64,000 bases of DNA from Carpediemonas membranifera BICM. Lineage: Eukaryota; Protista; Fornicata. This document shows, piece after piece, positions 1 to 64,000 of the stretch. The notes under the pieces were generated by a model. The model saw nothing but the letters and a program-made list of their open reading frames with translations, was not told the origin of the DNA and ran no database searches. The number at the start of each line of letters is the position of its first letter. Position 1 is the first letter of the stretch. The position numbers were made by a program, and so were the translations under genes. Location of the stretch: contig JAHDYR010000053.1 in assembly GCA_019828565.1 (NCBI GenBank), positions 716,172 to 780,171 on the forward strand, written 5' to 3'.

Positions 1-536
1 TTCCTGTGGCATCGACGGACTTTGTCGTGAAACAGAAGCTCTCGTGCATTGTGGCAACTGAATCCGTTAACCACGAGGATTGTGCCTATCAGTATAGCTT
101 TGTCGCCTTTATCGCGGTCGCACCAAACTCGGACAAGGTCGTGCTCGCCGACTTCAAGATCCTCAGGCCCGACGGGACCGGAAACATCGCTACACTGCCG
201 TTCAACGGACAGAGGCTCGCTGCGTATCAACGTGCGGTGATTTCGCACGTTAACCGCGTCGTTTCACGATCTTCCTCCCCAGTCGTGAAGAAGTCTGTCC
301 TGCTGGCTCAGACGCTGCATCTGTGCACCGCTTCCCTTGCGGTGGGGCTGTTCTTCCACGGCGAGCTCAGCATCAGACGCGACATCCATCGCCTGGCCCT
401 GTTGACCAACCCCTTCTCGGAGTTCGCGGCGACCGGCCCTAACAATTCACTGTGGCTCAGAGGCCGGCGCCTGCTGCCCCCCATGGAGTGGGTGCAGGCC
501 CGGGGAGGGTCTCCCAGCCTGGTACATGTCCGCTGA
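1..536 (+). CDS. 3' part of a hypothetical protein, truncated by the window edge
   Basis: Open frame from the window start to TGA at 536, with C/G-ending codon bias like neighbouring genes. No family recognised. Confidence 0.45.
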   Translation, partial: PVASTDFVVKQKLSCIVATESVNHEDCAYQYSFVAFIAVAPNSDKVVLADFKILRPDGTGNIATLPFNGQRLAAYQRAVISHVNRVVSRSSSPVVKKSVLLAQTLHLCTASLAVGLFFHGELSIRRDIHRLALLTNPFSEFAATGPNNSLWLRGRRLLPPMEWVQARGGSPSLVHVR

Positions 537-768
537 GGGGGTGTCGATGATATATAAATGCCCCGGTCCGACTACTGTTTTCTCGCTGATTCATTTGGGA
601 GATGGCATGGTTCTTTCGTTGGCCAGACGCACTCATCTAGTCCGCACCTCAAACTACCACAATGCAATGACGATGCCACAATCTCCACTGTTGACCCTGC
701 TCTCTCCCATAAAGCTGCCGCCACGTCTCCAGTCATATTTACATTATACATGTATCGGGCTATCCGGA

Positions 769-1863
769 TTACTCGTCGTTGTTGCCACGAAGCGTGTTGA
801 GGGCAGCAAAGCGTGCCTCAAGGCTCTGCTCCACTGAGCTAAACGGAGAACGCTGACCTGACTGCCCGAAGACGTTGCCCGCGGGTGGCTGAAGGGGGCT
901 AGGTTGTCCGCTCCCGCTGTTGACATTGGGGAACATGGGCTCCTCAGGCTCGGGTCTGACCTCGGGCTGGGGCTCGGGCTTTGGCGAGGGGGGCGGGGGC
1001 TGGGCAGGCTCGCTGGGCGGCATGGGCGGGGGGTTGGACGGCGCCAAGTCCTGGGGTTGCGAGTAGTGCTGAGGCGGGGCCTGAGGCTGCCAGGTCTGGG
1101 CGGCTTGTCCCGAGGGATACATGCCCTGGGCTGCGGCGTAGTACTGCTGCTGCTGGGGCTGTCCGAAGGGGCAGGGATCGACCGTGGACTGCGGAGGGGC
1201 CTGTCGAGGGTCATATGCAGGCTCGACGTTGTAGCTGTGGGTGCCCGGGTTAACGGTGGCAAAGTCTGGCGCGTGAATAGGCTGGGGGTCAGAGGCGATG
1301 TCGGGAAGCTGCTCGTCGGGGATGATGGCCGAAATGTCGATCTGGCGCTCAGCGGCGAGGGTGCGGAGGCTATGCATGACGAGCGACATATCGGGGATCT
1401 TGGCCTGGAGCTTGCTGATCACATAAGGGTCGACGAACCCGTCCTTGTTCTCTAGCACGGACTTGACGAACTTCTTGCCGTACTTCTTCATGAAGTCCTC
1501 CTTGATGACGGCAAACTCCTTGATCTCTGACTCCTTGGAGGCCCAGATGACAGTGCAGACGGCCTCTCTAATAGACTCGGGGCATGCAGGCTCGCTTGTG
1601 ACGAGGTGAAGGCGTGCGGTAATCAGCTCCAAGTATCCTCGGAGGATCTCGTTAGCCTCCATCAGAAACTCCTCGCGAATGATCTGTTCCTGCTTAATTC
1701 TGGGAAGCTGAATGCTCTTCCCCGCCTTCAGGAGGCCGACGATTGCGTTGGTCTCTTGAGAGACAAGGTTCCTTTTCGTGTTCTGGCTGATGTTAATCCG
1801 AGCTTGGGCTTGTGCGATATGCATCTTCAAGTTCAGTTCATCTTTGGAGTTAAACGAGGGCAT
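769..1863 (-). CDS. IST1: IST1 / ESCRT-III regulator of Vps4
   Basis: N-terminal Ist1 domain (EQIIREE...EILRGYLELITARL...IREAVCTVIWA...KKYGKKF) plus a Pro-rich tail ending in MIM1-like LEARFAAL. First ATG is at 1863. Confidence 0.9.
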   Translation of the reverse strand: MPSFNSKDELNLKMHIAQAQARINISQNTKRNLVSQETNAIVGLLKAGKSIQLPRIKQEQIIREEFLMEANEILRGYLELITARLHLVTSEPACPESIREAVCTVIWASKESEIKEFAVIKEDFMKKYGKKFVKSVLENKDGFVDPYVISKLQAKIPDMSLVMHSLRTLAAERQIDISAIIPDEQLPDIASDPQPIHAPDFATVNPGTHSYNVEPAYDPRQAPPQSTVDPCPFGQPQQQQYYAAAQGMYPSGQAAQTWQPQAPPQHYSQPQDLAPSNPPPMPPSEPAQPPPPSPKPEPQPEVRPEPEEPMFPNVNSGSGQPSPLQPPAGNVFGQSGQRSPFSSVEQSLEARFAALNTLRGNNDE

Positions 1864-2245
1864 TTTCTTTCGTTCTTGTTCTTGCTCGTTTGGGTGCGGA
1901 TCGCAGATCTGACCCCAGACTATTTCCGGGAGGCAGTCTGCGAATTGAGTGGATGTTAGAGGTCTGAAGGGAACGCTACCTGACAATGCTCATGGTGTAA
2001 AGTTCAATTTCGCCTCGGTTCCCATTTCAACGCCGTAAATGTGAATGTGAAGATCAGACTGAAGAGAAACTTGCTATCACTATCACTGACAACAGCTAAT
2101 TCTCTTCTGCGGGACCCGCGGGCTGTCGTTGCACCCGCGCACTTTATGCAAAATTCAGCACCGAAATCGGCAGTGATCACAGCTGGCTCCTCATACCAGA
2201 TGCTGCCAAACAATCTTAGTGCAAATTCTCCTATTTCATCTCAAA

Positions 2246-3430
2246 ATGCAAGGCCAGCTCGCTCAGCCGACGAACCCAAATCGATACGCGGGGCTGTTGG
2301 CTTTCCCCCGGTTCCAGCGGATGGCGTGAGCACCATGATCACCCAAAAGACGTTCGAGATTCCACTAATTTACAATGCTAGCCCCAAGTGGCGCACAAGC
2401 ACTGCTGTATGTTTAGATCCACCGTCATTCCCTAACACAGCTCAAGGAGCAGCGGAAAGCCGACTTCCTCCGCGGCACCCAGGAGACCATACGCCAGACC
2501 GTCCAGTATTACAAGACGACAGCCCAGCGCCAGGTCGAGAAGGAGGAGTTTGAGTTCAAGCGAGACAGCAAGGCCGGAAAGATGACCCGGACCGAACTAC
2601 TGGAGAAGAGGCGGCAGGAGGCACTCAACCAGTCCCATAAGAGCCCTCCAGAGTTGCCCAAGTTCACTGGCCTTGACCAGCCATTCTATAACGTTCTCAC
2701 GATGACTGCCCCGCCCGGATCAACGGCCACAACTCGGAACTCAAGGCGAATGGCGATAGCGGCAAAGCACAGGAAGAAGCTGGACTTCACCGACGAGGAG
2801 GAGCCCAGCCGTGACGACCCTCACAAGGTCAACTGGCGAACGAAGACTGTCAGCAACAAGGTCGGCAATAAGATCCCGAGGTTCGATCAGGTTGACGGGC
2901 CGCTGCAGTCAGCGAAGATCCCATACCCCTTCCCGCTCAGGCCGGGCCGAAAGCACTCGGCCAAACCTCGGTTCACGACGACGATCGACCGGACAGATAG
3001 TGAGGTCGGATTCATCGATGCCATGGTCCGAGACGCATCTAATGAGGAGATCATAGGTCCAATGTACTCATCATTTACTCCGGATAACATCTTCCGCGAG
3101 CCCCAGCTCCCAAAGCCCAAGAGAGACGTCCCGCCGATCAACAAGGAGGCGTCAGAGGCAGAGGCAATGATCAGGCCGGTAGAGGCCATTGCACCTGAAG
3201 CACTGGGCCAGAGGATGCAGGCTGTGGTCCTTGGCCGCAGCATTGCACCAAGGGGGTCACGGATCATGCGGTTCGATCTCCAGGCCCTGAAGAGTGGCAG
3301 AGTTGGTGAGAATCCGCGGGTTAGCGATGCCGGGGTGAGGCCTGGGCAGCTCAAGAGGCCCGTGTCATGCCCGCCCGGTTCTGTGCGGATGGGCGGGTTC
3401 GATCGCATGTCTCATCTCTCAGTCAGGTGA
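2246..3430 (+). CDS. Hypothetical protein with two introns (2326-2381, 2407-2440)
   Basis: Removing GTGAGC...ACTAAT...TAG and GTATGT...CTAACACAG joins ATG 2246 in frame to the 2582-3430 ORF. Confidence 0.65.
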
Positions 3431-4102
3431 GTCGAGGCACCCCCGCCAGCCAGCAGCATTGTAAATCTGGAGCGATGGAGTCGGGTTGACTGTAGTTGTG
3501 CGATTTGGCATGAAATATCTGATATTATCTGATATTTGGGTTTGGCTACACCGAGATTTCGGCACTCAAGAAGAAGATGGGATCATCGCACTCCAGAACC
3601 CTTGCTGGTGTCTATACAACCACTCAGGATATCGAAGAGGAATCTAACCAAACGATTGAGCTTACATCGAAGCGCAGGACTCATCGTGCTAGGTAAAAAC
3701 GCTATAGTGAGCTTATTGCGCACGCAATAAAAGGATACAACCGCGAAATCACTGCTTAATGGACGCATCAGTGTTGGCGTAGGAGCTTGTATGAACCAAT
3801 TTCATGCTTCCGCTCGTCATTTGGCTTTTCACACATACATCTTCCAACGAATGGATGGAATTCAGGCACCACTCACTGGCAGACGCGAGGTCTGATTGTG
3901 TACAAAGCAACATAACAATATGGGCCTGGTTCTGTGAACGAGTTTCAGGTGGATTTGGACCCACGTCGGCCGCATAGCAACTCTGATTGAACGACGGTGT
4001 CTTGCGCCAAGTTTTCAAACGATGCCAGTCCAGTATGTCTCAGTGCGATCGCCGCTGACTCATCCAGGGTCTGCCTTCGGACATTGGGTAAACTGCGAGG
4101 CA

Positions 4103-6028
4103 ATGGAGTCTTCGTCAGCCACTTCCCAGATCTATACCCTATTCTCCGAGGAGAACTATGAAGATGTGGTTGAACTATTGACGACACAGTTCATTTCATT
4201 CGAAGATACAGTCGCATACCGCTCCCTTCTTGCGTTCTCGTACTTCCGCCTCCAGAACTTCGAAATGGCCGCTGATCTGTACGAGCAGTTGAGGAAGTCC
4301 GATCCCACGGACGAAAACACCATCCTCAGTCTGATTACCTGCTATTACAAGATCGGCGACTACCAAACCGCCCTCCGACTTGCCACCACCGCCACCGTCT
4401 CCGCAGAGAACGAGCCAGCCCTCAAGCGCCTCCAGGCAGCCATTCGCTACGAGAACAACGACCTCCAAGGAGCTGGCAAGGCCGTCGGGAACTCCCAGGC
4501 GGACCCGATGTCCCTGGTGCAGATGGGGTGCGTCCTGTACAAGGAGCAGAAGTTCAAGGAGGCCAGGGAGAAGTTCGAGGCCGCCCATGAGCTGCACGAC
4601 GAGACGCGGCTGCTGACGCTGTACGCCATCGCGCTATGCTACTACCAGGAGAATGACCTGACCAACGCACGCAGCCTCATCAACGACATCCTCGACGAGG
4701 CCATCAAGCAGTTCCCCGAGGTCGCCCGCTCGACCCGCAGCCAGCGCTCTGTGGGCAACACCTTCGCCCTGGAGCAATCGGCCCTCATCGAGACGTTCAA
4801 CCTTCGTGCAGCCCTCGAGATGAAGAACAAGAACATGTCTGGCGTCATCCGGGCCCTGAACGACATGCCCTTCCGACACGACTCTGAGCTGGACGCCGTG
4901 ACGCTGCACAACAAGGCCCTGGTGCAGATCGACTCGGACCCCAGCGGCGGCTTCCAGAAGCTCCACTTCCTGCTGACAAACCCGCCGTTCCCCCCGGAAA
5001 CGTTCGGCAACCTTCTCCTCATGTACTGCGAGCACGAGCTGTATGATTTGGCAGCAGGCCTGCTTGCCGACAACGGCAACCTAGCAGCCCAATGCCTTAC
5101 CCCAGATAGGGCTCTGTTCCTGAACGCCCTCATCGTGGCCCAGACCAGCCAAGAAGAAGCGTACCACAAGCTTGAGCAGCTCGAGAACCGCCATCTTTCC
5201 GCCCTTAATCAAATGATGAAGCAAATGAACCGAGCGAACGAGGACGCCATGCTCGAATGGGTCAAGAAGTACGAGACCGCGCTCAACGCATACATCCCGG
5301 TGATGTGCAACAAGGAGCGCCTACTGTACGACATCGGCAACTACGCCGCCGTCGAAGCCCACCTCCGCGCCGCCCCTGATCAGGCGACGGAGCACGAGGT
5401 GTGGCGCCTCAACATGGCGCACACGCTGTACGCCGCTGAGAACTACGAGGGCGCGCTCGAGTACTACGGGCCGATCATCGACGACCACGAGGGCCGCCTG
5501 CTGCAGGTTCCCGCCGTCGTGCTGGCCAACACCTGCGTCTGCCACATTATGCTCACTCAGAACGCTGATGCGGAAGAGCTGATGCGCGCTATTGACGCGG
5601 AGGAGCGTGCTGCAATGGAGCGGAGTGACGCCAAGCCGTACTTCCATCTCACTATCGTCAATCTCGTCATTGGAACGCTATACTGCGTGAAGAACAACAT
5701 GGCGTTCGGTGTCGAGCGCGTGCTGAAGGCGATGGATCCGCCGGACCAGAAGATCTCGGCCGACACGTGGCTGCACGTCAAGCTGCCCATCCTGGCGCTC
5801 ATTGACGAGCTCAGCAAGAACATCACGAGCATCACCTCGAGGCTACTGGACGATATCATCGACTTCCTGACCCAGGCAGAGTCGGTGGGGCAGGACGTCA
5901 GCACCGTGATCAGTTCAACAGAGAGCGGGCTGCTCGAGGGGCAGGAGGACGCCATGCCGACGTTCAGGACGATTGGCGAGGAGGCAAGAATGTTTAAGAG
6001 GCTGTTTATACGGTATAAGCTCATGTAA
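4103..6028 (+). CDS. TTC30: TTC30/IFT70 (fleer/DYF-1) intraflagellar transport TPR protein
   Basis: Family motifs DMPFRHDSELDAVTLHN, NPPFPPETFGNLLLMYC, WRLNMAH, ANTCVCHIM...AEELMR, HLTIVNLVIGTLYC. Confidence 0.93.
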   Translation: MESSSATSQIYTLFSEENYEDVVELLTTQFISFEDTVAYRSLLAFSYFRLQNFEMAADLYEQLRKSDPTDENTILSLITCYYKIGDYQTALRLATTATVSAENEPALKRLQAAIRYENNDLQGAGKAVGNSQADPMSLVQMGCVLYKEQKFKEAREKFEAAHELHDETRLLTLYAIALCYYQENDLTNARSLINDILDEAIKQFPEVARSTRSQRSVGNTFALEQSALIETFNLRAALEMKNKNMSGVIRALNDMPFRHDSELDAVTLHNKALVQIDSDPSGGFQKLHFLLTNPPFPPETFGNLLLMYCEHELYDLAAGLLADNGNLAAQCLTPDRALFLNALIVAQTSQEEAYHKLEQLENRHLSALNQMMKQMNRANEDAMLEWVKKYETALNAYIPVMCNKERLLYDIGNYAAVEAHLRAAPDQATEHEVWRLNMAHTLYAAENYEGALEYYGPIIDDHEGRLLQVPAVVLANTCVCHIMLTQNADAEELMRAIDAEERAAMERSDAKPYFHLTIVNLVIGTLYCVKNNMAFGVERVLKAMDPPDQKISADTWLHVKLPILALIDELSKNITSITSRLLDDIIDFLTQAESVGQDVSTVISSTESGLLEGQEDAMPTFRTIGEEARMFKRLFIRYKLM

Positions 6029-6496
6029 AGGGTAATAATCCAAGGCCGTTATAGTGGTGCACGTTGGGTCGCGCCTGACATCTCACCTGACCCACATCTG
6101 TTCGCATGGTTGTCAGTAGGTTACCCATCCAAATCTGTTACACTGTTGCATCGATTCGGCGAACGTCGGTGGGATTGTTCGGAGGATGACCCTTGAGCAA
6201 GCGAAGAACGTCACGTTTGGTGGAGAAAAAAGCTTGCTAGCACTCTACTAAGCATAAACTAGTCGAGCTCCGAGCGAAATATTGGAATGTTCTGTTCTCA
6301 GGATGACGCAGTTTTGGCCATTCCCGCCAGTCAATATTTTGTGGTGATTTTAATGCGCCTGCATCCTGCAAGTCCTGCAAATATGAGGGGAGCGGGGTAG
6401 TGAGACACGTATGTACTTTCCTGGCGGCCTAGAATAGTTAAAGCCATTTTTTCCAAGAGGGTTTAGACTCCTAAGGCCGAAGACCTGGATCGAAGA

Positions 6497-6913
6497 ATGC
6501 CCGCCACTACAGCTGCGCAGAAGGTTAGAAAGGGTTCCAAGCTCACTATGACCAAGAAGACCCGCTCCACGGTTCACTTCCACCGCCCCAAGACTCTTGC
6601 TCTTGCCCGCAACCCCAAGTACGCCCGCCGTGCCGTTCCCCAGCCCGCTCCTATGGACAAGTTCAACATCCTTCGTTTCCCCGTCACTACTGAGGCTGCC
6701 ATGAAGATGGTTGAGGACGAGAACACCATTGTCTTCCTTGTTGACCGCCGTGCGAACAAGGGTGCGATCGCTCAGGCTTTCAAGTCCTGCTACGAGATCT
6801 CCCCTGCCCGCGTCAACACCCTCATCAAGCCCGATGGCTCGAAGAAGGCCTTTGTACGTATCCCGGCTGGCACCGCCGCCGTTGATGTGGCTTCCAAGGT
6901 TGGCCTTCTTTAA
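6497..6913 (+). CDS. RPL23A: 60S ribosomal protein L23a/L25 (uL23)
   Basis: FHRPKTL..RNPKY, PVTTEAAMKMVEDENTIVFLVD, VNTLIKPDGSKKAFVR. Confidence 0.97.
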   Translation: MPATTAAQKVRKGSKLTMTKKTRSTVHFHRPKTLALARNPKYARRAVPQPAPMDKFNILRFPVTTEAAMKMVEDENTIVFLVDRRANKGAIAQAFKSCYEISPARVNTLIKPDGSKKAFVRIPAGTAAVDVASKVGLL

Positions 6914-7616
6914 ATGACCTCTGCGTCCGCGATTGCGTTGTGGGTAAATGAGATAGGCTTGGCTTTCCCGCAGGTGTCAGTGCCTGAGTCTAGATCGGGC
7001 CGTGGCAGTCAAACGCAGGTGTTGATCGAGTCTGAATTCAAATCTGTTCGCACTTGGATGAATTTGCAAGAGAATGACACAGTGCGTTCAGTAGCAGTCC
7101 GAACATCATCAGTCCTGGCTTTCCCTGGGTGGTCGGTCCTCAATCATCACAAACAGAAAATTTATGTCAGCTGATGCCATGTTGATTCTTCACAAATAAA
7201 TGCAAGCGCGGGCGAAATGAATGCACTTGTTGGCCGCATTCGTCGGTGCGGGTCATTTCAGAAAACGTGACTCATGCCTGCTTCTGGCTGTGGGGAAACA
7301 ACGAAAGGGGCGGGGAGTGTATGTCGTCGCTTGGGCTCTCTTTTGCGGTTGCTTGACTCCGGAGACACGGTGATGAAGACAGCTCTTGTCAGAAGCTCTC
7401 GTTAGGTGCCAACTAAGGTGCGCATTCGAAGACCTATACCAGTCCACTGTTGGCTCATCCCTGGCCATTGTGTCCGGTTTATTCATGTTGCGACCTAAGC
7501 TCCTTTCCGACCCTTGGTCAGAATCCAGAATTTCGCAGAATATGAAACGACAGTTTGTCGTGATGATGGCCCCGAGATTGCTTGTAAAAAAACGCTAACG
7601 ACACAGCGACGCTTGA

Positions 7617-8990
7617 ATGTCTCAATATTGCAAACGATTGATCAGCTGGACCCTTGTATTCTTCACGTGGCTTTCCCTATATGCTATCACAATTGTGGCA
7701 GTGCAGAAATGGGCTGAACTAACAAAGGATCCTCCAAAACCCACACTACATAGCTTCCAAGGCCGCGACTGGACAACAGAGAGACAGTTTGGTCTGTTTA
7801 TTGCCACTGTGGCAACAGGATGGCTAGTTCATAGCCGCATATCCTCCAGAGCAATGCTCCAAAATGAGACGGTGAGACGCACTAGAACCGTTGATCGTGC
7901 GGACGGTGACCTCAACAGATCGTTAGAACGCGCAAAGCGGTCTGAGGTCTTCCCCGTGAGCGGGGTCGAGTTTACCATCGTTGGGAACACCACAGATCCA
8001 TACTATTTCCCGCAGCTCATTCCCTGCGACAATATTACGACGGACCGGCTTCACCCCTGCCCCCTGGTCGCCCCAGGCACGTGGCCATGGCCGAACAAAG
8101 CAGTGGATGGTCCCAAACCGACTGAGAAGAACACGTTCTTCTATCTAGCAGAGGTGTTCACTGCTAGTCAAGACGGGGCGGTTAAGCCCATCCGCCTTTT
8201 CCCCACCTTCCAGGAGGGGACTAGGGCCGGCAAATTGGAGCAGAAGACGTATAACAAGGATGAGCTGGAGAGGTCCTTTAACCCTGGGCCAGGGCAAGCA
8301 GCCAAGCTAGTCTACCGCCCCCTCATCCCGGTCTGGTATCGCTACAGTTTCTTATCCAGGGTCCGACTCGTGAGAGAAGGGGATCGAAGGCGGCTCCAGC
8401 CACTGGCGGCACCCAGCTACACCGACTCTCTCATGTCCGACATCGACCTCGACTGGATTGGCCCTGGTTTCTTGGCGCACGTAGTTGACAGCCCGAAGTT
8501 CCTTTCGTCGTATAAGATGATCTTGGAACTCGAGCTTGCCTACCTCACAAGTTGGGTAACCATGATGCCTGAGGTGAACGACGATGATGAAACAAAGCTG
8601 TGGGTTTTTTTACTCGAATCAGTTGCCACCAGAGCCAAGCTGAGCGACGGGTTATGTGGGAAAGGAAAAGACAGTAACGGTACACGGTATCAAGAGAAGG
8701 TGAAGCCCTGCAAGCGATGCCGCGAGAAGAACAACGAGGTAGTGAGGCTGGCCGGAGACTTGCTGAAAATCGCCCGGACGCGTGCCCCAGCTCCAGCAGA
8801 TTCAAGCAATCGCCCAACTTTCAGTTCCTACTGGAGTCATCATGAGACCCCGGCGGAAGTCTTGATGGCTGGTCAGGAGCGTGTCGACCAACCAACCAGA
8901 CCAACACCAACATCAGTCGTGATGGAACGAACGGATGGAACGAGAAAGGCCGCTGGAGCGCCATTCCAGGACAGTAAAAGAGCGAACTAG
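7617..8990 (+). CDS. Hypothetical protein with N-terminal hydrophobic segments
   Basis: 457-aa ORF with two hydrophobic stretches near the N terminus. No family recognised. Confidence 0.5.
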   Translation: MSQYCKRLISWTLVFFTWLSLYAITIVAVQKWAELTKDPPKPTLHSFQGRDWTTERQFGLFIATVATGWLVHSRISSRAMLQNETVRRTRTVDRADGDLNRSLERAKRSEVFPVSGVEFTIVGNTTDPYYFPQLIPCDNITTDRLHPCPLVAPGTWPWPNKAVDGPKPTEKNTFFYLAEVFTASQDGAVKPIRLFPTFQEGTRAGKLEQKTYNKDELERSFNPGPGQAAKLVYRPLIPVWYRYSFLSRVRLVREGDRRRLQPLAAPSYTDSLMSDIDLDWIGPGFLAHVVDSPKFLSSYKMILELELAYLTSWVTMMPEVNDDDETKLWVFLLESVATRAKLSDGLCGKGKDSNGTRYQEKVKPCKRCREKNNEVVRLAGDLLKIARTRAPAPADSSNRPTFSSYWSHHETPAEVLMAGQERVDQPTRPTPTSVVMERTDGTRKAAGAPFQDSKRAN

Positions 8991-9240
8991 CTCATGAAAG
9001 GGCGAGGACAGCACTTCCAACTGGGGGCATTGACATTACTACGGGGCAGTCGGTCATGATATTGTGACCAGCGTGATGTGAGCGTGATCTACTGACAGGC
9101 GTGATCAGATGCACGACCAAATTACTGCCGGTCTCACTCATGAGCCCACCATGCGTGTCCTTCCAAAGGCAACAATTACCCTTTATTGTGATAAATACTG
9201 ATACGCACAGATGTCACACGAGAGAGACTTATAAATGAGA

Positions 9241-29134: not shown

Positions 29135-31033
29135 ATGCCTTCAAAGATATACACGGTGAAGGCTTCCGTTAACAAGGCCATTGGCGAGATTAACGGCGGA
29201 GGCGATAACAACGCGCCGCGGCGAGGAAATCTTGAACCCGGCATGCGTTCTTTCACGCAGGCTAAGTACACATTCACTTGCCTGCTTGCGTGCGTCTCTG
29301 CATCTGCGCACGCGTTGACCCCACCGAGGACGGTCAACCTGTTCGACCAGGAGGTCCTCAAGCAGATCGTCAGCATTGCTCAGCAAAAGGTGTCGAAGGC
29401 AAAGGCAGCGGATCGGTGCAGGTGGATTGGCGACCTGGCGATGTGGAGGGACCCTGACATAACCCCACTCGTCCGGGACTTCAGGGAAGCCTACGTTGGA
29501 ATTGCAGCGCCATTTCAGAGCTGGTTGGGCGAGTACTCTACAGCCACCCGGGTCTGGCTCTCGCGCGCGTCACCCGGGTACCTGACCCGTCTTCGTGCTG
29601 GATTAGAACGGGTGCGTCCGCTCCTCCATGATCAGCCGGGTGTTCGACAGGATTTTCTCGACACCCTAGGCGAGCTCGACACTGAGGTTGCCGCAATATC
29701 CGCCGATCATGGCAGATATCATCCTTAAATGCATGCATTGCCCGAGGGGCAACGGGTGGGTCGCACTGATACCGTGGCCGAGGCCCTCGTCGGCGTGCTG
29801 TCGTGCGTCACGCGCATGAGTGCTGCAGTGACCAAGCTGGTCACACTCACTCGTGCCGTGAACCTCGAGCTCAGTCAGGCCCTGCCAGAGCCGAAGCTCA
29901 TTCCGTTCGTGCCGATGGCACCGGTCAGGCCTGGGTTCATGACCCTCGAGCGCGGAGTAACAGCGCTCACCCCAGCGATGAAGAGGCGCCTGCGTGTGCA
30001 CGTGAATTGGTCAGCAACCAAGAATTTGACCGACGAGCAGGTGGCTGAATACGAGCGTGATCACGGCGACATCACCAAGCTCCGCAGAGTGCTCTCTGTG
30101 AAGACAGACGGGGTCTCTGTTGCTGTGACGGTTTGGGTGGGTCGCGAGAAATACCGTGGCGGTCGGGTGGCTGACCGGCCCACGTACAAAAAGGGTAGCA
30201 ATAACAAGCGGGCTCGGCTCGGTCAGGATGACGCCGAGGCTACTCCTGCCCCGGACATTCAAGCTCTCATGGGCTTCGACCCTGGTGCTCGGTCGCTGGG
30301 CGGCTACACGATCCGCCGCCCAGACGGGCAGAGTGTATCTGGCGTTCTCGCTAAGTGTGGCTACACTGCCACCCTCTCTTTCCGCATGAATATGAGCGCA
30401 GCATCGTTCAAAACGACAAGTCTAGAGGCTCTCAAACAGTCGATTAGGTTTGTCCATGAGAACATCGTTCAGATCATCAACGAGGGGACGAGAAAGTGTT
30501 TCCGCCGTGCGAGTTTTGCCAATCACTGTCTGCGCCTGAAGCACTTCGCCCGGGCTGGACGTCAACTCCTGGATGATCTCGGCGGGCGCCCCCCGGAGCC
30601 CAATCACCTCGAAGTCGCGTATGGGGCTGCACTGTTCGGTTCCGCCGGCACTCCCTCCTGTGCTCCGTACCGACACTTTGCTCAAGCTCTTCCTGGCATC
30701 ATGCTCCGGCACAACGTCGTCGTGAGTGTCGACATGGTCTCGGAATTCCGCACTTCCATCGTGTGCCCATACTGCAAAGCACACTTCCGACGTGTGGTGC
30801 ACACACACCGCACCATGCTCTGCCAGAATCCCGCGTGCGAGGGAGCTCCATGGCGCGTTGAACGGCTACGTCGGCATCCCGAGCAGAGAGACATACATCT
30901 CAATCTCTCTCACCGAGATAAGAGCGCCAGCGAGAACATCCTTTGGTGCACCTTCGATGCAACTTCAGATCAGATAGAGCAATCTCCTTTCCACCACGAC
31001 TCCCAGAGAGGTGCTCTTCCTCGCTATCATTAA
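29135..31033 (+). CDS. Fanzor (eukaryotic TnpB-like RNA-guided RuvC endonuclease), Fanzor1-like; one in-frame TAA at 29726-29728
   Basis: N-terminal YTVKASVN, TDGVSV, RuvC-I GFDPG, VAYGAALF, RuvC-II SEFRTS, zinc finger CPYC...CQNPAC, RuvC-III HRDKSASENI. The two ORFs are contiguous in one frame. Confidence 0.88.
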
Positions 31034-31170
31034 CTTGCTAAGTTGAGCAAGCACGCGCTGCAGCGCGCGTGATATGCAGCGCACGATTGATAGAGTATGA
31101 TGAACCACACTGCGATCCTGATGCTGCTTGGATCACTGTGTGTTTTGGACTCAAGTATTCTTATCCTGCG
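31034..31170 (+). ncRNA. Putative Fanzor omegaRNA scaffold and guide
   Basis: Consecutive hairpins after the stop (cttgct/agcaag; cacgcgc..gcgcgtg; cacac..gatcc/ggatc..gtgtg), in the position typical of TnpB/Fanzor omegaRNA. Boundaries inferred. Confidence 0.55.
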
Positions 31171-31186
31171 TGGCACACTTTCTCCA
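31144..31186 (+). repeat. Right copy of the 43-bp direct repeat flanking the Fanzor locus
   Basis: tttggactcaagtattcttatcctgcgtggcacactttctcca. Ends 14 bp before the TAF7 ATG. Confidence 0.9.
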
Positions 31187-31199
31187 GTTCTGTTAGACT

Positions 31200-31938
31200 A
31201 TGGATGTACCGAATCAGCGAACGCAGCTGCATGATCAAGTTATTCTCCGTTTACCCGAAAAACTGGCTCAAACTATGTCAGAAGCTCTGAAAGACTCTTT
31301 TTCCCCTTTTCCCGACTATCAGCTTGAGTTCAATGCATATGATGGTTTGTATCCGTTTTTAATCTCCTAATACTGAGCGTAAGGGTGTTTTTAGGTACAA
31401 GCGCCGTGAGTATCCCTTTGTCGTGCAAGACCTCCCGTGTGTCGTCGAGAGCTTCAAGACAGTGGACGGTGAACACCTCTACAAGACCGGTGACGTCGGC
31501 ATGGTCATCGTTGTGTCCGATCCTCGCGATGAGAAGTCAATTCCGGCCAAAGGCACGATGTGTCCGTCCGGCCTCACTTCTGGCGCTCAGAACATCGCTG
31601 AGAAGCACTTCGTGGAGGCGATACTGCCCGAGTCGTTTGGAGAGCTCCCCCCTAGTGCCGATGACTACATTTATGAATTCAAGCTCGAAGATGTGAAGGA
31701 GGAGGGTGCGGCCACCTCCAAGCGCATTAGTAGGACGACGTCGAGCTTCAAACTGCACGACGATACGCTGCTACAGGAGGAGCTGCAGAAGATAGAGGAC
31801 AAGCTGCGTGAGAACGAGTTTGACCGCCACCAGTTCCAGGACAACCCAGTAACCCTGGACAAGCTCAAGGCGCAGCACTCCCAATTGCTGCGACAGAGGG
31901 CGGAGATCCAGCAGCAGATAGACAGTATGACTGTATGA
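31200..31938 (+). CDS. TAF7: TFIID subunit TAF7 (one short intron around 31345-31395, boundaries unresolved)
   Basis: HDQVILRLP, then DLPCVVESFKTVDGEHLYKTGDVG and SGLTSGAQNIAEKHF, matching the TAFII55 N-terminal domain. Confidence 0.85.
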
Positions 31939-32015
31939 GGGTGCGATGGTGTCTTCTCACTGAGTGATTTATCGTGGCTTGTCGTAAATTCGTATACGCG
32001 TAATTGCCAGTCTCG

Positions 32016-33293
32016 ATGAAGACCAGAAGAGTTCCCTTCCGCAACTGGGAGGAATGGGATCTCGTTATAGCGGCTTTTACTAGGGAGGAGAGCCTTTTGT
32101 CGATGGACGATGCCATGACGTTTCTCGAGTCCTGGGTTCGGCGAGGAACGTGCCCATTAGCCATTGAGATCTTTGCCCGCATCACATACACCTTAGCTAG
32201 TGCTGTTATGAATCAACAGGTCATGCTGGATGTTCGCGATGCAGCATTAGGTCTCTATATCATTCGTTTCGTCAACGGTGTGACTGAGCCGCTCCAGAAG
32301 GCTCAATACGCGCGGTCTCTGGCTAAGATCGCCCGCGATGTCGGACTATCCAGTTCTCTGGTTGACAGCCGCAATTCCCTGACCCATCGTGCCATGCCAA
32401 CGCATGAGGAGGTCGCCAAAGCCGCCGCCGAGATCCGCGAGTATATTCACGCAGAGTACCTCTGTGACCAATACACGGAGCTCCAGTGCACTACCAGGGA
32501 CGTATGTGCGATGCTCCAGTCCGGGTCGAACACCCCAGCCGACCGGCAGACCAAGGAGGGGCAGAAGAGGAGCCGGGGACTCGTCACGGCGGCTGATGTA
32601 GTCTCTGTGCTCGTCCCATATTCCCCAGCGTCAGAGAAGCAGGATATGGTCGACTCCAACACTGTCCCCCCCGATAGCTTCGAGGTTGCTGTGCTTGGCC
32701 TCGGAATCGATGCGGCGGGGCCAGCTGGGTTTACCGTGGGCGCAGTGAGGGGGTGGCTGTGGGATGAGGATACGTTGGGACAGGCTGACGAAAGTCTGGT
32801 TGCTAGTGGTGACTGTGATCTCTTTTCAACTCAGCTGTTGGTTACTTTAGTGTCGAAGACCATTGATGGAATCATATCAATTGATATGTGTGAATCCTGG
32901 CTAGATATGATCATGCCCGATGGCCAGTACAACACTGTACTTTCCTCGATGCCGATCGACGCATGGAGGCACATCCCCGAAACTACCCGTGTTGCCATCG
33001 GGCAGGAGAGCAGCGGCGCCCTCCAAGGCATCCACGATAGACTCACTGAGGCTTTCGGGGAGCTCGACACCAGTGCCCCCGAGCCCCAGGGCCTCTGGAC
33101 CCAGGCACCCGAGTATGCCGGGCAGACGATGGTGCTGTGGGACGAGTGGGGCTTCCAGGCCGAGTCAGAGAGTCAGTCCGAGTCAGAGGCTGAGTCAGAG
33201 CATGAATCTGAACCCGACTCAAGCCCCCAGTCCGACTCCAGTGACGACGAGTTCCAGTCGATGTGGGCACCGGCCAAGAGAGCTCGCACCTGA
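32016..33293 (+). CDS. LAS1: Las1-like HEPN pre-rRNA processing nuclease
   Basis: VPFRNWEEW, WVRRGTCPLAIE, IIRFVNG, LVDSRNSLTHRAMP (RxxxxH HEPN motif). Confidence 0.88.
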   Translation: MKTRRVPFRNWEEWDLVIAAFTREESLLSMDDAMTFLESWVRRGTCPLAIEIFARITYTLASAVMNQQVMLDVRDAALGLYIIRFVNGVTEPLQKAQYARSLAKIARDVGLSSSLVDSRNSLTHRAMPTHEEVAKAAAEIREYIHAEYLCDQYTELQCTTRDVCAMLQSGSNTPADRQTKEGQKRSRGLVTAADVVSVLVPYSPASEKQDMVDSNTVPPDSFEVAVLGLGIDAAGPAGFTVGAVRGWLWDEDTLGQADESLVASGDCDLFSTQLLVTLVSKTIDGIISIDMCESWLDMIMPDGQYNTVLSSMPIDAWRHIPETTRVAIGQESSGALQGIHDRLTEAFGELDTSAPEPQGLWTQAPEYAGQTMVLWDEWGFQAESESQSESEAESEHESEPDSSPQSDSSDDEFQSMWAPAKRART

Positions 33294-33346
33294 CGGGACC
33301 CGCGGATAATTATGATAAACGGCGCGATTTACGACAGTGGGGACAC

Positions 33347-34235
33347 TCAGCGCTGGGGTGTCGTGAGGAAGCTGCTGAGGAGGCTCTGGCCAGGAGATAG
33401 AGACGTCCGCCTCCCACCGCTGCTCCGCTTTCCCGTGGGGGTCTTCAGCGTGCTCTTCGAGCTAGCCTTTCTCTTCCCTGCCCCCTTGCCTGCACGATCT
33501 GGTGTGACGCTCAGAGACTTCTTTTTGGGGGCGGAGAAGATGGCATCATACGTGAGGTCCACATCGGCCAGCAGGATCTCCGCTGCCCACCTCGGGGTCA
33601 AGTCGCACACGATGGATGCGGCCTGCACCTTCATCCTCTTTTCAATGATGTCTGAGGCACCCGGCGAGGATATAGGAGAGGCAGGCCCCCCGCCGGCCGT
33701 GAGGTGGGTCATCAGGCGATCGTACTTGGCCCGGAGATAGGCCTTGATCTTCACCGCGGACAGCTCGTAGTAGTTATCATCACCAATGGTCTGGACATCG
33801 CATATGCGGTCGATGTTGGGACGAGCAAGTGGGAGCAAGGCAGTGAATGCCTCGGCATGATCCGGCTTAGAACTGAAGTCTGCGGGCACTAATGCGAGGT
33901 CTTTCATGTCCCTATCGAGCCCAAGAGACTCAAACAGCATTGGGAGCACCAGAAGGACGGGGTCAACCTGGGCGGCGAACACAAGAGACTTGTTCTTCTC
34001 AATGTAGTTATCAATAAAGAAGGAGCCACGATCCTGTGTTAGTAAGAGAGATGAACTGGTGTATTCAAACGGGGGATATAGTTTCAAGGCCGTAGACGAT
34101 ATCTCTCATTACCATCACTGCCATCTTGTCAGAGGCGAGCCTAGGATGAGGAACAATCATCAAGCTGGGCTTCTCGGACCTCTCAAACTCGGGTATCATC
34201 ATCACCTGAAGCGATTCGGTGCTATCAGCCACCAT
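33347..34235 (-). CDS. RNASEH2B: RNase H2 subunit B; intron 34034-34070
   Basis: VPHPR, SFFIDNYIE...VDPVLLVLP. A GTTTGA...ACTAACACAG intron joins the exons in phase 0. Confidence 0.8.
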
Positions 34236-34508
34236 CTTGTTCGTTGCGCGCAGTTGTCCAGTCGGGCAAAACCATTTACACGTGTACATACCTCTCAATG
34301 TACCGGTTCTCACCGGTCCAAGTCTGTCCAACGCCGACCAGTCTACATTGTCGGGCAACGCTGGCTTTTGCCAGTGTCGGCTTCAACAACGAGCGGAACG
34401 CCGGCTGGATGCCCATGGTTGTAATCTATGGTACAAGCAAGCGTGTCTACGACGTTCGGCTTGCCTGGTCGCCATTTCGTCAGCCGCATATTTACCTTCA
34501 TGGGAACC

Positions 34509-35292
34509 TCACAAAGTCTCAATGAACGCGTGCTTGGCATCCTCGCCGATAAGGCCAGTGGTCTCCTCGGTGTTGAGGCCGAAGATGCTCTCGACGACGT
34601 TGATCTCAGGGCCAGTCGTGTGCCTGCCGACATAGCCAACCCAGTCATTCACAACAAGGCCGCCGCCAAGGACGTCACTGCCGCGGTTGACAGTACCGTG
34701 GGCGATTGGGATCTGCATGAGGGTGGCAAGCTCGTCCTGTTCCTCGATCGACGTCATGGGGGGCACGAGACCGCCGACATTGGTAAAGGCAGCGCAAGCA
34801 CCGACAAGGGGGTTATTCCCGATAGTCTGGCGGAACACCTCGACGCCAAGGACATCAGCGATGATCTCTTCGGTGGTGGGATCAATCTCAGGGTGGATCA
34901 AGGCAACGTGGTCGTTGCACGCAATGGTGTTGCCAAGGGCAGAGAGGCGATCGTCAACGCGGACTACAGCAATCTCATCGGGAAGGCAGTCACGAAGGTA
35001 CTGGAGCTCCTGGTCGCTGCAAGAGTTGGGCAGGATGAGGCCGTTGCTGTTGCCAACACAAAGGCGGCCAACAATCTTGTTGCCACCAATAGTGGCATGG
35101 ATGACCGGAACGTGATCAGCAAGCTTCTCCTCGAACACAGAGTAGAAGTTCTCAGAGTTCGACTGAGCAACAAGGCAATACTTGTTAGTGAGGCGGGCAA
35201 AAACACCAATATCGTTGCTGCCCTCGAACCTATGGTAAGTTAAGCAATATTTGTACGTACTCAGCACGGAAAACACCAAGAGTGGACGACAT
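34509..35292 (-). CDS. EIF6: Eukaryotic translation initiation factor 6; intron 35230-35260
   Basis: FEGSNDIGVFARLTNKYCLV, LSALGNTIACNDHVALIHP, GTVNRGS. A GTACGT...TTAAC...TAG intron links ATG 35292. Confidence 0.96.
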
Positions 35293-35464
35293 CGCTTTTC
35301 TTGCAGAGCTTGATGCCAAGGCTGCGCGAAATTACATCTCGGCCAAAAATCGTGTTCCGGCTCGGATTAAGCCATGGTACCGGGGCAGCGCAGGTTATAG
35401 CCCTCCGGTGTCGCTTTTTGATTGCGATTCAGAAATTCGCAGCTTAACCAATCCAAAATCCTCC

Positions 35465-36028
35465 ATGGCCACTCCTTCGACGCCTGCACAAAGCAGTGCA
35501 GCGCTAGAACTCAGAACACTTCTAAGTGACTTGCACTTGGTTCACAAGCATCTCTCAAATACTCTGAATCGTTCACGTGGAACAGTACAAGACCTCTCAC
35601 TCAAGCGGACTGATGCTACAACCCCAAGAGTTCCCAGTCATGCGCCGCTCAAGGCTATACATGAGGGAGCTGACGATACGACCGTTCCTGTGAAGAAGGA
35701 GGATCTCGCCACGATGATACACAGTCTCGAGGAAGCATACACCTTCTTCGAGCAGATAGCTGAGCGGCACCAGAACGAGCTCATGACGCAGACAGAATAC
35801 TATCAAGTGGAGAAGGATCGTCTACTCGCAGACGTTGCTACTCTCACGCAAGTCAACAAGCGCGTCACCAATGAGAACAAAAGGCTCAGGGCAGAGGTTA
35901 GTGGAGCGAAACAGGCGATGCGGGACTTCATTGAGACCCAGGACACTCTCATTAGCGACGCCGTGGGGCAAGGTCAGTCGCTGGTTGCTGAAAACGCCAT
36001 GCTGCGCGCTCTACTGAACGACAGCTGA
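35465..36028 (+). CDS. Hypothetical coiled-coil protein
   Basis: ORF from ATG 35465 with a heptad-rich C-terminal half. Confidence 0.55.
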   Translation: MATPSTPAQSSAALELRTLLSDLHLVHKHLSNTLNRSRGTVQDLSLKRTDATTPRVPSHAPLKAIHEGADDTTVPVKKEDLATMIHSLEEAYTFFEQIAERHQNELMTQTEYYQVEKDRLLADVATLTQVNKRVTNENKRLRAEVSGAKQAMRDFIETQDTLISDAVGQGQSLVAENAMLRALLNDS

Positions 36029-36228
36029 GCTTCTTTGTTGTAAATAGCGCCCCTGCCTAGCCAGCTGTGCGTTCTCACCCGGCCACTGTTTCCACCACGT
36101 TGAGATGATGGCGACTGGATCAAACACAGATTGAAGTCCTCATCGTTCCAGCGACCACGCAGCGGCAGGTGGGAGCGTGACCTTCGGTTGAGACCCAGGC
36201 TGCAGTCGGGATATAGAGTCACAACACA

Positions 36229-37381
36229 ATGATCGATCCTTTCTCCTTCATCGTTGTTGTTGTTTGCTCAGCGACAGGTCCGTTGCACATATTGTCTTGT
36301 TTTACATAGCGTTGCTAATTACCTTAAAGCTCATCCCCGTCGTGTCCCAGTGGACGCTCAAGGCCGATCTTTGGGGCTATGACCTGAACAAAGGCCACCC
36401 AAAGGATGGCAGGGAACGCGTGAAGGTTCCAGAAACGATGGGCATCGTCCCCGGCATCACATACCTCCTGTGCCTTATTTTCTTCCAGCTTTTCTTCCCC
36501 GACAGCAAATCCGTGCGTGCCAGCCCAACCTCCTCACCCAGCTTGCCACATGGAACGCTGCTCTCGCGAGCATCGGTTTCACTGTGCTCCTTGGCTTTGT
36601 CGACGATGTCCTTGAGCTCCGCTGGCGGTACAAGCTCATCCTCCCCGCCTTCGCCTCCCTCCCGCTAGTCATGGCCTACAACGTCACCGGAGGCACAACC
36701 AAGGTGGTCTTCCCGTCCTTCATGGCCGACATTGTGGGCTTCTCGACCCTCAACATCGGCCTGCTCCACCTTGTGTACATTGACCTGCTCTCCATCTTCG
36801 CCTCAAACTCTATCAACATCTACGCCGGCATCAACGGCCTCGAGGTCGGCCAGAGCATGATCATCGCCCTGTTCATAGCTGCATACAACATCATCTGCAT
36901 GTTCCAGGGCAGCAACACCGAGGAGTCCGCCTTCATCTCCGACGCAGCCCAGTTCTCTCTGTACGTCGTCATCCCGTTCATATTCGTGTCTGCGGGCCTC
37001 TTCGTCTTCAACCGCTACCCGTCCCGCGTGTTCATCGGCGACACTTATACTTACTTTGCCGGAATGGTCCTTGCAGTTGCCGGAATCCTCGGCCATTTCT
37101 CGAAATCCTTGCTGGTTTTGTTCATCCCGCAGCTTATCAACTTCACGCTCTCCCTGCCCCAGCTCGTCGGAATCGTCCCCTGCCCCCGGCACAGGCTGCC
37201 CCGGTATGACCCGGCCGACGGAAAGCTCCATGCCGTCAAGAACCACCTGACGCTGATCAACTTCGCCCTGAGGCTGACGGGGCCCATGGAGGAGAGGACC
37301 ATCTGCCACGTCCTGCTCGGGTTCCAGGTGGCCTGCTGCTCGGCCGGGCTCGCCTTCATGCTGTGGGCAAAGGGTTTGTAA
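36229..37381 (+). CDS. ALG7: UDP-GlcNAc:dolichyl-phosphate GlcNAc-1-phosphotransferase; introns 36278-36309 and 36513-36541
   Basis: GYDLNK, VPETMG, LGFVDDVLELRWRYKL, NSINIYAGINGLE, FNRYPSRVFIGDTY, PCPRHRLP. Two GT-AG introns restore the frame. Confidence 0.93.
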
Positions 37382-37776
37382 AGTGCAGCTTGTTAGTCTG
37401 TCTACAACGCGAGATGAAACCCCACCTGTCAACCTTTGTCGGGTTGCCTGAGGTTACAGCTGCTGTTTGCCCTTATGTTGGAAGGCATGAAGCTGTCGAA
37501 ATTCAAGCATAACGAACCACATGAAGGAATTAGACCGACACTGGAGCGTTTAATGTCACAAATATGACACATGAAAGCGTCCTTTTGAGGTTTCGAGTAA
37601 GCAGCACAGCGAAACAAGAGTAAAGAATGATATTTCCATGGAGGATAATTAAATATGGCCGTTCTGTTATTAGATGGAAAGAAACGCATCCAGTAAGAAT
37701 GCTTATGGCAACAGTTAAGCAAATAAACGCATATTGGCGGAATTCTCATTGGTTTAAACGATTGTGATAAGAGGTC

Positions 37777-37780
37777 AAAA
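37777..37780 (-). terminator. Putative Pol III terminator (TTTT) of tRNA-His
   Basis: T4 run 1 nt after the CCA on the minus strand. Confidence 0.5.
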
Positions 37781-37781
37781 G

Positions 37782-37857
37782 TGGTGCGACGGCCGAGACT
37801 CGAACTCGGGTCTCGAGAGCCACAATCTCGTGTCCTACCGCCTAGACTACCATCGCC
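37782..37857 (-). tRNA. tRNA-His(GTG) with genomic G-1 and genomic CCA
   Basis: G GCGATGG TA GTCT AGGCGGT AGGAC A CGAGA TT GTG GC TCTCG AGAC CCGAG TTCGAGT CTCGG CCGTCGC A CCA folds as a cloverleaf. Confidence 0.95.
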
Positions 37858-40800
37858 GTTTAATAGGTCGAAAACCTCCTTTCACGCTGCGTCCAGAGAC
37901 GTTCGCGCCTGTATTCCCGCGCCTGTGTCGACTTAGATGTGTCACCTGTGGGCATCCCTTGTTCGGCTCCTCCGGCTGCTCCCGCAGCCTCGTCGCCGGC
38001 CCCCTCGGCCTCTCCACACGCGAGATGAGATTCCAGCACAAATTATTCCCGCAGCCAGTCCTGCGCTGTGGCCCGCTCGAACTGCGTGACGTAATCCGAG
38101 TAGATCTGGACGTTGCCGTTCCAGATGCAGCGCATCACTTCCTGCTCCAGGAAGCGGCCGGCCCCCACACTCAGGCCGACCATCTTACACAATCTCACAC
38201 ACCAGGACTCGCCCTGGTCATCACTGCACGCTTCGCCAGTGATCTCGCAGGCGGCCGTCAGTAGCTCGGCTGACCAGTTGTGGTACTGCGCGGACTTGTC
38301 TGACTCGGCGTTGGCCTGATCCTTCGAGATCACCACGTCGATGATGATGGGCTCGTTGGCGACCCTGCCCGTGGGAGAGCGACGCAGCGGGACATAGACG
38401 TCGGCGCGAGCGTTACTCTGGTAGGCTGGGTCGGCCGAGTAGCCGCGGGTGCGACTGTTCAAGGCGAACTCCTTGCGGGCAAGCACGTCGTTACTCCACA
38501 GGAAGGAGCGCACGCAGTCACGAACTAGGTCATGACGCATGGTCCTGGCACCCTCCAGGAGCTTAGGACAGGACAACGTGTGCTGCCACGACACATTCGA
38601 GTTACCGCAGAGCGGGCAGCGGACGGTTGAGTCCGTCTCGAACGGTGGTGCGCCGAGGTGTGACCTCACCATGGTGGTGAAAAGGTCGCCACGGATCGGC
38701 GTCGCATAGGAGAGGGGGACAGGGCGGCTTCGGCCGCGAGAATCGGGGTCACCGGGGTCGACTCCACGATCGGGGCGACGGCTGCTGCATGGGCGCGAGA
38801 GATTTTTGTTAGGGTGCGCTGAAGGCCAGTCACGGGCTTGCCGTAGAGCTGGTCCATCCCACGAGGCCAGTCGATGGAGGTGTCGTTGGCGGCGAAGGTT
38901 GATTCGTCGGGGGTTCTGTCCCAGCCCACATCGTGCAGTTGGGCGGTTGCGGCTAGGTAAGCTGCGTCCCAGGTCATGCTCGGGGTGGGCAGGCGGAGGC
39001 CGTTATCGGAGAAATCGAGGCCGAGCCGGAGTGAGTTGTACTTCTCAGGGTCTAGGAGAAGAATTCTCGCAATCGCCGGCGTCAGGACGTTGGACTCGAA
39101 GTTTCGTATGGTCTCACGGTGTTGGGCTGGATCGATAGATCTCATCAAAAATGAAAGCTTCGGCAGAATACACGAACGGATAAGATTCAGAGCAACGGAC
39201 GTCCCATCCGTTCCAATGTCTTCAACCATCGACACCACACTAAGCAACATCTGTTTCTGCTCGTCTAGCTTCGTCATGAGCTGCATCCGTTCCGCTTCGA
39301 TGCCGCCAATGGGAATTCCCACGATTACTCCAGTTGGCGAGCACGTAACGCGAACAGTACGTGCATTCTGCGGCGCGGATGCACAAATCCACTGGCATTT
39401 AGCCGGTTTCATTGTTACGCCAATTTGTCGGAAAGCTTCACAAGCTCCATCGAAAAAAGCCCTGGATGGCGCCGCTAGTCGTCCCCGGGGGGCAATCCAT
39501 GTGACGTCGTCCTGGTAGGCAACCCACTCGCCGCCCCATTTCGTCTTCAGCGTGTCGATGATTGGCCGCATGGCCAGCGTGAACAGAATGGGGGACAGTG
39601 GGTCTCCTTGAGCGATGCCCTCTAGGGACTCGACGACGCGGCCGGACGGCAGAACCAGCCTTCCATTGCCATATACGGCGTCAAAGTACGGGATCGCAAC
39701 AGGGCAGGCCGCGGCGGCTGTGGACCTCAACAATTTGCGGGGCATGGTGCCGTACGCATTGCTGAGATCAACGGCGCAGATGCTTTGGCCACGGGAATAC
39801 GCTTCTTGCAGGCGCAGACCCATAACTTCTGTGCCGCACGACTCACCCCGCCCGTACTGATCATCGAGGAGAGGGTCATCCGCGAGGGACGCGGTAACCG
39901 CCTTGGCTAGTAGCTTGGCTGCTACTCGACGAAGGGCCTCTCCCATGGCGATGGGCCGGACCTCGTCGGGTTTGCCAGGCTTGGGCAGTGGGACGAGGCG
40001 GGAGTGGGCCAGAACGTTTGTGTACGGGACGCCTTCGGCCACATCGACAAGTAGTGGCTTCAGGGCAAGGGCGAAGGCTTCTGGCTTGTGTCTAGCGGCG
40101 AGCTTCAAGTGGAGGAAGCTCATGCCCGACGGACCGGGAGCCGAGTCGGCCGGAAGACTGCTCAGGACATCGATGATGTCCCGAGTTTCGAACTCTACCG
40201 AGGTGAGCGGGGCGAGGGGATGGCGGATTGGGAGGTCATCAAGACTGCCTTGGAAGGGGTCAGCTTGCATCCGAACCATCTTCTCCTCTGCTTCGGCTGG
40301 GGTCATCTGCAGTTCTTCCGAGACCAGGGCACTCATGGACTTGCTGTAGTACCCTCGTCTGGCGTGCTGGTAGGCGAGTCGGCTTCTCGACGTGCTTTCC
40401 ACCTGATTATGGCGGGTCCTCCGGGGGCGAAGTGCTGTTTGTGGGTGCAGCATCACGTCGATGAGACGATCGCGCTTGTCCTCATCTCTGGCTGCCGCGC
40501 AGGCGGTGACCTTTTCGATGAGGGCACGGACATAACCCTTGGTTCCCCTCCGCGTCGGTCGGCTGCGGCCGATGCGAGCCACGTCGGCGGGGTCTGGAAG
40601 GAACCCAAGAGGTCTTGTAGGCGCTCGGGTCTGCCTATTGTTGGTGGCCTGTGTTGCAGGGTGCGCCAATATAGCAGGGAGCGGCAGCCCCAGAGCGATG
40701 TGCGCTGCGGCCGCAACACGGCGTGAGCCATGTTTGGCCACAATCCCGTTCGACGGGAACCGGCGCGAGAAGTGGGGGGGCAGGGTTAGGCCGCCTGCGG

Positions 40801-41820
40801 CACGCAGGAGACACGTCTCAATCTCGATGGCTTGCGCCTTCGTGAGGTGCCTCCTGCGCTCCGTCCCCATGGCTCGCTCGAGCGCGGGGGGCGAGAGAAG
40901 CGTCTGGCGGACTGTGTCGGCATCACGCCAGAGCTCTTCCCGCAGGTCCGGGTGGATGGCGTCCCGTAGGTCACGAGCGAAGGCTGCGATAGCCTGGTTC
41001 ACTCGGACCGTTGGTACGTCCATCCCCCGGTGGTTGGTGTCAGCCACGCTTTGGCCGCCAGGCATGGGAGCGGGTGCCCCGTTATGTCTAGGCTGGACAT
41101 TCGTGGGCCGACTGGTCTCCTCGCTGTTGTTGGGTCTAGGCACGATGCCTGTCTCCTGTGACTGGGCGGGGGTGGGTGGTCCTGAGCCGAGAGGTGGACT
41201 TATCGGGGGTATAAGCTCCGCGATCATCATCTCCTCCCTCTCGATTTGCGTTCCTGATGTTTGTTGGGCTGACGCAACGGGTCCGTTGTCAATCTCATCG
41301 ATGGTGGAGAGCCGTGGGCATCCCGCCGCCCGTAGTTGCTCTAGTAGAGCCCTGCGGCGGCCTAGGGATAGTGTATGGTCACGGCCCTCTGTGTCTATAC
41401 GGATTCGCGAGTCCATTCGGTGCATCAGGAATTGGACGGGATGCGGCGGTAGGTTCCTGATCAACTGGATTGAGCTTAGTACTTGGTGTAATCTCTGCTT
41501 GAAGTCTCGGTTTGAGGGCCTCTGGATCACTGGGAAGAGCGGACTCACAGTGGCAATGAGTTCTTCGGAGACTCTCTTGGTGAAGCGCTCGGGACGTCCT
41601 CTATCTTGAATGAACAGCTTTTTCACAAGCTCTACATCGTTAAAGAGGCGGCGGACTTTCTGGTACGAGGACCAGTGTTCGGCAAAGAGAGATTTTGGTA
41701 CATGCTTACCAAACAGAATGCGCACGGCGTCGAAGATCTGGGAAACAGGATCTTCGAGCTGGATAGTTCCTTCAGTCCCGCTCAGAAGCCGCTCCACGAC
41801 TTCTTTGCTGACAAAGACTG
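37844..41820 (-). mobile_element. CRE-like RLE non-LTR retrotransposon, copy 1 (unit 3977 bp, includes the 14-nt tRNA junction)
   Basis: RT motifs SAPGPSG, RPIAMGEALRR, DLSNAY, GIAQGDPLSP, AYQDD. CCHC knuckle CPLC...HTLSC, RHD, RADV...IDV...DK..Y endonuclease. Abuts tRNA-His. Confidence 0.93.
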
Positions 41821-41830
41821 AGACTACCAT
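38043..41830 (-). CDS. Retrotransposon RT-ZnK-RLE polyprotein (one net frameshift in a C run near 38715)
   Basis: ORFs 38666-41830 and 38043-38672. Copy 3 has one extra G in this run and reads through in frame (LSPLSYATPIRGDLFTTMVRSH). Confidence 0.88.
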
Positions 41831-44800
41831 CGCCGTTTAATAGGTCGAAAACCTCCTTTCACGCTGCGTCCAGAGACGTTCGCGCCTGTATTCCCGCGCC
41901 TGTGTCGACTTAGATGTGTCACCTGTGGGCATCCCTTGTTCGGCTCCTCCGGCTGCTCCCGCAGCCTCGTCGCCGGCCCCCTCGGCCTCTCCACACGCGA
42001 GATGAGATTCCAGCACAAATTATTCCCGCAGCCAGTCCTGCGCTGTGGCCCGCTCGAACTGCGTGACGTAATCCGAGTAGATCTGGACGTTGCCGTTCCA
42101 GATGCAGCGCATCACTTCCTGCTCCAGGAAGCGGCCGGCCCCCACACTCAGGCCGACCATCTTACACAATCTCACACACCAGGACTCGCCCTGGTCATCA
42201 CTGCACGCTTCGCCAGTGATCTCGCAGGCGGCCGTCAGTAGCTCGGCTGACCAGTTGTGGTACTGCGCGGACTTGTCTGACTCGGCGTTGGCCTGATCCT
42301 TCGAGATCACCACGTCGATGATGATGGGCTCGTTGGCGACCCTGCCCGTGGGAGAGCGACGCAGCGGGACATAGACGTCGGCGCGAGCGTTACTCTGGTA
42401 GGCTGGGTCGGCCGAGTAGCCGCGGGTGCGACTGTTCAAGGCGAACTCCTTGCGGGCAAGCACGTCGTTACTCCACAGGAAGGAGCGCACGCAGTCACGA
42501 ACTAGGTCATGACGCATGGTCCTGGCACCCTCCAGGAGCTTAGGACAGGACAACGTGTGCTGCCACGACACATTCGAGTTACCGCAGAGCGGGCAGCGGA
42601 CGGTTGAGTCCGTCTCGAACGGTGGTGCGCCGAGGTGTGACCTCACCATGGTGGTGAAAAGGTCGCCACGGATCGGCGTCGCATAGGAGAGGGGGACAGG
42701 GCGGCTTCGGCCGCGAGAATCGGGGTCACCGGGGTCGACTCCACGATCGGGGCGACGGCTGCTGCATGGGCGCGAGAGATTTTTGTTAGGGTGCGCTGAA
42801 GGCCAGTCACGGGCTTGCCGTAGAGCTGGTCCATCCCACGAGGCCAGTCGATGGAGGTGTCGTTGGCGGCGAAGGTTGATTCGTCGGGGGTTCTGTCCCA
42901 GCCCACATCGTGCAGTTGGGCGGTTGCGGCTAGGTAAGCTGCGTCCCAGGTCATGCTCGGGGTGGGCAGGCGGAGGCCGTTATCGGAGAAATCGAGGCCG
43001 AGCCGGAGTGAGTTGTACTTCTCAGGGTCTAGGAGAAGAATTCTCGCAATCGCCGGCGTCAGGACGTTGGACTCGAAGTTTCGTATGGTCTCACGGTGTT
43101 GGGCTGGATCGACAGATCTCATCAAAAATGAAAGCTTCGGCAGAATACACGAACGGATAAGATTCAGAGCAACGGACGTCCCATCCGTTCCAATGTCTTC
43201 AACCATCGACACCACACTAAGCAACATCTGTTTCTGCTCGTCTAGCTTCGTCATGAGCTGCATCCGTTCCGCTTCGATGCCGCCAATGGGAATTCCCACG
43301 ATTACTCCAGTTGGCGAGCACGTAACGCGAACAGTACGTGCATTCTGCGGCGCGGATGCACAAATCCACTGGCATTTAGCCGGTTTCATTGTTACGCCAA
43401 TTTGTCGGAAAGCTTCACAAGCTCCATCGAAAAAGCCCTGGATGGCGCCGCTAGTCGTCCCCGGGGGGGCAATCCATGTGACGTCGTCCTGGTAGGCAAC
43501 CCACTCGCCGCCCCATTTCGTCTTCAGCGTGTCGATGATTGGCCGCATGGCCAGCGTGAACAGAATGGGGGACAGTGGGTCTCCTTGAGCGATGCCCTCT
43601 AGGGACTCGACGACGCGGCCGGACGGCAGAACCAGCCTTCCATTGCCATATACGGCGTCAAAGTACGGGATCGCAACAGGGCAGGCCGCGGCGGCTGTGG
43701 ACCTCAACAATTTGCGGGGCATGGTGCCGTACGCATTGCTGAGATCAACGGCGCAGATGCTTTGGCCACGGGAATACGCTTCTTGCAGGCGCAGACCCAT
43801 AACTTCTGTGCCGCACGACTCACCCCGCCCGTACTGGTCATCGAGGAGAGGGTCATCCGCGAGGGACGCGGTAACCGCCTTGGCTAGTAGCTTGGCTGCT
43901 ACTCGACGAAGGGCCTCTCCCATGGCGATGGGCCGGACCTCGTCGGGTTTGCCAGGCTTGGGCAGTGGGACGAGGCGGGAGTGGGCCAGAACGTTTGTGT
44001 ACGGGACGCCTTCGGCCACATCGACAAGTAGTGGCTTCAGGGCAAGGGCGAAGGCTTCTGGCTTGTGTCTAGCGGCGAGCTTCAAGTGGAGGAAGCTCAT
44101 GCCCGACGGACCGGGAGCCGAGTCGGCCGGAAGACTGCTCAGGACATCGATGATGTCCCGAGTTTCGAACTCTACCGAGGTGAGCGGGGCGAGGGGATGG
44201 CGGATTGGGAGGTCATCAAGACTGCCTTGGAAGGGGTCAGCTTGCATCCGAACCATCTTCTCCTCTGCTTCGGCTGGGGTCATCTGCAGTTCTTCCGAGA
44301 CCAGGGCACTCATGGACTTGCTGTAGTACCCTCGTCTGGCGTGCTGGTAGGCGAGTCGGCTTCTCGACGTGCTTCCCACCTGATTATGGCGGGTCCTCCG
44401 GGGGCGAAGTGCTGTTTGTGGGTGCAGCATCACGTCGATGAGACGATCGCGCTTGTCCTCATCTCTGGCTGCCGCGCAGGCGGTGACCTTTTCGATGAGG
44501 GCACGGACATAACCCTTGGTTCCCCTCCGCGTCGGTCGGCTGCGGCCGATGCGAGCCACGTCAGCGGGGTCTGGAAGGAACCCAAGAGGTCTTGTAGGCG
44601 CTCGGGTCTGCCTATTGTTGGTGGCCTGTGTTGCAGGGTGCGCCAATATAGCAGGGAGCGGCAGCCCCAGAGCGATGTGCGCTGCGGCCGCAACACGGCG
44701 TGAGCCATGTTTGGCCACAATCCCGTTCGACGGGAACCGGCGCGAGAAGTGGGGGGGCAGGGTTAGGCCGCCTGCGGCACGCAGGAGACACGTCTCAATC

Positions 44801-45798
44801 TCGATGGCTTGCGCCTTCGTGAGGTGCCTCCTGCGCTCCGTCCCCATGGCTCGCTCGAGCGCGGGGGGCGAGAGAAGCGTCTGGCGGACTGTGTCGGCAT
44901 CACGCCAGAGCTCTTCCCGCAGGTCCGGGTGGATGGCGTCCCGTAGGTCACGAGCGAAGGCTGCGATTGCCTGGTTCACTTGGACCGTTGGTACGTCCAT
45001 CCCCCGGTGGTTGGTGTCAGCCACGCTTTGGCCGCCAGGCATGGGAGCGGGTGCCCCGTTATGTCTAGGCTGGACATTCGTGGGCCGACTGGTCTCCCTC
45101 GCTGTCGGTAGGTCTAGGCACGATGCCTGTCTCCTGTGACTGGGCGGGGGTGGGTGGTCCTGAGCCGAGAGGTGGACTTATCGGGGGTATAAGCTCCGCG
45201 ATCATCATCTCCTCCCTCTCGATTTGCGTTCCTGATGTTTGGTGGGCTGACGCAACGGGTCCGTTGTCAATCTCATCGATGGTGGAGAGCCGTGGGCATC
45301 CCGCCGCCCGTAGTTGCTCTAGTAGAGCCCTGCGGCGGCCTAGGGATAGCGTATGGTCACGGCCCTCTGTGTCTATACGGATTCGCGAGTCCATTCGGTG
45401 CATCAGGAATTGGACGGGATGCGGCGGTAGGTTCCTGATCAACTGGATTGAGCTTAGTACTTGGTGTAATCTCTGCTTGAAGTCTCGGTTTGAGGGCCTC
45501 TGGATCACTGGGAAGAGCGGACTCACAGTGGCAATGAGTTCTTCGGAAACTCTCTTGGTGAAGCGCTCGGGACGTCCTCTATCTTGAATGAACAGCTTTT
45601 TCACAAGCTCTACATCGTTAAAGAGGCGGCGGACTTTCTGGTACGAGGACCAGTGTTCGGCAAAGAGAGATTTTGGTACATGCTTACCAAACAGAATGCG
45701 CACGGCGTCGAAGATCTGGGAAACAGGATCTTCGAGCTGGATAGTTCCTTCAGTCCCGCTCAGAAGCCGCTCCACGACTTCTTTGCTGACAAAGACTG
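41821..45798 (-). mobile_element. CRE-like retrotransposon, copy 2
   Basis: Near-identical tandem copy starting at junction agactaccatcgcc. Confidence 0.93.
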
Positions 45799-46582
45799 AG
45801 ACTACCATCGCCGTTTAATAGGTCGAAAACCTCCTTTCACGCTGCGTCCAGAGACGTTCGCGCCTGTATTCCCGCGCCTGTGTCGACTTAGATGTGTCAC
45901 CTGTGGGCATCCCTTGTTCGGCTCCTCCGGCTGCTCCCGCAGCCTCGTCGCCGGCCCCCTCGGCCTTTCCACACGCGAGATGAGATTCCAGCACAAATTA
46001 TTCCCGCAGCCAGTCCTGCGCTGTGGCCCGCTCGAACTGCGTGACGTAATCCGAGTAGATCTGGACGTTGCCGTTCCAGATGCAGCGCATCACTTCCTGC
46101 TCCAGGAAGCGGCCGGCCCCCACACTCAGGCCGACCATCTTACACAATCTCACACACCAGGACTCGCCCTGGTCATCACTGCACGCTTCGCCAGTGATCT
46201 CGCAGGCGGCCGTCAGTAGCTCGGCTGACCAGTTGTGGTACTGCGCGGACTTGTCTGACTCGGCGTTGGCCTGATCCTTCGAGATCACCACGTCGATGAT
46301 GATGGGCTCGTTGGCGACCCTGCCCGTGGGAGAGCGACGCAGCGGGACATAGACGTCGGCGCGAGCGTTACTCTGGTAGGCTGGGTCGGCCGAGTAGCCG
46401 CGGGTGCGACTGTTCAAGGCGAACTCCTTGCGGGCAAGCACGTCGTTACTCCACAGGAAGGAGCGCACGCAGTCACGAACTAGGTCATGACGCATGGTCC
46501 TGGCACCCTCCAGGAGCTTAGGACAGGACAACGTGTGCTGCCACGACACATTCGAGTTACCGCAGAGCGGGCAGCGGACGGT

Positions 46583-46600
46583 TGAGTCCGTCTCGAACGG
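46583..46600 (+). repeat. 18-bp target site duplication of the nested LINE (other copy 53841-53858)
   Basis: Exact duplication of a sequence present once in the uninterrupted copies. Confidence 0.95.
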
Positions 46601-46992
46601 AGAAAGAAAAGAAAGAAATTTATGGTGCTTGGATTCTGACCCCGGACTGAGCTTGTTTCCCGTTGTCTTGGAGCTGAGTGCCCCGGGGTACTGCCTATTT
46701 CCCGTGGCAAACTGGTCAGCAGCGTTTGCCTTGGGCTTTCGGTGCTACTGTCTCCGCGGAAAGCCGATTCCAATCGCCCCAGAGGCCCTGCGGCCATCTC
46801 CGTGCAAATATGCTTTCCTGTCTCCCTGAAAGTCCGGCAACTATCCGGGGAGCCTGGGGGTCTGTCCTCGGGGCATTGACAGGCAGGATCGTCCTGCAGG
46901 ACCTTGACTATGACACTCCTTGCTTCCCTGCAGTCCTTGTAGAGCCGTTCAGCCACGGCACCCTCTCGTCTGTCCGGTTCCCCAATTCCATG
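46601..46992 (-). CDS. Possible small ORF3 at the LINE 3' end
   Basis: Open frame ERLYKDCREARSVIVKVLQDDPACQC... downstream of ORF2, after a GC-rich spacer. Tentative. Confidence 0.3.
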
Positions 46993-47288
46993 CCCCCTCG
47001 ACTCTGTTAAGAAGCCTACCCGAAGGCGGGGAAAGTGACTAAGTCCATGCTGTCTACCCCGGTTAGGTGGCGTGGGTCAGGGCATGGGTGGTGTACCCCC
47101 AGGCACTAGGCCTGGTTGTCCTGTTACCCCTTACAACATTTCGCTTGCACTACATGTCCTTGGTTTCCCATGTCGTTAACAAGGGCGGCAGGGGCACCTG
47201 TGCCCCTCCGACCCCCGTGGCCAGTCCCTGCAGTTTCCTTGGGGTCCCAACGAGTGGTGCAACCATATGAATATGGATTTCCTTGACC

Positions 47289-50200
47289 TTATCCTTGCTC
47301 TGTCCTTGTTGCATGTCCTTTCTTTCTTATTTCTGGTCTGTCCTTCCTGTTATTTCCTTGCAGTCGTTCCTTCCCTTGCTTTGGTTCCTGGCTACCGGGA
47401 TACGTGGGGCCTTTCCTCACTGATCCCAGGAGCTTAGCACCCAGCGAGGGTGGTCCATGGCTGATTCCTTGTCCATCCCTTCCCGGTCCTGGAGTCAGGG
47501 GTTCATGACATGCTTCTATTCCACCTTGAAGCTGTTGTAAACCTTTGCCAGTTCCCGTAGTCCTGCCGTGAGGCCTTCCCAAATGTCCTCCGAGCCCCAT
47601 ATTATTAGTTGCTGTAATTCTAGGATGGGTCTTTCCTGGTACCATTCGCCCTGGGGGCCCTGCCTTACTTCCAAGTCCTTAGTTTTTGTGCTTCGCTGCT
47701 GTCCACAGCTTTGTCCAAGCTTCTCCCCTGTCTACTGCCGGGCATTCACAGATTATGTGCGCTGCCGATCCTAGCCTCTGGCCCTCTGCCCACTCCCCTG
47801 ATCATTTCCTGCTTCCTTGCTGGTCCTGGCTTTTCCCTAATGATCCTGTAGAACAGGCTCACCTCCGACTCCTCCGAGCATAGGGGGCATAGTCTGCTAA
47901 TTTCTCTCTTCAGGTCAGCGCCTTGGGCCAGCTCTGTGATGGCTCTCATAGGGCCCTCCCTCTCTCTGCCGACGATGGGGATGGGCTGACATTGGCTGCA
48001 ATGGATACAATTCTCTTCCATTCCGCCCTGCTTTGCCCCTTCCCAGCCTTTCGGTCTACCGTAGGCTTACCTTGCAGACACTTGCTTAATTTCCTTGTCC
48101 CCATGATTTCCATTAGTCCTAGTGCCGTACGGCTTTTGCACCGCTTCATCCACCCCCTCCCTGATCGTTTCCATGCCATAATCCAGTAGCGCTGGTTTAG
48201 GGGCTCCCTCTCTGGTGCCCTCCAGTAGATGCTGCACTCTCTCCCTAGCTTCCCACATAACCGTGCCCCGCCCCCATTCTCTGTTTCTGACTGGTATATC
48301 CTGGTCCCTGTAGTTGACTATCCTTTTGACTGCCAGCCATTCCATGTGTGCCTGGAGGTCCACCCATCCATTCATCAGCCTCATGGCTGCGCCCCCTCCC
48401 GGTCCTGTTCCTGCCATGATTCCCTGCCAGTCATTCCAGATCCTTCTACCTCCCGGTGCGTTCCCCCACACCTCGACTCCGAAGAGGATCCTGGGCCATA
48501 TATATATTTCCAGTAGTAGCCTGCTCGCTAGTGCTGGCATGTTTGCCCTGGTCCACCCTGCCCATCTCACCAGTCTCTTGTACCTTTCGCTCTGCTCCTG
48601 TTTCCGCCTTATGCAGGCCGACATAGGGTCCTTCCCACTTGCGATCCATAATCCCAGGTATCTCGCCTCCTTCTCTGGCAGTAGTGTTACCCCCTCGATC
48701 CTGACTAGGGCTGTTCTGTCCACGCTAATCATTACATTCTTCTGGGCGTTCACCCTCATTTCATGCTCTCTGATTATGTCCACCATTATGTTGGCGACCA
48801 TCTGGCTATGCTCCGGTTTGCTCCCTGTGACCGCAGTGTCATCCACAAACATGGTAAGTGCTGCCGGTAGTCGGTCGCTGAGGTGGCTCGTGGTCCTTGG
48901 CGGTTCTCTGATGTCGTACCGTTCTCCCTTGATTTTCTTTCTGGCCAGGTGGGGCCAGTTAGCCATGAACAGCACAAACAATGTCGGTGCCAGGACGCAC
49001 CCTTGCTTAACTCCCCTGTTGGTTCTTTCCCATGCCTTTGCCCCCTTGACTGATATCCAGGTTTCCTTTATTGTGCCTTGAATTGCCCTGATCAAGTGCT
49101 CCTCCACCCCCATACCCTGTAGCTTATCCATGAGAATGTCCCTTGGTACCGTGTCATATGCCTTCTCGATGTCCAGAAAGATTGACGTGGTCTCACCCCC
49201 TCCTGGTGCCGCTGCACAATGTACTGTATCTGCTGGATGACGTCCCTGTCTGACTGGAAACCAGCCTGTTCTCTTGGTATGAACCTTTTCGTTGCTGCTT
49301 CCAGACGTATCTTGAGCAATCTACCATAGACCCTGTACAGCAGTGGTGTCAAGGATATTGGTCTATATGATTCCGGCTTGACCCTTGGCTTCCCCTGTCT
49401 TGTGTATGGCCGACACTGTGGCATACTTCCATGCTTTGGGTACGTCGCCCTCCCTGTAGACCCTGTTGATGAGCCTCGTCACTTCCCTAAGGCCTTTCTC
49501 ATCCAGCTCTCTCAGCATGTCTCCAGATGTGAGGTCAGGCCCTGGTGCGGTGTCCCTCCTGATCCTTTTGATTGCGGCTTTGACCTCGCTTTCCTTGAAC
49601 TCATTTCCGTCCCTGCCCCTCCATGTCTTCCAGGTGGGTTCCCTGCCTCTGCTGACTCTAGCATACTGTTGCAAGAGGATCTCGCTGATGGCCGCCTTGT
49701 CCGTGGTTATCACTCCGTCCTTGAGGAGGCTCTCCGGCATTCCCTTGTATTGGTTGTCACACCTCCACCTTCTGATGGCAGCTTCCACTGAGGCCCTTGA
49801 GGCCCTATACCCCCTTTTGCACTTCTGCTGATGTCGGCCACCCATTTGGCCCTGCGCTCTCCCCAGTATTTCTCCAGCTCCTCTTTCATCCTTTCCTTCC
49901 TGGTCCTGTTGCCTATTTCTGTCCATGGGGTTCGCTGGAGTTCGCTCCACACTCCGTTCCCGAACACTTTGTCCCTTGCCTTTGCTCCCCTGTTGTTCAC
50001 TGGGTCGCCCATGCATGCTCTTATAGTCTCTTCCCATTGGTCCGAGCTCTTGATCCTGTTCAGCTTTGAGACTGTGACTGGCCCCTCCTTCTTTTCATGG
50101 GCCAGGTGTGCACCTCGGGTATGGCCAGAGCCACGTCTCGCTCACTTCTGCCATAGTACCGTTGTTCCTTCCATGCTAGTGTGATTCCATTGTGTGCTGA

Positions 50201-50959
50201 GCCCCATACCCCGACCTTCTGAGACTCTACCACCTCAATCTCCGCCCCCTGGATTCCTGGTGTTGTCACTGCAAAGTCCGGGGTTGATGTTCCTGATGTG
50301 AGCGTCCCAGACTTGGGTATGATGGCTTTGAGCCTGTGCTTCTCCATCATATCCTTCCACCGGGTGGATCTTTCCATCTGGCCTGGGTCGATGTTCCAGT
50401 CTCCCATAATTATGGCCTCCATGCTCCCTTTCATGTCCATGATCTTCTGTATAGTGTCCCTGAATCCATCCTTCTCCTGCTTGCTGTGGCCGGATGGAGG
50501 GCCATACACGTTGATGACTAGTATGTCCCTGCCGGTTCTCATTATGCTGGCTTGCACTCTTCCCGATAGGCTGTCCGTTATGCCGATGTCCCACTTTGCA
50601 GTTGCGTGTGGGCTCACTATCGTGCCGATGCCTTCCCTTGTTCCCTTCCATCTTGGCGCAGGTTCGTCATTGCCTGCTATGCCTAGTTGTCGGTTGATGC
50701 GGTGCTGACTTTTGACATCCGCCTTTCGTTTTTCGTTGGCTAAGACCAGGTCCTCTTCCGTCTCCCTCCCTGCTAGTGCGTAGTCAAGGTCCATGAAGCA
50801 ATGAACCCTCGTATTCGCCGTTCTCCATGTCTCTTGTATGAGTACTGCCTCTATGTCCTTCAACCTTAGCTGAATCGCCGTTGCCATAGACGCCGTGAAG
50901 TCCTTTCCTCTTCCTATGTGTCCCTCTGTGTTCAGACTAAGTATCTTGTAGGTTACCAT
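47289..50959 (-). CDS. LINE ORF2: APE endonuclease + reverse transcriptase + CCHC finger (several frameshifts)
   Basis: ILSLNTEG, LIQETW, INVYGP, MGDWN, SAH; APGPD, YRPISLT, QAGF, DIEKAYD, GVKQGCVLAPTLF, FVDD; CPLC...HIICEC. Confidence 0.88.
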
Positions 50960-51279
50960 TGCCTTTGTCCTGTTTCCTTATCCTGCGAATTCCCAGAATT
51001 TGGGAGCCCCAGCTTCCCGCTCCTCTCCTGCTATCCTTGTCCTAACAAGGGGCCTAGATGCCGGTCTCGGTGACCCTTGTCAGGCCAACCTTGTTACCAC
51101 CTGGTGACCTTCCATTCTTCGGGCAGGGTACTTAGGAGGGGGACGATATGACGTGACCCCCCTTTGGCTGCCGCTACAGCCTACCGGCAGTGCATTTCAG
51201 CTAATGCCGGGCCCTGGGTGGGAGCCAGGGCTTGTGAATTATAAAGAAAATGTTGCTTGTTCCTTGAAAGAATACTGCT

Positions 51280-53839
51280 TTACCATGTCCTTACTCCTCC
51301 TCCGTGGACTCCCCCACTGCCGCTGCAGCTGTCCTCGGCCTGACTCACTTGCTGTCCTTGTAGACTCTGCATTACCGTGATGAACTGGGTCATCAGGTCC
51401 ATGGGTGAGATCTGCTTGGCCTTCTTAGCCTTCTTGTGCTTGTGCCGGGGGATCGTGGGCTTCTCCTTGCTGGGCTTAGTCGCGACGCCGGAGAGCACCA
51501 ACCTTCCGTGGCCTTGCTCTTGCATGAGTCGGGCAGCCTTGAGCGCTGAGATCTCTTGTTGCGCCTCTGCCAACTGCTTTCGGAGCCGCAGCTTCTCCGA
51601 GTCCATGCCGGTTGCCTGTCTGCTTCCAGACTCCCAGTCCATGTCCTCTTCGTGCCTGCTTCTCTTTCCGCTGTCCGAGTCCATGATCCTACTCGTGCTG
51701 CCCTCCTTGCGCTTGAGCGTCGTGGAGGAAGAGTGATCCTTGCTGTTGTCCATGCCTCCCTCTGAGCCTCTACCGGCCCAGGTGTTCCCGCTGAACGAGC
51801 CTCTCATCTGCGTTCCCGTGTTGTCCTGTCTCTCCCTGTCGTCTCCTCCGTGGTTACGATCCGAGGTCCTGTTCATGTTACCAGCTCTGTCGCCGGTTCT
51901 GTCGTCAGCTCTGACACCAGCTCTACCGCCGGCTCCGTGTCCTACCCTTCTGTCCTCTTCCCTGTCTCCATGCTGGTCGTGATGTCCTTGATCCGCGTCC
52001 TGGCCGAAGTGCCTGCCCACCATCCTGGTGCTAATCCGCCTCGCCTTTTCCTCCAGGCCGTTGTCGAAGAACCTACTTTGGTATGGCTGTTCGGACTTTC
52101 CGTCGATGGTGGGGACATACGTGATGCCTGGGACATTGACTGTGTTGGCTCTGGGCTCGTCCGGGATAGCTGCCGAGACTAGTCTGGCCCCTTCCTTGCG
52201 CATGCGGCTTAGGATGGTCCCAGCCTCGCTGACCCTGACCATGCCCCAGTCTCTCGGGATGAAGCTCGCCCCTAGGGTGATCCTACCCCTGTTCCTGGGG
52301 GCCTTGACGTTGACTATGACCTTCTCATAGTCCCTGAGGCTCTCTGCTAGGTCGTCGCAGCCCCAGACTCCTTGATGAGCCGTAGCCTCCTTCGAGGGCC
52401 ACCACTCGTATAGCATGGCCATGGTTATGATGTCCTCCTCCCTTGCTGCCCCTAGGCCCTTCCTGACGCGTACCATGCGGAGCTGGTTAGCCGTGGCTCT
52501 TCCATGATGGTCCATAGCGGGCTTCTCTCCAGTACACCTTCGTTGTCCATGATTGTGAGGGGGGGCAGTAAGATGCCCTTCATGCCCAACAGAACCTCCC
52601 CGAACCCGAAGCCGATGCCGAAGCGGTGTCCGTTGTCCGGGACTACGAGGATCCTGTCGCCGACTTCCCTGCTGACGTCCCTTGCGTCCCCGATCGGGTA
52701 CGTGCCGAAGATCTCAAAGGTGTCCCTCCTTGTCGCGAATTCCGGGCCTCCCATGATATCCATGCCCGGCTCCGCCTTCCCGACTGCTTCCATGGTCTTG
52801 TCGAGTGCCTTACCCATGTAGTGGTAGACGTCTGGGGTGCTCATCCTCTCCTTGCATAGGGCCCTGATCCTGGCTGTGAAGACTACTGTATCCGCCAACC
52901 CACAGTGGTAGCAACCCGCGGTGTGTCTGTGGTACGGACAGACTCCCTTGGGCTCGCTCCTGTTCTGCCATCCATTTGACCATGTTGTTACTGCTTCCAG
53001 GTAGTTGGCCTTGTCGAGGTTGTCCCTGAGGTTTTGGCCAGCCTCCTCCTTGCCGTTGTTCTCCAGGATCTCTGGTAGCTTCTTCTCGTCCACCAGCCTA
53101 GCTTGGAAGAATTCCCTGGTTCCTTGCTCCAGTCCATTTGTGGGGTTCGTGAGGAGGAAGCTTTCCATCTCCACCCCCTTTGCATACATGATTATCTTCC
53201 AACCCTCCGACCTTTCGATCCTTGCCAGCTGAGCCGCCAGGCGGTTGGCCCAGTCCCTGAAAGTATGTATGTGCTTCTCATACTCGATCGGCGGCCGCCC
53301 CGTCCCGACCTCCACGAAGGTGGCCGGCGGCAGCCCCGTCACTGCCCATGCCGTGTACCTCGCTTGGTCCATGCTTGCTGCCGGTATGTCCTGGTAATAC
53401 AGGCCATGCCCGTGTCCAAGAATGTCCCCAGTGCTGAGGTCAAAGAGTACGATCCCGCCCTCAACCGGGATGGCAGGATCCCTGCCTTCTTGACGCCAGG
53501 GTCTGCGCACTCGAAGTCGATGGCTCCGATCACCAGTCGTTTCTCCTTGTCCTTTCTAGGCATCCTCGGCGGCTGGCTGCTGACCTTGTTTGAGTCGACC
53601 TCCTCGTCCTGGTCGATCTTGCCTTGGTTGGCCCCGACCATGTCCTTGTTCACTTCCAGGAGGCTGTCGTCGAGGCTTCTTCTGCCGGGCATGGTGGCCT
53701 GCTGGCGTCGTTCCTCCTTGTCCTTGACATGTTGCTCCTCGTCTCCGTCGATGACCGTGCTAGCGGACGACCTGTCCAGATCGGCATGTTCGTCCCTATT
53801 GCTGCGGACCGAGGTGGCCTTGAGCACTTCCAGCCTCAC
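51280..53839 (-). CDS. LINE ORF1 with Maelstrom-like DEDDh nuclease domain and basic/coiled-coil tail (two frameshifts)
   Basis: Joined frames give GAIDFEC...IPVEGGIV...VTGLP...CPYH...HCGLAD, followed by a low-complexity region and a coiled coil. Confidence 0.65.
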
Positions 53840-56800
53840 CTGAGTCCGTCTCGAACGGTGGTGCGCCGAGGTGTGACCTCACCATGGTGGTGAAAAGGTC
53901 GCCACGGATCGGCGTCGCATAGGAGAGGGGGGACAGGGCGGCTTCGGCCGCGAGAATCGGGGTCACCGGGGTCGACTCCACGATCGGGGCGACGGCTGCT
54001 GCATGGGCGCGAGAGATTTTTGTTAGGGTGCGCTGAAGGCCAGTCACGGGCTTGCCGTAGAGCTGGTCCATCCCACGAGGCCAGTCGATGGAGGTGTCGT
54101 TGGCGGCGAAGGTTGATTCGTCGGGGGTTCTGTCCCAGCCCACATCGTGCAGTTGGGCGGTTGCGGCTAGGTAAGCTGCGTCCCAGGTCATGCTCGGGGT
54201 GGGCAGGCGGAGGCCGTTATCGGAGAAATCGAGGCCGAGCCGGAGTGAGTTGTACTTCTCAGGGTCTAGGAGAAGAATTCTCGCAATCGCCGGCGTCAGG
54301 ACGTTGGACTCGAAGTTTCGTATGGTCTCACGGTGTTGGGCTGGATCGACAGATCTCATCAAAAATGAAAGCTTCGGCAGAATACACGAACGGATAAGAT
54401 TCAGAGCAACGGACGTCCCATCCGTTCCAATGTCTTCAACCATCGACACCACACTAAGCAACATCTGTTTCTGCTCGTCTAGCTTCGTCATGAGCTGCAT
54501 CCGTTCCGCTTCGATGCCGCCAATGGGAATTCCCACGATTACTCCAGTTGGCGAGCACGTAACGCGAACAGTACGTGCATTCTGCGGCGCGGATGCACAA
54601 ATCCACTGGCATTTAGCCGGTTTCATTGTTACGCCAATTTGTCGGAAAGCTTCACAAGCTCCATCGAAAAAGCCCTGGATGGCGCCGCTAGTCGTCCCCG
54701 GGGGGCAATCCATGTGACGTCGTCCTGGTAGGCAACCCACTCGCCGCCCCATTTCGTCTTCAGCGTGTCGATGATTGGCCGCATGGCCAGCGTGAACAGA
54801 ATGGGGGACAGTGGGTCTCCTTGAGCGATGCCCTCTAGGGACTCGACGACGCGGCCGGACGGCAGAACCAGCCTTCCATTGCCATATACGGCGTCAAAGT
54901 ACGGGATCGCAACAGGGCAGGCCGCGGCGGCTGTGGACCTCAACAATTTGCGGGGCATGGTGCCGTACGCATTGCTGAGATCAACGGCGCAGATGCTTTG
55001 GCCACGGGAATACGCTTCTTGCAGGCGCAGACCCATAACTTCTGTGCCGCACGACTCACCCCGCCCGTACTGGTCATCGAGGAGAGGGTCATCCGCGAGG
55101 GACGCGGTAACCGCCTTGGCTAGTAGCTTGGCTGCTACTCGACGAAGGGCCTCTCCCATGGCGATGGGCCGGACCTCGTCGGGTTTGCCAGGCTTGGGCA
55201 GTGGGACGAGGCGGGAGTGGGCCAGAACGTTTGTGTACGGGACGCCTTCGGCCACATCGACAAGTAGTGGCTTCAGGGCAAGGGCGAAGGCTTCTGGCTT
55301 GTGTCTAGCGGCGAGCTTCAAGTGGAGGAAGCTCATGCCCGACGGACCGGGAGCCGAGTCGGCCGGAAGACTGCTCAGGACATCGATGATGTCCCGAGTT
55401 TCGAACTCTACCGAGGTGAGCGGGGCGAGGGGATGGCGGATTGGGAGGTCATCAAGACTGCCTTGGAAGGGGTCAGCTTGCATCCGAACCATCTTCTCCT
55501 CTGCTTCGGCTGGGGTCATCTGCAGTTCTTCCGAGACCAGGGCACTCATGGACTTGCTGTAGTACCCTCGTCTGGCGTGCTGGTAGGCGAGTCGGCTTCT
55601 CGACGTGCTTCCCACCTGATTATGGCGGGTCCTCCGGGGGCGAAGTGCTGTTTGTGGGTGCAGCATCACGTCGATGAGACGATCGCGCTTGTCTTCATCT
55701 CTGGCTGCCGCGCAGGCGGTGACCTTTCCGATGAGGGCACGGACATAACCCTTGGTTCCCCTCCGCGTCGGTCGGCTGCGGCCGATGCGAGCCACGTCGG
55801 CGGGGTCTGGAAGGAACCCAAGAGGTCTTGTAGGCGCTCGGGTCTGCCTATTGTTGGTGGCCTGTGTTGCAGGGTGCGCCAATATAGCAGGGAGCGGCAG
55901 CCCCAGAGCGATGTGCGCTGCGGCCGCAACACGGCGTGAGCCATGTTTGGCCACAATCCCGTTCGACGGGAACCGGCGCGAGAAGTGGGGGGGCAGGGTT
56001 AGGCCGCCTGCGGCACGCAGGAGACACGTCTCAATCTCGATGGCTTGCGCCTTCGTGAGGTGCCTCCTGCGCTCCGTCCCCATGGCTCGCTCGAGCGCGG
56101 GGGGCGAGAGAAGCGTCTGGCGGACTGTGTCGGCATCACGCCAGAGCTCTTCCCGCAGGTCCGGGTGGATGGCGTCCCGTAGGTCACGAGCGAAGGCTGC
56201 GATAGCCTGGTTCACTCGGACCGTTGGTACGTCCATCCCCCGGTGGTTGGTGTCAGCCACGCTTTGGCCGCCAGGCATGGGGAGCGGGTGCCCCGTTATG
56301 TCTAGGCTGGACATTCGTGGGCCGACTGGTCTCCCTCGCTGTCGTTAGGTCTAGGCACGATGCCTGTCTCCTGTGACTGGGCGGGGGTGGGTGGTCCTGA
56401 GCCGAGAGGTGGACTTATCGGGGGTATAAGCTCCGCGATCATCATCTCCTCCCTCTCGATTTGCGTTCCTGATGTTTGGTGGGCTGACGCAACGGGTCCG
56501 TTGTCAATCTCATCGATGGTGGAGAGCCGTGGGCATCCCGCCGCCCGTAGTTGCTCTAGTAGAGCCCTGCGGCGGCCTAGGGATAGCGTATGGTCACGGC
56601 CCTCTGTGTCTATACGGATTCGCGAGTCCATTCGGTGCATCAGGAATTGGACGGGATGCGGCGGTAGGTTCCTGATCAACTGGATTGAGCTTAGTACTTG
56701 GTGTAATCTCTGCTTGAAGTCTCGGTTTGAGGGCCTCTGGATCACTGGGAAGAGCGGACTCACAGTGGCAATGAGTTCTTCGGAGACTCTCTTGGTGAAG

Positions 56801-57036
56801 CGCTCGGGACGTCCTCTATCTTGAATGAACAGCTTTTTCACAAGCTCTACATCGTTATAGAGGCGGCGGACTTTCTGGTACGAGGACCAGTGTTCGGCAA
56901 AGAGAGATTTTTGGTACATGCTTACCAAACAGAATGCGCACGGCGTCGAAGATCTGGGAAACAGGATCTTCGAGCTGGATAGTTCCTTCAGTCCCGCTCA
57001 GAAGCCGCTCCACGACTTCTTTGCTGACAAAGACTG

Positions 57037-60000
57037 AGACTACCATCGCCGTTTAATAGGTCGAAAACCTCCTTTCACGCTGCGTCCAGAGACGTTCGCG
57101 CCTGTATTCCCGCGCCTGTGTCGACTTAGATGTGTCACCTGTGGGCATCCCTTGTTCGGCTCCTCCGGCTGCTCCCGCAGCCTCGTCGCCGGCCCCCTCG
57201 GCCTTTCCACACGCGAGATGAGATTCCAGCACAAATTATTCCCGCAGCCAGTCCTGCGCTGTGGCCCGCTCGAACTGCGTGACGTAATCCGAGTAGATCT
57301 GGACGTTGCCGTTCCAGATGCAGCGCATCACTTCCTGCTCCAGGAAGCGGCCGGCCCCCACACTCAGGCCGACCATCTTACACAATCTCACACACCAGGA
57401 CTCGCCCTGGTCATCACTGCACGCTTCGCCAGTGATCTCGCAGGCGGCCGTCAGTAGCTCGGCTGACCAGTTGTGGTACTGCGCGGACTTGTCTGACTCG
57501 GCGTTGGCCTGATCCTTCGAGATCACCACGTCGATGATGATGGGCTCGTTGGCGACCCTGCCCGTGGGAGAGCGACGCAGCGGGACATAGACGTCGGCGC
57601 GAGCGTTACTCTGGTAGGCTGGGTCGGCCGAGTAGCCGCGGGTGCGACTGTTCAAGGCGAACTCCTTGCGGGCAAGCACGTCGTTACTCCACAGGAAGGA
57701 GCGCACGCAGTCACGAACTAGGTCATGACGCATGGTCCTGGCACCCTCCAGGAGCTTAGGACAGGACAACGTGTGCTGCCACGACACATTCGAGTTACCG
57801 CAGAGCGGGCAGCGGACGGTTGAGTCCGTCTCGAACGGTGGTGCGCCGAGGTGTGACCTCACCATGGTGGTGAAAAGGTCGCCACGGATCGGCGTCGCAT
57901 AGGAGAGGGGGACAGGGCGGCTTCGGCCGCGAGAATCGGGGTCACCGGGGTCGACTCCACGATCGGGGCGACGGCTGCTGCATGGGCGCGAGAGATTTTT
58001 GTTAGGGTGCGCTGAAGGCCAGTCACGGGCTTGCCGTAGAGCTGGTCCATCCCACGAGGCCAGTCGATGGAGGTGTCGTTGGCGGCGAAGGTTGATTCGT
58101 CGGGGGTTCTGTCCCAGCCCACATCGTGCAGTTGGGCGGTTGCGGCTAGGTAAGCTGCGTCCCAGGTCATGCTCGGGGTGGGCAGGCGGAGGCCGTTATC
58201 GGAGAAATCGAGGCCGAGCCGGAGTGAGTTGTACTTCTCAGGGTCTAGGAGAAGAATTCTCGCAATCGCCGGCGTCAGGACGTTGGACTCGAAGTTTCGT
58301 ATGGTCTCACGGTGTTGGGCTGGATCGACAGATCTCATCAAAAATGAAAGCTTCGGCAGAATACACGAACGGATAAGATTCAGAGCAACGGACGTCCCAT
58401 CCGTTCCAATGTCTTCAACCATCGACACCACACTAAGCAACATCTGTTTCTGCTCGTCTAGCTTCGTCATGAGCTGCATCCGTTCCGCTTCGATGCCGCC
58501 AATGGGAATTCCCACGATTACTCCAGTTGGCGAGCACGTAACGCGAACAGTACGTGCATTCTGCGGCGCGGATGCACAAATCCACTGGCATTTAGCCGGT
58601 TTCATTGTTACGCCAATTTGTCGGAAAGCTTCACAAGCTCCATCGAAAAAGCCCTGGATGGCGCCGCTAGTCGTCCCCGGGGGGGCAATCCATGTGACGT
58701 CGTCCTGGTAGGCAACCCACTCGCCGCCCCATTTCGTCTTCAGCGTGTCGATGATTGGCCGCATGGCCAGCGTGAACAGAATGGGGGACAGTGGGTCTCC
58801 TTGAGCGATGCCCTCTAGGGACTCGACGACGCGGCCGGACGGCAGAACCAGCCTTCCATTGCCATATACGGCGTCAAAGTACGGGATCGCAACAGGGCAG
58901 GCCGCGGCGGCTGTGGACCTCAACAATTTGCGGGGCATGGTGCCGTACGCATTGCTGAGATCAACGGCGCAGATGCTTTGGCCACGGGAATACGCTTCTT
59001 GCAGGCGCAGACCCATAACTTCTGTGCCGCACGACTCACCCCGCCCGTACTGGTCATCGAGGAGAGGGTCATCCGCGAGGGACGCGGTAACCGCCTTGGC
59101 TAGTAGCTTGGCTGCTACTCGACGAAGGGCCTCTCCCATGGCGATGGGCCGGACCTCGTCGGGTTTGCCAGGCTTGGGCAGTGGGACGAGGCGGGAGTGG
59201 GCCAGAACGTTTGTGTACGGGACGCCTTCGGCCACATCGACAAGTAGTGGCTTCAGGGCAAGGGCGAAGGCTTCTGGCTTGTGTCTAGCGGCGAGCTTCA
59301 AGTGGAGGAAGCTCATGCCCGACGGACCGGGAGCCGAGTCGGCCGGAAGACTGCTCAGGACATCGATGATGTCCCGAGTTTCGAACTCTACCGAGGTGAG
59401 CGGGGCGAGGGGATGGCGGATTGGGAGGTCATCAAGACTGCCTTGGAAGGGGTCAGCTTGCATCCGAACCATCTTCTCCTCTGCTTCGGCTGGGGTCATC
59501 TGCAGTTCTTCCGAGACCAGGGCACTCATGGACTTGCTGTAGTACCCTCGTCTGGCGTGCTGGTAGGCGAGTCGGCTTCTCGACGTGCTTCCCACCTGAT
59601 TATGGCGGGTCCTCCGGGGGGCGAAGTGCTGTTTGTGGGTGCAGCATCACGTCGATGAGACGATCGCGCTTGTCCTCATCTCTGGCTGCCGCGCAGGCGG
59701 TGACCTTTCCGATGAGGGCACGGACATAACCCTTGGTTCCCCTCCGCGTCGGTCGGCTGCGGCCGATGCGAGCCACGTCGGCGGGGTCTGGAAGGAACCC
59801 AAGAGGTCTTGTAGGCGCTCGGGTCTGCCTATTGTTGGTGGCCTGTGTTGCAGGGTGCGCCAATATAGCAGGGAGCGGCAGCCCCAGAGCGATGTGCGCT
59901 GCGGCCGCAACACGGCGTGAGCCATGTTTGGCCACAATCCCGTTCGACGGGAACCGGCGCGAGAAGTGGGGGGGCAGGGTTAGGCCGCCTGCGGCACGCA

Positions 60001-61017
60001 GGAGACACGTCTCAATCTCGATGGCTTGCGCCTTCGTGAGGTGCCTCCTGCGCTCCGTCCCCATGGCTCGCTCGAGCGCGGGGGGGCGAGAAGCGTCTGG
60101 CGGACTGTGTCGGCATCACGCCAGAGCTCTTCCCGCAGGTCCGGGTGGATGGCGTCCCGTAGGTCACGAGCGAAGGCTGCGATAGCCTGGTTCACTCGGA
60201 CCGTTGGTACGTCCATCCCCCGGTGGTTGGTGTCAGCCACGCTTTGGCCGCCAGGCATGGGAGCGGGTGCCTCGTTATGTCTAGGCTGGACATTCGTGGG
60301 CCGACTGGTCTCCCTCGCTGTCGTTAGGTCTAGGCACGATGCCTGTCTCCTGTGACTGGGCGGGGGTGGGTGGTCCTGAGCCGAGAGGTGGACTTATCGG
60401 GGGGTATAAGCTCCGCGATCATCATCTCCTCCCTCTCGATTTGCGTTCCTGATGTTTGGTGGGCTGACGCAACGGGTCCGTTGTCAATCTCATCGATGGT
60501 GGAGAGCCGTGGGCATCCCGCCGCCCGTAGTTGCTCTAGTAGAGCCCTGCGGCGGCCTAGGGATAGCGTATGGTCACGGCCCTCTGTGTCTATACGGATT
60601 CGCGAGTCCATTCGGTGCATCAGGAATTGGACGGGATGCGGCGGTAGGTTCCTGATCAACTGGATTGAGCTTAGTACTTGGTGTAATCTCTGCTTGAAGT
60701 CTCGGTTTGAGGGCCTCTGGATCACTGGGAAGAGCGGACTCACAGTGGCAATGAGTTCTTCGGAGACTCTCTTGGTGAAGCGCTCGGGACGTCCTCTATC
60801 TTGAATGAACAGCTTTTTTTCACAAGCTCTACATCGTTAAAGAGGCGGCGGACTTTCTGGTACGAGGACCAGTGTTCGGCAAAGAGAGATTTTGGTACAT
60901 GCTTACCAAACAGAATGCGCACGGCGTCGAAGATCTGGGAAACAGGATCTTCGAGCTGGATAGTTCCTTCAGTCCCGCTCAGAAGCCGCTCCACGACTTC
61001 TTTGCTGACAAAGACTG
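57037..61017 (-). mobile_element. CRE-like retrotransposon, copy 4
   Basis: Near-identical tandem copy with the same junctions. Confidence 0.93.
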
Positions 61018-64000
61018 AGACTACCATCGCCGTTTAATAGGTCGAAAACCTCCTTTCACGCTGCGTCCAGAGACGTTCGCGCCTGTATTCCCGCGCCTGT
61101 GTCGACTTAGATGTGTCACCTGTGGGCATCCCTTGTTCGGCTCCTCCGGCTGCTCCCGCAGCCTCGTCGCCGGCCCCCCTCGGCCTCTCCACACGCGAGA
61201 TGAGATTCCAGCACAAATTATTCCCGCAGCCAGTCCTGCGCTGTGGCCCGCTCGAACTGCGTGACGTAATCCGAGTAGATCTGGACGTTGCCGTTCCAGA
61301 TGCAGCGCATCACTTCCTGCTCCAGGAAGCGGCCGGCCCCACACTCAGGCCGACCATCTTACACAATCTCACACACCAGGACTCGCCCTGGTCATCACTG
61401 CACGCTTCGCCAGTGATCTCGCAGGCGGCCGTCAGTAGCTCGGCTGACCAGTTGTGGTACTGCGCGGACTTGTCTGACTCGGCGTTGGCCTGATCCTTCG
61501 AGATCACCACGTCGATGATGATGGGCTCGTTGGCGACCCTGCCCGTGGGAGAGCGACGCAGCGGGACATAGACGTCGGCGCGAGCGTTACTCTGGTAGGC
61601 TGGGTCGGCCGAGTAGCCGCGGGTGCGACTGTTCAAGGCGAACTCCTTGCGGGCAAGCACGTCGTTACTCCACAGGAAGGAGCGCACGCAGTCACGAACT
61701 AGGTCATGACGCATGGTCCTGGCACCCTCCAGGAGCTTAGGACAGGACAACGTGTGCTGCCACGACACATTCGAGTTACCGCAGAGCGGGCAGCGGACGG
61801 TTGAGTCCGTCTCGAACGGTGGTGCGCCGAGGTGTGACCTCACCATGGTGGTGAAAAAGGTCGCCACGGATCGGCGTCGCATAGGAGAGGGGGACAGGGC
61901 GGCTTCGGCCGCGAGAATCAGGGTCACCGGGGTCGACTCCACGATCGGGGCGACGGCTGCTGCATGGGCGCGAGATTTTTTTGTTAGGGTGCGCTGAAGG
62001 CCAGTCACGGGCTTGCCGTAGAGCTGGTCCATCCCACGAGGCCAGTCGATGGAGGTGTCGTTGGCGGCGAAGGTTGATTCGTCGGGGGTTCTGTCCCAGC
62101 CCACATCGTGCAGTTGGGCGGTTGCGGCTAGGTAAGCTGCGTCCCAGGTCATGCTCGGGGTGGGCAGGCGGAGAGCCGTTATCGGAGAAATCGAGGCCGA
62201 GCCGGAGTGAGTTGTACTTCTCAGGGTCTAGGAGAAGAATTCTCGCAATCGCCGGCGTCAGGACGTTGGACTCGAAGTTTCGTATGGTCTCACGGTGTTG
62301 GGCTGGATCGATAGATCTCATCAAAAAAATGAAAGCTTCGGCAGAATACACGAACGGATAAGATTCAGAGCAACGGACGTCCCATCCGTTCCAATGTCTT
62401 CAACCATCGACACCACACTAAGCAACATCTGTTTCTGCTCGTCTAGCTTCGTCATGAGCTGCATCCGTTCCGCTTCGATGCCGCCAATGGGAATTCCCAC
62501 GATTACTCCAGTTGGCGAGCACGTAACGCGAACAGTACGTGCATTCTGCGGCGCGGATGCACAAATCCACTGGCATTTAGCCGGTTTCATTGTTACGCCA
62601 ATTTGTCGGAAAGCTTCACAAGCTCCATCGAAAAAGCCCTGGATGGCGCCGCTAGTCGTCCCCGGGGGGGCAATCCATGTGACGTCGTCCTGGTAGGCAA
62701 CCCACTCGCCGCCCCATTTCGTCTTCAGCGTGTCGATGATTGGCCGCATGGCCAGCGTGAACAGAATGGGGGACAGTGGGTCTCCTTGAGCGATGCCCTC
62801 TAGGGACTCGACGACGCGGCCGGACGGCAGAACCAGCCTTCCATTGCCATATACGGCGTCAAAGTACGGGATCGCAACAGGGCAGGCCGCGGCGGCTGTG
62901 GACCTCAACAATTTGCGGGGGCATGGTGCCGTACGCATTGCTGAGATCAACGGCGCAGATGCTTTGGCCACGGGAATACGCTTCTTGCAGGCGCAGACCC
63001 ATAACTTCTGTGCCGCACGACTCACCCCGCCCGTACTGGTCATCGAGGAGAGGGTCATCCGCGAGGGACGCGGTAACCGCCTTGGCTAGTAGCTTGGCTG
63101 CTACTCGACGAAGGGCCTCTCCCATGGCGATGGGCCGGACCTCGTCGGGTTTGCCAGGCTTGGGCAGTGGGACGAGGCGGGGAGTGGGCCAGAACGTTTG
63201 TGTACGGGACGCCTTCGGCCACATCGACAAGTAGTGGCTTCAGGGCAAGGGCGAAGGCTTCTGGCTTGTGTCTGGCGGCGAGCTTCAAGTGGAGGAAGCT
63301 CATGCCCGACGGACCGGGAGCCGAGTCGGCCGGAAGACTGCTCAGGACATCGATGATGTCCCGAGTTTCGAACTCTACCGAGGTGAGGCGGGGCGAGGGG
63401 ATGGCGGATTGGGGAGGTCATCAAGACTGCCTTGGAAGGGGTCAGCTTGCATCCGAACCATCTTCTCCTCTGCTTCGGCTGGGGTCATCTGCAGTTCTTC
63501 CGAGACCAGGGCACTCATGGACTTGCTGTAGTACCCTCGTCTGGCGTGCTGGTAGGCGAGTCGGCTTCTCGACGTGCTTCCCACCTGATTATGGCGGGTC
63601 CTCCGGGGGCGAAGTGCTGTTTGTGGGTGCAGCATCACGTCGATGAGACGATCGCGCTTGTCCTCATCTCTGGCTGCCGCGCAGGTGGTGACCTTTCCGA
63701 TGAGGGCACGGACATAACCCTTGGTTCCCCTCCGCGTCGGTCGGCTGCGGCCGATGCGAGCCACGTCAGCGGGGTCTGGAAGGAACCCAAGAGGTCTTGT
63801 AGGCGCTCGGGTCTGCCTATTGTTGGTGGCCTGTGTTGCAGGGTGCGCCAATATAGCAGGGAGCGGCAGCCCCAAACGATGTGCGCTGCGGCCGCAACAC
63901 GGCGTGAGCCATGTTTAGCCACAATCCCGTTCGACGGGAACCGGCGCGAGAAGTGGGGGGGCAGGGTTAGGCCGCCTGCGGCACGCAGGAGGCACGTCTC
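61018..64000 (-). mobile_element. CRE-like retrotransposon, copy 5 (runs off the window)
   Basis: Same sequence with more homopolymer indels. Confidence 0.92.

What the first reader, a model, noticed from the sequence alone, without database searches (positions are those of the whole stretch)
37782..64000. tRNA-His-targeting RLE retrotransposon that builds a head-to-tail array while leaving the tRNA gene intact
Seen: five ~3.98-kb near-identical elements on the tRNA strand. Each junction (37844, 41821, 45799, 57037, 61018) contains GGCGATGGTAGTCT, the first 14 nt (G-1 to the D stem) of the tRNA-His, and the last junction continues into a complete tRNA gene. Known: the RT motifs (RPIAMGEALRR, QGDPLSP, YQDD) and the CCHC + RHD + PD-D/ExK-type endonuclease match CRE/SLACS-type site-specific elements. 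Those usually target spliced-leader genes or telomeric/simple repeats and make long TSDs. Inference: this element nicks at the tRNA 5' end and duplicates at least 14 bp. The internal Pol III promoter is regenerated after every insertion, so the site can be reused indefinitely. A compact tRNA-specific CRE-like integrator would be an unusual target class and a candidate genome-writing tool.
Basis: partly seen in the sequence, partly recalled or inferred. Interest (0 to 1): 0.92.

Follow-up and report, generated by a model that had tools for sequence, protein, structure and literature searches.

The report
tRNA-His-specific retrotransposon arrays in Carpediemonas
A 4-kb jumping gene of the protist Carpediemonas membranifera sits directly in front of every intact histidine-tRNA gene found in the genome, in head-to-tail rows that leave the tRNA gene whole; this is a new family with a new twist, but retrotransposons of this kind that target tRNA genes were already known.

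Summary
Five exact copies of GGCGATGGTAGTCT (G-1 to U13 of tRNA-His) lie at the stated places, separating 3,977-bp units on the tRNA strand. The last one runs into an intact tRNA-His(GTG).

Three amendments:
- Copy 3 is split by a 7.2-kb unrelated LINE.
- Copy 5 ends at a 100-N scaffold gap.
- Most differences between copies are homopolymer-length differences.

The genome holds 26 exact 14-mers: 22 start an element, 3 start the only intact tRNA-His genes (all three occupied), and 1 is neither.

The protein is a reverse transcriptase followed by a CCHC knuckle and an R2-like restriction-type nuclease.

A 14-bp target duplication is not shown. ORF1's ATG lies inside the 14-mer, so the 14-mer must be in the mRNA. 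The only array end in single-copy DNA is a 5'-truncated copy with no 14-mer.

tRNA-targeting elements of this class (NeSL-1_TV, LIN15_SM, LIN25_SM) and R1 tandems separated by target duplications are already published. CRE/SLACS membership was not testable here.

Other first-stage readers of this scan noted the same element on other pieces of this genome (s1-520487, s1-536170).

Verdict: a real, site-specific, probably recently active element; a new variant of a known kind; moderate interest.

The parts
37782..37857 (-). Intact tRNA-His(GTG) gene with genome-encoded G-1 (37857) and CCA (37782-37784), followed by TTTT. It is the 3' anchor of the array.
   Evidence: ARAGORN; Rfam RF00005, 62.9 bits over model 1-71; sequence.
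37858..41834 (-). Copy 1, the tRNA-proximal full-length unit (3,977 bp). It starts with the 14-mer at 41834..41821 and ends ...CCTATTAAAC at 37858.
38666..41830 (-). ORF1 of copy 1, 1054 aa. The ATG is A4-U5-G6 of the tRNA-derived 14-mer. The RT domain is at aa 616-816 (about 39383-39985). The N-terminal 400 aa have no recognisable domain.
38043..38672 (-). ORF2 of copy 1, 209 aa: CCHC knuckle plus restriction-like endonuclease (RHD, E68, R89-A-D91, D112). It lies in the -1 frame and overlaps the ORF1 stop (ATGGTGA).
38714..38718 (-). C5 homopolymer where the homology to relatives moves from the ORF1 frame to the ORF2 frame. The same run is C6 in copy 3 (53927-53932). With C6, RT and nuclease read as one ORF, as they do in the relatives.
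41835..45812 (-). Copy 2, full length, with the 14-mer at 45812..45799.
45813..46600 (-). Copy 3, 3' part (unit 3190-3977).
46601..53840 (-). Unrelated 7,240-bp high-copy LINE-like insertion inside copy 3. It has an 18-bp target duplication and a (TTTCT)n tail. It is not part of the element.
53841..57050 (-). Copy 3, 5' part (unit 1-3207), with the 14-mer at 57050..57037.
57051..61031 (-). Copy 4, full length, with the 14-mer at 61031..61018.
61032..64000 (-). Copy 5, unit 1016-3977 only. It is cut by the window end, which coincides with a 100-N scaffold gap. It carries many private indels, so the consensus here is probably of low quality.

Best explanation
This is a 3,977-bp non-LTR retrotransposon of the restriction-like-endonuclease (RLE) group in Carpediemonas membranifera. 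Its protein runs: unknown N-terminal region, reverse transcriptase, CCHC knuckle, PD-(D/E)xK nuclease. This is probably one ORF.

Shown:
- Its 3' end (...CCTATTAAAC) abuts G-1 of every intact tRNA-His(GTG) gene found, in the tRNA's orientation.
- Each full-length copy begins with a 14-nt copy of G-1..U13.
- That 14-mer holds the first ATG of the ORF, with a stop codon 9 nt upstream.
- The tRNA downstream is complete.

Inferred:
- The nuclease nicks the tRNA template strand between -2 and -1, and reverse transcription is primed there.
- Because the ATG is in the 14-mer, the mRNA (which is also the template) starts at or before it and carries it along.
- At the 5' junction, the cDNA end complementary to G-1..U13 can pair with the same 14 nt of the target's upper strand. 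This is the route proposed for R2 RNAs that keep 28S sequence at their 5' end (from my own knowledge of the R2 literature, not checked here). The result looks like a 14-bp duplication whether or not the upper strand is cut 14 bp downstream.
- Each new insertion next to the intact tRNA pushes older copies upstream, which builds head-to-tail arrays. Unequal exchange may add copies.
For: Census of exact matches in the genome:
- 26 copies of the 14-mer, against 0 in the reversed control. Of these, 22 are followed by the element's 5' end, 3 by tRNA-His and 1 by neither.
- 24 element 3' ends. Of these, 20 are followed by 14-mer plus element, 3 by tRNA-His and 1 by a foreign 4.4-kb insert.

The tRNA-His loci on C39, C6 and C7 have different 3' flanks.

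Protein: RVT_1. Weak matches to R2 and LINE-1 ORF2 among solved structures. The ORF2 model (pLDDT 79) has R2 proteins as its top six PDB matches. The CCHC, RHD, E, RxD and D columns are invariant across relatives.

Start codon: the ATG lies in the 14-mer, with an in-frame TAA upstream at all four array junctions in the window.

Recent activity: copies differ by 0-18 substitutions per 3.9 kb.

Growth at the tRNA end: the tRNA-proximal copies of two different arrays (C39a_1 and C6_1) share 6 substitutions that their neighbours lack. The most distal C6 copy has the most private changes and carries a DNA-transposon insertion.

A 5'-truncated terminal copy (unit 3621-3977) lies next to single-copy DNA without the 14-mer. 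This is what an element-borne 14-mer predicts.
Against: - No empty tRNA-His site exists in this genome, so the native upstream flank and the exact cut sites cannot be read.
- The missing 14-mer at the truncated end could also be a target deletion at a 5' junction.
- The evidence for growth at the tRNA end rests on two arrays. If insertion could occur at any junction, the same pattern would arise by chance roughly 1 time in 15. Gene conversion could also mimic it.
- No RNA data were available, so the transcript's start and end are unknown.
- ORF1 and ORF2 are out of frame in 14 of 17 copies. If that is real, most copies need frameshifting or are dead. It may equally be homopolymer error.
- Copy numbers are uncertain. 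There is a scaffold gap inside the array, and both of its sides look poorly polished.
Confidence: 0.7

Rival explanations
1. The element RNA lacks the 14-mer. The nuclease makes staggered cuts, the lower strand at -2/-1 and the upper strand between U13 and A14. Repair duplicates 14 bp, which restores the tRNA after every insertion.
For: All 22 full-length 5' ends carry exactly the same 14 nt as the tRNA, and every 3' end abuts G-1. R1 arrays with target duplications between copies are a precedent (bioRxiv 10.1101/158386). Utopia families make duplications of 0 to 20 bp (PMC4640811).
Against: The first ATG of the ORF is inside the 14-mer, and a TAA lies 9 nt upstream. An RNA without the 14-mer would therefore lack the start codon, and the next in-frame ATG is at codon 136. 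The only array end in unique DNA, a 5'-truncated copy, has no 14-mer. The two apparent distal ends with a 14-mer next to foreign flank turned out to be LTR-type retroelement insertions, not native flank.
Confidence: 0.2
2. Arrays are mainly products of unequal crossing-over or segmental duplication after one or two insertions per locus, as proposed for the Drosophila R1 array. On this view there was no series of independent retrotranspositions.
For: Copies C39b_2, b_3 and b_4 differ by 0-1 substitutions, and one variant (alignment column 3847) is confined to C39 copies. The R1 precedent is in bioRxiv 10.1101/158386.
Against: Neighbouring copies often differ more from each other than from copies on other contigs. 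C39a_1 differs from C39a_2 by 12 substitutions but from C6_1 by only 5. The same variant type occupies the tRNA-proximal place in two arrays. The two processes do not exclude each other.
Confidence: 0.25
3. Self-targeting. The nuclease recognises the 14-mer itself, so new copies enter in front of any element head as well as in front of the tRNA, and arrays grow at any junction.
For: The sequence from -10 to +13 is identical at tRNA junctions and at internal junctions. A related family in the same genome also forms arrays, with a 4.57-kb period, where no tRNA was seen.
Against: The shared young variant type is at the tRNA-proximal position in both arrays where it occurs. This is weak evidence, from two arrays only.
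Confidence: 0.2
4. Assembly artefact. One or two copies per locus were expanded by a long-read assembler into arrays.
For: There is a 100-N gap inside the array. The 860 nt after the gap repeat the tRNA and its 3' flank at 88% identity with 55 gap positions. Copy 5 next to the gap is error-rich. Homopolymer indels are frequent throughout.
Against: Arrays occur in at least six places on five contigs. Copies carry copy-specific substitutions and different nested insertions: a LINE in C39a_3, a mini-LTR element in C39b_5, and DNA transposons in the C6/C44 and C42 copies. These anchor the copies as distinct.
Confidence: 0.07

Closest known systems
tRNA-gene-specific NeSL-related RLE LINEs: NeSL-1_TV (tRNA-Pro, Trichomonas vaginalis), LIN15_SM (tRNA-Arg) and LIN25_SM (tRNA-Glu) of planaria (Kojima & Jurka 2015, PMC4640811)
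   Same: RT followed by a zinc knuckle and a restriction-like nuclease. Precise 3' junction with one kind of tRNA gene. NeSL-1_TV also comes from a metamonad.
   Different: In the junctions readable in that paper's S6 Fig, LIN15_SM sits inside the tRNA-Arg body and LIN25_SM a few nt into tRNA-Glu, so the gene copy is broken. Here the junction is at G-1 and the gene is whole. The target is tRNA-His. The start codon lies in tRNA-derived sequence. Phylogenetic relatedness was not tested.
CRE clade (SLACS, CZAR, CRE1, CRE2) of trypanosomatids
   Same: RLE LINEs inserted at one fixed position near the 5' end of a small-RNA gene (the spliced-leader gene), with target duplications (PMC12278014). One Carpediemonas paralogue was auto-named 'SLACS' by its depositors.
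   Different: According to PMC12278014, CRE elements generally end in poly-A and mostly carry zinc-finger motifs. This element ends ...TTAAAC, and Pfam finds no zinc finger. The target differs. The RT phylogeny was not done.
R1 tandem array of Drosophila melanogaster, and TE 'double insertion' (McGurk & Barbash, bioRxiv 10.1101/158386)
   Same: Head-to-tail copies of a site-specific LINE separated by a short piece of the target (33 nt of rDNA). The explanation offered is repeated insertion at a regenerated site plus unequal exchange.
   Different: R1 carries an AP-type nuclease and disrupts 28S genes. Here the spacer holds the element's start codon and the target gene stays functional.
R2 (structures 9nl3, 9dou, 8gh6)
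   Same: Nearest solved relatives: the RT matches by sequence at E 4e-5, and the CCHC plus RLE domain matches by fold. R2 inserts by target-primed reverse transcription at one site. Some R2 RNAs keep target sequence at the 5' end, which helps 5' joining (my own knowledge of the literature, not checked here).
   Different: No N-terminal zinc-finger or Myb domain detected. No ribozyme found by Rfam. The target is a tRNA gene edge rather than 28S.
Giardia GilM/GilT (Arkhipova & Morrison 2001; summarised in PMC10999387)
   Same: RLE-type LINEs of a related protist lineage (Fornicata). As I remember it, they are arranged in head-to-tail arrays.
   Different: They are telomere-associated, not tRNA-associated. 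The original paper could not be read here, so the array detail rests on memory.

Membership tests
RLE-bearing non-LTR retrotransposons (the CRE/R2 groups in the broad sense) | Reverse transcriptase of the LINE type | tested here: met
   Pfam RVT_1 at E 1.7e-12, 47.9 bits against a cut-off of 29.6. The best solved relatives are R2 and LINE-1 ORF2.
RLE-bearing non-LTR retrotransposons (the CRE/R2 groups in the broad sense) | CCHC knuckle and PD-(D/E)xK restriction-like nuclease C-terminal to the RT | tested here: met
   C19, C22, H31 and C35 of ORF2 (H31 and C35 invariant across the relatives aligned); R46, H47, E68, R89, D91, D112 and Y130 invariant across relatives. The AlphaFold model has pLDDT 79, and its top six PDB matches are all R2 proteins (E 6e-6 to 7e-4).
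RLE-bearing non-LTR retrotransposons (the CRE/R2 groups in the broad sense) | No terminal repeats; 5' truncation of some copies; precise 3' junction | tested here: met
   The 24 exact 3' ends have only three kinds of downstream partner. One genuine 5'-truncated copy lies next to unique DNA. All other apparent truncations are interruptions by other transposons.
RLE-bearing non-LTR retrotransposons (the CRE/R2 groups in the broad sense) | Integration by target-primed reverse transcription | not testable with these tools
   Needs biochemistry.
CRE clade (SLACS/CZAR/CRE1/CRE2) | RT groups with the CRE clade in a phylogeny | not tested
   No labelled reference sequences could be obtained. Protein searches returned only unnamed or Carpediemonas proteins.
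CRE clade (SLACS/CZAR/CRE1/CRE2) | Insertion in spliced-leader RNA genes; poly-A tail (PMC12278014) | tested here: not met
   The target is tRNA-His, and the 3' end is ...CCTATTAAAC with no A tail.
NeSL clade, including the tRNA-specific NeSL-1_TV | RT groups with NeSL; N-terminal zinc fingers, with a Ulp1 protease in some members | tested here: inconclusive
   Pfam finds nothing but RVT_1 in ORF1. The model of the N-terminal 420 aa is unusable at pLDDT 40. No phylogeny was done.
R2 clade | 28S rDNA target; N-terminal zinc-finger and Myb DNA-binding domains; 5' HDV-like ribozyme | tested here: not met
   The target is tRNA-His. Pfam finds no zinc-finger or Myb domain. Rfam finds no ribozyme in the unit at E up to 1.
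Target-specific LINE for tRNA-His | All copies with an intact 3' end abut the same target sequence, at independent loci | tested here: met
   Of 24 exact 3' ends, 23 are followed by the 14-mer (3 as tRNA-His, 20 as the head of the next copy). The 24th is followed by a 4.4-kb foreign insert. Three loci have different tRNA 3' flanks.

The most novel reading that the evidence does not exclude
The element and the tRNA-His genes are functionally interlocked.
- The AT-rich 3' end of one copy (TATTAAAC) plus the tRNA-derived 14-mer would form the promoter, start site and start codon of the next copy, so the element would be expressed only from arrays or from the tRNA edge.
- Read-through transcripts of the tRNA-proximal copy would be cut by RNase P at G-1, giving the poly-A-less RNA its exact 3' end.
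- Every tRNA-His gene of the cell would depend on upstream sequence supplied by the element, in a genome where no Thg1 was found and G-1 is DNA-encoded.
- Two different LTR-type retroelements inserted 1 nt upstream of the 14-mer hint that this junction is a marked site, possibly a transcription start.
Probability: 0.15. Interest if true: 0.75.

Novelty: new variant of a known kind. Interest (0 to 1): 0.55.

Why it matters
It adds tRNA-His, and a new host lineage (free-living Fornicata), to the short list of tRNA-gene-specific RLE retrotransposons.

It is the clearest case I could find in which such an element:
- leaves its target gene whole,
- occupies every intact copy of that gene found in the genome, and
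- takes its own start codon from target-derived sequence.

That makes three questions testable:
- How do RLE LINEs form precise 5' junctions: by a staggered cut, or by RNA-borne target homology?
- How do site-specific LINEs become tandem arrays?
- How does a cell tolerate having all genes of one tRNA species flanked by a transposon?

R2-type proteins are already being used for site-specific transgene insertion (PRINT, PMC11371274). A roughly 1,260-aa enzyme that homes to a tRNA gene edge without destroying the gene is therefore a reasonable candidate to characterise. Its activity and target recognition are entirely untested.

Tried and rejected
- RT clade placement. No named CRE, NeSL, R2, Genie or GilM references could be obtained, so no phylogeny was built.
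- N-terminal domain. Pfam finds nothing, the protein-atlas features score at most 0.83, and the AlphaFold model of aa 1-420 has pLDDT 40. Target recognition remains unexplained.
- Ribozymes or other RNA families in the unit. Rfam finds only the tRNA. The 3' UTR fold has z = -1.6, which is not significant.
- Reads. No Carpediemonas run is served. Two runs hold about 6% of the sampled words as short contigs, one of them a microbial-mat metagenome with 100% identical pieces of ORF2. Nothing covers a junction, and there is no RNA. Copy number and transcript ends are therefore unverified.
- tRNA association of relatives. No tRNA or other Rfam gene was found on 7 contigs encoding relatives, and no tRNA on 36 further metagenome contigs. 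Most contigs are short, so this is weak evidence that tRNA targeting is confined to this family.
- Distal ends on C24 and C44. I first took these (14-mer next to foreign DNA) as native flanks supporting a duplication. I rejected that when the flanks proved to be a multi-copy LTR-type retroelement and a 36%-identical relative of it.
- Host promoter motif upstream of ATGs in the window. No consensus is visible, so the promoter idea stays speculative.
- More genome sequence. The ends of the related family B, the C7 and C24 arrays, and C8:291007 could not be read. I did not try to read them by other means.
- The Arkhipova & Morrison 2001 paper is not held.

Full report
WHAT IS THERE. The window is G000:C39:716172-780171 of a 24.2-Mb, 69-contig assembly. 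Near-identical proteins are deposited as Carpediemonas membranifera (KAG93... entries), which agrees with earlier notes of this scan.

On the minus strand lies a tRNA-His(GTG) gene at 37782-37856. Rfam scores it 62.9 bits over the full model. It has G at -1, an encoded CCA and a TTTT terminator.

Directly upstream of the tRNA, on the same strand, are units of 3,977 bp. Each begins with GGCGATGGTAGTCT (G-1 to U13 of the tRNA) and ends ...CCTATTAAAC. About 0.01 matches are expected by chance.

- Copy 3 is split by a 7,240-bp unrelated element. It has at least 40 near-identical copies in the genome, an 18-bp target duplication and a (TTTCT)n tail.
- Copy 5 is cut by the window end, which coincides with a 100-N scaffold gap.

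GENOME-WIDE CENSUS. The exact 14-mer occurs 26 times, against 0 for the reversed control.

- 22 are followed by the element's 5' end.
- 3 are followed by the rest of tRNA-His: C39 (this window), C6:1271523 and C7:399780.
- 1, at C8:291007, is followed by neither.

A BLAST search with the tRNA found only these three genes plus a degenerate fourth just beyond the gap on C39. So every intact tRNA-His gene that I could find is occupied. No empty site exists.

The 17-nt 3' end occurs 24 times.

- 20 are followed by 14-mer plus element.
- 3 are followed by tRNA-His.
- 1, at C44:19182, is followed by a 4.4-kb foreign insert.

The C6 and C7 tRNA genes have 3' flanks unrelated to the C39 flank, so these are independent loci.

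Arrays or pieces of arrays lie on C39 (two), C6, C7, C24 (two), C42 and C44 (two).

Most apparent truncations are interruptions by other transposons.

- The C44 copy ends at unit 2851 and the C6 copy starts at unit 2849. Each is flanked by one end of a CATACTGT-type terminal-inverted-repeat transposon, so they read as two halves of one copy with a 3-bp duplication.
- The C42 pieces are bounded in the same way.
- C39b copy 5 holds a 12.4-kb element with 67-nt LTRs and a CCCTG duplication.

THE PROTEIN. ORF1 (1054 aa) has RVT_1 at residues 616-816. Its nearest solved relatives are R2 (E 4e-5) and LINE-1 ORF2.

ORF2 (209 aa) carries C-x2-C...H-x3-C, RHD, E, R-A-D and D. The catalytic residues and the H and last C of the knuckle are invariant in an alignment with relatives. 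Its model (pLDDT 79) has the R2 proteins of zebra finch, turtle and silkworm as its six best PDB matches. The element therefore belongs to the RLE group of LINEs.

The closest relatives outside this genome are P0004 and P0005, at 33-36% identity. Both are single ORFs of 1100-1141 aa in which the nuclease is fused to the RT.

In this element, homology to those relatives passes from the ORF1 frame to the ORF2 frame at a run of C (window 38714-38718). The run is C5 in 14 copies and C6 in 3 (C39a_3, C39b_4, C6_3b). With C6 the two ORFs form one. C39b_4, however, also carries an extra T in the next run downstream, so its frame is broken again.

Of 34 indel columns among copies, 30 are homopolymer-length differences. 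I therefore cannot say whether the split is real, or whether it is a consensus error in a repeat that short reads cannot polish.

The first 400 residues match nothing. How the target is recognised remains unknown.

IS THE 14-MER A TARGET DUPLICATION? Three observations bear on the difference.

First, ORF1's first ATG is A4-U5-G6 of the 14-mer. A TAA lies in frame 9 nt upstream at all four array junctions in the window. The next in-frame ATG is at codon 136. So the mRNA must contain at least most of the 14-mer. In LINEs the mRNA is the template, so a full-length cDNA carries the 14-mer whatever the nuclease does to the upper strand. This is an inference from sequence; no RNA data exist.

Second, the only array end that adjoins single-copy DNA (C39:813771) is a 5'-truncated copy (unit 3621-3977), and no 14-mer precedes it. 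An RNA-borne head predicts exactly this. A true duplication predicts a 14-mer there, unless the 5' junction deleted target sequence. From memory, such deletions are common for truncated R2 copies.

Third, two ends that at first looked like '14-mer next to native flank' (C24:340885 and C44:14785) are not native. The C24 flank is a retroelement with at least 10 copies at about 100% identity (9 of full length). It has an LTR-type RT and a 139-nt terminal repeat that starts 1 nt from the 14-mer. The C44 flank encodes a 36%-identical relative in the same position and orientation, and another element 3' end lies 4.4 kb further up.

I therefore favour an RNA-borne head that also serves as homology for 5' joining. 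Whether an upper-strand cut 14 bp downstream exists is left open.

HOW THE ARRAYS GROW. Copies differ by 0-18 substitutions per 3.9 kb, so amplification is recent or the copies are homogenised.

- The tRNA-proximal copies of the C39 and C6 arrays share six substitutions that their neighbours lack. They differ from each other by 5 substitutions but from their own neighbours by 10-12.
- The most distal C6 copy has the most private changes and a DNA-transposon insertion.
- This fits repeated insertion next to the intact tRNA from changing source variants. It rests on two arrays only. If insertion could occur at any junction, the pattern would arise by chance roughly 1 time in 15. Gene conversion could mimic it.
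- Three adjacent C39b copies are identical or differ by one substitution. Unequal exchange, or bursts from one source, probably contribute.

ASSEMBLY CAVEATS. The 860 nt after the gap repeat the tRNA and its 3' flank at 88% identity with 55 gap positions. The tRNA there is scrambled in the D arm. Copy 5 on the near side of the gap is error-rich. The two C39 arrays may be one locus assembled twice, two haplotypes, or a true duplication. They do differ in nested insertions. Copy numbers should be taken as approximate. No Carpediemonas sequencing run was available to check them.

COMPARISON WITH WHAT IS KNOWN.
- RLE LINEs specific for tRNA genes are published: NeSL-1_TV (tRNA-Pro, Trichomonas), LIN15_SM (tRNA-Arg) and LIN25_SM (tRNA-Glu) (PMC4640811). 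In the readable junctions those elements sit inside the tRNA body.
- Head-to-tail arrays of a site-specific LINE with target sequence between copies are known for R1 (bioRxiv 10.1101/158386). Utopia is occasionally tandem in U2 genes.
- CRE-clade elements insert at a fixed place in spliced-leader genes and generally end in poly-A (PMC12278014). This element has no A tail and a different target. Its RT clade could not be determined here.
- A related family in the same genome (40% amino-acid identity, at least 37 copies, fused RT-nuclease) also forms arrays, with a 4.57-kb period, but its ends could not be read.
- None of 43 contigs encoding more distant relatives carries a tRNA.

VERDICT. The site-specific tRNA-His RLE element is real and probably recently active. 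The specific claim of a target duplication of at least 14 bp is unproven and, on balance, disfavoured as the sole source of the 14-mer. The claims of a new target class and of CRE membership are not upheld. What is new is the particular design:
- insertion exactly at G-1,
- the target gene kept whole,
- every intact tRNA-His gene found occupied, and
- the start codon lying in tRNA-derived sequence.

I rate it a new variant of a known kind, with interest 0.55.

Noticed in passing
window 46601-53840: A 7,240-bp LINE-like element is inserted in copy 3, in the same orientation. It has an 18-bp target duplication (CCGTTCGAGACGGACTCA) and a (TTTCT)n 3' tail. Both its ends have at least 40 copies at 99-100% identity across the genome, so it is a very young high-copy family.
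   Followed up: partly
C39 just beyond the window (joined coordinates 64001-64950; locus L031): A 100-N scaffold gap lies exactly at the window end. After it come 830 nt that repeat window 37060-37861 (the tRNA-His and its 3' flank) at 88% identity with 55 gap positions, including a tRNA-His with a scrambled D arm. A second array of six copies follows.
   Followed up: partly
L043:2887-4806 (C24:340886 onward) and L035:8787-10000 (C44:14786 onward): Two different LTR-type retroelements sit with their 5' end 1 nt upstream of the 14-mer, both pointing away from it. One has at least 10 copies at about 100% identity (9 of full length), a Ty3/retrovirus-like RT and a 139-nt terminal repeat. The other is only 36% identical in protein. 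The same site and orientation twice suggests that they target this junction or the tRNA 5' edge, as yeast Ty3 targets Pol III start sites.
   Followed up: partly
L032:6400-6440, L035:5900-5940, L034:6140-6170 and 10205-10260: DNA transposons with CATACTGT-type inverted ends have hit the element at unit positions 1738-1740, 1802-1804 and 2849-2851. The last has a 3-bp duplication (ACC). One such insertion appears to link contigs C44 and C6.
   Followed up: partly
C39 joined coordinates 83741-96188 (loci L041, L036): A 12.4-kb insertion bounded by 67-nt LTRs (TGTAGTG...CCACA), with a 5-bp duplication CCCTG, lies inside copy 5 of the second C39 array.
   Followed up: no
whole genome G000: A six-frame search finds no match to Thg1 (PF04446), the enzyme that adds G-1 to tRNA-His in most eukaryotes. 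All three intact tRNA-His genes encode G at -1, and the two whose 3' ends were read (C39 and C6) also encode CCA. The G-1 may therefore be kept from the primary transcript, as in bacteria.
   Followed up: partly
L017-L030; C65:576-634 kb, C6:1745-1779 kb, C11, C52, C15, C43: A related RLE LINE family has at least 37 copies, 40% amino-acid identity in the RT, and RT and nuclease in one frame. One subfamily is spaced every 4.57 kb on C65, and several copies lie at contig starts. It may form arrays at another target or near chromosome ends.
   Followed up: partly
L050 (PPCM01001310.1 of GCA_002919055.1): The closest foreign relative (P0004, 36% identity) lies on an 11,945-bp contig whose first and last 87 nt are identical. 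That implies a tandem or circular 11,858-bp unit. The unit also holds a Ty3-like element with 73-nt LTRs and an RT gene with a weak Dam methyltransferase hit.
   Followed up: no
window 38170-38473: A 2018 microbial-mat metagenome run holds two contigs 100% identical to part of ORF2. This organism or a very close strain therefore occurs in that sample.
   Followed up: no
G000:C8:291007-291020: A lone exact 14-mer is followed neither by tRNA-His nor by the element, and no element 3' end precedes it. About 0.2 such matches are expected by chance.
   Followed up: no

What the first reader, a model, noticed from the sequence alone, without database searches (positions are those of the whole stretch)
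41815..41840. Element has no 5' UTR and takes its start codon from the duplicated tRNA target
Seen: the polyprotein ORF begins ATG GTA GTC T|CA GTC (MVVSV...). ATGGTAGTCT is tRNA-His acceptor/D-stem sequence, and element-specific sequence starts only after it. The next in-frame Met is more than 130 codons downstream. This holds at all four internal junctions, so it is not random 5' truncation. Inference: translation depends on correct on-target insertion, which would act as a built-in target-fidelity checkpoint. Transcription must come from the upstream copy's 3' UTR or the tRNA 5' flank. The ~185-nt 3' UTR has no poly(A).
Basis: partly seen in the sequence, partly recalled or inferred. Interest (0 to 1): 0.85.

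Follow-up and report, generated by a model that had tools for sequence, protein, structure and literature searches.

The report
Retrotransposon borrows start codon from tRNA
In the free-living protist Carpediemonas membranifera, a jumping gene that stacks up just in front of histidine-tRNA genes has no start codon of its own and uses an ATG in the 13 bases of tRNA gene that are duplicated at each insertion, as related elements at other tRNA genes also do.

Summary
Observation confirmed. The finding marks a junction in a head-to-tail array of a 3.98-kb RT + restriction-like-endonuclease non-LTR retrotransposon of Carpediemonas membranifera. The element inserts after nt 13 of tRNA-His and duplicates nt 1-13. 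All 22 element 5' ends in the genome follow this 13-mer. Its ATG is the only in-frame start for an N-terminal domain conserved from residue 6; the next Met is 136. The genome holds at least seven related tRNA-targeting families. The ATG lies wholly in the duplicated target, in frame, in the His, Glu and Arg families and in two tRNA-Ser relatives from other datasets; it straddles the junction in Met. Ala, Thr and Leu keep their own ATG 0, 2 and 17 nt after the duplication. Best reading: near-leaderless mRNAs include the duplication, so an in-frame target ATG is used first and the element's own ATG can be lost. The 'fidelity checkpoint' is not supported, since own-ATG families sit at their tRNAs too. 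There is no RNA evidence. Only 5 of 13 copies read in frame past codon 237 (probably nanopore errors). The scan noted these families, and this idea without follow-up, on other DNA.

The parts
37782..37856 (-). Intact tRNA-His(GTG), the target gene, regenerated at the 3' end of the array (CCA encoded; G-1 at 37857)
   Evidence: ARAGORN; sequence
37844..37856 (-). tRNA nt 1-13 = 3' copy of the target-site duplication
41821..41833 (-). Target-site duplication (tRNA nt 1-13) at the copy 2/copy 1 junction; holds the start codon at 41830-41828
45799..45811 (-). Same duplication at the copy 3/copy 2 junction, ATG at 45808-45806
57037..57049 (-). Same duplication at the copy 4/copy 3 junction, ATG at 57046-57044
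61018..61030 (-). Same duplication at the copy 5/copy 4 junction, ATG at 61027-61025
41834..41842 (-). AT-rich 3' end of the upstream copy (TATTAAA + CG): in-frame stop at 41839-41837; candidate transcription initiator (inferred)
37857..41820 (-). Element copy 1 (next to the tRNA; probably the youngest)
38666..41830 (-). Copy 1 ORF from the target-derived ATG, 1054 aa as assembled: N-terminal domain, linker, RT
41240..41815 (-). N-terminal domain, residues 6-197, homologous to residues 3-194 of the tRNA-Ala family protein; no zinc finger, no known family
39383..39985 (-). Reverse transcriptase core (Pfam RVT_1, E 1.7e-12; YQDD at 39517-39506)
38043..38672 (-). CCHC knuckle and restriction-like endonuclease (C-x2-C-x8-H-x3-C-x10-RHD...E...RAD...D); one base out of frame with RT in most assembled copies, in frame in copy 3 and in sister families
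37857..38042 (-). 3' UTR of copy 1, 186 nt, no poly(A)
41834..45798 (-). Element copy 2 (99.6% identical; extra G near codon 237)
45812..57036 (-). Element copy 3, interrupted by a nested LINE
46601..53840 (-). Unrelated 7.2-kb APE-type LINE inserted in copy 3, with an 18-bp duplication
57050..61017 (-). Element copy 4
61031..64000 (-). Element copy 5, cut by the window end, which is a 100-N scaffold gap

Best explanation
This is a site-specific non-LTR retrotransposon (RT + CCHC + restriction-like endonuclease, very probably one ORF of about 1260 aa) that works like CRE/SLACS and R2 elements. SHOWN: it sits at tRNA-His genes flanked by a duplication of tRNA nt 1-13 (up to 15 bp); the gene downstream stays whole; copies stack head to tail; the duplicated bases hold the only in-frame ATG ahead of a conserved N-terminal domain. 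INFERRED from target-primed reverse transcription as known for R2: the enzyme nicks the bottom strand at about tRNA +1 and the top strand between nt 13 and 14, and filling in makes the duplication. INFERRED: the RNA is a Pol II transcript that starts a few bases upstream of, or at, the duplication, most likely at the AT-rich end of the upstream copy, so its leader is only about 3-15 nt and contains the target bases. The ribosome takes the first AUG. In this lineage leaders are near zero, so a target ATG had to be in frame or be harmful, and once it was in frame the element's own ATG could be lost (His, Glu, Ser), is still there as a spare (Arg), or is kept where the target has none (Ala, Thr, Leu). 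Target bases on the RNA would also let the cDNA end anneal to the target overhang, which explains the uniform 5' junctions. The effect is a dependence on the target for a start codon that arose by redundancy and loss, not a device selected for fidelity.
For: 22/22 His and 58 Glu 5' ends follow the target 13-mer. Same cut position after nt 13 in His, Glu and Ala; 12 nt from the tRNA 3' end, antisense, in Thr, Met, Leu, Arg and Ser. 5'-truncated copies carry the duplication (L058, L090), and Thr junctions follow the local isoacceptor's sequence. Every ATG lying wholly in a duplication is in the ORF frame: His, Glu, Arg, Ser; 1/81 if the four were independent. His N-terminus aligns with the Ala protein from residue 6, and the Ala Met falls where the His junction is. 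12 of 20 shared SNPs are synonymous and 13 of 20 fall in third positions of this frame. Out-of-frame ATGs at -8 (Ala), -11 and -16 (Ser) suggest a very short leader. Single full-length ORFs in Leu, Thr, P0011 and P0012. R2 precedent for target bases on the RNA giving uniform junctions (PMC3774820; PMC11371274).
Against: No RNA or protein data: no RNA run was served and the contigs laid do not cover the junction. Only 5 of 13 His copies read past codon 237 in frame; 5 stop at exactly 247 aa because of one extra G. In Leu an ATG that straddles the upstream copy and the duplication opens a 5-codon ORF, so not every junction ATG is productive. In L069 the frame stays open to an ATG 18 codons upstream in the neighbouring element. 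The Arg frame is supported only by 67 open codons and weak similarity. No empty tRNA-His site exists in the assembly, so the cut sites are read from junctions only. The families are related, so the 1/81 figure overstates independence.
Confidence: 0.72

Rival explanations
1. Fidelity checkpoint: the element is built so that only correctly targeted copies regain an ATG from target DNA and can be translated; this is selected to keep the family on target.
For: The duplication comes from target DNA. No off-target full-length copy among 22 His and 58 Glu 5' ends. His, Glu and Ser have no own ATG near the 5' end.
Against: Ala, Thr and Leu keep their own ATG, and every junction of theirs that I read was at the tRNA target. 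The mRNA must hold the ATG, so full-length cDNA can bring it along (R2 makes tandem copies of RNA-borne target sequence, PMC3774820). An off-target copy would probably lack a promoter anyway. The series from own ATG to spare ATG to target ATG is what passive loss predicts.
Confidence: 0.15
2. Two-ORF element: the target ATG starts only a 247-aa ORF1, and RT is made from Met256 or by frameshifting, so RT itself does not depend on the target ATG.
For: 9 of 16 copies have the extra G near codon 237 and 5 of 13 stop at 247 aa; an ATG follows at codon 256.
Against: The G is not linked to SNP haplotypes. The same GG-to-GGG slip appears at codon 4-5 in 5 of 57 Glu 5' ends. Sister families and both outside relatives have one ORF. 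The assembly is R9.4 nanopore.
Confidence: 0.15
3. The 13 nt are the element's own 5' end, captured once and now carried on its RNA, so the ATG is element-encoded and only looks like a duplication.
For: Full-length 5' junctions are perfectly uniform; R2 of earwig and sow bug carry fixed target-derived ends (PMC3774820).
Against: Exact identity to each family's own tRNA with no drift; present at 5'-truncated copies; follows the local tRNA-Thr isoacceptor. Both origins may operate together.
Confidence: 0.1
4. The junction ATG is incidental: translation starts internally (Met136, or a non-AUG start as proposed for R2 from my own knowledge), or a 5' exon is spliced onto the CAG that begins the His and Glu element sequence.
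For: No expression data exclude it; CAG lies at the start of both elements.
Against: Residues 6-135 are conserved with the Ala protein; two out-of-frame ATGs precede Met136; no ribozyme or stable structure at the 5' end (z = -0.83); the CAG phases differ between His and Glu; in-frame target ATGs recur in four target types.
Confidence: 0.07

Closest known systems
CRE clade (CRE1, CRE2, SLACS, CZAR; MoTeR and FoTeR have similar endonuclease motifs)
   Same: RT followed by CCHC and restriction-like endonuclease with RHD...E...RAD motif (PMC12857005); site-specific; target-site duplications; mostly one ORF (PMC12278014). NCBI names one Glu-family protein 'SLACS'.
   Different: Target is tRNA, not the spliced-leader gene; no poly(A); no N-terminal zinc finger; no 5' UTR (FoTeRs have 492-3366 bp); start codon in the duplication.
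tRNA-gene-specific RLE elements NeSL-1_TV (tRNA-Pro), LIN15_SM (tRNA-Arg), LIN25_SM (tRNA-Glu)
   Same: RLE-type non-LTR elements specific for tRNA genes (PMC4640811).
   Different: These are NeSL-related and from Trichomonas and planaria (hosts partly from my own knowledge). No target-derived start codon is mentioned in the passages read. The Carpediemonas elements form their own clade among the sequences I could gather.
R2 elements whose RNA begins in upstream 28S sequence
   Same: Target sequence at the RNA 5' end gives uniform 5' junctions (PMC3774820); closest solved structures are R2 proteins (E 5e-10).
   Different: R2 uses 28S rDNA, Pol I co-transcription and an HDV-like ribozyme; the target bases do not supply the start codon; no ribozyme was found here.
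HeT-A of Drosophila and GilM/GilT of Giardia (from my own knowledge; papers not held)
   Same: Head-to-tail arrays; in HeT-A the 3' end of the upstream copy is the promoter of the next.
   Different: Telomeric, not tRNA-specific; they have their own 5' UTR and start codon.

Membership tests
RLE-type non-LTR retrotransposon | RT domain with YxDD | tested here: met
   Pfam RVT_1 E 1.7e-12, YQDD at residue 772
RLE-type non-LTR retrotransposon | CCHC knuckle and PD-(D/E)xK-type endonuclease downstream of RT | tested here: met
   C-x2-C-x8-H-x3-C-x10-RHD...E-x20-RAD...D, compared with the motif in PMC12857005
RLE-type non-LTR retrotransposon | No LTRs; target-site duplication; 5'-truncated copies | tested here: met
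   13-15 bp duplication; truncated copies in the Glu and Thr families
CRE clade | RT phylogeny groups with named CRE, SLACS, CZAR | not tested
   No named reference proteins could be fetched; the quick tree only shows a Carpediemonas clade with SH-aLRT 100
CRE clade | Insertion in spliced-leader RNA genes (trypanosomatid members) | tested here: not met
   Target is tRNA-His
CRE clade | Poly(A) tail (general, not strict) | tested here: not met
   3' end is AAA+CG
CRE clade | One or two N-terminal zinc fingers (most copies) | tested here: not met
   No C2H2-like pattern in residues 1-480; no Pfam hit
CRE clade | Single ORF | tested here: inconclusive
   Broken by indels in every His copy examined; single in sister families
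NeSL/Utopia-related tRNA-specific elements | Insertion at a fixed site of a tRNA gene | tested here: met
NeSL/Utopia-related tRNA-specific elements | RT phylogeny within the NeSL clade; N-terminal zinc fingers | tested here: inconclusive
   Phylogeny not tested; zinc fingers absent
R2 clade | 28S rDNA target | tested here: not met
R2 clade | HDV-like ribozyme at the 5' end | tested here: not met
   No Rfam match to E 5 at the His junction or six sister junctions; fold z -0.83. A divergent ribozyme could be missed.
R2 clade | Target sequence present at the RNA 5' end | not testable with these tools
   No RNA run available

The most novel reading that the evidence does not exclude
The target-derived start codon is a functional licence: the RNA's own copy of the ATG is not rebuilt into the new insertion, so each copy becomes translatable only through a correct staggered cut at a tRNA gene with an in-frame ATG. 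That would filter out off-target copies and lock the His, Glu and Ser families to their tRNA isotypes, a coupling of integration geometry to translation that I did not find described for any retrotransposon.
Probability: 0.22. Interest if true: 0.87.

Novelty: new variant of a known kind. Interest (0 to 1): 0.72.

Why it matters
Non-LTR retrotransposons normally need a 5' UTR for promoter, ribozyme or translation signals. Here a whole clade has shrunk it to 0-17 nt, and several families begin their protein inside host tRNA sequence, on the sense or antisense strand. It shows how a target-site duplication can become a coding part of the element. It gives a natural series (own ATG, spare ATG, straddling ATG, target ATG) to test how mRNA 5' ends, first-AUG choice and second-strand joining are linked. 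It also adds compact enzymes without zinc fingers that insert at tRNA genes without destroying them, of interest for R2-type gene insertion tools.

Tried and rejected
Random 5' truncation: rejected, 22/22 identical junctions and no longer 5' variant in the genome. Off-target copies: the two non-tandem His 5' ends (C24:340884, C44:14784) first looked like off-target insertions carrying the ATG, but both flanks are ends of DIRS/tyrosine-recombinase retroelements of the kind that sit beside tRNA genes here. A Glu junction on C40 that seemed to carry a 24-nt RNA leader is a tandem junction with a small insert. Extra 13-mers at C8, C13 and C16 are chance matches. Programmed frameshift or stop-restart between RT and endonuclease: disfavoured, because copies with six C at that run are in frame and match the Glu-family motif, whose copies L022, L026, L020 and L024 have one frame. 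Pol III transcription: disfavoured by four sense T runs. Ribozyme: none found. Reads: only scraps, none over the junction or the indels. Distant relatives (25-35% identity) from metagenomes show no tRNA nearby. N-terminal domain: no family in Pfam, the Atlas or the protein search. The careful tree did not finish; only the quick tree is used. Two papers I wanted (a 2025 survey of site-specific retrotransposons, the Giardia GilM/GilT paper) are not held, so the novelty claim rests on ten searches of open literature and does not cover Repbase.
Full report
Setting. The genome has 24,237,836 bases in 69 scaffolds, matching Carpediemonas membranifera (24.2 Mb, 69 contigs, PMC8516963); the closest database proteins are named for that species, and one NCBI model (KAG9391670.1) already starts at the same Met. 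The assembly used R9.4 nanopore and Illumina reads.

Observation. From 37857 to the window end, on the - strand, lie five head-to-tail copies of a 3977-bp unit, 99.2-99.9% identical, directly upstream of an intact tRNA-His(GTG) at 37782-37856. Each junction carries tRNA nt 1-13; nt 4-6 are ATG and open the ORF (MVVSV...). Element sequence starts after nt 13. The next in-frame Met is 136, two out-of-frame ATGs lie before it, an in-frame stop lies three codons upstream, and the nearest upstream ATG is at -99. The 3' UTR is 186 nt without poly(A). Genome-wide there are 26 copies of the 13-mer against 0.73 expected: 22 before element 5' ends, 3 as intact tRNA-His genes, 1 chance match. Of 24 element 3' ends, 23 are followed by the 13-mer. 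Every tRNA-His gene found has an element upstream, so no empty site is available.

Protein. Copy 1 encodes an N-terminal domain, a linker, RT (Pfam RVT_1, YQDD) and, one base out of frame, a CCHC knuckle with a restriction-like endonuclease. Copies differ by many indels, mostly in or beside short homopolymer runs. The RT-endonuclease break is probably an assembly error: two copies with one more C are in frame and then match the paralogous motif, and four Glu-family copies have one frame. A second site near codon 237 has an extra G in 9 of 16 copies. It is not linked to SNP haplotypes and the same slip occurs in 5 of 57 Glu 5' ends, so error is likely but unproven. Of 13 copies with a 5' end, 5 read past it in frame, 5 stop at 247 aa and 3 stop earlier. 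In either case the junction ATG starts the N-terminal domain.

Is the N-terminus real? The frame has no stop for 237 codons (chance about 1e-4; the other frames have 15 and 8 stops). 13 of 20 shared SNPs are at third positions and 12 are synonymous. Residues 6-197 align with residues 3-194 of the tRNA-Ala family protein (28%, E 3e-20), and the Ala start Met falls at His residue 4, the junction codon. So conserved coding sequence runs to the first element-encoded bases, and the only ATG ahead of it is the tRNA's.

A radiation in one genome. Paralog positions set against tRNA positions and small fetches show at least seven families, which form one clade with two outside proteins (quick tree, SH-aLRT 100). 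Sense families duplicate tRNA nt 1-13: His (ATG at 4-6), Glu-CTC (ATG at 7-9, frame open 337 codons, next Met 67; 58 5' ends, all after the 13-mer) and Ala-AGC (ATG is the first codon after the duplication). Antisense families duplicate 12 nt from the tRNA 3' end: Thr (own ATG after 2 nt), Leu (after 17 nt), Met (A from the target, TG from the element) and Arg (ATG inside the duplication, own Met five codons later). Two relatives from other datasets, L069 (GCA_002919055.1; possibly the C. frisia bin, an inference) and L070 (SRR31444219), are about 43% identical in protein yet share a 12-mer at the ORF start. It is the reverse complement of the tRNA-Ser 3' end as seen in this genome, and holds an ATG in frame. 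In L070 that ATG opens the whole 1100-aa ORF, with no other Met in the first 200 residues. All ATGs wholly inside a duplication (His, Glu, Arg, Ser) are in frame. One counter-example: in Leu an ATG straddling the upstream copy and the duplication gives a 5-codon ORF.

Is the 13-mer a true duplication? Yes, by sister families. A Glu copy on C52 has a tRNA-type flank, the 13-mer and then internal RT sequence. A 236-bp Thr fragment on C68 also follows the 12-mer, and junctions at the Thr-CGT gene carry that gene's variant while the one read at the Thr-AGT gene carries the other. The last point is suggestive only, as donors may come from the same array.

Mechanism. Shown: target, duplication, array, frame, conservation. 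Inferred from R2 biochemistry: a nick near tRNA +1 primes reverse transcription, a second nick after nt 13 leaves a 13-nt overhang, the tRNA is regenerated downstream and is hit again, so arrays grow next to the tRNA. The tRNA-adjacent copies on C39 and C6 share private SNPs, as expected of the youngest copies. Inferred: the mRNA is a Pol II transcript whose short leader includes the duplication. Four sense T runs argue against Pol III, no ribozyme was found, every family ends in an A-rich stretch just before the duplication, and out-of-frame ATGs 8-16 nt upstream in Ala and Ser suggest the cap lies closer than that. Very short leaders are known from Giardia (my own knowledge). With target bases on the RNA, cDNA can anneal to the target, which in R2 gives uniform 5' junctions (PMC3774820; PMC11371274). 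An ATG in those bases is read first; it must be in frame, and then the element's own ATG is dispensable. The family series fits this passive route.

The checkpoint idea. It is not excluded but is not needed. Own-ATG families also sit at their targets, no off-target full-length copy exists to test it, and R2 shows that RNA-borne target bases can be inserted with the element. What does follow is a constraint on retargeting: His, Glu and Ser elements cannot move to a tRNA without an in-frame ATG unless they regain one.

Known relatives and novelty. It works like CRE/SLACS elements (RT, RHD...RAD endonuclease, duplications; PMC12278014, PMC12857005) but lacks their target, poly(A) and zinc fingers, and clade membership was not tested. 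tRNA-specific RLE elements are known (NeSL-1_TV, LIN15_SM, LIN25_SM; PMC4640811). I found no paper on these Carpediemonas elements or on a start codon supplied by a target-site duplication, within the limits of the library. The scan's notes list the His, Glu, Ala, Thr and Leu families on other DNA, and one unfollowed note has the same start-codon idea; I read them after finding the families and they are not independent evidence.

Verdict. Real feature, new variant of a known kind, interest 0.72. The sequence case for a target-derived start codon is strong and repeated across families; expression evidence is absent; the fidelity function is speculative.

Noticed in passing
L040:3885-5800, L042:785-5183, L086, L087, L038:6700-8200, L069:5291-8040: DIRS/tyrosine-recombinase retroelements sit directly beside tRNA genes or array junctions: both non-tandem His 5' flanks are their ends, one complete element with split direct repeats lies exactly in a tandem junction with CG on both sides, and tRNA-Ser and tRNA-His 3' flanks carry them too. 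They may be tRNA-targeted themselves.
   Followed up: partly
L064, L054, L058, L073, L066, L083, L093, L077: Upstream flanks are nearly identical between different tRNA genes (Glu with Met, Glu with Thr, Glu with Ser, Ala with Arg); probably ends of those mobile elements, possibly a shared upstream promoter.
   Followed up: partly
L073, L054, L076, L077: Antisense families end in an A-rich stretch that reads as a T run just after the tRNA on the other strand, so the element may supply the tRNA's Pol III terminator (clear TTTT in Thr, Met and Arg, only TTT in Leu).
   Followed up: no
window 13380-15884: AAA ATPase ORF interrupted by a Hom_end-type Hint domain (Pfam E 7e-15): candidate intein in a eukaryotic AAA protein.
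   Followed up: no
window 46601-53840: APE-type LINE nested in copy 3 with an 18-bp duplication; extra ORFs at its 5' end have no Pfam hit.
   Followed up: partly
window 37782-37857: tRNA-His gene encodes both G-1 and CCA in DNA; same at the C6 and C7 genes.
   Followed up: partly
L068 (G000 C15:1093-1571): 478-bp internally deleted Glu-family copy with both ends intact, like the SIDE non-autonomous elements of R2.
   Followed up: no
window 64000 and L035:1173-2120: The window ends at a 100-N gap; beyond it the same tRNA-His locus appears again in an error-rich version, so array length and copy number are unresolved.
   Followed up: partly
L039, L041, L043, L044, L045: Elements with short terminal inverted repeats, probably DNA transposons, are repeatedly inserted in His-family copies; a 5' part on C44 and a 3' part on C6 break at the same base, hinting at rearrangement or misassembly.
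   Followed up: no
window 24774-27242: Telomerase reverse transcriptase gene (822 aa).
   Followed up: no
L053:949-1401: The Glu family has a variable array of about 93-bp (31-codon) repeats in the linker after its N-terminal domain, like the internal repeats of some CRE elements.
   Followed up: no
window 38170-38473: Two short contigs of a microbial-mat metagenome (run X1) match the endonuclease region at 99% or more, so the element exists in another sample.
   Followed up: no
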